Shown here: positions 1-51,751 of the stretch, piece after piece
Layout of the letters: every line of letters starts with the position of its first letter
Numbering within the stretch: position 1 is the first letter of the stretch
Source: an uncultured Chitinophagaceae bacterium
Lineage (GTDB): Bacteria; Bacteroidota; Bacteroidia; Chitinophagales; Chitinophagaceae
Reading direction: 5' to 3'
NCBI GenBank assembly: GCA_937897585.1
Contig: CALCNY010000187.1
Location: 1-51,751, forward strand
DNA length: 51,751 nt
Notes under the pieces: model-generated
The model's input: only the letters and a program-made list of their open reading frames with translations
The model's database searches: none
What the model was told of the DNA's origin: nothing
Program-made: the position numbers and the translations under genes

Positions 1-215
1 GGCATGCCAATGTAATTACCTGGGATGGACTTGTGGTGCCTTGTTGTTTTGATAAAGATGCTATGCATCAATTGGGAAACTTGAAAACACAATCATTTGC
101 TGATATCTGGAAAAATGACAATTATAGTCAATTCAGAAAAGAGCTAATGAAAAGCAGAAAAAATATTGATATTTGCGCGAACTGCAGTGAAGGCGTTTCT
201 GTTTGGGAAGATTAA
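1..215 (+). CDS. Radical SAM/SPASM domain protein, C-terminal fragment (5' truncated by window)
   Basis: Frame is open from the window start: ..HANVITWDGLVVPCCFD..LGNL..SFADIW..C ANC, a typical SPASM Fe-S motif set. Confidence 0.8.
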   Translation, partial: HANVITWDGLVVPCCFDKDAMHQLGNLKTQSFADIWKNDNYSQFRKELMKSRKNIDICANCSEGVSVWED

Positions 216-237
216 TCACTCACACTAAAAAACAATA

Positions 238-1266
238 ATGGAATATTCATTTAATGAAAGATTCAGACAGGTAATATTGTTCATGTTAATTGTAATTATT
301 GCAGTTTTATTGATATTTGAATTAACAGTATTTATTCCTGGGTTTTTAGGTGGCATTACTTTATATATTTTAAGTCGTTCATTGTATTTTCAATTCATTT
401 TTAAATATAAATGGAAGAAAGGGTTAACTGCATTGCTTTTCATTTTAGCTTTTATCATTCTGATTGCCATTCCTATTTATATAGGCATTGAATTGGTTAG
501 TCCTAAAATAAAATTAATTACTGATCAACAAGACAAGCTTATACAAGGCATTCAAATAATTGCTGATAAAATAAAAGCTAAGACGGGAATGGATTTGTTC
601 ACAGCAAATAATGCCAAAGAAACTGCAGCAAAAATATCTGCTTTCCTGCCACAGTTACTTAATAGTACAGCGGTTATGTTGGGCAATTTGCTGATGATGT
701 TTTTCCTTTATTATTATTTGCTTACTGGAGGTTCACGTTTAGAGTCATACTTGTTAAAAATCATCCCGTTGAAAAATGAGAATATTGATTTGCTTGCTGA
801 AGAAACTAAAATGATGGTGAAAGCCAATGCGCTTGGTATTCCTATTATTTGTATTGTTCAAGGTGTTTTTGCTGCTTTGGGTTATTGGATTTTTGGCGTT
901 AATGATTGGGCTTTATGGGGATTTTTTACCGGACTTTTTGCATTTTTTCCAATGGTAGGTACCATGATTATTTGGGTTCCACTTGTGGCTTACATGTTTG
1001 CAACTGGAAATGATTTTTATGCAACAGGCTTGACTTTATATAGTTTTATTGTTACCGGAAATGTAGATTATGTGGCCAGAATTACATTGATGAAAAAAAT
1101 AGGAGACGTTCATCCTTTAATTACAATTCTGGGTGTAATCGTTGGATTGAATTTGTTTGGATTTGTGGGTTTGATATTCGGGCCATTATTAATTAGTTAT
1201 TTTATGGTTTTGGTAAAAATTTATATCAATGAGTTTGTTGTTGTAAAAAATGCAGAGACCAATTAA
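238..1266 (+). CDS. AI-2E family (PerM/YdiK-like) transporter
   Basis: 342 aa, multiple TM segments, family-like C-terminus (FFPMVGTMIIWVP; VHPLITILGVIVGLNLFGFVGLIFGPL). Confidence 0.85.
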   Translation: MEYSFNERFRQVILFMLIVIIAVLLIFELTVFIPGFLGGITLYILSRSLYFQFIFKYKWKKGLTALLFILAFIILIAIPIYIGIELVSPKIKLITDQQDKLIQGIQIIADKIKAKTGMDLFTANNAKETAAKISAFLPQLLNSTAVMLGNLLMMFFLYYYLLTGGSRLESYLLKIIPLKNENIDLLAEETKMMVKANALGIPIICIVQGVFAALGYWIFGVNDWALWGFFTGLFAFFPMVGTMIIWVPLVAYMFATGNDFYATGLTLYSFIVTGNVDYVARITLMKKIGDVHPLITILGVIVGLNLFGFVGLIFGPLLISYFMVLVKIYINEFVVVKNAETN

Positions 1267-1330
1267 CCCGAAAAATAAAATTATTTAACAGCCCATTAGA
1301 TTTGTTATCATTACTATTGTTTATTCAATT

Positions 1331-2536
1331 ATGAAAAAAATTCGTACCATTTTCTTGAGTGCATTTGCGATTTTACATTTAAATGCATTTTCTCAAAAAA
1401 CAAATATAAAAACTGAAATGAGAGCCGTATGGGTAGCTACTGTTGATAATATCGACTGGCCGGATACTGCAACAGTAGATGCTCAGTTGCATAAAGATGC
1501 TTTTCTCCGTTTGTTAGATACTCATTTTTGTAATGGCATCAATACCATCATCGTTCAAATTCGTCCTTCTTCTGATGCATTTTATCCTTCACCTTACGAA
1601 CCATGGAGCCAATGGCTAACAGGTATACAAGGACAAGCGCCACAGCCATTTTTTGATCCATTAGAGTTTATGATAACAGAAACGCATAAACGCGGAATGG
1701 AGTTTCATGCCTGGATTAATCCATTTAGAGCAGTTCAAAATATTGAGAAGTCTTCTATTGCTGAAAACCATGTTACAAAGCAACATCCTGATTGGTTCAT
1801 TCAATATGGCAATAAAATATTTTTTGATCCGGGAAATAAAGAAGCCAGACAATATGTTGTGGATGTGGTTAAAGATATTGTAAAACGATATGCTGTAGAT
1901 GCTATTCACATTGATGATTATTTTTACCCTTATCCATTACCAGGTGTAAAGTTTCATGATGAAAAAACTTACGGACTTTATGGCAGCACTATGAAGTTAG
2001 ATGATTGGAGACGAAGCAATGTCGATTCTGTGATTTCTAATTTGTATACTGAAATCAAAAAAATAAACAACAATTGTCAGTTTGGGGTGAGTCCATTTGG
2101 TGTATGGAGAAATTCGGATCGTGATCCGCGTGGCAGTAAAACACAAGCTGGTCCTACGGATTATGATTATTTATATGCCGATATTTTATTGTGGTTGAAA
2201 AAAGGTTGGGTAGATTATATTGCACCCCAACTATATTGGGAAATGACCAGTAAACATGTGCCTTTCGATGTGGTATTGGATTGGTGGAGCAAAAATACCA
2301 ATGGCAAAAAATGCTATATCGGATTGGGAGTTTATAGAGCAGGTTGCAACAAAGCCTGGAGCGATAAGAATTTATTACCTATTCAAATTGAAAAAATCAG
2401 AAAAACGCCCAATATTCAGGGTATGATGTTTTATAGCAGTCGCTCACTTGAAAAAAATCTGAATGGCTGGAGTGATAGTTTGAGATTGAATTATTTTAAA
2501 GAACCGGCGATGACGCCGAAGATGAATGCCCCCTAA
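1331..2536 (+). CDS. Glycoside hydrolase GHL10/YddW (DUF187) family, secreted
   Basis: EMRAVWVATV.NIDWP, QIRP..DAFYPS.YEPWS, EFHAWINPFR, IHIDDYFYP, DYIAPQLYW motifs; signal peptide. Confidence 0.85.
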   Translation: MKKIRTIFLSAFAILHLNAFSQKTNIKTEMRAVWVATVDNIDWPDTATVDAQLHKDAFLRLLDTHFCNGINTIIVQIRPSSDAFYPSPYEPWSQWLTGIQGQAPQPFFDPLEFMITETHKRGMEFHAWINPFRAVQNIEKSSIAENHVTKQHPDWFIQYGNKIFFDPGNKEARQYVVDVVKDIVKRYAVDAIHIDDYFYPYPLPGVKFHDEKTYGLYGSTMKLDDWRRSNVDSVISNLYTEIKKINNNCQFGVSPFGVWRNSDRDPRGSKTQAGPTDYDYLYADILLWLKKGWVDYIAPQLYWEMTSKHVPFDVVLDWWSKNTNGKKCYIGLGVYRAGCNKAWSDKNLLPIQIEKIRKTPNIQGMMFYSSRSLEKNLNGWSDSLRLNYFKEPAMTPKMNAP

Positions 2537-2562
2537 ATCCCCCAAAGGGGGACATTGATTAT
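2528..2562 (+). repeat. Palindromic repeat A copy overlapping the GHL10 stop codon
   Basis: GCCCCCTAAATCCCCCAAAGGGGGACATTGATTAT; the TAA at 2534-2536 is the gene stop. Confidence 0.9.
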
Positions 2563-2655
2563 GTAATATTTTGGATGTTATATTTAGTTGTAATTATTAA
2601 GCATTATGTAATATTGAATTGAATTCAACTTTATGTTGAGGTGCCCCAGCAAAGC

Positions 2656-2690
2656 ACAATCAAAGTCCCCCTTCGGGGGATTTAGGGGGC
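2656..2690 (-). repeat. Palindromic repeat A copy (inverted) overlapping the stop of the 2682-2984 gene
   Basis: Reverse complement reads GCCCCCTAAATCCCCCGAAGGGGGACTTTGATTGT. Confidence 0.9.
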
Positions 2691-2984
2691 AGAATATTTT
2701 TTTCCTTCCAGCCAATTACACTGTTGTAAACTGCCCACTCGGATTCTTAAAGGAATTTTTGTAACCTTTTCAAATTTCCATTCTTGTTTACAAATAACGC
2801 CGATGTTTTGTAAATAGTAATTCTCTGGAATGCTCTTCAATAAAGGGTTTGATGGGACTGTAGAAGTGATTGAAATATGTTGAATAGCAGACTTATTATT
2901 TTTAAAATAATCGTTTTTTTGTGCAAAAGCAAGCTTCTCCACAAAAATCATGCAAAAAAATAAAAATAACTGCTTTTGTTTCAA
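2682..2984 (-). CDS. Hypothetical secreted protein
   Basis: 100 aa, signal-peptide-like N-terminus; C-terminal GVICKQEWKFEK..KIPLRIRVGS..CNWLEGK looks like a small conserved Bacteroidota domain (from recall). Confidence 0.65.
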   Translation of the reverse strand: MKQKQLFLFFCMIFVEKLAFAQKNDYFKNNKSAIQHISITSTVPSNPLLKSIPENYYLQNIGVICKQEWKFEKVTKIPLRIRVGSLQQCNWLEGKKYSAP

Positions 2985-3032
2985 CTTACGGAAATCTATT
3001 ATGTAAATTTACGTTCGAATTGATTATCCACC

Positions 3033-4517
3033 ATGGCCATGCAGCAAAGTTTACAGCAGAAGATGCTACAAAAACTGAGTCCGCAGCAAATTCAACTGAT
3101 GAAATTGCTGCAGATTCCTACTGCCCAGTTGGAAGAGCGCATAAAAGAGGAACTTGAAGAAAATCCTGCACTCGAACAAGTTGAAGAAGGCCATGAAGAC
3201 GAATTTGACGTCAAGGATGAATTCGCCGAAAACAATGAGGATGATTTTGAACCAGATGGAAGTGAGGAAGAATATGACAATATAGACATCAGTGAATATG
3301 TACAGGAAGGCGATGACGATATTGGTGATTACAAACTACGTGATGATAATTATCCAGATGCAGATGAAAGCAGAACTACGCCTCACAAAGTGGAAGTTTC
3401 ATTCAATGAACTCATGATACAACAATTGGGATTGTTGAAACTGAATGACAAAGAACAAAAAATCGCAGAACAAATAATAGGCAGTTTGGATGATGATGGT
3501 TATTTGAGAAGAGAGATAACGTCGATAATAGACGACCTTGCATTCAGACAAAATATTGAGGCCGACGAAAAGATGGTGAAGCATATCATTTTGATGATAC
3601 AAGACTTCGATCCTGCCGGAGTTGCTGCCAAAGATTTACAAGAGTGTTTATTATTACAACTGCAACGTTTACCTAATCCTACTCAGGATACGGTTTTAGC
3701 CATTAAAGTGTTGAAATTATATTTTGAAGAATTTACCAAGAAACATTACGAGAAAATACAAAGAGGATTATCGCTATCCGATGATCAGTTAAGAGGCATT
3801 ATCAATCAGATTATAAAATTGAATCCACGCCCAGGGATTATGTCTGGAGATTCTGCCAGATCTGAAAACTATATCATTCCTGATTTTTTTATCAACAATA
3901 ATGCAGGCAAACTAGAGCTTTCATTAAATAGTAAAAATGCGCCTGACTTGAGAGTGAGTGATGGTTACAGAGATATGCTCAACCATTATGAGAAAAGTAA
4001 AAAAGATAATAAGAGTCAGAAAGAGGCCGTGATGTTTATCAAACAAAAACTGGATTCCGCAAAATGGTTTATTGATGCCATCAAGCAACGACAAAATACT
4101 TTGTTGAATACGATGGAGGCCATTATGAATTATCAATATAATTTTTTCCTCACTGGAGATGAGATGGATTTGAAGCCGATGATATTGAAAGATGTGGCAG
4201 AAAAAACCATGCAAGACATTTCTACTGTGAGTAGGGTGGCTAACAGCAAATTTGTGCAAACAGAATTTGGAACATATAGACTTAAATTCTTTTTCAGTGA
4301 AAGTCTGCAAACGGATTCGGGAGAAGAAGTGAGCACCAGAGAAGTGAAAAGAATTTTATCAGATTTGATAGAAGAAGAAAGCAAAAAAAATCCATACAGT
4401 GATGAAGCACTTACAGAAATGCTTCAACAGAAAGGTTATAACATAGCCAGAAGAACTGTAGCTAAATATCGTGAACAGTTGAATATTCCTGTAGCCAGGT
4501 TAAGAAAAAAAATATAA
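3033..4517 (+). CDS. rpoN: RNA polymerase sigma-54 factor
   Basis: Gln-rich region I (QKLSPQQIQLMKLLQ), HTH (DISTVSRV), RpoN box ARRTVAKYRE. Confidence 0.97.
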   Translation: MAMQQSLQQKMLQKLSPQQIQLMKLLQIPTAQLEERIKEELEENPALEQVEEGHEDEFDVKDEFAENNEDDFEPDGSEEEYDNIDISEYVQEGDDDIGDYKLRDDNYPDADESRTTPHKVEVSFNELMIQQLGLLKLNDKEQKIAEQIIGSLDDDGYLRREITSIIDDLAFRQNIEADEKMVKHIILMIQDFDPAGVAAKDLQECLLLQLQRLPNPTQDTVLAIKVLKLYFEEFTKKHYEKIQRGLSLSDDQLRGIINQIIKLNPRPGIMSGDSARSENYIIPDFFINNNAGKLELSLNSKNAPDLRVSDGYRDMLNHYEKSKKDNKSQKEAVMFIKQKLDSAKWFIDAIKQRQNTLLNTMEAIMNYQYNFFLTGDEMDLKPMILKDVAEKTMQDISTVSRVANSKFVQTEFGTYRLKFFFSESLQTDSGEEVSTREVKRILSDLIEEESKKNPYSDEALTEMLQQKGYNIARRTVAKYREQLNIPVARLRKKI

Positions 4518-5194
4518 TGGAAAACAACAAGGAGATTTCTCGGGAAAATAGTTCAACAATAAACTTCGGATTCCCTGCAAAGGCATTTGCGTATTTAAAT
4601 TCCTATCTTTTTCATCCTTTGTTTGTTCCTTTATATATCATCTTGTTTTTACTTTATGTGCATCCATCAGCTTTTACCGGATTTTCTGATGCGACAAAAG
4701 TTCGTGTAATCTTTATCGTTATTATCAATTTATTGTTCTTTCCCTTAATCAGTGTATTGTTATTAAAAGCGGTTGGTTTTATAGATTCGATTTATCTAAA
4801 GAACCAAAAAGACCGAATTATACCTTATATCGCTTCCGGTATTTTTTTCTTTTGGGCCTATCATGTTTTTAAAGAGCAAACTCAATATCCAGAGGTGTGG
4901 GTATCATACTTGCTAGGTTTGTTTTTGGCTTCATCAGCAGCATTGATTGCCAATATTTATTTCAAAGTAAGTATGCATGCTGTTGGAGTGGGAGGATGGA
5001 TTGGTTTTTTTTATCTTTTGTCAAACACACAAGATGTAATGATGACATGGCCGTTGGTAGCTGTGTTGTTAATTACGGGAATGGTGTGTACTTCAAGAAT
5101 GATTTTAAAAGCGCATGATGCTGTAGATATTTATGGTGGATTGGTTATTGGTGTGTTGACACAACTTGCGGGGTGGTATTTTAATGCCCCCTAA
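4517..5194 (+). CDS. Hypothetical membrane protein (PAP2-like C-terminus), translationally coupled to rpoN
   Basis: About 6-7 TM segments; SYLFHPLF, KVSMH, SR..LKAH motifs; TAATG overlap with the rpoN stop. Confidence 0.7.
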   Translation: MENNKEISRENSSTINFGFPAKAFAYLNSYLFHPLFVPLYIILFLLYVHPSAFTGFSDATKVRVIFIVIINLLFFPLISVLLLKAVGFIDSIYLKNQKDRIIPYIASGIFFFWAYHVFKEQTQYPEVWVSYLLGLFLASSAALIANIYFKVSMHAVGVGGWIGFFYLLSNTQDVMMTWPLVAVLLITGMVCTSRMILKAHDAVDIYGGLVIGVLTQLAGWYFNAP

Positions 5195-5600
5195 ATCTCC
5201 CAAAGGGGGGAATCTCCTCGTGAGAGGGGAGCAGTTAGCAGATTCGACTATCTCTGCGAAACCTCTACTTTCTTTAATTCTCCGCCGTAAAATATTTCGT
5301 GAATTCGTGATTATGAAAATGTAAAATGTAGAATATCCAATTTAAAATGTAAAAGTGGTATTTCGGAAACGAAATTGTTATTCTCTCATGAATTTAAAAA
5401 CCTCACCCCCAACCCCCCTTAATCCCCCGAAAGGGGAAGTCCAAGAATGAGAGGGGAGCAATGAGCAGTACCGACTTTGTGAATCTTCGTGCCTTAGCGC
5501 TATCGTGACAAAAAAATCGATTCCCTATCCACTAACAAGCAAAACCTCTGCTTTCTCTTATTCTCAGCGGTAAAATGATTCGTGAATTCGTGGTTAACCA
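5186..5600. repeat. Mosaic intergenic repeat cassette (repeat A plus about 1.5 copies of the composite element)
   Basis: A at 5186-5212. 5221-5310 and 5318-5465 match the reverse complement of 41188-41278 and 41261-41414; 5401-5520 matches the reverse complement of about 9487-9614. Confidence 0.85.
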
Positions 5601-5634
5601 AAAAAATAGAAGCCCCGTCCAATTCGGGGCTTCT
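5599..5634 (-). terminator. Rho-independent terminator (minus strand)
   Basis: Stem AGAAGCCCCG/CGGGGCTTCT (5608-5634) with an A-run at 5599-5606 that gives a U-tail on the minus strand. Confidence 0.7.
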
Positions 5635-5762
5635 CGTTGTCCTGTAGTGCCTAACAAAAAGTATCTTGTAGCTGTATAAAATCAACAGCAGTTGTTTGTG
5701 TTAATACCATTAAATGAAATGAAAATTTTCTTAGTAATTCAATAGTGTAAAAGACTAATTTG

Positions 5763-5842
5763 AATCCAGCTTCCAGTATCTAGTCTATCCAGCTCATCTA
5801 GCCTATCTAGTATCGAGCATCTAGTATCCAGTCTATCCAGCA
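5763..5842. repeat. Degenerate short tandem repeats (TATCCAGC/TATCTAG family)
   Basis: Repeated tatccag/tatctag/catctag units; the same family occurs at 6601-6650 and 6791-6950. Confidence 0.7.
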
Positions 5843-6060
5843 GTTTTTTCTTCTTCATTTGTTTTTCAAAGGTTGTGCATATATAAGCGTTTTTAGGCGC
5901 TTTTTATTGTGTATGTGATTGATAATTAAGTAGAAGTACTTTGGTTTTATTGTAATCAAACACATAGTAATTCATTCTTAAACCCTTGACCATTCAGCCA
6001 TATGATAAAAAATAGTAAAGGTCTTTCATTAAGAAAATAATCTGAAAAAAAATTTGAGAA

Positions 6061-6420
6061 TTAAGGTCTGAAAGTTATCGACCCAGTAAGACTTGGATTT
6101 TCAATTGAATGATACGTTATAGTTCCCAGGGTGTCTTTCTTAAAAAAATAATGACCTTGAGGAGCCATTGTTGAAGTAGCAAGTGAAGTACAATTATCAG
6201 AAACGATAGTTTGATTGGTGTTCGATTGATTTAAGAATGTAATTGATGATCCGATAGCAACTGTAAGTGTTGGTGGCGAAACTGCAGTATTTGTAATTGA
6301 AATATAATGTGTAGGTAATCCGCCACCCACGCCACCATAATTAACAGAGGGTTGTGAGCATGAGCAAATCATTAATGATAAACAAAAAGATATAAATAGT
6401 TTAGTTTGGCTGAAGTTCAT
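6061..6420 (-). CDS. Cupredoxin-like lipoprotein
   Basis: Likely ATG at 6420; lipobox ICSC; plastocyanin-like pattern (VSPPTLTVAIGSSITFLN..; GTITYH..P.LTGSI). Confidence 0.6.
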   Translation of the reverse strand: MNFSQTKLFISFCLSLMICSCSQPSVNYGGVGGGLPTHYISITNTAVSPPTLTVAIGSSITFLNQSNTNQTIVSDNCTSLATSTMAPQGHYFFKKDTLGTITYHSIENPSLTGSITFRP

Positions 6421-6512
6421 ATGTGCTGAAATGTGCGACAAATTACAAAAAAAATCAGATAATTGGAATTAGAAATCAAATTGCGGATTTGATTGAAAGT
6501 GATATTGCAATT

Positions 6513-6568
6513 TTGCAATATCGCAATATTACGTCCACCCAACTCAAACAGCCAAATATTTTCACTAA
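6513..6568 (+). repeat. 56-bp dispersed repeat (inverted copy at 17682-17737)
   Basis: TTGCAATATCGCAATATTACGTCCACCCAACTCAAACAGCCAAATATTTTCACTAA; one mismatch to the second copy. Confidence 0.9.
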
Positions 6569-6600
6569 AGTTTATTTAATAAAGCTGAACTTTATTTAAA

Positions 6601-6950
6601 CTATCCAGCCCAACCATCCTATCTAGCTTATCCAGCCCATCCAGCAAATCTGGCTATAAATACTAAACGTTCCTTTCAAGAGACATTATTGAGAAGTACG
6701 ACGAACCATTTGAACTTATTGAACCTCTTAAACCTTTTGAACAAATTTTTAAAACGCAACGTCCCTTTCATGAGAAATTGCTGACAAGAACTATCCAGCA
6801 TCTAGCTTATCCAGCCTATCTATCCTATCCAGCAAATCTGGCTTTAAAATACGCAACGTCCCTTTCAGGAGACATTGCTGAGAAGTAAGTATCCTGCCTA
6901 TCTAGCCTATCCAGCTTATCTAGCCTATCCAGCCTATCTATCCTATCCCT
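6601..6950. repeat. Array of three ~38-bp hairpin repeats separated by 9-mer microsatellites
   Basis: ACGCAACGTCCCTTTCAGGAGACATTGCTGAGAAG-like units at about 6661, 6754 and 6851; spacers are TATCCAGCC and TTGAACCTT repeats. Confidence 0.75.
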
Positions 6951-7004
6951 CCCCTCCCCCAATAAATATTTCTCAACATTAATCATTCCCAATACTGCCG
7001 TTCG

Positions 7005-7012
7005 TAAATTTG
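7005..7012 (+). promoter_or_regulatory. Bacteroidota sigma-A -7 element upstream of pcrA
   Basis: TAAATTTG matches TAnnTTTG; only 4 nt separate it from the ATG at 7017. Confidence 0.6.
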
Positions 7013-7016
7013 TCGT

Positions 7017-9341
7017 ATGCCCCAATATATAGATGAACTAAATGAACCGCAGCGTACCGCGGTTTTGCACAAAGACGGACCCATAATGATCATTGCCGGA
7101 GCTGGCAGTGGAAAAACAAAAGTGATTACCACTCGAATCGCTCACCTGATGTCAACAGGTGTTGATGCCTTTAATATTTTGGCACTAACGTTTACGAATA
7201 AGGCTGCTGCAGAGATGAAAGAGCGTATCCAAAAAATACTTGGTAACAGCGAAGCTCGTAATTTGTATATCGGAACTTTTCATAGTGTATTCGCACGTAT
7301 TCTGAGAGGGGAAGCTACTAAAATCGGCTACCCTAGTGACTTCACCATTTATGACGGTGATGATGCCAAATCGGTTATCAAAACCATTGTGCGTGAAATG
7401 AATTTGGATGAAAAACATTACAAGCCCAATATCGTTTTAGGCAGAATTTCAAAAGCGAAAAATGCTTTGGTGGGTCCGGAAGAATATGCCAATGACTATC
7501 ATTTACAGCAAGAAGATTACAAAGCCAATCGCCCTGAAATTGGCGCTATTTATAAATCTTATGCAGCCCGTTGTTTTAAAAACGGCGCGATGGATTTCGA
7601 TGATTTACTATTTAAAATGTATGTACTGTTGAGTACATTTCCTGAATGTTTAAGCAAGTTTCAGCATAAGTTTAAATACATCATGATTGATGAGTATCAG
7701 GATACCAATGTGGTGCAATATGAAATTGTGAAACTACTTGGTGCCATGCACGAAAACGTGTGTGTTGTAGGTGATGATGCGCAAAGTATTTATAGCTTCC
7801 GTGGTGCTACAATTGAAAATATACTTCAGTTTCAAAAAGATTATGATGAAATAACTGTTGTAAAATTGGAACAGAATTATAGAAGTACAAAAAACATTCT
7901 AAATGTTGCCAATGAAGTCATCAGTAATAATAAAGGTCAGATTGAAAAGAAATTATTTACTGATAATGTTGAGGGTGAGAAAATAAAATTAATCCGCACC
8001 ATGACGGATAATGACGAGGGGAAAATCGTTGCAGATTCTATACAAGAACTAAAATTGCGCAATCATTATTTCAATCAGGATTTCGCGATTTTATATCGCA
8101 CCAATGCCCAGAGTCGTAGCTATGAGGAATCGTTGAGAAGAATGGGTATCGTATATAAAATTTATGGCGGCTTGAGTTTCTATCAACGTAAAGAGATCAA
8201 GGATTTTATTGCTTATCTCAGATTGATAGTGAATCCAAGAGATGAAGAAGCATTGAAAAGAGTCATCAATTACCCGGCGCGAGGCATTGGAAAAACTTCT
8301 ATTGATAGATTGGTGTTGTTGGCCAATGAGAAAGATTGCAGTGTTTGGGATATTCTCACCAATGCAGCTATGTTTGGTTTCAAGAGTGGCACTTTGGAAA
8401 GCATGGACAATTTTGTAACCATGTTAAAAATGTTTCAAAGTGAAATGGGTAAAAAAAATGCTTATGATTTAGCAGTGATTGTTGGAAAGAGTACAACCAT
8501 TGTAAAGGAATTATTCAATGATAAAACAACAGAAGGTCTTGCCAGATACGAGAACGTACAGGAGTTGTTAAACTCTATCAAAGAATTTACAGAAACGCCG
8601 ATGAATGAAGAAGATGGCGAAGTCGGCGATAAAGGACTCGGTACTTATCTTCAACAAATCTCATTACTAACGGATACAGACAACGATAAAGAAAATGCCG
8701 ATGCCGTGAAACTGATGACCATACATGCTGCTAAAGGTTTGGAATTTCCTGTAGTTTTTGTAGGTGGTTTGGAAGAAACGCTTTTTCCGGGTTCTATGAG
8801 TATTAATACGAGAGAAGAACTTGAAGAAGAAAGAAGATTATTTTATGTAGCCATTACTCGTGCGAAAGCGAAATTGTTTCTAACGTATGCGAATGCACGC
8901 TATCGTTTCGGACAATTACAACAAAATGAGCCCAGCAGATTCTTAGAAGAAATTGATGAGAAATATATAGACAAATCATTTGCAGGTGGGGTGGCAAGAA
9001 ACAACGCATCATCTTGGGCACAGTCAACTGCGCATGAAAGAATGAGGAGAGGATTTGGAAGTCCTGCTGAAAAACAAGCGCCTGTTAAAACTACCTTCAC
9101 TGTTACTCCGGTAAGAACGCAACCAAAAGAACATGTGCCATCAGAAAATTTTGTACCCAGTGATACCAGTTTGTTACAGCAAGGTCATAAAGTAGAGCAT
9201 CAGAAATTCGGATTTGGCGAGGTGAAAAAGCTTGAAGGTGCTAGCCATAATCCAATTGCAACCATATTATTTGATTTGAATGGTGAGAAAAAAATTATGT
9301 TGAATTACGCGAAGTTGAGGATTGTGGAGGAAGCCCCCTAA
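7017..9341 (+). CDS. pcrA: ATP-dependent DNA helicase PcrA/UvrD
   Basis: AGAGSGKT, ILALTFTNKAA, DEYQD, VGDDAQSIYSFRGA, LEQNYRS, TIHAAKGLEF, EERRLFYVAITRA; C-terminal Tudor-like HQKFGFG. Confidence 0.93.
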   Translation: MPQYIDELNEPQRTAVLHKDGPIMIIAGAGSGKTKVITTRIAHLMSTGVDAFNILALTFTNKAAAEMKERIQKILGNSEARNLYIGTFHSVFARILRGEATKIGYPSDFTIYDGDDAKSVIKTIVREMNLDEKHYKPNIVLGRISKAKNALVGPEEYANDYHLQQEDYKANRPEIGAIYKSYAARCFKNGAMDFDDLLFKMYVLLSTFPECLSKFQHKFKYIMIDEYQDTNVVQYEIVKLLGAMHENVCVVGDDAQSIYSFRGATIENILQFQKDYDEITVVKLEQNYRSTKNILNVANEVISNNKGQIEKKLFTDNVEGEKIKLIRTMTDNDEGKIVADSIQELKLRNHYFNQDFAILYRTNAQSRSYEESLRRMGIVYKIYGGLSFYQRKEIKDFIAYLRLIVNPRDEEALKRVINYPARGIGKTSIDRLVLLANEKDCSVWDILTNAAMFGFKSGTLESMDNFVTMLKMFQSEMGKKNAYDLAVIVGKSTTIVKELFNDKTTEGLARYENVQELLNSIKEFTETPMNEEDGEVGDKGLGTYLQQISLLTDTDNDKENADAVKLMTIHAAKGLEFPVVFVGGLEETLFPGSMSINTREELEEERRLFYVAITRAKAKLFLTYANARYRFGQLQQNEPSRFLEEIDEKYIDKSFAGGVARNNASSWAQSTAHERMRRGFGSPAEKQAPVKTTFTVTPVRTQPKEHVPSENFVPSDTSLLQQGHKVEHQKFGFGEVKKLEGASHNPIATILFDLNGEKKIMLNYAKLRIVEEAP

Positions 9342-9615
9342 ATCACCTAATGGAGTGGCCCCCTAAATCCCCCAAAGGGGGACTTTGATTGTGTTTTTTG
9401 CCCTTGTTGGTCTTATGACCAACAAAAAAAGATTAGCCACGAATTCACGAATGGGTTTCACGCAAGGTTCGCAAAGGAGCAAAGACGCGATTGTTTTTTG
9501 TCACAAGGACGCTAAGGCACAAAGATTCACAAAGTCGATAATTCTGATTGCTCCCCTCTAATTCTTGGACTTCCCCCTTTGGGGGATTAAGGGGGCTTGG
9601 GGTTTGGGGTGAGAC
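9333..9615. repeat. Mosaic intergenic repeat cassette downstream of pcrA
   Basis: Partial A (9333, provides the stop), full A (9358-9390), hairpin TTGTTGGTCTTATGACCAACAA (9404), GCCACGAATTCACGAAT (9436), CACGCAAGGTTCGCAAAG (9459), F module (9516-9559), inverted A nested in B (9560-9614). Confidence 0.85.
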
Positions 9616-9659
9616 TAATAAATATCCTTTTTCGCAAATACTCTCTCATTTGATTGAAT

Positions 9660-9667
9660 TAAATTTG
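9660..9667 (+). promoter_or_regulatory. -7 promoter element upstream of the nfu gene
   Basis: TAAATTTG, 22 nt before the ATG at 9690. Confidence 0.55.
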
Positions 9668-9689
9668 TCCCCACAATAAACAAAGAACA

Positions 9690-10289
9690 ATGATAAAGAC
9701 AGGCAATCCGGTAATCAGTATTTACACAGAAATGACTCCCAATCCGGAAACGATGAAATTTGTAGCCAATAAGTTATTATATCCGGGTAAAAGCATTGAT
9801 TTTCCGGATGAAAGCAGCGCCAAGCCCTCTCCGCTGGCACAGGAATTATTTAGTTTTCCCTTTATCAAATCAGTATTTATCGCCAGCAATTTTGTAACGT
9901 TAACCAAATCCTCTGAAACTGAAGACTGGCAGGATATGATTCCAACGGTAAAGCAATTTCTCAAAGAATACCTCGAAGAAGGAAAAGCGGTTGTTAATGA
10001 AGACGAAGTGGTTAAAATCAAATTGGAAAGCAGCAATGAAATCAGTGCTGATGATAATGACGTAGTAAAAAGAATTAAAGAATTACTTGAAAATTACGTG
10101 AAGCCAGCTGTGGAAATGGATGGCGGCGCCATACAATTTAAAAGCTTTGAAGATGGAAAGGTAAACCTGATGTTGCAAGGAAGTTGTAGTGGTTGTCCTT
10201 CTTCAATGATTACTTTGAAAGCAGGTATTGAGGGTATGATGAAGAGAATGATTCCTGAAGTAAAAGAAGTGGTGGCTGAAGCTGAGTAA
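9690..10289 (+). CDS. NifU/Nfu family Fe-S cluster scaffold/carrier
   Basis: Nfu_N (YTEMTPNPETMKF) plus NifU_C with GSCSGCPSS. Confidence 0.92.
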   Translation: MIKTGNPVISIYTEMTPNPETMKFVANKLLYPGKSIDFPDESSAKPSPLAQELFSFPFIKSVFIASNFVTLTKSSETEDWQDMIPTVKQFLKEYLEEGKAVVNEDEVVKIKLESSNEISADDNDVVKRIKELLENYVKPAVEMDGGAIQFKSFEDGKVNLMLQGSCSGCPSSMITLKAGIEGMMKRMIPEVKEVVAEAE

Positions 10290-10305
10290 TTCAAATCGTT
10301 TTTTC

Positions 10306-10357
10306 TCCAAAATATACAATGCGCGGGCCTTAAGGCCCGCGCATTGTATATTTTGGA
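10306..10357. repeat. Perfect 52-bp palindrome without a loop
   Basis: TCCAAAATATACAATGCGCGGGCCTT|AAGGCCCGCGCATTGTATATTTTGGA. Confidence 0.95.
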
Positions 10358-10396
10358 ATATCTTCGCTTATAAATTAAAGTACTTCAAAAATAGGA

Positions 10397-11005
10397 ATGG
10401 GTATAAACCAAATCTGGCAACAATTCTCAGAAAACGTCATTCAAACCCGTTGGGAAGAATGGCTAAGTACGGCTTTACAGGTTGCGAGTGTTTGGTATGC
10501 CAAGAAGAATAACGTACTCGTATATCCGACAGGAATCATTGGCGTATTGTTGGCATCTTATATTTATTATTTCATTTCTAATCCGCCATTATACGCAGAT
10601 GCTATTTTGAATATTTATTATTTTTTCATGAGTATTTATGGTTGGTACAATTGGGTGCAGAAAAAAAATGAACAATTGGTTTTTCCAATCAGCTGGTGTG
10701 ATAAAAAAGAGTTGTCCATTGGCATAGGGATTTTTATTTTCTTTTGGGGATTGATTTATTACATGTTGATTAGCATTACGAATAGCAACACGCCAGTATT
10801 AGATTCTTTGGTTTCTTCAACTGCAGTAATTTCTATGTGGTGGATGGCCAAAAGAAAAATGGAAAACTGGATTGCATGGATTGTTTCAAACATTGTTGCC
10901 ATTCCATTGAATTTCTATAAGGGTTTCATGTTGTTTACGTTGATGTACATTTTGTTTTTAGGGTTGGCGGTTTCGGGTTATAAAGAGTGGAAGAAGAAAA
11001 TTTAA
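10397..11005 (+). CDS. pnuC: PnuC-family nicotinamide riboside/vitamin transporter
   Basis: Multi-TM; SIYGWYNW, PVLDS, MAKRKMENWIAWIV, GYKEW motifs; adjacent to a NadR-like kinase. Confidence 0.88.
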   Translation: MGINQIWQQFSENVIQTRWEEWLSTALQVASVWYAKKNNVLVYPTGIIGVLLASYIYYFISNPPLYADAILNIYYFFMSIYGWYNWVQKKNEQLVFPISWCDKKELSIGIGIFIFFWGLIYYMLISITNSNTPVLDSLVSSTAVISMWWMAKRKMENWIAWIVSNIVAIPLNFYKGFMLFTLMYILFLGLAVSGYKEWKKKI

Positions 11006-11028
11006 AAGTAAAAATTCAAAAGTAAAAA

Positions 11029-11640
11029 ATGAGTGAGTGTATTATCAAGGTAGTAGTCATTGGTCCTGAGTCGACAGGAAAGAGTACGCTTTGTGAAAAA
11101 TTAGCTGCTCATTACAAAACAATTTGGGTGCAGGAATATGCCAGAGAATATTTAATAAAAAACGGAAACGCATATACGCAACAAGATTTGCTCACCATCG
11201 CCAAAGGGCAGATTGAAAATGAAGAAAAAGCCATTCAACAACTATCCAACAATCAATTCCCAAACAATAAACAACGAACAACAAACCAAGGACAAACAAA
11301 CAACGCCCAACCCCAAACTCCAAACAAAAAACTATTAATTATCGACACCGACATGCACGTCATGAAAATCTGGAGTGAATTTGTATTTAATACCTGCAAT
11401 CATTTTATTTTGAATCAAATCGCCTCTAGAGAATATCATGCTTATTTACTTTGTGAACCTGATATTGATTGGGTAAAAGATGAACTGAGGGAATATCCTG
11501 ATTTGAAAACAAGAGAAATTTTATTTCATCATTATAAGGATTTACTGGTACATCAGCATTGTGCCTGGACAATCATTAACGGAGGTTATGACACAAGATT
11601 TCAAAAAGCGATAGCTTACATTGATAGCCTATTTCAATAA
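11029..11640 (+). CDS. NadR-type AAA/ribosylnicotinamide kinase-like ATP-binding protein
   Basis: KVVVIGPESTGKST, EYAREYL, IIDTD, DIDWVKDELRE; low-complexity N/Q insert. Confidence 0.85.
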   Translation: MSECIIKVVVIGPESTGKSTLCEKLAAHYKTIWVQEYAREYLIKNGNAYTQQDLLTIAKGQIENEEKAIQQLSNNQFPNNKQRTTNQGQTNNAQPQTPNKKLLIIDTDMHVMKIWSEFVFNTCNHFILNQIASREYHAYLLCEPDIDWVKDELREYPDLKTREILFHHYKDLLVHQHCAWTIINGGYDTRFQKAIAYIDSLFQ

Positions 11641-12324
11641 AGCTTCAATATCTGGATCACCATCGAGATTATTCATTTGAGTCAAGATTCTGTTTGAACG
11701 ATAACTAACGTACTTGCTTAAAGGTACAACTGTAAATTTTTTAGGATTGGGCAAACAAGCCGCTATCATGGCAGCTTCTTTTCTTGTCAATTGAGCAGCA
11801 TTTTTATTGAAATATTTTTTGGCGGCGGCCTGCACACCATAAACGCCACTGCCCATTTCTGCTACATTGAGGTAAGTTTCAAGAATTCGTTCTTTGCCCC
11901 ATATTTTCTCAATCATAAAAGTGAAATACACTTCAAGTCCTTTTCTGAAGAAACCACCATGCTGCCATAAAAAAACATTTTTTGCAGTTTGCTGACTAAT
12001 GGTACTGGCACCACGAGTTTTGGTGGGATGTTTTTCATTATACTTCATTGCCTTTTTAATAGCTTTTACATCAAATCCATCATGGTCGGGGAAAAGCTGG
12101 TCCTCTGAAGCCATAACAGCCAATTTGATATTAGGTCCCATTTCATTATAATCAATATAATCTCTCTCAAAACCATAGCCCTCAATCGCATTAACTGCGT
12201 GTGTAATGGTAATAGGCGGGTTGATCCATTTACAGAAAAAAATATAAACGAATTGTCCAATAAATAAAATAAGAAAGAGTTTTTTTATAAACCTCCAAAA
12301 AACGCTTTTCTTTTTTTCTGTCAT
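11629..12324 (-). CDS. mtgA: Monofunctional peptidoglycan transglycosylase
   Basis: SEDQLFPDHDGFD, RGASTISQQTAKNVF, RKGLE, KERILETYLN motifs. Confidence 0.93.
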   Translation of the reverse strand: MTEKKKSVFWRFIKKLFLILFIGQFVYIFFCKWINPPITITHAVNAIEGYGFERDYIDYNEMGPNIKLAVMASEDQLFPDHDGFDVKAIKKAMKYNEKHPTKTRGASTISQQTAKNVFLWQHGGFFRKGLEVYFTFMIEKIWGKERILETYLNVAEMGSGVYGVQAAAKKYFNKNAAQLTRKEAAMIAACLPNPKKFTVVPLSKYVSYRSNRILTQMNNLDGDPDIEALLK

Positions 12325-12361
12325 GCTTTGTTAATTTTATAAAGTTCTAATGAATGTGTGA

Positions 12362-12907
12362 TCATTTCATTTTGACATATTGCAATCTGTAATTCCTTTT
12401 TCCAATAATAACATTTTTAGGTTTTATTTTACTCAGAAAAAAACCTATCACGCTAAGCCCTGAACCTGCAATTAAAAGTTGCGGACTAAATTTTTCTTTA
12501 TCTGCAAGATATACAACGCCACTTGCTGCTGTAAGTAAAATGCCACCACCAAGCAAAGTGGCTCCACTGGCAGACCAATCAAAATTGTCTTTTGATTTTT
12601 TAATAATGCTTAAAATATCTTTATAATGATAAGCATAATGAAAGCTTCCCAGGGTATCAATAACATAAAAGCCCATACTTGTCATGCTTTTGCTGATTAA
12701 AAATTCCTGTAAAAAAATTGAATCGTTTTGTATTTTATTTATAGTTGCATTTTTGTAAATACCTGATTTTGTAATCAATTCAATATTCACACCAGCATAA
12801 TAAGATTTGATTGTCTTGTTGTGTTTTTTGAGCAACAAAAAATCAGCCGATTGCGCATCAGCTGTATGAGAAAACAAAATCAAAAGAAAGAAAAAAATAT
12901 ATTTCAA
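12362..12907 (-). CDS. Hypothetical secreted/membrane protein
   Basis: Signal peptide and two C-terminal hydrophobic segments; in a minus-strand operon. Confidence 0.7.
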   Translation of the reverse strand: MKYIFFFLLILFSHTADAQSADFLLLKKHNKTIKSYYAGVNIELITKSGIYKNATINKIQNDSIFLQEFLISKSMTSMGFYVIDTLGSFHYAYHYKDILSIIKKSKDNFDWSASGATLLGGGILLTAASGVVYLADKEKFSPQLLIAGSGLSVIGFFLSKIKPKNVIIGKRNYRLQYVKMK

Positions 12908-12910
12908 AAA

Positions 12911-13546
12911 TTAATTGTTTTGAGTGGAATGATAAACCGCACCTAACAGTAACGCTAAGCCGAAGGCGATGAATAATAAGCCTGAGATTTTATTGATGAT
13001 ACTGATATTTTTGTTGGTGAGTTTGTTTCTAAGTTTTCCGGCGAGATTTATTTTTGCCACATCGGCACTCATATTTAGGGCAAGACAGATGGCAAAAATT
13101 ATCACCCGTTCATCAAAAGTATTGGAGATGGCTTTTGTGGATGCAGCAATCCAAAGTGCTATTACTGCAGGATTGAGTGTATTGATTAAAAAACCGGTGA
13201 TGAATAATTTTGCATGGGTAGTACCGGCAATTTTTACGCCATTATCCATTTCTTCTTTGGTGTGGTATTTTTTGAAGAACAGATAAAAAATGCCTAAACC
13301 AATAAGGAACAGACCACCACAGAGTCCTATTTGTTTTTTATATACAATCATCTCTCCAAGAAATCCTCCGAAAATATTTGCAGTAATTACCCAGATGATG
13401 TCGCTGAGCCAAACGCCACTGATGAAATAAAAAGCACTTGAAATGCCGTAGTTAATTCTTAATTTGATTATCGTAAACACAACCGGCCCAACAGAAAATA
13501 CCAATGCCATGCCCAAAAGCAAGCCTGAGATAATGGCATCTGTCAT
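12911..13546 (-). CDS. LysE family translocator
   Basis: SVGPV N-terminal motif, GFLINTLNP, six TM segments. Confidence 0.85.
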   Translation of the reverse strand: MTDAIISGLLLGMALVFSVGPVVFTIIKLRINYGISSAFYFISGVWLSDIIWVITANIFGGFLGEMIVYKKQIGLCGGLFLIGLGIFYLFFKKYHTKEEMDNGVKIAGTTHAKLFITGFLINTLNPAVIALWIAASTKAISNTFDERVIIFAICLALNMSADVAKINLAGKLRNKLTNKNISIINKISGLLFIAFGLALLLGAVYHSTQNN

Positions 13547-13567
13547 GTGAATTGTATTGTTGTTTGT

Positions 13568-15103
13568 TTATAAATAAGATTGCTCGGATAAAAAATGTTG
13601 CCAGTCTGCAAGCATTTTACCTTTCAATACTCTGGGAAATTTATGTTGGCCGCCTACTTTTCCTTTCTTGGTCAAAAAGTCCATAAAAGCTTTTTCGGGC
13701 AATGCTTTTACCATAATCGCTTTCAATGCATGCTTTCTTTCCACTTCATAATCATCATTGAGCATTTTTAATTTCTCGTCAATTTTCTCAGTCAGTAATT
13801 TTTCATCTATTGCATCGTCGGAGGCAACATACCATTGGTGAGCGAAGAAGTTACCGTAAGGGATACCCGAAACCGTAAATTCAGGAATATACACATTTAA
13901 TTCTTCGCATGCCATTTCAATAGCACGGTTCATATTGTCAACACTGAGATGTTCGCCAACCAGGCTTAAAAAATGTTTCGTTCTGCCGGTGATGATAATT
14001 TCATTTTTTTCTTTATCGATAAGTCTTATTGTGTCTCCAATAGCATAACGCCAGGCACCTGCATTGGTGCTGATGAGAATGGCATAATCTTTATTTTCTT
14101 CAATTTCATGAATCATAAAAGCTTCATGTTGTTCAAGAATATTGCCTTCGGAATCAAAATTATTATCGTCAAATGGAACAAATTCAAAAAAGATATTGTT
14201 GTTTAATGCCAGCTGCATGCCTCTGGTGTCTTGTCGGCTCTGGTAAGCCAGAAAGCCCTCGCTGGCAAGATAAGTTTCTATATAAGTGACGGGCTTGCCG
14301 AATAATCTTTCAAATCCTTTTTTATATGGTTCCATCGCCACACCACCATGAACATAAAAGGCAAGGTTGGGCCAGATATCATGAATTGTATTGAGTTTGT
14401 ATGTTTCAATTATTTTTTCCATGCACAGCTGAAGCCAGGCGGGTACGCCTACAATGAAACCGATGTCCCAGGTGGGTGCTTTTTCAACAATCTCTTCGAT
14501 TTTCTTGCTCCAGTCTTTTTCCTTGGCAATTTTTTTACCGGGCTTGTACAAGCCAAGACCTTGAAACCAGAAAGGAATATTTTTTTGCTGAATACCGCTA
14601 AGATCTCCGGCAAAATAAGTGGCACCTTTTTGCAATTGCGTGCTGCCGCCAAGCATCAACCAACCTTTGCCTATGGCGCTTTTGGGAACATTTTCATATT
14701 TGGCAAGGCTCAGCAGTTGTTTGAAGCTGGTGATGGTGTTGCTTCTGATCAACTCTTTGGTGATAGGAATGTATTTGCTTGCCGCTTCACTGGTTCCACT
14801 GCTCAAGGCAAAGTATTTAATAATACCTGGCCAGCAAACATCCGGAGTACCTTCAAGGGTCTTGTGCCACCAATCTTTGTAGATTTTGTCGTAGTTATAA
14901 GTTGGAACATGTTGCTGAAATTTTTTTCCGGGATGTTTACTGAATAAAATCTCATCGAACTTGTATTGTTGCCCAAATGCTGTGAACCTGGCTTTGCGCA
15001 GCAATTTCTTCAACACCCTGATTTGCTGCCTTCTGGCATCACGAACAGGAATATTGAGCGCTTTCGCTATGGTAGCCGGTATTTTAATATCAAAAATAGC
15101 CAT
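13568..15103 (-). CDS. GH3 auxin-responsive-promoter family protein (acyl-acid amido synthetase-like)
   Basis: FALSSGTS, YLASEGF, WRYAIGDT, ITGRTK, GGQHKFPRV. ATG at 15103 preferred, with TATATTTG (-7) at 15128-15135 on the minus strand. Confidence 0.88.
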   Translation of the reverse strand: MAIFDIKIPATIAKALNIPVRDARRQQIRVLKKLLRKARFTAFGQQYKFDEILFSKHPGKKFQQHVPTYNYDKIYKDWWHKTLEGTPDVCWPGIIKYFALSSGTSEAASKYIPITKELIRSNTITSFKQLLSLAKYENVPKSAIGKGWLMLGGSTQLQKGATYFAGDLSGIQQKNIPFWFQGLGLYKPGKKIAKEKDWSKKIEEIVEKAPTWDIGFIVGVPAWLQLCMEKIIETYKLNTIHDIWPNLAFYVHGGVAMEPYKKGFERLFGKPVTYIETYLASEGFLAYQSRQDTRGMQLALNNNIFFEFVPFDDNNFDSEGNILEQHEAFMIHEIEENKDYAILISTNAGAWRYAIGDTIRLIDKEKNEIIITGRTKHFLSLVGEHLSVDNMNRAIEMACEELNVYIPEFTVSGIPYGNFFAHQWYVASDDAIDEKLLTEKIDEKLKMLNDDYEVERKHALKAIMVKALPEKAFMDFLTKKGKVGGQHKFPRVLKGKMLADWQHFLSEQSYL

Positions 15104-15277
15104 CAGGTCTTTATTGAAAAAAGTATGCAAATATAAATTTTCTTGGGCAGAGCAGCTACAATTAAAGGTTTAAATTGATTGAAGCAAATTCAGCTAAAAA
15201 TAAGTAGGTTTGTTCTCGCAAAAAATGGATATGGTCAATCGCTATTATCTGAAAATTAAAAATCTAAAACTCAAAAA

Positions 15278-17437
15278 ATGAAAAAATTATTATTGTCACT
15301 GGTGTTGGTGGCAGTTATGCTTACTTCAAGAGCAGACGAAGGCATGTGGTTGCCTATGTTGCTTGGAAAACAAGTGTACAACGACATGGTGAAAAGAGGA
15401 TTGAAACTCACCAAAGAACAATTGTACTCCATCAATAAATCTTCTCTGAAAGATGCCATCATCATTTTTGGACGTGGTTGCACGGGCGAAATCGTTAGTG
15501 ATCAGGGCTTGATTTTCACTAATCATCATTGTGGTTATGATGCTATTGCCAAGGCGAGCAGTGTGGAGCATAATTATCTTAGAGATGGTTTTTATGCTTT
15601 CAATAAAGACCAGGAAATACAATCAGATTTAACAGTACAATTTTTAGATAGAATCGAAGATGTTACTGCTCAAGTGGAAGCCGGATTGAAAGGATTGACT
15701 TGGGAAGAAAGAACTAAGAAACTTCAGGAAGTATATAAAGGCATTACTGACAAGGTTGCCGATAAAGAGAATGGATTGTCGGGCAGAATTTATAGTATGT
15801 TCAAAGACAATCAGTACATCATGTATGTGTACAAAACGTATAAGGATATACGCCTGGTTGGTGCACCTCCTGAAAGTGTAGGAAAATTTGGAGGAGATAC
15901 CGACAATTGGGAATGGCCAAGACATACAGGAGATTTTTCTATTTTCAGAGTATATGCTGCTAAAGATGGCAAACCAACAGAATATAGTAAAGAGAACGTG
16001 CCTTTAAAACCCAAAAAATTCCTTCCTGTAAGTATCAAAGGCATTAAAGATGGCGACTACGCTATGATTTACGGATATCCAGGCGGCACCAATCGTTATG
16101 AAACGAGCTATGGCATCAAATTAAAAAATGATATTGAAAATCCATCATTAGTTGGATTGAGAGACATGCGTTTGAAATATATGCATGAGCAAATGATTAA
16201 AGATCCTGCTGTTAAATTGAAATTAGCTTCTGATTATGCAGGTATCGCCAACTACTGGAAATTCTTCGACGGAGAAACAAAGCAATTAAAAAAGTTCAAT
16301 ACATACGGACAAAAGCAGCAATTTGAAAATGAGTTTGCTACTTGGGCAAAAGGCAAACCTGAGTATGAAAATATCTTTACCGAGTACGAAAAAAATTATG
16401 CTGCTTGGACGCCATATAGCAAGCACCGTCAGTATTTGCGTGAAGGTATCTTAGGCTCGCCATTGTCTTCATTTGCATCATCTTTAATGGCATTGGAAGG
16501 CACTTTAGTGAAAGCTGGAGTTTCTGCTGAAGATGTAAAGAAAGCTATGGATGCAGCTGATGCTTCAAGAAAAAATTTCTTAGCTGCGGAAGACATGCCA
16601 AGTGATAAAAATATTTTGGCTGCAGTTGCGAAAGCGTTTTATACAGATATCGACAAATCACAACACCCATCGGGAATATTTGAAAAGATTGCTGGATTTG
16701 GTGATTTAAATGATGAAGCTACATTTAAAAAATGGGCTTTGAATGTTTTTGCAACAACAATGATTTTCAATGATGACAAATGGAATGCGTTTAAAGAAAA
16801 ACCAACAGCAATGGAACTTCAGGCTGACCCTGCATTCGATTTTGCAGCTTCATTTGTAAAAAATTACAACACTAAATATGCTCCATTATACACTGCATTT
16901 GCCAACAAAAACAATGAATTGGGAAGAAGTTATATGAAGGGAATTATGGAAAGAAACCCAACAGCAGCTGCTAAAATGTATCCTGATGCTAATTTCAGTA
17001 TGAGAGTAAGTTTCGGTAACATAAAAAGCTATAAGCCAAGAGATGGCATTTTCTGTGATTATGTGACCACTTCAAAAGGTATTTTAGAAAAATATGTCCC
17101 AGGTGATTATGAATTTGATTTGCCTGCCAAAGAAGTAGAATTATTAAAGAAAAGAGATTTCGGTCAGTACATTGATAAAAGCAAAAATGATTTGGTTGTT
17201 GCCTTCATCACTACAAATGACATTACCGGTGGAAACAGCGGAAGTCCAGTTATTGATGGCAATGGTAATTTAATTGGTTTGGCTTTTGATGGTAATTATG
17301 AGGCATTAAGTCATAAAATTGCTTTTGATAAAGATTTAAATCGCACTATTTGTGTGGATGCGAGATATGTATTGTGGTGTATAGATAAATTGGGTGGAGC
17401 GACGAATTTGATTGAGGAGATTAATCCGGTGAAATAG
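15278..17437 (+). CDS. S46 family dipeptidyl-peptidase (DPP7-like)
   Basis: DEGMW, GCT, TNHHC, NWEWPRHTGDF, ITGGNSGSPV; FDGN has Gly rather than the Arg of DPP11. Confidence 0.92.
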   Translation: MKKLLLSLVLVAVMLTSRADEGMWLPMLLGKQVYNDMVKRGLKLTKEQLYSINKSSLKDAIIIFGRGCTGEIVSDQGLIFTNHHCGYDAIAKASSVEHNYLRDGFYAFNKDQEIQSDLTVQFLDRIEDVTAQVEAGLKGLTWEERTKKLQEVYKGITDKVADKENGLSGRIYSMFKDNQYIMYVYKTYKDIRLVGAPPESVGKFGGDTDNWEWPRHTGDFSIFRVYAAKDGKPTEYSKENVPLKPKKFLPVSIKGIKDGDYAMIYGYPGGTNRYETSYGIKLKNDIENPSLVGLRDMRLKYMHEQMIKDPAVKLKLASDYAGIANYWKFFDGETKQLKKFNTYGQKQQFENEFATWAKGKPEYENIFTEYEKNYAAWTPYSKHRQYLREGILGSPLSSFASSLMALEGTLVKAGVSAEDVKKAMDAADASRKNFLAAEDMPSDKNILAAVAKAFYTDIDKSQHPSGIFEKIAGFGDLNDEATFKKWALNVFATTMIFNDDKWNAFKEKPTAMELQADPAFDFAASFVKNYNTKYAPLYTAFANKNNELGRSYMKGIMERNPTAAAKMYPDANFSMRVSFGNIKSYKPRDGIFCDYVTTSKGILEKYVPGDYEFDLPAKEVELLKKRDFGQYIDKSKNDLVVAFITTNDITGGNSGSPVIDGNGNLIGLAFDGNYEALSHKIAFDKDLNRTICVDARYVLWCIDKLGGATNLIEEINPVK

Positions 17438-17454
17438 GATTTTTGATAATTTTT

Positions 17455-17490
17455 AAAAGCCCACGAACTGATAGTTTCGTGGGCTTTTTT
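17455..17490 (+). terminator. Rho-independent terminator
   Basis: AAAAGCCCACGAA-loop-TTCGTGGGCTTTTTT directly after the S46 stop. Confidence 0.8.
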
Positions 17491-17681
17491 GTTTTATGTT
17501 GGATTGCCACGAACTCACGAATTAAGCTTCTAATTATTTTGAATTTATTTTTTAATTGTCACGATAATAAATTTATGCGTAATGACAAATAATGTTATTT
17601 CAAATTGGAAGGATCAAATCAAGGGATTTTTTGAATTAAATTTATCTAGACTGAATAAAGTTCATTTGGGGTGAAGAAACA

Positions 17682-17737
17682 TTAGTGAAAATATTTGGCT
17701 GTTTGAGTTGGGAGGACGTAATATTGCGATATTGCAA
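17682..17737 (-). repeat. Inverted copy of the 56-bp repeat at 6513-6568
   Basis: Reverse complement is nearly identical to 6513-6568. Confidence 0.9.
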
Positions 17738-17886
17738 TATCGCAAATTCAAGAAAAAAAGAGCAGATTCGAAAAGGATTGCAACTAAAATTTGATTAAGA
17801 TTTTTCTTTCTTTTTAAATTATTCATTTCATTTCACAAAGAAATTTTAGGTACTCGGACAAAGTCCGAAAGCTCTTATCGGCACCG

Positions 17887-17952
17887 GTCATGAGACCGGC
17901 GCCAGTTCGTCATGAGACCGGCGCCAGTTCATCAAGAGACCAGCGCCAGTTC
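17887..17952 (+). repeat. 3 x 22-bp tandem repeat
   Basis: GTCATGAGACCGGCGCCAGTTC x2 plus ATCAAGAGACCAGCGCCAGTTC. Confidence 0.9.
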
Positions 17953-18084
17953 GTAAAACAACCCTTTCGTTTTAATTCCTAACATTTTTCCTTAATTCGT
18001 GCATTCGTGGCCCCCAAACATTCGCCCTCTATTTTTTCCTTAACGCCGTATAAACCCTTAAATTTGCCGTCTAAATTTTATCAC

Positions 18085-19059
18085 ATGCAAAAAGGTCCCG
18101 TTTCTCAGTACATCTTACATCATTATCGTCATTTTAACGCAGCTGCTTTGATGGATGCTGCTAAAGGCTATGAACTGCATTTGATAGAAGGTGGTAAAAT
18201 GATGGTTACCCTTGCTGGTGCTATGAGTACAGCAGAGTTGGGATTGAGTTTTGCAGAAATGATTCGTCAGGATAAAGTAGCGATAATCAGTTGTACTGGT
18301 GCAAATTTGGAAGAAGACATTATGAATTTGGTTGCACATTCTCATTATAAAAGAGTTCCTAATTATAGAGATTTAAGTCCTCAAGACGAATGGGATTTGT
18401 TAGAAAATCATTACAACAGAGTTACTGATACCTGCATACCTGAAGAAGAAGCTTTCAGAAGATTGCAACAGCATATTCATAAATTATGGAAAGACGCTGA
18501 TGATAAAGGAGAGCGTTATTTCCCGCATGAGTTCATGTATAAAATGTTGTTGAGTGGTGTATTGGAGCAATATTATGAAATCGATCCAAAGAACAGCTGG
18601 ATGCTTGCGGCAGCTGAGAAAAATATTCCTATCGTTGTTCCGGGTTGGGAAGATAGCACCATGGGAAACATCTTCGCTTCATATGTTATTAAAAATGAAC
18701 TTAAGGCCAGCACGATGAAGAGTGGTATTGAATACATGGTGTGGCTGGCTGATTGGTACAAGCATAATTCATCAGGTAAAGGCGTTGGTTTCTTCCAGAT
18801 TGGTGGCGGTATTGCCGGAGATTTTCCTATTTGTGTAGTGCCAATGATGTACCAGGATTTGGAATGGCACGATGTTCCGTTTTGGAGTTATTTCTGTCAA
18901 ATCAGTGATTCCACTACATCTTATGGTTCATACTCAGGAGCAGTTCCCAATGAAAAAATCACATGGGGTAAACTGGATATCAACACTCCTAAATTTATTG
19001 TAGAAAGTGATGCTACTATTGTAGCTCCATTGATATTTGCCTGGGTATTGGGCTGGTAA
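18085..19059 (+). CDS. Deoxyhypusine synthase family protein
   Basis: TLAGAMSTAELG, CTGANLEED, IGGGIAGDF, YGSYSGAVPNEKITWGK, ESDATIVAPL. ATG at 18085 preferred, with TAAATTTG at 18059-18066. Confidence 0.9.
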   Translation: MQKGPVSQYILHHYRHFNAAALMDAAKGYELHLIEGGKMMVTLAGAMSTAELGLSFAEMIRQDKVAIISCTGANLEEDIMNLVAHSHYKRVPNYRDLSPQDEWDLLENHYNRVTDTCIPEEEAFRRLQQHIHKLWKDADDKGERYFPHEFMYKMLLSGVLEQYYEIDPKNSWMLAAAEKNIPIVVPGWEDSTMGNIFASYVIKNELKASTMKSGIEYMVWLADWYKHNSSGKGVGFFQIGGGIAGDFPICVVPMMYQDLEWHDVPFWSYFCQISDSTTSYGSYSGAVPNEKITWGKLDINTPKFIVESDATIVAPLIFAWVLGW

Positions 19060-19068
19060 TCATTTTAC

Positions 19069-19147
19069 GTTTAAAAGGTTCAAAAGGTTCAAAATGTTCA
19101 ATTAGTTAACCTTTTAAACCTTTTGAACTTATTAAACCTTTTGAACT
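19069..19147. repeat. 9-mer (AAAGGTTCA/TTGAACCTT) inverted repeat cluster
   Basis: gtttaaaaggttcaaaaggttcaaaatgttcaa followed by its approximate reverse complement. Confidence 0.75.
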
Positions 19148-20133
19148 CTAAAATCTTGTTTCACCATCTTCCAAAAGTTGAACTCCATCTACACCTCGAT
19201 TGCTCATTGAGTTATGAAGTCGTGCGTGAATTGGACGCTACTGTTAGTAGTGAAGAATATGAAAATGAATTTAAAGTTCCCTATGATTGTAGAAGTTTAG
19301 TTGAATATATCAAAAGAGCACAACGTCCTATTGAACTGATGCAAACGGCAGAACAATTGAGGTTGGTGACTTTGGATTTGTTCAAACAACTTAAGGCTGA
19401 CAATGTGGTGTATGCAGAAATTCGTTTTGCTCCTTTACAGCATTTACAAAAAGGAATGACACCTGAAGAGGTAGTAAATGCAGTAAATGAAGCAACAGCA
19501 GAAGGCATTTCAAAATACGATGTTGAAGCCGGAATTATTTTATGTACACTCCGTCATTATAGTGAGGAAGAAAGTTTGCAAACCGTAAATCTGGTTCATC
19601 AATTTAAAAATACTCATGTTGTCGGATTTGATATTGCTGCAGATGAAGCTGGTTTTCCTATTAACAATCATATTAAAGCATTTCAATTTGCAGCGTTAAA
19701 CAATATTCATTGCACAGCACATGCTGGCGAAGCTTGTGGACCAGAAAGTGTATGGGAAACCTTGGATATGTTCATGCCCTCGCGTATTGGCCATGGCGTT
19801 AGAAGTGCAGAAGATGAGTTGTTGCTACAGCACTTGAAAAAAAATCACATACACCTTGAAGTTTGTCCAACCAGCAATATTAAAACAGGCGTTTTTGAAT
19901 CAATAGAAAAACATTCGGCTCCTAAAATTTTCGAATCAGGCGTTTCAATGAGTATCAACACAGATGGCAGAACCATTTCAGATGTTACACTTACTGAAGA
20001 ATATGAATTGATGAATAAAGTGTTTCAATGGGACATGCAGCAACTAAAGCATTGCAATCTTGAAGCCATCAGGCATTCATTTGCAAATGAAAATATCAAG
20101 CAAAAAATAAAAGCCTTAATTGAAAAAATCTAA
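19123..20133 (+). CDS. add: Adenosine deaminase
   Basis: LPKVELHLHLD, YAEIRFAP, TAHAGE, RIGHG, LEVCPTSN, SINTD. Start is uncertain (TTG at 19123, 19141 or 19156). Confidence 0.88.
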   Translation: MNLLNLLNSKILFHHLPKVELHLHLDCSLSYEVVRELDATVSSEEYENEFKVPYDCRSLVEYIKRAQRPIELMQTAEQLRLVTLDLFKQLKADNVVYAEIRFAPLQHLQKGMTPEEVVNAVNEATAEGISKYDVEAGIILCTLRHYSEEESLQTVNLVHQFKNTHVVGFDIAADEAGFPINNHIKAFQFAALNNIHCTAHAGEACGPESVWETLDMFMPSRIGHGVRSAEDELLLQHLKKNHIHLEVCPTSNIKTGVFESIEKHSAPKIFESGVSMSINTDGRTISDVTLTEEYELMNKVFQWDMQQLKHCNLEAIRHSFANENIKQKIKALIEKI

Positions 20134-20137
20134 TAAA

Positions 20138-20869
20138 CTATTTTACTTCTTTTAATATCTCTGAGTTTAGTTCCTCTGCTACTTTAGTTATTTCATCATA
20201 AGAACTTTGCATGGTAGTAGCCCAAACTAGTGTTGCGTTAAAGAAAAATTTGAACTTAGGATTATAAACAATTTCTTTTCCTTTTTTACCATTTCCTGAA
20301 AGCTCGGCAATAGCATCTCCGGTATTTGACAGATTTAAATTATAATATTTCTCAGCTTCTGTCATGGTTGGAATCAATTGCTGATAATACTTAAGCATGA
20401 GTTTTTTAATTTTTTTATTTTCGATGTAACCAATTTTACCACTAGATTTAAATCCTTCATAATTGCCGCTAATATTATTACGGGTTATGCCTATAGTTGG
20501 AATTTTGCTTTCAAAATTCAATTTAAAACTAATACTGTCTTTACTTTTTCTTAAGCTGTCAAATTCGGATTCAGAAATACTTAAAACATAATTTTTATCT
20601 TTTGCCGTTTCAATAAGTTGAGTTTTAGTGGCTTTAAGGCTTTCGATATCCTCTTTCAAATCTTCATGAAGATCTAATAAAAATTCTTTTACTTCTTGTT
20701 GTTGATGACGATGTTCACTCCATTCGTGTAATTTAATAGACAATGTAACTGCAAATACTATAATCAAAATTTCAAAAGTAATCTCCTTTACCTTTTCTGA
20801 AAATGAATGCTTTTTGTCACTCATGGTTTTAAATATTTTTTTGGTATGCTTTGAAACCTCATCTTCCAT
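20138..20869 (-). CDS. Hypothetical protein with an N-terminal TM helix and coiled coil
   Basis: EILIIVFAVTLSI..W pattern followed by a helical region. Confidence 0.75.
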   Translation of the reverse strand: MEDEVSKHTKKIFKTMSDKKHSFSEKVKEITFEILIIVFAVTLSIKLHEWSEHRHQQQEVKEFLLDLHEDLKEDIESLKATKTQLIETAKDKNYVLSISESEFDSLRKSKDSISFKLNFESKIPTIGITRNNISGNYEGFKSSGKIGYIENKKIKKLMLKYYQQLIPTMTEAEKYYNLNLSNTGDAIAELSGNGKKGKEIVYNPKFKFFFNATLVWATTMQSSYDEITKVAEELNSEILKEVK

Positions 20870-20920
20870 TACAAATAAAATTGATTGACGAAATAAAGTT
20901 GATTAATCATATTAAATTAA

Positions 20921-22489
20921 CTATGGCAAAGGCTTATCTCTTTTCAACATCTCATTTCTATTCGCCATTTCCCATGCAGTATAAAAAATCATTTTTGCAC
21001 GTTTTTCAAATAAAGGCCAGTTGATTTTTTCAATGTCGTCTGTGGTTTTATGATAATCAGCTTGTAACATGCCATCATAAAAAAACAAAACAGGAACTCC
21101 TTTTCTGGCGAAATTATAATGATCGCTTCTGTAATAAATTCTATTAGGATCTTTAGGGTCATCAAATTTGTAATCTAATACCAGCTTGGTATTTTCATTG
21201 TTCATGCCTTCATTGATGATGGGTAATTCGGAACTGATTTTATCATGCCCCACAACATAAACATAATTTAAAGTGTCACTAGTTTTTCTCTCTGTATCTA
21301 ATCTGCCAATCATATCAGTATTCAAATCGACAGATGTTTTTTCTAATGGCAGCAAAGGATGATCGGTGTAATATTCACTTCCCCATAAACCTTTTTCTTC
21401 GCCACTAACGGTCATGAATACTATAGTTCTTCTCGGTCCCTTACCTTCTTTTTTTGCTTTGGCGAATGCTGTTGCCATTTGCATAACAGTTACGGTTCCA
21501 CTGCCATCATCATCAGCCCCGTTATACACTTTTCCATCGCGCATACCCAGGTGATCATAATGAGCGGTTAGAAAAACATACTCATCTTTTTTGTCTGTTC
21601 CTTCAATCATGCCCAATACATTTGAAGCATTGATGGTTTCACTGTATTTATTGAAGTTGTATGAAATAGGAGCAGTGATTTCTTTAGTAGTTTCATTTAG
21701 GAATTTGTTGTTTCTAACCCCATCCAATAATGATTCAAAATCAGCGCCGATAAGTAAATTGGCTGCCTCATGACTGATATAAGCGAAGTTGATGGTCTTG
21801 GTGTTATTATCTTCCGAAGGATAATACACATTTGTTTTTTTATTTCTTCTGATGGCTTGTTCAGAAAAAGACTTTTGCATCAAATCAATACAAATTGCGC
21901 CAACAGCTCCTTTCTCAGCTGCGGCTTCCAGTTTTTTACCAATACCATTTCTCGACCAAGCTGATGATAAACCATCAGTGGATAAAAAATAATTTCCGTT
22001 TTTCTTTGGTTCACCTGAGAAGAAACAAACTACTTTTCCTTTTACATCAATATGTTCATAATCGTTGTAATTATTATCGTTGATACCATAGCCTGCAAAT
22101 ACAATTGTGTTGCTGTTGAATTGATTGGTTTCGTTGGATGATAATGGAATTAAAAAATCTTTTCCTGAAATCAACTCGTTGTTATTTATTGAAATTTTCG
22201 CTGCTACAACTGAATCTTTTTTCAATGGAAACAATTGCTGGTAGTTTTCAGTTGATATCACAGGCTTCAACCCCAAACTTTTAAAATGGTTCGAAATATA
22301 AATAGCGGCTTTCCGTTGGCCTTCAGTACCGGTTTCACGACCTTCCATTTTATCATCAGCGATTATGGTTAAATGAGATTTTAATCCATCTGCATTTACC
22401 ATTGCGGCATATTTTGCAGCGTCTTTGTTTTGTGCAGATGATGTTAGTTGTATTAAAAGACAGACAACAAAAAGAAATTTGATTTTCAT
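20921..22489 (-). CDS. M28 family aminopeptidase with PA domain
   Basis: MEGRETG, TAHYDHLG, GADDDGSG, GEEKGLWGS, DMIGR, RSDHYNF, DYH; signal peptide from ATG 22489. Confidence 0.9.
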   Translation of the reverse strand: MKIKFLFVVCLLIQLTSSAQNKDAAKYAAMVNADGLKSHLTIIADDKMEGRETGTEGQRKAAIYISNHFKSLGLKPVISTENYQQLFPLKKDSVVAAKISINNNELISGKDFLIPLSSNETNQFNSNTIVFAGYGINDNNYNDYEHIDVKGKVVCFFSGEPKKNGNYFLSTDGLSSAWSRNGIGKKLEAAAEKGAVGAICIDLMQKSFSEQAIRRNKKTNVYYPSEDNNTKTINFAYISHEAANLLIGADFESLLDGVRNNKFLNETTKEITAPISYNFNKYSETINASNVLGMIEGTDKKDEYVFLTAHYDHLGMRDGKVYNGADDDGSGTVTVMQMATAFAKAKKEGKGPRRTIVFMTVSGEEKGLWGSEYYTDHPLLPLEKTSVDLNTDMIGRLDTERKTSDTLNYVYVVGHDKISSELPIINEGMNNENTKLVLDYKFDDPKDPNRIYYRSDHYNFARKGVPVLFFYDGMLQADYHKTTDDIEKINWPLFEKRAKMIFYTAWEMANRNEMLKRDKPLP

Positions 22490-22548
22490 AATTGAATAAT
22501 TAAAAGGCATATAAAAAGTAATTCGAAATTTTTAGTAAAAACAAGCAG

Positions 22549-22769
22549 GTTTCAAAGGTTCAAAAGTTCAATTTGTTCAAAAGGTTTTTACTGAATGGCA
22601 TTTTGGTTTAGATTGAAAATTCACAACCATAAACAACAAACACCAAACGAATTTCCATGTTTCAAAGGTTCAATAAGTTCAATTTGTTCAAAAGGTTTTT
22701 ACGGAATAGCAATGCTGCATAGAATATTAATCCCCAGCAAAACATAAACAGCTTCCCCCTTTGGGGGCC
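22549..22769. repeat. Duplicated 43-bp 9-mer block, heptamer repeats and truncated repeat A
   Basis: 22549-22591 is nearly identical to 22659-22702; AAACAAC-type units at 22623-22650; TTCCCCCTTTGGGGGCC at 22753-22769 abuts the rpiB stop. Confidence 0.75.
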
Positions 22770-23219
22770 TTAACACGCAATCTTCCTCACCCTTCCCTCA
22801 TGTCTTCCGCCTTCAAAAGTGGTGTTCATAAAAGTATCAACCATTTTAATGGCAGTAGTTTCGTCCACAAATCTTGCAGGAATACAAATTACATTCGCAT
22901 CATTATGTTGACGAGCCAATGAAGCCAATTCATCACCCCAGCAAATCGCTGCTCTGACGCCAGCATGTTTATTTGCTGTAATCGCAACACCATTGGCACT
23001 GCCGCAAATTAATATACCAAATGCAGTTTCATTATTTTCTACTGAGGTTGCAACCGGATGTGCAAAATCAGGATAGTCAACAGAATCTTTTGTGTATGTT
23101 CCAAAATCTTTTACTGAAAAGCCTTTGCTTTCTAAATAAGTTTTGATGGCGTCTTTGTAATCTACGCCTGCATGATCGCAACCGATGGCGATTGGAGATG
23201 TAAGGTTAAATGAGTTCAT
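22770..23219 (-). CDS. rpiB: Ribose-5-phosphate isomerase B
   Basis: IAIGCDHAG, VDYPD, ICGSANG, ARQHNDAN, FEGGRH. Confidence 0.95.
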   Translation of the reverse strand: MNSFNLTSPIAIGCDHAGVDYKDAIKTYLESKGFSVKDFGTYTKDSVDYPDFAHPVATSVENNETAFGILICGSANGVAITANKHAGVRAAICWGDELASLARQHNDANVICIPARFVDETTAIKMVDTFMNTTFEGGRHEGRVRKIAC

Positions 23220-23228
23220 AATTTAAAC

Positions 23229-23396
23229 GCCCCCTCAATCCCCCGAAGGGGGAATTTGATTATGTTTTGCTGGGGCCAAACAATTTTAATTTATAATACA
23301 ATTTATTTGAAAGCTGAAAGACAATTTATCTTACAAATAGCAAATTCTCTCACGAATTTAATCTCCCTCTCCTTCGGAGAGGGTCGGGGAGAGGCC
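23229..23396. repeat. Repeat A (23229-23275) and hairpin repeat B variant (23363-23394)
   Basis: GCCCCCTCAATCCCCCGAAGGGGGAATTTGATTATG; CTCCCTCTCCTTCGGAGAGGGTCGGGGAGAGG, 4 nt after the tatC stop. Confidence 0.85.
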
Positions 23397-23398
23397 GT

Positions 23399-24280
23399 CT
23401 AACTCCATTCCTCCTTCTCTTTCTTCTCTTTACTACCATCCACTCTTGCCGCAATCAACACACTGATTTCATACAACAACTGTAATGGCACAAATACAAT
23501 CATCTGGCTGGTCCAATCTGGTGATGGTGTAACAACCGCAGCGATTATCAAAATAATCAACACCGCATACTTTCTGTTTTTGCGCATAAACGCTGCCGAT
23601 ATGATTCCGATTTTAGCCAAAATGTAAACAAACACCGGAAGCTCAAATGAAATACCACATCCCAAAATGATGTTATTCAACGTATCGATATAATCATCTA
23701 AAGTAGGAATGTATTTATATACACCTCCAGTTCCTAAAGTGAAATTCGCAAGAAAATTAAAGGTAAACGGTGCCAGCAAATAATACCCGAAAGCCGCGCC
23801 AATAAAGAAACATAGCGATACCCAGAAAATACTACCTCTCGAATATTTCAATTCTTTTTCTGAAAGTGCAGGTTTAATAAAACGCCATAACTCCCAAATC
23901 AAATATGGAAACGTAACAATCAACCCACCTATCATTGAAATGGATAAAGCAGCCATAAAAGGACCACTTACTGTATTACCTTGTAATTCCAAATTAATAG
24001 GTGGCATACACATTGAATCGCCTAGTCTCAACCAATGACCAAACTGACAAAAAGCATCATAAGTAACAAATTTTGCAGAAGCCGGTGCAAAAATAATATT
24101 GTCAAAAATCCAGTCAATCTTGATGAACAAAACAATTGTAACTACAAGCCAAACAATCGTTGACCTTACCACATGCCATCTCAAAGCTTCAAGATGGTCT
24201 ACAAAACTCATCTCAGCTTTTTTTTCTGACTCTTCTTTTTTTCGAAAAAATGAACGTTTCTTATTTTCTTCAGCTGCCAA
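23399..24280 (-). CDS. tatC: Twin-arginine translocase subunit TatC
   Basis: EMSFVDHLEALR, WRFIKPAL, FELP, TPSPD, LYEIS. Confidence 0.95.
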   Translation of the reverse strand: MAAEENKKRSFFRKKEESEKKAEMSFVDHLEALRWHVVRSTIVWLVVTIVLFIKIDWIFDNIIFAPASAKFVTYDAFCQFGHWLRLGDSMCMPPINLELQGNTVSGPFMAALSISMIGGLIVTFPYLIWELWRFIKPALSEKELKYSRGSIFWVSLCFFIGAAFGYYLLAPFTFNFLANFTLGTGGVYKYIPTLDDYIDTLNNIILGCGISFELPVFVYILAKIGIISAAFMRKNRKYAVLIILIIAAVVTPSPDWTSQMIVFVPLQLLYEISVLIAARVDGSKEKKEKEEWS

Positions 24281-24316
24281 TTTTTGTTATTTGTCTCAAT
24301 TAAAATTGAGCGTTTT

Positions 24317-25384
24317 TTATTGTTGTTGTGTTGTCAACTTCTCAGCATTTTCAGCAAACTGAAGTGCTTCTATAAATTCCTGAACTTCTCCATTCAAAAC
24401 CGAATCCAAATTATAAACGGTAAGGCCTATACGATGATCGGTTACTCTTCCCTGAGGATAATTATAAGTACGAATCTTAGCACTTCTGTCGCCGGTACTT
24501 ACCAGACTTTTTCTTTTATGTGCAATGGCTTCTTCAGCTTTACGAACTTCCTCATCATACAATTTGGTACGTAGCATGTCCATGGCTTTCTCTCGGTTTC
24601 CTAACTGACTTCTTTCAGTCTGACAAACCACCACAATACCAGTAGGTTTATGCGTTAAGAAAACTTTCGTTTCTACTTTATTTACGTTTTGTCCGCCTGC
24701 ACCACCGGATCTTGCGGTTTCCATTTTTACATCACTTTCTTTCAATTCAAAATCAACGGCATCAGCTTCAGGCATTACAGCAACTGTAGCTGCACTGGTA
24801 TGAACACGTCCACTAGCTTCTGTATCGGGTACACGCTGCACACGATGAACGCCACTTTCAAATTTCATCGTTCCATATACATCATCACCTACAATTTCTA
24901 CCTGAACCTCTTTATAACCACCAACGGTTCCTTCACTTTCACTGAGTATCGCTGTTTTCCATCCTTTTTTCTCGCAATATTTTAGATACATCCTTAACAA
25001 GTTTCCTGCAAATAGCGACGCTTCGTCACCACCAGTACCGGCTCTGATTTCCAGAATGGCATTCTTTTCATCATAAGGATCTTTAGGAATCAGCAGATTG
25101 CGAATGATTTTTTCAATTTCTTCTTTCTTAACTTCCATCTCTGGCAATTCCATTTTAGCCATTTCTCTCATTTCCTCGTCATCTGAATACAACACCTCTT
25201 TATTGAATTCAATATCATCCAACAATTTCACATAAGCATTTCTAACGTCTACAATTTTACCCAAACTGCGGTATTCCTTACTCATCGCACTGTACTTTTT
25301 ATTGTCGCTTACGATTTCAGGATTGGTGAGGGCAACGCCAATATTATCGAATTTTGCTTTTATGGCATCCAGTTTATCTAACAT
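24317..25384 (-). CDS. prfA: Peptide chain release factor 1
   Basis: [14 protein letters not shown] (PxT) motif, [26 protein letters not shown]; TAAATTTG at 25416-25423 on the minus strand. Confidence 0.97.
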
Positions 25385-25442
25385 AGTGTAATTTTATAAA
25401 ACAATCAACGCGGCGCAAATTTACGCCATAACTACCATCATT

Positions 25443-26594
25443 TTGTATAGAAAATTAACTGCAGACCAGATTTTTAACGGATACGAACTTTTACCCCAAG
25501 GTTCAGTATTGATTTTAGAAAAAAATGGCACTATCGTCGATATCGTAAATGAAGCTGAAGCCGGCGATGGTATTGAGCTTCATGAAGGAATGTTATCGCC
25601 CGGTTTTATCAATTGCCATTGCCATTTGGAGTTGTCGCATATGAGAGGAAAAGTGCCCAAACATACGGGTTTGATTGATTTCTTGTTGAAAATAGTATCA
25701 GAAAGACAGGCCACTTCTGAAGAAATCCAATCAGCTATCGAAAATGCCGAAAATGAAATGTTACAAAACGGCATTGTGGCGGTTGGAGACATTTGCAATA
25801 CTACAAATACGATAACGCAAAAGTCAAAATCCAATTTACATTATCATAATTTTATTGAAGTAGCAGGATTTCCTGAAGCAATTGCCGACAAACGGTTCAA
25901 TGCTATTTTGGATGTTTATAATGAATTTTCAAAAATTTCGAAATACAATTCCATTGTTCCTCATGCACCTTATTCTGTATCGGCTTCATTGCTTGAAAAA
26001 ATAACTTCATTTCCAGGCAATAACATCATGACCATGCACAATCAGGAAACGCTTGCTGAAAATGAGTTGTATGAAAAAATGGAAGGAGATTTCTTACAAT
26101 TTTATCAGCAACTGAAAATACCTGTAGATAGTTTTTCTACACTAGGTAAAAGCAGCTTGCAACATTTTTTACCATATTTCAATTTTAATCATCCATTGAT
26201 TTTGGTGCATAATGTTTTTATAAAACAAGAAGATATCAGTTATGCAAAAACGGTTTATGATATTGAAAATTCGTCTTTATTTTTTTGTTTGTGCCCACAT
26301 GCCAACCAATATATCAGCAACAAGTTACCAGTTGTAGATATGTTTGTAAATAATGGGATGAATCTGGTTTTGGGAACAGATAGTCTCGCTTCAAACGATC
26401 AGTTAAGTATCTGGGAAGAAATCAAATTATTGCAACAGCATTTTCCTCATATTTCAATAACAGAAATGCTGAAATGGGCTACGATCAATGGCGCCAGGGC
26501 TTTGAAGATAGACGACATCTATGGTAGTTTTGAAAAAGGCAAAAGGCCGGGAGTAGTGTTGATTGGGGAGGATGGAGAATGTGGCCCCCTTTAA
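25443..26594 (+). CDS. Amidohydrolase family protein (SsnA/aminodeoxyfutalosine deaminase-like)
   Basis: PGFINCHCHLELS, PHAPYS, HNQE, LVH, LGTDSLASN, ATINGARAL. Confidence 0.85.
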   Translation: MYRKLTADQIFNGYELLPQGSVLILEKNGTIVDIVNEAEAGDGIELHEGMLSPGFINCHCHLELSHMRGKVPKHTGLIDFLLKIVSERQATSEEIQSAIENAENEMLQNGIVAVGDICNTTNTITQKSKSNLHYHNFIEVAGFPEAIADKRFNAILDVYNEFSKISKYNSIVPHAPYSVSASLLEKITSFPGNNIMTMHNQETLAENELYEKMEGDFLQFYQQLKIPVDSFSTLGKSSLQHFLPYFNFNHPLILVHNVFIKQEDISYAKTVYDIENSSLFFCLCPHANQYISNKLPVVDMFVNNGMNLVLGTDSLASNDQLSIWEEIKLLQQHFPHISITEMLKWATINGARALKIDDIYGSFEKGKRPGVVLIGEDGECGPL

Positions 26595-26816
26595 TTCCCC
26601 CGAAGGGGGAAGTTGAAGATGTTTTGATGAACATCATTTCGAAATTATTTCATCATCTAATTAAATTAATTACATTTTTAAATGTAAAATGTAAAATATC
26701 CAATGTAAAATGTAAAAGTGGGATTTTGGAAATGAAACTATCAAAATCTCATGGACAAAAATTCGCGATCATCAAAAAAACATAATCAAAGTCCCCCTTG
26801 GGGGATTTAGGGGGCC
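26583..26816. repeat. Inverted pair of repeat A enclosing module D between convergent genes
   Basis: GGCCCCCTTTAATTCCCCCGAAGGGGGAAG (26583, contains the stop) ... AATGTAAAATGTAAAATATCCAATGTAAAATGTAAAAGTGGGATTT (26681) ... CATAATCAAAGTCCCCCTTGGGGGATTTAGGGGGCC (26781-26816). Confidence 0.88.
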
Positions 26817-26820
26817 ACAC

Positions 26821-27567
26821 TTACCCCAACACCTCCTGCAACACCTTCATCGTTTTCATATGTCCAAAATCTTGAAGATGTAAAGCATAATATTGCTGAT
26901 ATGCAGTAAGCAGTAATTTTCGAATTTCTTTATTGAGTTTTACTTCATTGAGTTCTTCGGGATGGATTACTTTGAGTAATTCTATGGTGTGCTTTGTCAA
27001 TTCGCCCTGAATGAAATAATTATGTATAGGCTTATCTGTAACAAAAACTCCTTCTTTTAAATCAAGATAAATTTCAGATTCGGTTTCTAAGCCAGGTTCG
27101 GGACTTTGGATTTTAAAGCCCATGAATTGAGGCAATTGGAGAGAAAAATACAAGGCAAAATTAGCCGCATCAGCCATTTCTGCTTGGTCTAGAAATAGAA
27201 AACAATCTTCACAGAAACAAAATAATTCATCGTTGGCTTCGGGTTGCTTTAAAGTTTTGGTGAGCAGTTCAATCACATAAACGGCGATACTGTTTTTCAT
27301 CACATCACTGAAAAGTTGCTGATATATAATCTGCCAATTGCATTCTTTTATTCTTTGCATTCCTTTGAGATCATTGTGATACACTTCCATGTCTAATATG
27401 GCGCCGGGCTGCATCATGGCTGCTTTTGAGCCTTTTTTTTGAGTCGTTCTCACACCATTTACCATATAGGTTTGTATGCCGAATTTTTCTGTAAAAATAG
27501 TAGCGACAACGCTCGTTTCGCCATATTTCACCGTTCGTAATACAATACCTTTGGTTTTATGCGTCAT
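26821..27567 (-). CDS. recO: DNA repair protein RecO
   Basis: KTKGIVLRTVKYGETS..IFTEKFG N-terminal OB fold; about 250 aa. Confidence 0.92.
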   Translation of the reverse strand: MTHKTKGIVLRTVKYGETSVVATIFTEKFGIQTYMVNGVRTTQKKGSKAAMMQPGAILDMEVYHNDLKGMQRIKECNWQIIYQQLFSDVMKNSIAVYVIELLTKTLKQPEANDELFCFCEDCFLFLDQAEMADAANFALYFSLQLPQFMGFKIQSPEPGLETESEIYLDLKEGVFVTDKPIHNYFIQGELTKHTIELLKVIHPEELNEVKLNKEIRKLLLTAYQQYYALHLQDFGHMKTMKVLQEVLG

Positions 27568-27648
27568 GAATTTATTTCTTGCTGTTTTTTATAAATAAAC
27601 TTTCTTTGCACAATAATAATCATTCCCACTCATCAATATCAGAAAATT

Positions 27649-29976
27649 ATGTGGCAACAGTTGGCAAAATTCGTACTTAAAAACAGATTGATTTTACTTT
27701 GTTTACTCTTGTTGACCACAGTTTGGATGGGCTATTATGCATCTAAAGTAAAATTGAGTTATGAATTTGCCAGAGCCATTCCTACCGACAATCCTAAGTA
27801 TAAAGAATACATGTCATTCAAGCAATTGTTTGGTGATGATGGCAACATGCTGGTTATTGGTGTTCAGACTAAAGACTTCTTCAATCAGAAAAAATTTATA
27901 TCTTACCAGGAACTTCAACACGAAATCAAAAAAGTACATTGCGTAGAAGATGTACTTAGTGTTCCCGTTGCCGTTATGCTGGTAAAAGACAGCATAGAAG
28001 AAAAGCTTATCTCTAAAAAAATATTCGCCGATCATTACAGCAATCAGTCTGAATTAGACAGCGCTGCTGCGGTATTTATGAATCTCCCCTTTTACAAAAC
28101 ATTGCTCTACAACCCTGATTCGGCTGCTTATGTGATGGCGGTTAAAATAAATAAAGATTCATTGAATTCACCTGCAAGGGTTAAAATAGTTGATGGCATC
28201 ATGAAGGCAACGTCAACGTATGAACGAAATTCAGGTATTGAAGTTCACTTGAGTGGACTTCCCTTAATAAGAACCGTTATTGCAGAAAGAATTCAGAAAG
28301 AAATGAAATTGTTTTTGTGGGGATCTTTATTGTTAAGTGTGTTGATACTTTTTATTTTCTTCCGTTCTATTAGTACTACTTTGATTTCAATGAGTGTGGT
28401 AGTTATAGGTGTTATCTGGACTGTAGCTATGATTTATTTGTGCGGCTACAAAATCACTTTGTTAACGGCATTGATTCCTTCTTTGGTAGTGGTGATTGGT
28501 ATTCCCAATTGTATTTACTTTATTAATAAGTATCACACTTCCTATCTGAGCAGCCATGAAACCAACGAAAAAGACAGAAAAGAAAAAGCGCTGATTGATA
28601 TGGTTAGTAAAATGGGCGTGGTTACTTTATTTTGCAACATCACTGCTGCTATTGGATTTGCGGTTTTCGCCCTTACCAAAAGCGCAGTTTTAAAGGAGTT
28701 TGGTGTGGTTTCGGGTATCAGCATCATGTTCATATTCGTGATTTCATTTGTGCTGTTGCCCTCTGTTTTAAGTTATTTGCCTGTACCAGGAAAACAACAA
28801 TTGAAATATCTCGACAACAAATGGGTATTAACTTTCTTGAATAAAGTAGAGACATGGGTTTTCAACCATAGAAAAACAATTTTAATGATTACTTCTTTGG
28901 TAATACTAATTTCTATCGGAGGAATTCTCAGATTAAAGTCTGTTGCTTACATAGTAGACGACTTACCTAAAACAGACAAAATTTATAAAGATTTAAAATT
29001 CTTCGAAAGGAATTTCAAAGGCATAATGCCATTAGAAATTGTCATTGATTCCAAAAAGAGGAGAGGACTTCGTGGCTTAAAACCCTTTTACAAAGTGGAT
29101 TCTCTAGCTATGTACATTGCTTCCAAAAAAGAAATGAACCGACCGCTAACTTTATCAGAAGGATTAAAATTTGCTACCATGGGATTCAACGATAATGATT
29201 CCAACAATTATCGAATGCCAGGAGATTTTGAGGCTGTTTTTCTGAATGATTATTTGAATCAGAAAAATCAAAATAGTAAAGGTGGTTTGTCGAAAATGCT
29301 CAGTTCATTTATAGATACCAGCAAACGTTACACCAGAATCAGCGTAAGTATGGCAGATGTTGGAACAGAAAAGTTGCCTGTTATTATGGATGATATCCAG
29401 CAAAAAGCCAATCAATATTTTGATACAGCCAATTTTAAAGTATCATTAACCGGAACCAGTATTACTTTTCAGGAAGGTAGCAGATTCATCATCAAAGGTT
29501 TGAAAGAAAGCATCTTCTGGGCATTTTTATTGATTGCTTTATGTATGCTCTATTTATTCAAGTCTTTCAAAATATTGGTATGTTCATTATTGCCCAATTT
29601 GATTCCACTTGTCGTTACAGCAGGCGTAATGGGTTGGGCGGGTATTCCGTTGAAACCTTCTACAGTATTGGTTTTTAGTGTTGCCTTAGGAATTGCTGTT
29701 GACATCACCATACGCTTCCTGGTGAATTATCGTCAGGTGTTACCATTTCACAATGGTGATGTACAAATGACAGTTAGAAGTACAGTACAACAAACCGGGT
29801 TGAGTATTATTTACACTTCTTTGGTACTAACAGCAGGTTTTATCATATTCTGCGCAAGTAGTTTTGGCGGCACTTTTGCCTTAGGTTGGTTAACTTCAGT
29901 TACTTTATTTGTAGCTACTATTACCAATTTGATATTTCTTCCTGTGCTTTTGCTGTTGTTGAATAAGAAAAAATAG
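27649..29976 (+). CDS. MMPL/RND family transporter
   Basis: Two repeats of 1 TM + periplasmic domain + 5 TM; TAAIGF, GIAVDITI, TSLVLTAGF. Confidence 0.88.
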   Translation: MWQQLAKFVLKNRLILLCLLLLTTVWMGYYASKVKLSYEFARAIPTDNPKYKEYMSFKQLFGDDGNMLVIGVQTKDFFNQKKFISYQELQHEIKKVHCVEDVLSVPVAVMLVKDSIEEKLISKKIFADHYSNQSELDSAAAVFMNLPFYKTLLYNPDSAAYVMAVKINKDSLNSPARVKIVDGIMKATSTYERNSGIEVHLSGLPLIRTVIAERIQKEMKLFLWGSLLLSVLILFIFFRSISTTLISMSVVVIGVIWTVAMIYLCGYKITLLTALIPSLVVVIGIPNCIYFINKYHTSYLSSHETNEKDRKEKALIDMVSKMGVVTLFCNITAAIGFAVFALTKSAVLKEFGVVSGISIMFIFVISFVLLPSVLSYLPVPGKQQLKYLDNKWVLTFLNKVETWVFNHRKTILMITSLVILISIGGILRLKSVAYIVDDLPKTDKIYKDLKFFERNFKGIMPLEIVIDSKKRRGLRGLKPFYKVDSLAMYIASKKEMNRPLTLSEGLKFATMGFNDNDSNNYRMPGDFEAVFLNDYLNQKNQNSKGGLSKMLSSFIDTSKRYTRISVSMADVGTEKLPVIMDDIQQKANQYFDTANFKVSLTGTSITFQEGSRFIIKGLKESIFWAFLLIALCMLYLFKSFKILVCSLLPNLIPLVVTAGVMGWAGIPLKPSTVLVFSVALGIAVDITIRFLVNYRQVLPFHNGDVQMTVRSTVQQTGLSIIYTSLVLTAGFIIFCASSFGGTFALGWLTSVTLFVATITNLIFLPVLLLLLNKKK

Positions 29977-30079
29977 GCTGGATAAAAAAAATTATTTATT
30001 GTGAAAATTTTCATAATTTTCCAAATAGACTATTTTTAAATCTATATAATAAACCATCAATTTTAAACCATCAATTATC

Positions 30080-33000
30080 ATGAGAAAATTTCTTCTGCTA
30101 TTTTCTATGTATTTATGCTTGATGACAGTTGCCAATGCGCAAGTAATCATTAAGGGTAAAGTTACAGACTCAAAAGACGGACAGCCACTATCCGGAGTAT
30201 CCGTTAAGTTAACAAGCAAAGCCGGGGGCACATCTACAGCCAATGACGGTACCTATTCTATCGAACTTACCAAAAAAGAAGGCAAGCTCGAATTTAGTTA
30301 CAATGGCTATGCTTCACAAACAGTGAAACTTGCTTCTGCAGGTGCTACTGTAGATGTGAAGTTGGTGCTTGAAACCAAAGCCATGACTGAAGTTGTGGTT
30401 ACCGCTCTTGGTATTAAGAGAGAAAAGAAAGCATTAGGTTATGGTGTATCAACGGTTTCTAAAAAAGACCTTGAATTAAGACCAGAAGGTGATATCGCTC
30501 GTGTATTGAGTGGTAAAGCTGCAGGTGTAACGATTACCAATTCAAGTGGTTTGTCTGGTAGTGGTACTAATATTACAGTAAGAGCTATCAGTACCATTAC
30601 AGGTAGTTCAACACCATTGTTTGTTGTTGATGGTGTTCCATTTAATGGTGAAACCAATTCTAACTCAAGCTTCGTGTATGGCAACCAAACTTCAAGTCGT
30701 TTTCTTGATTTGGATCCTAACAATATTGAAAGTGTAAGCATCTTGAAAGGATTAAGTGCGACCACACTATATGGCGAAAATGGTAGAAATGGTGTTATCT
30801 TAATTACCACTAAAAATGGTGGTGGTGTAAAACCTGCTCAAAAAACAGAGATTACTGTTTCTCAATCTTATTTTGCTAATAACGTTGCCAACCTGCCTGA
30901 GTATAACACGAAATATGGCGGCGGTTTTGATTTGAGCAATGGCGTTACTTTTTATAGTAACTGGGGTGGATTGTTCTCAAATCCTCCGGTACAAGTAAGA
31001 CATCCATATGACAGACCATCATTGAATGTGGCTTTCCCACAGTATGTTGGTGCTTTGTATGATTACAAAAAATATGAGAGCGTAAGCAACTTCTTCAGAA
31101 AAGGTTCTGTTAGCAACACTTCAGTAAATGTTGGCGGTTCTAACGGAACAACTACTTTTTCTGCAAACTTCAGCTACTTGAATGATGTTGGTTTTACCAT
31201 CGGTAACGAAATGACTAAGTCTACATTTGGTGCCGGCGGAACAACCAAACTTTCTAATAAATTTACTTTGTCTGGTACATTCAACTATGTAATGACTGGT
31301 GTAAAAGCACCTCCAACTTCTACCAGCTTTGGTAGTGGTTCAAGCCAAACTTCGGTATTTGGCGATGTATTGTACACACCAACTTCAGTGGATTTAATGG
31401 GATTGCCTTATGAAAATCCTTTGGATCACTCTCAAGTTTATTACAGATCAGCAAATGATATTCAAAACCCACGCTGGACTTTATATAACTCATTCACAGA
31501 AGATAATGTAAACAGATCTTTTGGTAATCTTCAATTGAAATACGACGTAATGAAAGGTCTTAACCTTGGTTACAGAGTTGGATTCGATAATTACACAGAA
31601 AATCAATTGTATGCTCAAAACAAAGGTGGCGATATCAATCCTGATGGCATCATGAGAACTTCTACAGGTATCAATACCATTCTTGATCAAAACTTCTATG
31701 GTGCTTACAATAAAGATTTGAATAACAAATGGAAATTGAATCTTGATGGTGGTTTGAACATCAGAAATGATATCTACAAACAAGATGGTATTACTAGCAC
31801 TCAACAATTGGTTTACGGACTTTTAAATCATACCAATTTCGTAAATCATTTGGCTACAAGTGAAAGTGGAACTGCTTTAGGATATAAACAAGAAACTCAA
31901 ACTGTTGGTTTGTATTTACAAAGTGGGTTCAGCTATAGCGACTATTTATATTTCACTGTGGGTGGTCGTCAGGGTTGGACTTCAACTTTGGAAAAAGACA
32001 ACAGAGGCATTTTTTATCCAAGTGTGAGTGCTTCGTTTATTCCAACTTCAGTTGTAAATGCGCTTAAAGACAACAAATACATCAATTATTTAAAATTAAG
32101 AGCGGGATATGCTACAAGTGCTGAATTCCCTGGCCCTTATAACACCAGACCATCATTGGATATTAATACCAAAGTATTTGTAAATGGTGGAAATACTTCA
32201 ATCAATACCAACGCTATTTCAAATACATTACCTAATCCAAATTTAAAACCTGCTTTAATAAAAGAATTTGAATTTGGATTGGAAGGTAAAGTGCTGAACA
32301 ACAGAGGTAATTTTGATTTATCAGTTTATAATAGACAAGCAAAAGATCAATTGTTAAACAGAGATTTAGATCCTTCTACTGGATTTACTTCTCAAAAAAT
32401 CAATGCTGGTAATGTTACCAATAAAGGAATCGAACTTAGTTTAGGCTATACCGTTATCAAAAACAAAAATTGGAAATGGCAGTTGGATGGTTTGTATTCA
32501 AGAAACAGAAGTAAAGTTTCTGATATCCCTGCTGACTTGAAAGAAATCAGAACAAGTGGATATACTAATTTAGGAACATTTGCCATCAATGGCCAGCCTT
32601 TAGGTGTAATTAAAGGAACTGCTTATGTTAGAGATGCAAAAGGTAATAGAGTTGTAGGAACTGACGGAAATTACATACTTGAAAATCAAGTTAGTATTTT
32701 AGGTGATCCTAATCCTGATTATAGAATGACTGGAATAAGTACATTGAGCTACAAACAATTCTCTTTCAGAGTACAAGCAGACTTTACTCATGGAGGTGAT
32801 ATGTATTCAGCAACATCAAGTGTGTTGGTAGGTAGAGGTGTAACAAGAGATACAGAATTTGACAGAGCATTGGGTTATATTTTACCTGGTGTAAAAGCTG
32901 ATGGAACTCCAAATGATATTCAAATCAGTGCCACTCAAGCTTACTTCAGCAATTCAGTTGCAGGAAGTGCTGCAGATGAACCAGGAATTTTTGATGCCAC

Positions 33001-33250
33001 TTGCTTTAGATTAAGAGAGGCTTCTCTTTCTTACAGCATGCCACAAGAAGCATTGAAAAAATTACCATTCGGATCTGTTTCATTTACAATCAGTGGAACG
33101 AACCTTTGGTATTATGCTCCTAACTTCCCTAAATATGTACATTTCGATCCTGAAACTTCAGGCTTGGGTGTTAGTAACGGAAGAGGTCTTGAATTCATCA
33201 CTGGACCTTCATCAAGAAGAATTGGTGCAAGTATCAGAGTAACTTTTTAA
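30080..33250 (+). CDS. SusC/RagA family TonB-dependent receptor
   Basis: CarboxypepD-reg-like N-terminus, EVVVTALGI, PLFVVDGVP, IESVSILKG..LYG..GRNGVILITTK, C-terminal Phe. Confidence 0.95.
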   Translation: MRKFLLLFSMYLCLMTVANAQVIIKGKVTDSKDGQPLSGVSVKLTSKAGGTSTANDGTYSIELTKKEGKLEFSYNGYASQTVKLASAGATVDVKLVLETKAMTEVVVTALGIKREKKALGYGVSTVSKKDLELRPEGDIARVLSGKAAGVTITNSSGLSGSGTNITVRAISTITGSSTPLFVVDGVPFNGETNSNSSFVYGNQTSSRFLDLDPNNIESVSILKGLSATTLYGENGRNGVILITTKNGGGVKPAQKTEITVSQSYFANNVANLPEYNTKYGGGFDLSNGVTFYSNWGGLFSNPPVQVRHPYDRPSLNVAFPQYVGALYDYKKYESVSNFFRKGSVSNTSVNVGGSNGTTTFSANFSYLNDVGFTIGNEMTKSTFGAGGTTKLSNKFTLSGTFNYVMTGVKAPPTSTSFGSGSSQTSVFGDVLYTPTSVDLMGLPYENPLDHSQVYYRSANDIQNPRWTLYNSFTEDNVNRSFGNLQLKYDVMKGLNLGYRVGFDNYTENQLYAQNKGGDINPDGIMRTSTGINTILDQNFYGAYNKDLNNKWKLNLDGGLNIRNDIYKQDGITSTQQLVYGLLNHTNFVNHLATSESGTALGYKQETQTVGLYLQSGFSYSDYLYFTVGGRQGWTSTLEKDNRGIFYPSVSASFIPTSVVNALKDNKYINYLKLRAGYATSAEFPGPYNTRPSLDINTKVFVNGGNTSINTNAISNTLPNPNLKPALIKEFEFGLEGKVLNNRGNFDLSVYNRQAKDQLLNRDLDPSTGFTSQKINAGNVTNKGIELSLGYTVIKNKNWKWQLDGLYSRNRSKVSDIPADLKEIRTSGYTNLGTFAINGQPLGVIKGTAYVRDAKGNRVVGTDGNYILENQVSILGDPNPDYRMTGISTLSYKQFSFRVQADFTHGGDMYSATSSVLVGRGVTRDTEFDRALGYILPGVKADGTPNDIQISATQAYFSNSVAGSAADEPGIFDATCFRLREASLSYSMPQEALKKLPFGSVSFTISGTNLWYYAPNFPKYVHFDPETSGLGVSNGRGLEFITGPSSRRIGASIRVTF

Positions 33251-33280
33251 TGAATAGTATCACTTAATAAAATTAATAAA

Positions 33281-34969
33281 ATGAAAATATATAAATTAAT
33301 ACTAGGAATTGTCTTGGTGAGTTCATTAGGAGCTTGCAAGAAAATGGATAGTTTACTAGATAATCCAAATTCAATCAGTCCAAATCAAGCGAATGTTGAT
33401 TTATTGCTGAATCAATCACAAATATCATTCACAGGTGTATATACATCACTTAGTGATTATGGTGCAGAATTAACACGCCAGCAAGTGATGTTCGGTCCTT
33501 TGTATAGCAATGCTTACCAACCCACTTCATTTGATGGTGTTTGGGACAATGCTTATACAGGCGTTATCAAAAATATCAATACTTTAATTCCATTGGCTTT
33601 GCAACAGAAAAAATACAAGCATGCAGGTATGGCTCAAGTGTTGAAGGCTTATACTTTAGGAAGCATGGTTGATTTCTTTGGAGATATTCCTAACAGTGAA
33701 TCTATTTTAGGTGTAGATAATTTGAATCCTAAAGCAGATGCGGGCGCTACTGTTTATCAAACTGTAATTACTTTATTAGATAGTGCTATCAGCAATTTTG
33801 ATAAGGCAGGAAGTGCTGCAGGTCCAACAGATGATTTGTTTTATAACGGAAATTATGCGAATTGGTCAACTGCAGCCAAAACCTTGAAATTGAAATTTTT
33901 AATGCAAACAAGATTGGTGAATCCTGGTGTAAGTGCACAGATTGATCAATTAATTTCTGATGGAGATTTGATTTCAAGTGCAGCACAAGATTTTGTTTTC
34001 AAATATTCTACAGTAAACAATTCTCCTGATAGTCGCCATCCACACTATGCAAGAAATTACAACAATGCAAGTACGGGCTCTAATAGCGTAAGAGATTATA
34101 TTGGCACTTATTTTATGTGGGCATTGGCGTATGAAAAATCAGGCGGTGCATTATCAGGCTTGGATCCAAGACGTCGTTTTTATTTGTATCGTCAAAGAAC
34201 AAACTATGCTGATGTAAATGAAAATAGTTGTCCTTGTGCGTTTCAGGTAACACCGGGTCATTTCCCAACAGGAATGCCATTCTGTTTACCAGGTTCAAGT
34301 GGCGGTTATTGGGGAAGAGATCATGGAGACAATACAGGTATTCCTCCAGATCAACCTTCAAGAACAACTTGGGGTGTGTATCCTGCTGGTGGCGAATTTG
34401 ATGCCAGTCAAGCAACTTCAGTTAACAACACAAGAGGTGGAAAAGGCGCAGGTATTGATCCAATCTGGATGTCATTTTTTACAAATTTCATGATGGCAGA
34501 AGCGGCTTTAGAAATGGGAATTACAACTGGTGGAGATGCCAGAACTTTATTGGAAGCCGGTGTAAGAGCGTCTATTTCTAAAGTATTAGGTTTCCCTTCT
34601 ACAGTAGGCGTTACTGTTCCAACAAATCTTATTCCTTCAAACAATGCTATCAACACTTACGTAACAACAGTTATGGATGCTTATGATGCTGCTGCTAGTG
34701 ATGCAGAGCGTTTAAGTATTATTGAAAAAGAATACTATTTAGCAGCTTGGGGAAATGGTATCGAGCCATATAACAATTACAGAAGAACTGGTTATCCAGA
34801 TAATTTACAGTTAAATGTTTCATCAGCAACTCCTGGTTATTTTATCAGATCATTATTTTATCCTGCTGTTTACATCAATAGAAATTTAAATGCTCCTGCT
34901 CAAAAAAATCCGGGCGTGGCTGCAGATAAAGTTTTCTGGGATAACAATCCGGATAATTTTGTTCAATAA
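33281..34969 (+). CDS. SusD/RagB family outer-membrane lipoprotein
   Basis: Lipobox SLGAC, DFFGDIP, E.YNNYRRTGYP, KVFWD; directly follows susC. Confidence 0.92.
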   Translation: MKIYKLILGIVLVSSLGACKKMDSLLDNPNSISPNQANVDLLLNQSQISFTGVYTSLSDYGAELTRQQVMFGPLYSNAYQPTSFDGVWDNAYTGVIKNINTLIPLALQQKKYKHAGMAQVLKAYTLGSMVDFFGDIPNSESILGVDNLNPKADAGATVYQTVITLLDSAISNFDKAGSAAGPTDDLFYNGNYANWSTAAKTLKLKFLMQTRLVNPGVSAQIDQLISDGDLISSAAQDFVFKYSTVNNSPDSRHPHYARNYNNASTGSNSVRDYIGTYFMWALAYEKSGGALSGLDPRRRFYLYRQRTNYADVNENSCPCAFQVTPGHFPTGMPFCLPGSSGGYWGRDHGDNTGIPPDQPSRTTWGVYPAGGEFDASQATSVNNTRGGKGAGIDPIWMSFFTNFMMAEAALEMGITTGGDARTLLEAGVRASISKVLGFPSTVGVTVPTNLIPSNNAINTYVTTVMDAYDAAASDAERLSIIEKEYYLAAWGNGIEPYNNYRRTGYPDNLQLNVSSATPGYFIRSLFYPAVYINRNLNAPAQKNPGVAADKVFWDNNPDNFVQ

Positions 34970-35020
34970 TAAAACCAATAGAAAAGCTAAAAAGTAAAAA
35001 TAATTTTTTAAAAAATTCAC

Positions 35021-35899
35021 ATGAAAAAGATATCATTAATCCTCAGTTTGTTTGTTCTGCTTTTCGCCAGCTCATGCAAAAAAACAGACAATCCAAATCC
35101 ATTGTCTGATGTAAAGAATCTTTCTGTAGGTTCTTACCTTACATTAGTTGAAAATGTAAACCTCAATTTTGAATACAATAATCCAGCATCTACAGCTTCT
35201 ATTAAAGTAGGTAAATATGGCTCTCCAATCAGCAAAGTTGTAATCTATGTTGTTGAAGGTGCAAATTCAGATCCTGCGGCATGGCATCAAATCAAAGAAG
35301 TAAATTTTACAGGTGATGGAACTGTTCTTGCTGTTACCAGCCAGGAAGTAGCAACTGCATTAAGCGTAAATGTAAGCGATTTGGCTGCAGGTAATTTCTA
35401 CACTTTTTACAACAAAATCATTACCACGGATGGCAGAACTTTTGACATTTCCAACGCAGGAAATGCTTTGGCTACCAATTCAAATTACAATGCTTGTTTT
35501 CAATGGCAGGCATATATCACTTGTCCATTTGTAGCACCTGTAGGTGGTAATTTCCAAGTGGTTCAAGATGACTGGGTTGATTGGTATCCTGGTGATGTAG
35601 TTAATATAATTGATGGACCAGGCGCTAACCAAATTGATTTGAGTGATGTATGGCCTAATGCGGCAATTGGTAATATCGTTGATCATTTGGTGGTAAATAT
35701 TGATCCTGCAACAGGTACAGCTACTGTTCCGTTTGTAACATTTGGAGATTACGGTGCATTGGCTACGGCTCAAGGTGCTTTTGATAATGATGTTGCGGGT
35801 TATGTGTTCTCTTGTACAGGTTATGTTACGTTGACAATGAAAATAACTTACAATGGTGTGGCTCAGGGTAATTTCAAATTAATATTGCAGAAGTTGTAA
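35021..35899 (+). CDS. Sus-associated lipoprotein (hypothetical)
   Basis: Lipobox ASSC; beta-rich; third gene of the susCD operon. Confidence 0.8.
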   Translation: MKKISLILSLFVLLFASSCKKTDNPNPLSDVKNLSVGSYLTLVENVNLNFEYNNPASTASIKVGKYGSPISKVVIYVVEGANSDPAAWHQIKEVNFTGDGTVLAVTSQEVATALSVNVSDLAAGNFYTFYNKIITTDGRTFDISNAGNALATNSNYNACFQWQAYITCPFVAPVGGNFQVVQDDWVDWYPGDVVNIIDGPGANQIDLSDVWPNAAIGNIVDHLVVNIDPATGTATVPFVTFGDYGALATAQGAFDNDVAGYVFSCTGYVTLTMKITYNGVAQGNFKLILQKL

Positions 35900-35918
35900 T
35901 CAACTTTAAAATTGATAA

Positions 35919-35950
35919 AGAAGACGCCTCCAAGATTGGGGGCGTTTTTT
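35919..35950 (+). terminator. Rho-independent terminator followed by a degenerate repeat A (35954-35990)
   Basis: AAGACGCCTCCAA-GA-TTGGGGGCGTTTTTT. Confidence 0.75.
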
Positions 35951-36038
35951 ATGTGGCCCCTAAATTTCCCCAAGGGTGATTTTGATTATGTTTTGTATTA
36001 TTTCACTGTTGAAATTGAAGTCAATTATTTTTTTAGCT

Positions 36039-36275
36039 CACCGTTAAAATGTAGAAAGAATAGAGTAAGTGTTATTTAACAGAGGGAAAGCGTGAAAAAA
36101 ACGATTTTATTTTATCCCACCATTTAAACGGTGAAAGTAATTGCAGCGGTGTAAAAAACAGAGAGAAAACGTGAAAAAAAACTTATCTATTGTAATCCAC
36201 CGTTTAAATGGTGGGCTAGGATATCCGGTGTAAAAGAACACAAGAAAAAAGTGAAAAAAACGCAAAAAAATCCCT
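36039..36275. repeat. Three degenerate ~80-bp tandem units with a palindromic core
   Basis: CACCRTTTAAAYGGTG-like cores at 36039, 36118 and 36198, each followed by AACA..GAAA..GTGAAAAAAA. Confidence 0.7.
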
Positions 36276-36354
36276 CTCCCCAAAAAAACCTTTTGAACTC
36301 TCAAAATTCCATGTATTTTTGATGTACTAAAAATTTCGTAGTAAAGATTTAAAC

Positions 36355-37386
36355 ATGAAAAAAACATTATTTACCCTTACAGCAGCACTTGCCATTTCTA
36401 CATTTGCATTGGCACAAGAAGAAAAAAAATCAACAGAAAACAAATCCGAAACTAGTGAAATCATCATCCGCAAAGATGGAGATAAGGAAACCAAAATCAC
36501 CGTTCAAATCGATGGTGATAATATTATGGTCAATGGAAAACCTATGGTTGAATTCAATGACGACGGTGTGAAAATTCTCAAAAGAAAAATGATGATTACA
36601 GATGGTAGTCCGTTGTTAATTGATGGCGACTTCAACTTTAATGGAGATTTCAACGATGAAGAAGAAAAAACTGATAGCACCGCATTTCTTGGGGTGAGCA
36701 CTGAAAAATCTGCAAAAGGTGCAAAAGTCATTTCATTATCTAAAGAAAGTCCTGCTGAAAAAGCCGGCCTTTTAGAAAACGACATCATCACCAAAATAAA
36801 CAACCAGAAAGTTGAAGGTCCTGAATCTTTGTATGATGCAGTTACAGTCAATAAGCCTGGTGATGAAGTGAAAATAACTTACCTCAGAAATGGCAAAGAA
36901 AAAACAGCAAAAGCCATTTTACAGTTTAAAAAACAAATACAAAGGAAAGTAATTGTGATGAACAACGGAAGAAGACCAAGAAGGCCCAATCCTCCAGGCT
37001 TCCCTCCACCACCAATGGGAAACGACGAATCAGATGTAATGATAGATATGGCACATCCAAATTTCCCTGCTGAAGGATTGCCTTTACAATTTAATCCATT
37101 CCCTCCTAAACAAAAATTAGGCGTAAAAATTCAGGATACTGAAGAAGGTAATGGCGTGAAAGTAATTGACGTTGCAGAAAATTCAGTTGCCGCAAAAGCA
37201 GGTGTGATGAAAGATGATATCGTTACAGAAATATCTGGACAAAAAATCAATAACACCGATGACATCAGGGCTTTGCTTAGCGAAGATGAAAAAAGAGAAT
37301 CATTCAAAATTAAAGTGATGAGAAATGGTAAAGAAATGGAGTTTGATGTAAAGCCTCCAAAAAAGCTAAAAACAATGAATCTTTAA
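36355..37386 (+). CDS. Secreted double-PDZ domain protein
   Basis: Signal peptide; two PDZ motifs (FLGV..SPAEKAGL..NDIITKIN; KLGV..AAKAGV..DDIVTEI). Confidence 0.85.
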   Translation: MKKTLFTLTAALAISTFALAQEEKKSTENKSETSEIIIRKDGDKETKITVQIDGDNIMVNGKPMVEFNDDGVKILKRKMMITDGSPLLIDGDFNFNGDFNDEEEKTDSTAFLGVSTEKSAKGAKVISLSKESPAEKAGLLENDIITKINNQKVEGPESLYDAVTVNKPGDEVKITYLRNGKEKTAKAILQFKKQIQRKVIVMNNGRRPRRPNPPGFPPPPMGNDESDVMIDMAHPNFPAEGLPLQFNPFPPKQKLGVKIQDTEEGNGVKVIDVAENSVAAKAGVMKDDIVTEISGQKINNTDDIRALLSEDEKRESFKIKVMRNGKEMEFDVKPPKKLKTMNL

Positions 37387-37500
37387 TTTTATTATTTTTT
37401 AAGTCGATTGGTATATAATTTCTAAATTTTTAATGAAGGGGGAGTAATATCCTCCTTTTTTATTTTTTACTTTCTACATTTGAGTACATAAAAAAAATAG

Positions 37501-38949
37501 TTGAGTATATTCGAAAAATATCAATTGGTTATTGGGTTAGAAGTTCATGCGCAATTGTCTAACAAAAGCAAATTGTTCTGCGCTGATGACACATCATTTG
37601 GATCCACTCCCAATACACAGGTTAGTCCGATTTCTTTGGCCCATCCTGGAACCTTACCCAAGTTGAATCAAAAAGCAGTAGAACTTGCTGTCAAACTGGG
37701 CATCGCTTTAAATTGTGAAATCGAATCTTACAACTATTTCGCACGTAAAAATTATTTCTATCCTGATCTTCCCAAAGGATATCAGATTAGTCAGCATACA
37801 GCACCAATTTGCAAAGGAGGAAATGTTTTAATTGATTCTCAAGAGGGAATAAAACATATTCAGCTTAATAGAATTCATATCGAAGAAGATGCAGGAAAAA
37901 GCATTCATGATGCTGATGATAATTATACCTTAATCGATTTAAACAGAGCCGGAACTCCATTAGTAGAAATCGTTACAGAGCCTGTAATTCACAGTGCGGA
38001 AGATGCTTTTTTATTTCTTACGGAATTGCGTAAAACGCTTCGCTGGCTTGATGTATGTGATGGCAATATGGAAGAGGGGAGTATGCGTTGTGATGCAAAT
38101 ATTTCTATAAGATTAAAAGGCGACTTAACATTAGGCAAACGCGTTGAAGTAAAAAATCTCAATAGCATCAGAAATGTAAAACGAGCTATCGACATTGAAT
38201 TTGAAAGATTGGTTGCCCTAACAGAAAATAATGAAAGCATCACTCAGGAAACCAGAAGTTATGATGCAGATAACAACTCCACTTTTTCATTAAGAACAAA
38301 AGAAGATGCTGAAGATTATCGTTATTTCCCAGAGCCGGATTTACCTCCATTTATTATTACTCAAACCTACATTGATGATATAAAATCGAAAATGCCTGAT
38401 TTGCCTAATCAAGTTAAAAGCAAATACATCAATGAATTTGGACTTTCAGCATACGATGCTTCGGTGATTTGCAGTGATAAAGAAGATGTATTATTTTTTG
38501 AGTCGGTAATAAAATATTCACAAGATTTTAAAGCTGTTGCCAACTGGATGCTCGGTCCTTTGAAATATTATTGCAATGAAAATGGAATTGGCTTTTCTGC
38601 ATTTCCACTTTCAGCCCAATTGATTGCTGATTTGATTACGCTAACATCATCGGGCAAATTAAGTTTCAACAACGCATCAGGAAAAGTATTACAGGCTTTA
38701 ATTACCGATCCGAATCAAACTGCACATGAAGCCGCCACTGCATTAAATCTGATACAAGAAAGTGATAGTTCGGAATTGATGAAATGGATTGAACAAGTGA
38801 TTAACGACATGCCTGAAAAAGTAAAAGAATATAAATCGGGGAAAAAAGGATTGATTGGCTTATTTTCGGGAGAAGTAAAAAAACGAAGCAAAGGCAAAGC
38901 TGATATGCAATTAGTAAATCAACTGCTTCAAGAAAAATTAAACCAATAA
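37501..38949 (+). CDS. gatB: Asp/Glu-tRNA amidotransferase subunit B
   Basis: VIGLEVHAQL, RKNYFYPDLPKGYQISQ, HIEEDAGK, RCDANIS, YRYFPEPDL; TACATTTG (-7) at 37475-37482. Confidence 0.96.
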   Translation: MSIFEKYQLVIGLEVHAQLSNKSKLFCADDTSFGSTPNTQVSPISLAHPGTLPKLNQKAVELAVKLGIALNCEIESYNYFARKNYFYPDLPKGYQISQHTAPICKGGNVLIDSQEGIKHIQLNRIHIEEDAGKSIHDADDNYTLIDLNRAGTPLVEIVTEPVIHSAEDAFLFLTELRKTLRWLDVCDGNMEEGSMRCDANISIRLKGDLTLGKRVEVKNLNSIRNVKRAIDIEFERLVALTENNESITQETRSYDADNNSTFSLRTKEDAEDYRYFPEPDLPPFIITQTYIDDIKSKMPDLPNQVKSKYINEFGLSAYDASVICSDKEDVLFFESVIKYSQDFKAVANWMLGPLKYYCNENGIGFSAFPLSAQLIADLITLTSSGKLSFNNASGKVLQALITDPNQTAHEAATALNLIQESDSSELMKWIEQVINDMPEKVKEYKSGKKGLIGLFSGEVKKRSKGKADMQLVNQLLQEKLNQ

Positions 38950-38961
38950 ACCAGCATAATC

Positions 38962-40113
38962 ATGTTCAATGTAAAAAACCTAACCACGCTACTGTTATGT
39001 GTTTTCATGGCAGCATGCTCTCAAAAAAAAGATGGGCATTTCGTTGTAAACGGAAAAATTAAAAACATAAAAGATCAACATGTTTATCTTGAGCAATTGT
39101 ATTTTGGTGACAAATCGCCTGAAGTATTAGATACTGCAGAAATGAAAAATGGCAGCTTCTCATTGAAAGGAAATGGAACTGAAGAAACACTTTTTCGCGT
39201 TCGTTTTGAAAAAGAAACTAATAATTATTTAATCATCAACGATCAGGCTGAAATCAATATTGAAGCAGATGCTAATGACAAAACTATAAACAGTCAGAAA
39301 ATAAATTCACCTGCCAACAAAGGACTTAAAGATTTGATATTGGGAATGATTACCAGAGGCGAGGCCATGGATCATACAACAGCAGTTGCCGACTCGTTAC
39401 AAACTGCGGGTAATGACAGTTTGTTTACCATAGAAAAAAACAAACTCGCTTTGATGAGCGACGATTTTCAATCTTATCTAAAAAAATATATCGACAGCAG
39501 CAATGATCCGGTGTTGACCATCTTTGCAATTGGTAACGACAGAACTGCCGATGCTACAGCCATAAATGAAAGAGTCAAAAATTTAAAAAAGCGTTTTCCA
39601 ACTCATACCGGTATTGCAGATATGATTGTACAATACAACAAATATTTAGCGGAACAAAACAAACCACAAGCTCAGACTCAAACACCTGCTCGTCCTGAAG
39701 TAGGTGCAATGGCGCCAGACTTTACCTTAACAGATATAGATGGCAAACCATTTTCATTGAGCCAGTTGAAAGGACAATATGTGTTGGTGGATTTTTGGGC
39801 CAGTTGGTGTGGTCCTTGCAGAGGAGAGAATCCTAATGTGGTAGCAGCTTTCAATAAGTATAAAAATAAAAATTTTACAGTTCTTGGTGTTTCACTTGAT
39901 GAAGCAAAAGACAAATGGATGGAAGCCATCAAAAAAGATAATCTTACCTGGAAGCATGTGAGTGATTTGAAAGGATGGTATTCTTCCGTTGTTCCACTTT
40001 ATGGTTTTGATGGCATTCCTTATAATGTTTTAATCGATCCACAAGGAAAAATATTGGCTACAGAATTGAGAGAATCTGCGTTGGATGAGTTTTTGGGAAA
40101 GACGTTGAAGTAG
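38962..40113 (+). CDS. TlpA-family thiol-disulfide oxidoreductase lipoprotein (DUF4369-like + redoxin)
   Basis: Lipobox MAAC; APDFTL, VLVDFWASWCGPCR, GVSLD, IDPQGKI. Confidence 0.9.
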   Translation: MFNVKNLTTLLLCVFMAACSQKKDGHFVVNGKIKNIKDQHVYLEQLYFGDKSPEVLDTAEMKNGSFSLKGNGTEETLFRVRFEKETNNYLIINDQAEINIEADANDKTINSQKINSPANKGLKDLILGMITRGEAMDHTTAVADSLQTAGNDSLFTIEKNKLALMSDDFQSYLKKYIDSSNDPVLTIFAIGNDRTADATAINERVKNLKKRFPTHTGIADMIVQYNKYLAEQNKPQAQTQTPARPEVGAMAPDFTLTDIDGKPFSLSQLKGQYVLVDFWASWCGPCRGENPNVVAAFNKYKNKNFTVLGVSLDEAKDKWMEAIKKDNLTWKHVSDLKGWYSSVVPLYGFDGIPYNVLIDPQGKILATELRESALDEFLGKTLK

Positions 40114-40116
40114 GAC

Positions 40117-40172
40117 GGCCCCCTAAATCCCCCCAAGGTGGACTTTGCTGGGTTTGCCACGAATGCACGAAT
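40117..40172 (+). repeat. Repeat A plus module C
   Basis: GGCCCCCTAAATCCCCCCAAGGTGGACTTTG, 3 nt after the stop; GCCACGAATGCACGAAT at 40156. Confidence 0.85.
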
Positions 40173-40194
40173 TGATTTTGAATTTTAAATTATT

Positions 40195-40566
40195 TTAGTC
40201 TCGGTTCAAAAAACTTTGACTTATTTTAAAATGCTTTGAAATCACCTGCATATTTTTTTTCGAAACTCCTTTTTTTCCTGAGAGCATATCAGAAACCAAT
40301 CCTTCGCTGACATCTAATAGTCGAGCTAGATCTAATGATTTCATTTTATGTTCGATAAGTAAAGATTTTAAAATCTCCGGAAGAGAGAGTTTGTGAAACG
40401 GATGGTGGGCTTCATCGTATTTCTCAATCAGTAAGGTGAGTAATGCTATTTCATCAGAAATAGATTTTGATTTCTTTTTTAAGTTCAAAAATTCTTCTAA
40501 TTGCGTGCAATATTGTTGATACTGTGTTTTATTTCGAATGACAGTATATTTAAGAGATTGTACCAT
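40195..40566 (-). CDS. higA: HigA-type antitoxin (HTH XRE)
   Basis: I.N..QY, LLTLLIEKYDE, C-terminal HTH (DLARLLDVSEGLVSDMLSGKKG); downstream of higB. Confidence 0.85.
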   Translation of the reverse strand: MVQSLKYTVIRNKTQYQQYCTQLEEFLNLKKKSKSISDEIALLTLLIEKYDEAHHPFHKLSLPEILKSLLIEHKMKSLDLARLLDVSEGLVSDMLSGKKGVSKKNMQVISKHFKISQSFLNRD

Positions 40567-40571
40567 GATAA

Positions 40572-40904
40572 TTAATAAATGTTTATCAAATATTGTTTGC
40601 CTTGTTTACATATTCGTGTATAAGCAGCATGAGATCCTAACCAGCAAATAAATAAATGAACTTGTTTGTTACCAAAGTAGTATTTGGCAATCAACCTGTA
40701 TTTATTGCCGGCAATATTGAAAACCACTCGTGAGCTTTCATTGCCTAATAAATCAGCTGCTGAAAATGTCTTTTTTATATCACCGGGAATTTTCCAATCT
40801 GCAACTTTTACTTTATTCACCCACTCATTCAACGACACAAAACTATCAGGGTGTATAAATGTAAATTCATTAATTGATTTTATTTTGATGATATGCGTTT
40901 TCAA
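40572..40904 (-). CDS. higB: HigB-type toxin (RelE-like mRNase)
   Basis: W..P.DIKKTFSAAD..RVVFNIAGNKYRLI..WLGSHAAY; toxin-first order. Confidence 0.88.
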   Translation of the reverse strand: MKTHIIKIKSINEFTFIHPDSFVSLNEWVNKVKVADWKIPGDIKKTFSAADLLGNESSRVVFNIAGNKYRLIAKYYFGNKQVHLFICWLGSHAAYTRICKQGKQYLINIY

Positions 40905-40927
40905 AAGGCAATGTAAAATTAGTGAAA

Positions 40928-40944
40928 CTTCACAAAAAGTGAAG
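40928..40944. promoter_or_regulatory. Putative HigA operator
   Basis: Inverted repeat CTTCAC-AAAAA-GTGAAG, about 24 nt upstream of the higB start. Confidence 0.55.
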
Positions 40945-41026
40945 AAGATATTTGAGTTTCAAAGTTCGTTTTTGAAGCAATGAAAGCAAGGGGAAAAACA
41001 ACATAGAAAAGGTGTTTTTATTTTTT

Positions 41027-41414
41027 CACGCAAAGTTCGCAAAGGGGCGAGGGCGCAAAGATTATATTTTCTAAATTGTTCCATAGGAACATCTCGTTTT
41101 TAGCCCGATATGATAGTTATGTAGTTTCGTTCCTTCGGAACTTTTGTTTTGCCATTGTTGGTCTTGTGACCAACAAAAAAAAGGTAAGCCACGAATTCAC
41201 GAATTTATTTTACCGCGGAGAAGAGAGAAAGTAGAGGTTGCGCGGAGCTATTCGATACTGCTGATTGCTCCCCTATCATTCGTGGATTTCCCCCTTTGGG
41301 GGATTAAGGGGGCTTGGGGTTGGGGGTGAGGTTTTCCCATTCAGAAGAAAATAACCATTTCATTTCCAAAATCCCACTTCTACATTTTACAATGGATATT
41401 TTACATTTTACATT
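41027..41414. repeat. Mosaic intergenic repeat cassette between higBA and the XRE gene
   Basis: Modules G (41027), GTTCC..GGAAC hairpin pair (41077, 41129), E (41155), C (41188), H (41208), B with nested A (41265-41332), D (41370-41414). Confidence 0.85.
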
Positions 41415-41423
41415 CCCTCTCTC

Positions 41424-41648
41424 TCACTCCTCAAATAACTCCTTCATTTCCACTTGCAATGTTTTGCAGATTCTGAGTAATGATATTATTGATGTGTTGA
41501 TTTCTCCTCTTTCAATACGGCCCAACTGACGGTATTCGATTTCGGCTTCGTTTGCCAGACTTTCCATGGTAAACCCTTTTTCTTTTCTCTTCCTGCGTAG
41601 CGTTGCGCCTACTTTTTTAAGGTATTTGTCGTAGTCTTTTGAGTTCAT
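41424..41648 (-). CDS. XRE-family HTH transcriptional regulator
   Basis: G..LR.KR..KGFTMESLA..AEIEYRQLGRIERGEINTSI. Confidence 0.88.
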   Translation of the reverse strand: MNSKDYDKYLKKVGATLRRKRKEKGFTMESLANEAEIEYRQLGRIERGEINTSIISLLRICKTLQVEMKELFEE

Positions 41649-41682
41649 ACAACGAAACTCAAAATAAACTCATAAAAAAATT

Positions 41683-41712
41683 AGGTCAGATATGACCTCT
41701 TCTGTATATTTG
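41683..41712. promoter_or_regulatory. Palindromic operator plus + strand -7 promoter element
   Basis: AGGTCA-GATA-TGACCT (41683-41698) next to TATATTTG (41705-41712), between the divergent XRE and T9SS cargo genes. Confidence 0.55.
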
Positions 41713-42092
41713 TTTTCCATTTAAATTAAAATAATGGACCTATTAAGGGTTTATCGTTTTTATTAAATGTAAAATCTAAAATATCCTCCCCCAAAAACCT
41801 CGGGGCAAATGATGTAGTGAATCGGATTTTGAAACCCCAAAAATATCTGTGTTTTAAAGTACAATTCAAAATGTTTTAACTATAACAAGTTTTAGATATT
41901 TTGAATAAAAAGAATAATCAGTTGGGTAAAAAGGTTTTTTGAATATCCAATGTAAAATATCCAATGTAAAATGTAAAAGTGGGATTTAGTACCACAATTG
42001 AAATTTAAAACTTAACATCAAACAAATAACGCCAAACGCCAAACAAGCGCAGCGGCCAAACACCAAACAATAAACCATAAACATTTTCTTTT

Positions 42093-45000
42093 ATGAAAAA
42101 GCTCCTTTTTGTTCTACTCATCCTATCAGTAGTAACTTCTTACGCTCAAATTCCTTCTTACGTTCCTACAAATGGCCTAGTAGGCTACTGGCCGTTTAAT
42201 GGAAATGCAAATGATGAAAGTGGTAATGGAAATAATGGAACGGTAAATGGAGCAATGTTGACTACAGATAGGTTTGGAAATCTGGGGAAGGCCTATAGCT
42301 TTGATGGAATTAGTAATGATATTACAATTGCCAATTCAAGTAGTTTATCTAGTATGACTAGTATCACTATTTCTGCTTGGTTTAATGTTAGTCAATGGGA
42401 CATTGTGAATAGCCAAGGCTGGTTTCCGATATTATCAAAAACAAATTCTTCTTCATATGGGAAATATCGAATAGGAGCTTTCACAAGCGTTAGTGGTGCT
42501 CCTTCATTTTATGGAAATTTAGGAACAAATGCAACTGGCATTAGTCAAAATAATCTTTATTCTTTGAATCAATGGTATCAAATTGTGATGACAATATCAA
42601 ACGGTAATTCTAGTATTTATTTGAATGGCACGGAAATTTTCAATGGTGCAACAACTGCAACAGGATGGAATACAACTGATAATTTGCCACTATTAATAGG
42701 TAAAGATATTCCTGGGATTGTCGATTATGCAAACGGAAAGATTGATGATATTGCTATTTGGGATCGTGCACTATCCACACAAGAAGTTTCTAATTTATAC
42801 TCATCTTCCGCTCCCTGCATCGCAAACATCACCACCCCCGATACCACTATCTGCAAAGGCTCATCTGTTACCTTAAATGCAGCAGCAGTAAGCCCTGCAT
42901 CCGTAACAGATATCAACGGCAATACTTACCCTTCAGTAAACATCGGCTCACAAACCTGGATGCAGAAAAACTTAAACGTAAGCAAATATAAAAACGGAGA
43001 TATCATACCTCAAGTAACTGACTCTGCTACTTGGCGCAATCTTACAACTGGTGCATGGTGCTGGTATAATAACGATAGTGCCAACTATGCTTCCAAAGGT
43101 AAATTGTACAACTGGTATGCTGTAAATGATGCAAGAGGTATCGCTCCTGATGGCTGGCATGTTCCAACTGATGGCGAGTGGAATAAGATGATTAAATTTT
43201 TAGATCCGCTGGCAGATACAGTTTGCGGTGGTTGTGTACAAAGTTCATTGGCCGGTGGTGCACTCAAACAAACCGGTACCACTAACTGGGCGTCACCTAA
43301 TGGCGGTGCCACTAATTCAAGCAATTTCAACGCTATCTCTGCGGGTATTCGTGATGGTAGATTCTTAAATCCAACTACCAACGCATACTGGTGGAGTGCT
43401 ACTACCAATCCGGCGAACCTAACACCTGCTGCCTGGTCGCATACTGTTGGCTCAAGTGATGGCAACGAGGCAAGAATCAGTAATGTAAAATTCAACGGTT
43501 ATTCTGTAAGAACCGTTCGCAATACGCCTACTTATCTTTGGTCAACCGGTGCTACTACTCAAAGTATTTCTGTTAGTCCAACAAGAACTACCACTTACTA
43601 TGTAACCGTTAGCGATGGTGTTAATTCATGCACAGATAGTGTTACCGTTACAGTTTCGGGTATTGTTAACAGTGATACTACTATTTGTAGAGGCGCAACT
43701 GTTACATTAGGCGCGGCTACTGTAAACGTACCAAGCTCGGATGTAAGTGGTAATGCTTATTCAAGTGTTAATATCGGTTCACAAACATGGAGCAGTAAAA
43801 ACTTAACTGCTTCAAAATATAAAAATGGAGATGTAATTCCTCAAGTAACGGATTCGGCTACATGGCGTAATCTTACTACCGGTGCATGGTGCTGGTTTAA
43901 TAACGACAGTGCTACTTATTCAGCAGCCGGTAAATTATACAACTGGTATGCAGTAAATGATGCAAGAGGTATCGCTCCTGATGGATGGCATGTTCCTACA
44001 GATGCAGAGTGGAATAAGATGATAAAATATTTAGATCCTTTGGCTGATACTGTTTGCGGCGGTTGTGCACAAAGCACATTGGCAGGCGGTGCGTTAAAAC
44101 AAACAGGCACAACAAATTGGTTAACTCCAAATGGAGGCGCTACCAACTCAAGTGGTTTCAATGCTATTGCTTCGGGTATCCGTGATGGTTCGTTCTTAAA
44201 TGCAAGAACAAATGCATATTGGTGGAGTGCTACTACTAATACGGCAAATACAACACCTGCTGCTTGGTCTCATGCTATTGGTTCAAGCGATGCCAATGAA
44301 GCCAGAATTAGTAATGTAAAATCAAATGGTTATTCTGTAAGGTTCGTAAGAAATGCTACAACCTATTTATGGTCAACAGGAGCCACTACACAAACCATTT
44401 CAGTTTCACCAACTGTTACCACTACTTACTATTGCACCATCAACAATGGTTATTCAACTTGTACCGATAGTGTGAAAGTATACGTAAACACTGCAGTACC
44501 ATCAGCACCTACAGCCATCACTGGAGCAACAGATATTTGTTCATATTTTACAAGTCCAACAGTTGCTACAAGTAGTGCGGTAACTTACACAGCGGCCGTT
44601 GCAACGAACACGCTTTCTTATAACTGGACAGTACCTGCAGGAGTTACTCTTGTAAGTGGTCAAGGAACAAATAGCATCACAGTAACTTTTGCTTCTACTT
44701 TTGTTTCAGGAGCCATTGCAGTTAATTCGGTTAACGCTTGTGGTAGCAGTACCGCAGCCAGATCATTAACCGTTTACAAAAGAGTAGCTGCTATTCCGGG
44801 TGTAATTCAAAAAGAATTTACACCAACATCTATAGTAGCCGTTACCAACGTAACCGGTCTGGTTTCAGAAACTTACAGAATTAAAAAAGTATTATACGCT
44901 ACTTCTTATAACTGGTCGATGAATCAGGGAACAAATGCTACTATTTCGCACATCAATCCTTCCGGCGTCAATGATACGGCAGTAATTGTAACCTTTGCGA

Positions 45001-45998
45001 ATTGCTTCTCAAGAGATACGCTTTCTGTAAAAGCGGTTACGCCATGCTCGGTGAGTACTTCCAGAACAGCAATACTGTATGCTTATTCAACACCGGCTGC
45101 TGTTGCAGGCATTACAACAGTTGGCGGTAATTTCGCCACTTGTATCGGTGTCAACAAAACGTTTACGGCTGTACGCGGAACACCTACAACTTTACAGGCG
45201 CCTATTGCTTCTTTCCGCTGGACAATACCTGTAAATACAACAATTGTTTCGGCAACTTCGGATAGTGCAAGCATTACCGTTAGTTTCAATGCAGGTTATA
45301 CCGGTGGTAGCATCAGTGCCAAAGGGGTTAGCTCTTGTGGTACTATCGGCACAACAGCTTCAACGGCTATTTTACAATTCTTGCCTCCGGGTGTCTTGAG
45401 TATAGCCTCAAGCACAGGCTCTTACAATGCCTGTATCGGCAATAGTGTAACGTATTCTGCTTTGGTGAGCGCGCCTACAACCAGTCAGGTGGCTGCCAGT
45501 GTGTTCCGTTGGACCAAGCCTAACAACACTACAATTATCAGCGCCGTTGCTGATAGTTCAACAATCACCTTACAATTCAACACCGGATATATAGGAGGAA
45601 CATTGTCTGTAAAAGGACAAACTTCTTGTGGAACTTTGGGAACAGCTAAAAACCAAACGCTAACGCATAGTGGCTGTGCAGCAGGTACGAAGATGAGTGT
45701 GCCGGTTACAACAACAGCCAATTCATTTGAGGTGAGTTTGTATCCAAATCCGTCGGCAGGAGAATTTAAGCTTCTCGTTAATCTCGTTGGTGGAAAAACA
45801 CCAACGATGGCAACACCAACGAGGGAAGCAACGAAAGCCATTGTAAAAGTCATTGATATTCAAGGTAGACTTATGAAATCATTCGAATGCAACGCCAACC
45901 AAGTAACAGCTTTGGGTAACGAATTAAAACCAGGTGTGTACATGGTGGAAGTGAGAATGGGTAATGAGGTGAAGACGGTGAGGGCAGTGAGGTTTTAA
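42093..45998 (+). CDS. T9SS-secreted multidomain protein: LamG-like + 2x FISUMP (Fib_succ_major) + Ig/PKD-like repeats + type A CTD
   Basis: GLVGYWPFNGNANDESGNGNNG..IDDIAIWDRALS (LamG); IGSQTW..NL, GKLYNWYAV, PDGWHVPTD.EW, YWWS, GYSVR x2 (FISUMP); YPNPS..G.Y.V C-terminus (CTD). Confidence 0.88.
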   Translation: MKKLLFVLLILSVVTSYAQIPSYVPTNGLVGYWPFNGNANDESGNGNNGTVNGAMLTTDRFGNLGKAYSFDGISNDITIANSSSLSSMTSITISAWFNVSQWDIVNSQGWFPILSKTNSSSYGKYRIGAFTSVSGAPSFYGNLGTNATGISQNNLYSLNQWYQIVMTISNGNSSIYLNGTEIFNGATTATGWNTTDNLPLLIGKDIPGIVDYANGKIDDIAIWDRALSTQEVSNLYSSSAPCIANITTPDTTICKGSSVTLNAAAVSPASVTDINGNTYPSVNIGSQTWMQKNLNVSKYKNGDIIPQVTDSATWRNLTTGAWCWYNNDSANYASKGKLYNWYAVNDARGIAPDGWHVPTDGEWNKMIKFLDPLADTVCGGCVQSSLAGGALKQTGTTNWASPNGGATNSSNFNAISAGIRDGRFLNPTTNAYWWSATTNPANLTPAAWSHTVGSSDGNEARISNVKFNGYSVRTVRNTPTYLWSTGATTQSISVSPTRTTTYYVTVSDGVNSCTDSVTVTVSGIVNSDTTICRGATVTLGAATVNVPSSDVSGNAYSSVNIGSQTWSSKNLTASKYKNGDVIPQVTDSATWRNLTTGAWCWFNNDSATYSAAGKLYNWYAVNDARGIAPDGWHVPTDAEWNKMIKYLDPLADTVCGGCAQSTLAGGALKQTGTTNWLTPNGGATNSSGFNAIASGIRDGSFLNARTNAYWWSATTNTANTTPAAWSHAIGSSDANEARISNVKSNGYSVRFVRNATTYLWSTGATTQTISVSPTVTTTYYCTINNGYSTCTDSVKVYVNTAVPSAPTAITGATDICSYFTSPTVATSSAVTYTAAVATNTLSYNWTVPAGVTLVSGQGTNSITVTFASTFVSGAIAVNSVNACGSSTAARSLTVYKRVAAIPGVIQKEFTPTSIVAVTNVTGLVSETYRIKKVLYATSYNWSMNQGTNATISHINPSGVNDTAVIVTFANCFSRDTLSVKAVTPCSVSTSRTAILYAYSTPAAVAGITTVGGNFATCIGVNKTFTAVRGTPTTLQAPIASFRWTIPVNTTIVSATSDSASITVSFNAGYTGGSISAKGVSSCGTIGTTASTAILQFLPPGVLSIASSTGSYNACIGNSVTYSALVSAPTTSQVAASVFRWTKPNNTTIISAVADSSTITLQFNTGYIGGTLSVKGQTSCGTLGTAKNQTLTHSGCAAGTKMSVPVTTTANSFEVSLYPNPSAGEFKLLVNLVGGKTPTMATPTREATKAIVKVIDIQGRLMKSFECNANQVTALGNELKPGVYMVEVRMGNEVKTVRAVRF

Positions 45999-46001
45999 AA
46001 A

Positions 46002-46488
46002 GCCCCCTCAATCCCCCGAAGGGGGAAGTTCATCGGTGCGAAAGAGATAATCTAGCAATACATAATTAAAGTCCCCCTTCGGGGGATTTAGGGGGCAATA
46101 TCTTCGGCAAGAAGGGCGGTTTTTGCTTTTGTTGGTCTTATGACCAACAAAAAAAGAAGGCACAAAGATTCACAAAGTCGATAATTCTGATTGCTCCCCT
46201 CTCATTCAGGAGAGGGGTTGGGGGTGAGGTTTTTCAATCCATGAGAGAATAATCATTTCATATCCTAAATCCCACTTTTACCCCGAGGTATCGGGGCAGG
46301 CTATTCATTATTTAATATTTTACATTCTACATTTCCTCCCCAATTGGGGGTGAGGTTTTTTCAATTCATGAGAGAATAATCATTTCATTTCCTAAATCCC
46401 ACTTTTACCCCGAGGTATCGGGGCAGGCTATTCATCATTTAATATTTTACATTCTACATTTCCTCCCCCTTCGGGGGATCTAGGGGGC
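46002..46488. repeat. Mosaic cassette: inverted A pair, modules E/F/B, 126-bp tandem duplication, terminal A
   Basis: A (46002-46029), inverted A (46061-46096), E (46129), F/B (46159-46230), duplication 46218-46343/46344-46469, and an inverted A providing the birA stop. Confidence 0.88.
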
Positions 46489-47223
46489 CACCACCCATTC
46501 CACCTCCCCAAAATTAAACTTCCTTTCCACCTCATCTTGGGTAATTAATTGTCCTTCGGAGCTTACTTCAACTATAGCAGTATCAAAAAGTTCATCATTT
46601 TGTTTCATTTTCACCGTTTGACCACTTAAATACAACGCCTCATTATAGGCTTTCATGATTTCTTCGGTGTTCAACTCTTGTAAAGAGTCGATATAATCTA
46701 CAATATGTTTTCTGAGATGTCTGGCTAATAATTCAGGATTATAAGTCTTTTCGGTAATTTGTTTTAAAGAGATTGGAATCCGTTGCATTTCCGGAAATCC
46801 AATTTGGTTGACATTGATGCCAATTCCAATCACCGCCCAATTCCATGACTTACCTCGAAAATTGTTTTCTATCAATATGCCGCCTGCCTTTCTGTCACGT
46901 ATAAAGAGATCGTTGGGCCATTTGATGTTAACTTTTTCTGAAACAATTCTTTCCAAAAATTGCTTACAGGCCAGCGAAATACAGGCATTGAAAAGAAATG
47001 GTTGTGTTGAAAATGCCGCCGGAGGTACGATAATCACACTCATCAGAATATTTTCACCCGGTTGGCTGTGCCAGCTTTTGAAACGCTGCCCTTTACCCGC
47101 AGTTTGTCCATTGGCAAAAAATCCCATACCGTGACTCGCCAATCCTGCATGAATTTGTGCCATGGCATAGTTGTTGGTACTATCAACAATATTAAGACAT
47201 TGAAAAACTAAGTTTGATTCCAT
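46480..47223 (-). CDS. birA: Biotin--[acetyl-CoA-carboxylase] ligase (no HTH)
   Basis: DSTNNYA, QTAGKGQR, IKWPND, KAGGILIEN, GIGINVNQ; ATG at 47223 preferred over the long ORF start. Confidence 0.92.
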   Translation of the reverse strand: MESNLVFQCLNIVDSTNNYAMAQIHAGLASHGMGFFANGQTAGKGQRFKSWHSQPGENILMSVIIVPPAAFSTQPFLFNACISLACKQFLERIVSEKVNIKWPNDLFIRDRKAGGILIENNFRGKSWNWAVIGIGINVNQIGFPEMQRIPISLKQITEKTYNPELLARHLRKHIVDYIDSLQELNTEEIMKAYNEALYLSGQTVKMKQNDELFDTAIVEVSSEGQLITQDEVERKFNFGEVEWVVAP

Positions 47224-47383
47224 TTCCTTTTGATAAGAAAGAAGTAGTACTTTTGAGATATTATGCAAGCTATGAAAAATTAGCTGGATATGAAATAAAA
47301 AAAGAATCTGTTTTCTCCCTTCTGAAATTATTATTTCCCGAAGTGCAGTTTTACAGGTCAACCCAAAAATTAAATTAACTGAT

Positions 47384-47785
47384 TTGAGCAATTTGAATGT
47401 ATTGAACAGCCGTAAAAAAGGCCAGACAAGATTAACCCGGAACAGCAAACTCTTTAAAGTTATCATCAACGCCATTCAGGACAAAAAAGGTGAAAACATC
47501 GTCAGTCTGGATTTGAGAAAAATTCCCGAAGCCGTATCAGATTTCTTTATCATTTGCCAGGCCAGCAACAATAACCAGCTTCGCGCCATTGCCGACAACA
47601 TAGAAAAAGAAGTGAAAGAAAAATGTGATGAAAATCCTTTCAAACACGAAGGCAGACAAGCCGAACAGTGGATTCTCATTGATTACGTAGACATCGTAGT
47701 ACATATCATGTTGCCCGAACCCAGAAAATTCTATCAGCTGGAAGAACTCTGGAGCGACGCCTCTTCAATGGAACACAACAATTAA
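47384..47785 (+). CDS. rsfS: Ribosome silencing factor
   Basis: DKKGENIVSLDL, DFFIIC, WILIDYVDIVVH, FYQLEELWSD. Confidence 0.93.
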   Translation: MSNLNVLNSRKKGQTRLTRNSKLFKVIINAIQDKKGENIVSLDLRKIPEAVSDFFIICQASNNNQLRAIADNIEKEVKEKCDENPFKHEGRQAEQWILIDYVDIVVHIMLPEPRKFYQLEELWSDASSMEHNN

Positions 47786-47818
47786 TCTAACCCTAAATAA
47801 AATCAAAGAAAATATTTT

Positions 47819-49906
47819 ATGAGCCAATCAAATAACAAAAACACACCACAAGGAAACATACCCCCGATGGGCGACGATCCTCAAAAAAAGAAAAGCAAGT
47901 TCAACATTTACTGGATTTATGGTTTCATATTTCTGCTGATCATTACTTTCAATTTTTTCAGACATGTGAACAGCACCGGCATCGAAACCGATCAGCAGAA
48001 ATTTTACGAAATGCTGAAACAAGGCGATGTTGAGGAAATCAAAACCATCAGAAATAAAAAACTGGTAAGGGTTTTCCTCAATTCCGACAGTTTAAAAAAC
48101 AAATCAGCTGTTTACTCTCAATTGCTTTTTGATAAATTGGATAAAACCAAATACGAAGCTGCAAAAAAAATAAGTGCGCCAAACCCTCAATTGTATTTCA
48201 GTATCATAGACGACAAAACATTTTCAAACCAGATTGGAAAATTTTACGAACAAAATCCTACTGTGAGGCAAGTTCCCGATAAACCTGATGATGAAGGTGA
48301 AGTGTTTGGCCAACTGATCAGCACCTTACTTCCTATCTTACTCATCGGTTTCATTTTTGTAATGATGATGCGTAAAGTTGGCGGTCCGGGTGGCGGAAAC
48401 GGACCGGGCGGAATTTTCAACATCGGTAAGTCTAAAGCTACGCTGTTTGAAAAAGGCACAAGAGTCAATATCAATTTCGGAGATGTCGCCGGCCTCGATG
48501 AAGCCAAAGTAGAAGTTATGGAAATTGTTGACTTTCTGAAAAATCCGAAAAAATATACAGCGCTGGGCGGTAAAATTCCAAAAGGAGCTTTACTGGTAGG
48601 CCCTCCGGGTACAGGTAAAACCTTGCTGGCAAAGGCTGTTGCAGGTGAAGCACAAGTTCCTTTCTTCAGCTTAAGCGGTAGTGATTTCGTGGAAATGTTT
48701 GTGGGCGTGGGTGCGAGCCGTGTAAGAGATTTATTCAAACAAGCTCGTGAAAAAGCACCTTGTATCATTTTCATTGATGAGATTGATGCGATTGGTCGTG
48801 CCAGAGGAAAGAATGTAATGATGAGCAACGACGAAAGAGAAAATACATTGAATCAATTGCTGGTTGAAATGGATGGTTTTGGTACCGATTTAGGCATCAT
48901 CATTTTAGCAGCAACTAACAGACCTGATGTATTGGATAATGCGTTGTTAAGACCAGGTCGTTTCGACAGACAAATCAGCATCGATCGTCCGGATTTAGTA
49001 GGTCGTGAAGCGATTTTCAAAGTGCATTTGATTCCTATCAAAACTTCACAGAAATTAGATATTCATAAACTGGCGGAACAAACACCAGGATTCGCCGGTG
49101 CGGACATTGCGAACGTTTGTAACGAAGCGGCTTTGATTGCAGCACGTAAGAATAAAGAAGCAGTTGACATGAGTGATTTCCAGGACGCCATCGACAGGGT
49201 TATCGGCGGATTGGAAAAGAAAAACAAAATCATCTCTCCGGAAGAAAAAGAAATCATTGCTTATCACGAAGCTGGTCATGCTATTTGCGGCTGGTATCTC
49301 GAGCATGCGTACCCGTTATTGAAGGTGACAATTGTACCAAGAGGCACTGCTGCTTTGGGATATGCGCAGTACACGCCTAAGGAGCAATATCTATATAACA
49401 CCGACCAATTGATTGATCAGATTTGTATGACACTTGGTGGTCGTGCCAGTGAAGATATTTTCTTCGGAAAAATCAGTACCGGCGCCAGCAATGATTTACA
49501 GCAAATCACCAAGATTGCTTACAGCATGGTTACTGTTTATGGTATGAATGATAAAGTGGGCAATATCAGTTATTATGATCCTGCTCAGGAAAATTATTTC
49601 ACTAAGCCATATAGCGAAGAAACAGGTAAAATGATTGATCATGAAGTGCGCAAACTGATTGATGAGGCCTATATCAAAACCAAAAAATTGCTTGAAGAAA
49701 AAAGAGGCGATGTTGAGAAACTGGCAAAAGAATTATTGATAAAAGAAGTGTTATTCAAAAGTGATGTGGAAGCTTTAATTGGTAAACGTCCTTTTGAAGA
49801 AAAGAAAATTCTTGATGTAGAAGAAGCTGTTGTCATTTCCGAAACACCAGCCCCAGCTGCTCCTTCGCAGGAAAATCCTGCTGAGGAAAACAACACTGGT
49901 GTTTAA
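47819..49906 (+). CDS. ftsH: ATP-dependent zinc metalloprotease FtsH
   Basis: Two TM segments, [30 protein letters not shown]. Confidence 0.97.
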
Positions 49907-49917
49907 ATAATAAACTG

Positions 49918-50547
49918 ATGGCCAATACAAAAGCTAAAGAGAATATTTTAAAAAAAATAAGGCAGGCACTGAGTAATCCGGTGCCTTTGCCTTTTCCTCA
50001 AAGTAATGGCACGCAGTCTGTTTTTAAATCGGCGCAGGAAGATGATGCAATTATTTTTGCTGAAGCTTTTGCAAAACTGCAGGGTAAATTCGTTTTTTGT
50101 CATGATGAATTGGAGATGGTCAAACATTTAGGTTCGCTCATAAAATCGAAAAACTGGACAAATATTTTCTGCAGGGAATCCAAATTGATTCCATTTATAC
50201 AAAGCATAGAATTGGAACCTTATGGCGACCTCGCTACCTGCGATGTGTCTGTTACCGGTTGCGAATATCTCGTGGCCCGCACCGGTACTATTGTGATGAG
50301 CAGCGCACAACAAAGCGGCAGAACTACCAGCGTGTATGCACCTGTACATATATGCATCGCATACACCAGCCAAATGGTGTATGACCTAAAAGAATCTTTA
50401 CAGTTTTTAAAAACGAAATATAAAAACAATTTGCCTTCACAAATTGCATTCGCCACCGGACCGAGCAGAACTGCCGACATTGAAAAAACTTTGGTTACCG
50501 GTGTTCACGGTCCAAAAGAAGTATATTGTTTCTTGATTGATTCTTGA
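49918..50547 (+). CDS. LUD/LutC (YkgG) domain protein
   Basis: LVARTGTIV, PVHICI, TGPSRTADIEKTLVTGVHGP. Confidence 0.88.
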   Translation: MANTKAKENILKKIRQALSNPVPLPFPQSNGTQSVFKSAQEDDAIIFAEAFAKLQGKFVFCHDELEMVKHLGSLIKSKNWTNIFCRESKLIPFIQSIELEPYGDLATCDVSVTGCEYLVARTGTIVMSSAQQSGRTTSVYAPVHICIAYTSQMVYDLKESLQFLKTKYKNNLPSQIAFATGPSRTADIEKTLVTGVHGPKEVYCFLIDS

Positions 50548-50575
50548 CAACAGGAATGGAATAACAATTTATAAA

Positions 50576-51001
50576 ATGGAAACTACATATTATTTGTTTG
50601 TTTACGGCTCATTGAGAAGCGGATTCAGAAATCCGGCCTATCAATATATTGCCGATTATTTTGAATTGGTGGGAGAAGCCGTGGTGCGTGGAAAGTTTTT
50701 TGACAAAGGCGAATATCCTGTAGCGATTGCTGCTGATGATGATTCATTCATCACCGGAGAATTGTATCTGGCAAAACATAAAGAAGCTTTTGAATGGGCT
50801 ATTGCCCAGCTGGATGATTATGAAGGATTGAATGTAGAACCAGGTGAAAAGCCTTGGTACACCAGACAAGCAGTTGAAGTTTACATTGATAAGCAACCCA
50901 TTGTTTCCTGGATTTATTGGTACAATGATTCTGTAGTCGGAATGGAAGAAATCATTACCGGTGATATCATGAAATACCTTCAAGAAAAAAACAAACCATA
51001 A
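50576..51001 (+). CDS. Gamma-glutamylcyclotransferase (AIG2-like) family protein
   Basis: LFVYGSLR, YP, GELY, LDDYEG; ATG at 50576. Confidence 0.88.
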   Translation: METTYYLFVYGSLRSGFRNPAYQYIADYFELVGEAVVRGKFFDKGEYPVAIAADDDSFITGELYLAKHKEAFEWAIAQLDDYEGLNVEPGEKPWYTRQAVEVYIDKQPIVSWIYWYNDSVVGMEEIITGDIMKYLQEKNKP

Positions 51002-51009
51002 ATTGTTCT

Positions 51010-51751
51010 ATGTTGGTTAACAAGAAAATATATTTTCTTTCTGATTTTCATCTTGGGGCACCCGATGCCGTTAGTAGCCTTGTTCGCGAAAAAAAAATCA
51101 TTGCTTTTTTAGATGAGATTAAAAATAACGCTTCTCGCATTTTCATTTTAGGCGATCTTTTTGATTTCTGGTTTGAATATAAAAATGTAGTCCCAAAAGG
51201 CTATGTAAGAATTTTGGGAAAACTTGCGGAGATAACTGACAGTGGCGTTCCTATTGATTTTTTTGTAGGCAATCACGATATGTGGATGAAAGATTATTTT
51301 CAAAAAGAATTGAACATCAAAGTTCATTTTGAACCTGTTGCGTTTCAACTTCATGAAAAGAAATTTTTAATTGGTCATGGTGATGGATTAGGTCCGGGTG
51401 ATCATGGATATAAATTCATCAAAAAAATTTTCCGAAATCCTATTGCCCAAACCGCTTTTGGAATTTTGCCTCCGGTAATCGGCATTGGACTCGCCAATTA
51501 TTTCAGCAGAAAAAGTAGGGCCAAAACCGGAAATAGTGATGAAGTTTTTGAAAGTGAAGACAAAGAATGGCTAGTGAGTTATTGCAAGGATGTGTTGAAA
51601 ACGGAACATTATGATTATTTTGTTTTCGGACATAGGCATTTACCTCTCAATATTGAATTGAACGAAAATAGCAAATACATAAACCTCGGTGATTGGATAA
51701 AATATTTCAGTTATGCTGAATTGGATGGTCAACAACTTCACTTAAAATATT
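51010..51751 (+). CDS. lpxH: UDP-2,3-diacylglucosamine diphosphatase (3' truncated by window; absent from the ORF track)
   Basis: Translation from ATG 51010: IYFLSDFHLG, LGDLFDFWFEY, GNHD, HGDG, FGHRHLP, NLGDW; frame open to the window end. Confidence 0.9.
   Translation, partial: MLVNKKIYFLSDFHLGAPDAVSSLVREKKIIAFLDEIKNNASRIFILGDLFDFWFEYKNVVPKGYVRILGKLAEITDSGVPIDFFVGNHDMWMKDYFQKELNIKVHFEPVAFQLHEKKFLIGHGDGLGPGDHGYKFIKKIFRNPIAQTAFGILPPVIGIGLANYFSRKSRAKTGNSDEVFESEDKEWLVSYCKDVLKTEHYDYFVFGHRHLPLNIELNENSKYINLGDWIKYFSYAELDGQQLHLKY

What the first reader, a model, noticed from the sequence alone, without database searches (positions are those of the whole stretch)
2501..46538. Local G-rich/C-poor synonymous codon shift in gene tails abutting the repeat cassettes
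Seen in sequence: in a genome favouring A/T-ending codons, the last 10-17 codons before repeat cassettes switch to G-ending ones. Examples: recO ACG ATG AAG GTG TTG CAG GAG GTG TTG GGG; birA GAG GTG GAA AGG AAG..GGG GAG GTG GAA TGG GTG GTG (no sense-strand C in 46488-46538); tatC (no sense-strand C in 23399-23447); T9SS gene GAG GTG AAG ACG GTG AGG GCA GTG AGG; pcrA GCG AAG TTG AGG ATT GTG GAG; GHL10 CCG GCG ATG ACG CCG AAG; also tlpA, rpiB, XRE, the amidohydrolase, S46 and pnuC. Genes without repeats (rpoN, gatB, susC, susD, PDZ, prfA) keep A/T tails. Gene heads just after cassettes are C-rich (42093-42170, 19155-19200), the same bias on the other strand. Exceptions are the 2682 gene and higA. 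Inference: strand-asymmetric local mutagenesis or conversion tracts centred on the repeat sites (for example repeated nicking or cutting plus error-prone repair). This could be the footprint of an undescribed repeat-targeted system.
Basis: partly seen in the sequence, partly recalled or inferred. Interest (0 to 1): 0.8.

Follow-up and report, generated by a model that had tools for sequence, protein, structure and literature searches.

The report
Repeat cassettes recode neighbouring gene ends
In this Bacteroidota genome the 60-75 bases just outside small repeat cassettes are strongly G-rich and C-poor on the strand running into the repeat, on both sides and for all repeat families tested, likely because repeat-directed nicking and short-patch repair keeps rewriting them, a process I could not find described.

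Summary
Confirmed, and far beyond chance. Genome-wide, 294 tails with an outward-facing repeat arm within 30 nt have median silent G3 0.60, against 0.20 in 304 repeat-free wide-gap ends (p about 1e-54). The tract peaks 15-30 nt from the arm and is gone by about 75 nt. It mirrors as C-richness in gene heads and mid-gene after in-frame arms, and is weaker in non-coding flanks. It is similar for hairpin and tandem families and for single or paired arms, with no clear dependence on expression or conservation. Many families flank a cognate small gene (four-helix bundle, GxxExxY, DUF559, Y1 HUH). Orthologues lacking the cassette have near-normal tails. The footprint recurs across Bacteroidota but not at 25 E. 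coli REP tails. Uniform error-prone repair is rejected: shared cassettes diverge less and retain G, while cassettes present in one lineage show fast gain of G. Best reading: arm-directed nicking with strand-biased short-patch repair (0.5); main rival: selection against arm-directed cutting or insertion. No mechanism step is shown. This scan noted similar mirror skews on other DNA (e1-7606683, e1-7746148, e1-5166659).

The parts
2470..2520 (+). G-rich tail tract, GHL10 gene; the arm supplies its last codons and stop
2526..2690 (.). cassette: two inverted H1 hairpin arms (CCCCT-AAT-CCCCC-AAGGGGG type)
5125..5183 (+). moderate tail tract, PAP2-like gene
5184..5600 (.). composite cassette (H1, H2, AATGTA, CCACGAAT-type arms)
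9280..9330 (+). G-rich tail tract, pcrA/uvrD
9331..9613 (.). composite cassette
10945..11028 (+). pnuC G-rich tail and AAAAGTA-type arm
11249..11370 (+). in-frame CAAACAC-type outgoing arm inside the NadR-like gene, followed by C-ending codons (mid-gene mirror tract)
17375..17437 (+). G-rich tail tract, S46 peptidase (terminator-like hairpin first, CCACGAA arm about 69 nt on)
19069..19200 (+). inverted GGTTCAA 9-mer arms and the C-rich stretch leading into the adenosine deaminase gene
22548..22820 (-). rpiB G-rich tail (22770-22820) and cassette (22548-22769)
23229..23450 (-). cassette with H1 and H3 arms (23229-23394) and tatC G-rich tail (23399-23450)
26530..26870 (.). convergent pair: amidohydrolase tail (+), cassette 26585-26815, recO tail (-, 26821-26870)
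29920..29985 (+).
40055..40175 (+). tlpA G-rich tail and left arms (H1, CCACGAAT)
40195..40904 (-). higA/higB pair on the inner side of the arms; no tract
41146..41475 (-). right arms (41146-41415) and XRE G-rich tail (41424-41475)
42020..42170 (+). CAAACAC-type outgoing arm and C-rich head of the T9SS-sorted gene
45940..46545 (.). convergent pair: T9SS gene tail (+, 45940-45998), cassette 46002-46487, birA tail (-, 46488-46545)

Best explanation
Each oriented repeat arm is flanked on its outer side by a 60-75 nt tract in which G is gained and kept and C is lost on the strand running 5'->3' into the arm, and the likely cause is repeated nicking at the arm by the cassettes' cognate nucleases followed by a predicted short-patch resynthesis that resolves mismatches in favour of one strand. 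Shown: the tract, its polarity and length, its dependence on the arm, fast G gain where only one lineage has the cassette, G retention where both have it, and cognate genes enclosed by inverted arms. Inferred: a nick on the outgoing strand, Pol I-type 5'->3' resynthesis outward on the incoming strand as template, erasure of changes carried on the outgoing strand (fewer G>A, G>T, T>C, A>C) and fixation or creation of the opposite ones (A>G, T>G, C>T). Which strand is cut, which polymerase acts and what the four-helix-bundle protein does are not known.
For: Strand-polar and independent of gene sense: heads after an outgoing arm gain C and lose G against matched heads (129 against 1830; codons 1-5 four-fold C 0.25 against 0.13, p=1e-5; A/G-family G 0.06 against 0.19, p=2e-6). 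Six mid-gene flanks after in-frame hairpin arms have C at 21 of 26 C/T-family sites. 194 aperiodic non-coding flanks show the same gradient (G 0.24 to 0.17 against 0.14). Similar size for single and paired arms, for most families (AAAAGTA weakest), across expression-proxy quartiles and on both replichore skews; no link to protein conservation (rho 0.09, p=0.25, n=163). Discordant orthologues: G in the cassette genome where the other has non-G 31/71 and 92/210, against 137/1344 and 272/1890; A/T swaps 36/67 against 353/1077 (p=0.0008); an additive G-writing model fits these better than selection (lnL -860 against -867). All eight relevant rates move in the direction expected if one strand wins (the C rows rest on few sites). 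Cognate genes with intact-looking catalytic motifs sit between inverted arms. E. coli TnpA-REP nicks single-stranded DNA at C|T on either side of a REP (PMC3333891, passages).
Against: For 1614 sites at shared cassettes a selection-type model (G +2.05, C -1.4) fits best: AIC 4707 against 4729 for strand resolution and 4733-4736 for patchy mutagenesis. A/T exchange is lower there (26/112; p=0.04 against repeat-free tails). The non-coding tract is much weaker than the silent-site tract. Four-helix-bundle proteins have no known nuclease activity, yet their families carry the tract. E. coli REPs, which have a cognate nickase, show little (25 tails). The two mid-gene incoming flanks are weak (four-fold G 2/12). 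No nick, polymerase or mutation event was observed. Both species pairs share G000, so the fits are not independent.
Confidence: 0.5

Rival explanations
1. Selection for resistance to the cassette: cognate nucleases cut or insert new arms at C-containing, G-poor sites within about 75 nt outside an arm, so host flanks that lose C and gain G suffer fewer breaks or gene-damaging insertions.
For: Best fit at shared cassettes and lower divergence there. The outermost arm family differs at 20 of 76 and 50 of 126 orthologous sites, and 131 of 504 arms overlap the stop codon (loose motif set), so junctions are re-attacked. C loss is strongest before A. TnpA-REP needs C|T (PMC3333891).
Against: The gradient is present in non-coding flanks and does not depend on gene conservation. 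Onset is faster than this selection strength predicts (observed G 0.36-0.57 against 0.25-0.43 predicted) and A/T swaps are raised in discordant pairs. It gives no clear reason for G to beat A and T in all contexts.
Confidence: 0.22
2. RNA-level selection: the outgoing strand is made C-rich and G-poor as a Rho-loading (rut-like) stretch, or the incoming strand G-rich for an RNA:DNA hybrid, to stop transcripts that leave the cassette.
For: The tract length and the order C > U/A > G on the outgoing strand match what I recall of Rho sites (recalled, no call). Repeat-free convergent tails show a slight G rise (four-fold G 0.16-0.18 against 0.11-0.15), and convergent cassette tails are a little stronger than co-directional ones (0.46 against 0.38).
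Against: The tract is also strong at co-directional tails, where no convergent read-through exists. C-rich heads and mid-gene tracts would put rut-like RNA into the sense message. There is little trend with the expression proxy. No specific pairing between the two flanks (duplex -15.6 against -15.8 permuted, 143 cassettes). G before purine is not preferred over G before T.
Confidence: 0.12
3. Passive repeat-associated mutagenesis: arms stall forks or expose single-stranded DNA, and a Y-family polymerase or deamination skews the flank, with no dedicated nicking.
For: One IMS/DinB-family gene is present. Repeats raise local substitution through error-prone polymerases (PMC3114760, abstract). Raised divergence in discordant pairs.
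Against: Polarity follows the arm, not the replichore. Single low-structure 7-9-mer arms suffice. Loss of G is slowed and uniform added mutagenesis is rejected. E. coli REP hairpins show little.
Confidence: 0.1
4. Trivial causes: operon-terminal position, cassettes choosing G-rich sites, degenerate repeat creeping into the gene, or sequencing error near hairpins.
For: Repeat-free wide-gap tails are marginally higher than operon-internal ones (0.20 against 0.17, p=0.003). The assembly contains adapter sequence.
Against: Terminator-bearing repeat-free tails are flat. Orthologues lacking the cassette are near baseline (8 genes with the cassette in G000 and G287 only: 0.52, 0.57, 0.23). Flanks do not resemble their own family's unit. 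The same Gs are shared by separately assembled species and amino acids are conserved.
Confidence: 0.03

Closest known systems
REP/BIME elements with RAYT (TnpA-REP) in REPtrons (PMC2817692 abstract; PMC3333891 and PMC6006769 passages)
   Same: Oriented intergenic repeats in many copies, composite arrays, a cognate gene between inverted arms; two Y1 HUH genes here have their own repeat families, which carry the tract.
   Different: Most families here flank non-HUH genes (four-helix bundle, GxxExxY, DUF559) and many are 7-9-mer tandem arrays. No flank recoding appears in the parts of these papers that I read. 25 E. coli REP tails show little shift.
GRINS (PMC8256042, abstract and passages)
   Same: Intense local GC skew, strongest at third positions, shifting amino acids towards Gly, Val and Trp; mechanism unknown.
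   Different: GRINS are >500 bp duplicated regions inside genes with both GC and TA skew. These tracts are 60-75 nt, single-copy, anchored on a repeat arm, with almost no TA skew (A 0.32, T 0.30).
Repeat-associated mutagenesis (PMC3114760 and PMC3681665, abstracts)
   Same: Substitution pattern changed next to repeats.
   Different: Those are raised rates over hundreds of bases to kilobases, with no strand polarity in the abstracts. Here the tract is short, polar and G-directed, and total divergence at shared sites is lower.
ORF-bearing 23S rRNA intervening sequences and the DGR Avd fold (PF05635; PDB 2GSC, 2RLD; PMC10053308 passages)
   Same: Four genes of this family lie between inverted tandem arms.
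   Different: They lie between protein genes, not in rRNA. No reverse transcriptase was found with PF00078 in this 96%-complete genome, and the spectrum is not adenine-specific.

Membership tests
REPtron (RAYT/REP) | Y1 HUH gene flanked by inverted cognate repeats | tested here: met
   Two genes, G000 C191 and C80. C80 has the Y---NP motif of class 2; C191 has Y---Q of class 1 (motifs per PMC6006769). Applies to 2 of about 14 families.
REPtron (RAYT/REP) | cognate gene is an HUH transposase for the families seen in the window | tested here: not met
   H1/H2 arms flank DUF559, CCACGAAT and CGCAGAG flank GxxExxY, tandem arrays flank four-helix-bundle genes.
REPtron (RAYT/REP) | repeat-dependent cleavage of single-stranded DNA | not testable with these tools
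   needs biochemistry
GRINS | duplicated region >500 bp with >80% identity | tested here: not met
   tracts are 60-75 nt and are not among the repeats
GRINS | absolute GC skew >0.15 | tested here: met
   flanks G 0.29, C 0.09
GRINS | absolute TA skew >0.15 | tested here: not met
   flanks A 0.32, T 0.30
Diversity-generating retroelement | reverse transcriptase in the genome | tested here: not met
   PF00078 not found in G000, 96% complete
Diversity-generating retroelement | adenine-specific changes | tested here: not met
   T>G and loss of C are as marked as A>G
Diversity-generating retroelement | Avd-like protein | tested here: met
   PF05635 x4; likeness to Avd per PMC10053308
Repeat-induced error-prone mutagenesis | raised total substitution rate beside the repeat | tested here: inconclusive
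   lower at shared cassettes, higher than control tails at discordant ones
23S rRNA intervening sequence | located within 23S rRNA | tested here: not met
   all four lie between or fused to protein genes

The most novel reading that the evidence does not exclude
Bacteroidota carry a family-agnostic, repeat-guided DNA editing pathway: unrelated small proteins (Avd-like four-helix bundle, two PD-(D/E)XK families, HUH) each read their own oriented repeat and hand a nick to one shared host step that rewrites about 60 nt of neighbouring DNA in one strand direction, recoding hundreds of gene ends, stop codons and some enzyme interiors.
Probability: 0.35. Interest if true: 0.92.

Novelty: categorically new. 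Interest (0 to 1): 0.8.

Why it matters
At least one gene end in seven in this genome (297 to 363 of 2058 closed ends, by two definitions) is being recoded by a position-specific, strand-specific force strong enough to shift amino acids (Gly, Glu, Val, Arg and Met up; Ile, Asn and Gln down) and stop codons (TAG 34% against 11%). It gives a measurable read-out for four widespread gene families of largely unknown function and their repeats, a short tractable analogue of the unexplained GRINS skew, and a confounder for codon-usage and dS analyses in Bacteroidota. If the repair model holds, it is a natural programmable short-patch editor.

Tried and rejected
Flank-to-flank pairing or template switching: no excess over permuted pairs (143 cassettes). 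Flank resembling its own repeat unit: no diagonal excess. Cassette imported with a donor's tail: amino-acid and C/T-family differences are not raised in discordant tails. DGR-type mechanism: no RT found, not adenine-specific. An automated list of in-frame arms from weak k-mer hits (28 incoming, 24 outgoing) was mostly chance matches and gave little signal (incoming four-fold G 15/150); the mid-gene claim rests on the 8 hairpin-motif flanks, two of which include repeat-derived codons, plus the window's NadR-like gene. The 12-parameter fit did not converge and is not used. One search aligned the wrong end of recO and is not used. Run contigs gave only 40 listed differences each, from strains of unknown relation: four changes fell in the amidohydrolase tract and three in the recO tract, too few to judge. 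No RNA holder was listed. The cargo-gene script found few genes because many arms were not in its oriented k-mer set. A LeuRS with/without-insert contrast across the genus and a G015 comparison were left open. Plasmid four-helix-bundle hits outside Bacteroidota were not analysed; the one fetched lay among transposases. Literature searches that found no description of the tract. I recall a preprint on targeted mutagenesis of repeat-flanked genes (recalled names TAGT, TROLL, DOLL); searches did not find it, so it may overlap and I could not check. No supplements were read.


Full report
Setting. The window is contig C187 of a 2.8 Mb, 364-contig genome, 96% complete. Close homologues of one of its genes are labelled Ferruginibacter or Chitinophagaceae. 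Intergenic gaps hold composite cassettes of about 14 repeat families: hairpins (H1 CCCCT-AAT-CCCCC-AAGGGGG, H2/H3, CCTAGC, TTCTCAGC), 8-mer pairs (CCACGAAT, CGCAGAG) and degenerate 7-9-mer arrays. Family labels are mine. Genes were called with my own script, so start codons are less certain than stops.

Observation. All quoted tails check out. Genome-wide the shift is large: 258 tails with a listed repeat within 30 nt have four-fold G3 near 0.5 in the last ten codons against 0.12, fading by codon 20, while 426 operon-internal tails are flat. Most strong tails with no listed repeat turned out to abut further degenerate families. Per gene, median G3 is 0.60 (n=294) against 0.20 (n=304) and 0.17 (n=583), p about 1e-54; 136 repeat-free tails with terminator-like hairpins are flat.

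Anatomy. Arms have a fixed orientation to the flank: H1 79 against 1, TATCCAGCC 39 against 4, AACCTTTTG 38 against 0. Anchored on the arm and pooled over three genomes, the tract peaks at 15-30 nt (four-fold G 0.61, C 0.04) and reaches baseline by 75-90 nt. It is the same for 118 single-arm and 340 paired gaps and similar for most families, with AAAAGTA (n=8) the weakest; the two Y1-linked families carry it too (n=14 and 6). All three codon positions, amino acids and stop codons move. On the far side the mirror holds: 129 heads gain C and lose G against 1830 controls, with C gain weaker than G gain in tails. In-frame arms in LeuRS, MetRS, a YggS-like gene (name from my reading of the sequence) and a NadR-like gene are followed by C-ending runs in mid-gene (21 of 26 C/T-family sites in six flanks); the two incoming mid-gene flanks are weak. 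194 aperiodic non-coding flanks show a weaker gradient of the same sign and length. Expression proxy, protein conservation, replichore skew and flank pairing explain little or nothing.

Cognate genes. The genome has four PF05635 four-helix-bundle genes, three PF13366 GxxExxY matches (two partial, at contig ends), two DUF559 domains inserted in frame in MetRS and LeuRS, and two Y1 HUH genes (one under the Pfam cut-off). Each lies beside or between arms of a particular family. For several families (GCTGGATA, AATGTA, TTTGATAAT) I found no cognate gene. No reverse transcriptase was found; one DinB-family gene is present.

Orthologues. I used 0.75 of 1.9 Mb of G287 (524 orthologues, 91% identity) and 1.60 of 2.8 Mb of G034 (972, 82%). 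Where both species have the cassette (38 and 88 genes), both have the tract, silent divergence is low (tail/body 0.54 and 0.68 against 0.76 and 0.89), G loss is 3-5 fold slower, G gain about twofold faster and C gain slower. Where only one has it (16 and 56 genes by the strict rule), that one has the tract, 44% of sites that are non-G in the other are G, and A/T swaps are raised. The outermost family differs at 20 of 76 and 50 of 126 shared sites and arms often replace the last codons (loose motifs, some false hits), so junctions are re-used.

Model fits. At shared sites: selection-type bias AIC 4707, strand-biased resolution 4729, patchy intense mutagenesis 4733-4736, uniform added mutagenesis 4842-4910. 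At discordant sites added G-writing fits better than selection by about 7 log-likelihood units. Taken together, uniform error-prone repair is out, while selection and a directional DNA process are close to tied. I prefer the DNA process because of the non-coding gradient, the independence from gene sense, expression and conservation, and the fast onset. The lower divergence at shared sites is the main result against it. Both pairs include G000 and assume stationarity.

Breadth. G034 and G287 show the same profile; G036 had no H1 match. Around 78 four-helix-bundle loci, mostly Bacteroidota, 70 of 90 adjacent tails have more G and 72 of 90 less C than their gene bodies, against 23 and 31 of 51 control tails from the same loci. 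The three tails from Planctomycetes- and Paceibacterota-labelled records showed no G rise. Of 80 GxxExxY metagenome loci, 48 had a usable upstream tail: 33 of 43 low-GC ones had more G, and 2 of 5 high-GC ones; these loci are related and some are near duplicates. In 250 kb of E. coli K-12, 25 REP-adjacent tails show little shift (A/G-family G 0.42-0.48 against 0.43; four-fold G 0.47 against 0.37-0.40).

Mechanism. Three of the four cognate classes belong to nuclease or nickase families, and TnpA-REP cuts single-stranded DNA at C|T on both sides of a REP (PMC3333891, passages). A nick on the outgoing strand at the arm, followed by short 5'->3' resynthesis outward, gives the right side, length and mirror symmetry and the observed directions of change. 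That the patch length suits Pol I is recalled knowledge. Every step from nick to fixation is inferred.

Comparison and novelty. The cassettes work like REPtrons, but most fail membership on the cognate gene. The tracts resemble GRINS in skew but fail on length, duplication and TA skew (PMC8256042, passages). Ten searches of the held library found no description; subscription papers and a recalled preprint could not be checked, and no supplements were read. Papers seen: PMC6006769, PMC10053308, PMC3333891 and PMC8256042 as passages; PMC2817692, PMC3114760 and PMC3681665 as abstracts. Earlier notes of this scan report similar mirror skews in other genomes, some with opposite polarity; these are leads, not support.

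Verdict. A real, strong, arm-anchored and strand-polar recoding of host DNA across Bacteroidota, with an unresolved but directly testable cause. Interest 0.8.

Noticed in passing
G000 C125:9174-12380 (L172) and C196:1888-4539 (L171): DUF559 domains between inverted hairpin arms are inserted in frame in LeuRS and MetRS. About 17 genus relatives match the LeuRS insert over most of its length; G034 keeps only a short arm at the same LeuRS site.
   Followed up: partly
window 11249-11322: In-frame CAAACAC-type arm inside the NadR-like gene; G287 has H1 arms at the same site instead.
   Followed up: partly
G000 C78:5922-6824 (L179): A four-helix-bundle gene runs without a stop through its downstream arm into the next gene (301 aa frame); G034 C13 has a similar 309 aa frame.
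   Followed up: no
window 40195-40904: higB/higA pair lies on the inner side of cassette arms, like cargo.
   Followed up: partly
window 42909-44039: 831-nt internal duplication in the T9SS-sorted gene (two Fib_succ_major domains).
   Followed up: no
window 46230-46477: 121-nt direct repeat at 95% identity inside a cassette, suggesting recent unit amplification.
   Followed up: no
window 20921-20970: G-rich, C-free silent sites in a tail with no visible arm in the gap; possibly a lost cassette.
   Followed up: no
window 17741-17978: A contig of run X1 replaces 236 cassette bases with 48 others, so cassette content varies between close strains.
   Followed up: no
window 36040-36270: Three imperfect 79-80 nt units with CCACCGTTTAAA-type hairpins; another repeat family, not classified.
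   Followed up: no
G000 genome-wide: Sequencing-adapter words occur about 60 times in the assembly.
   Followed up: no
L184, L220, L259: Records labelled Streptomyces griseus and Agrobacterium carry Bacteroidota-like four-helix-bundle loci; the labels look doubtful.
   Followed up: no
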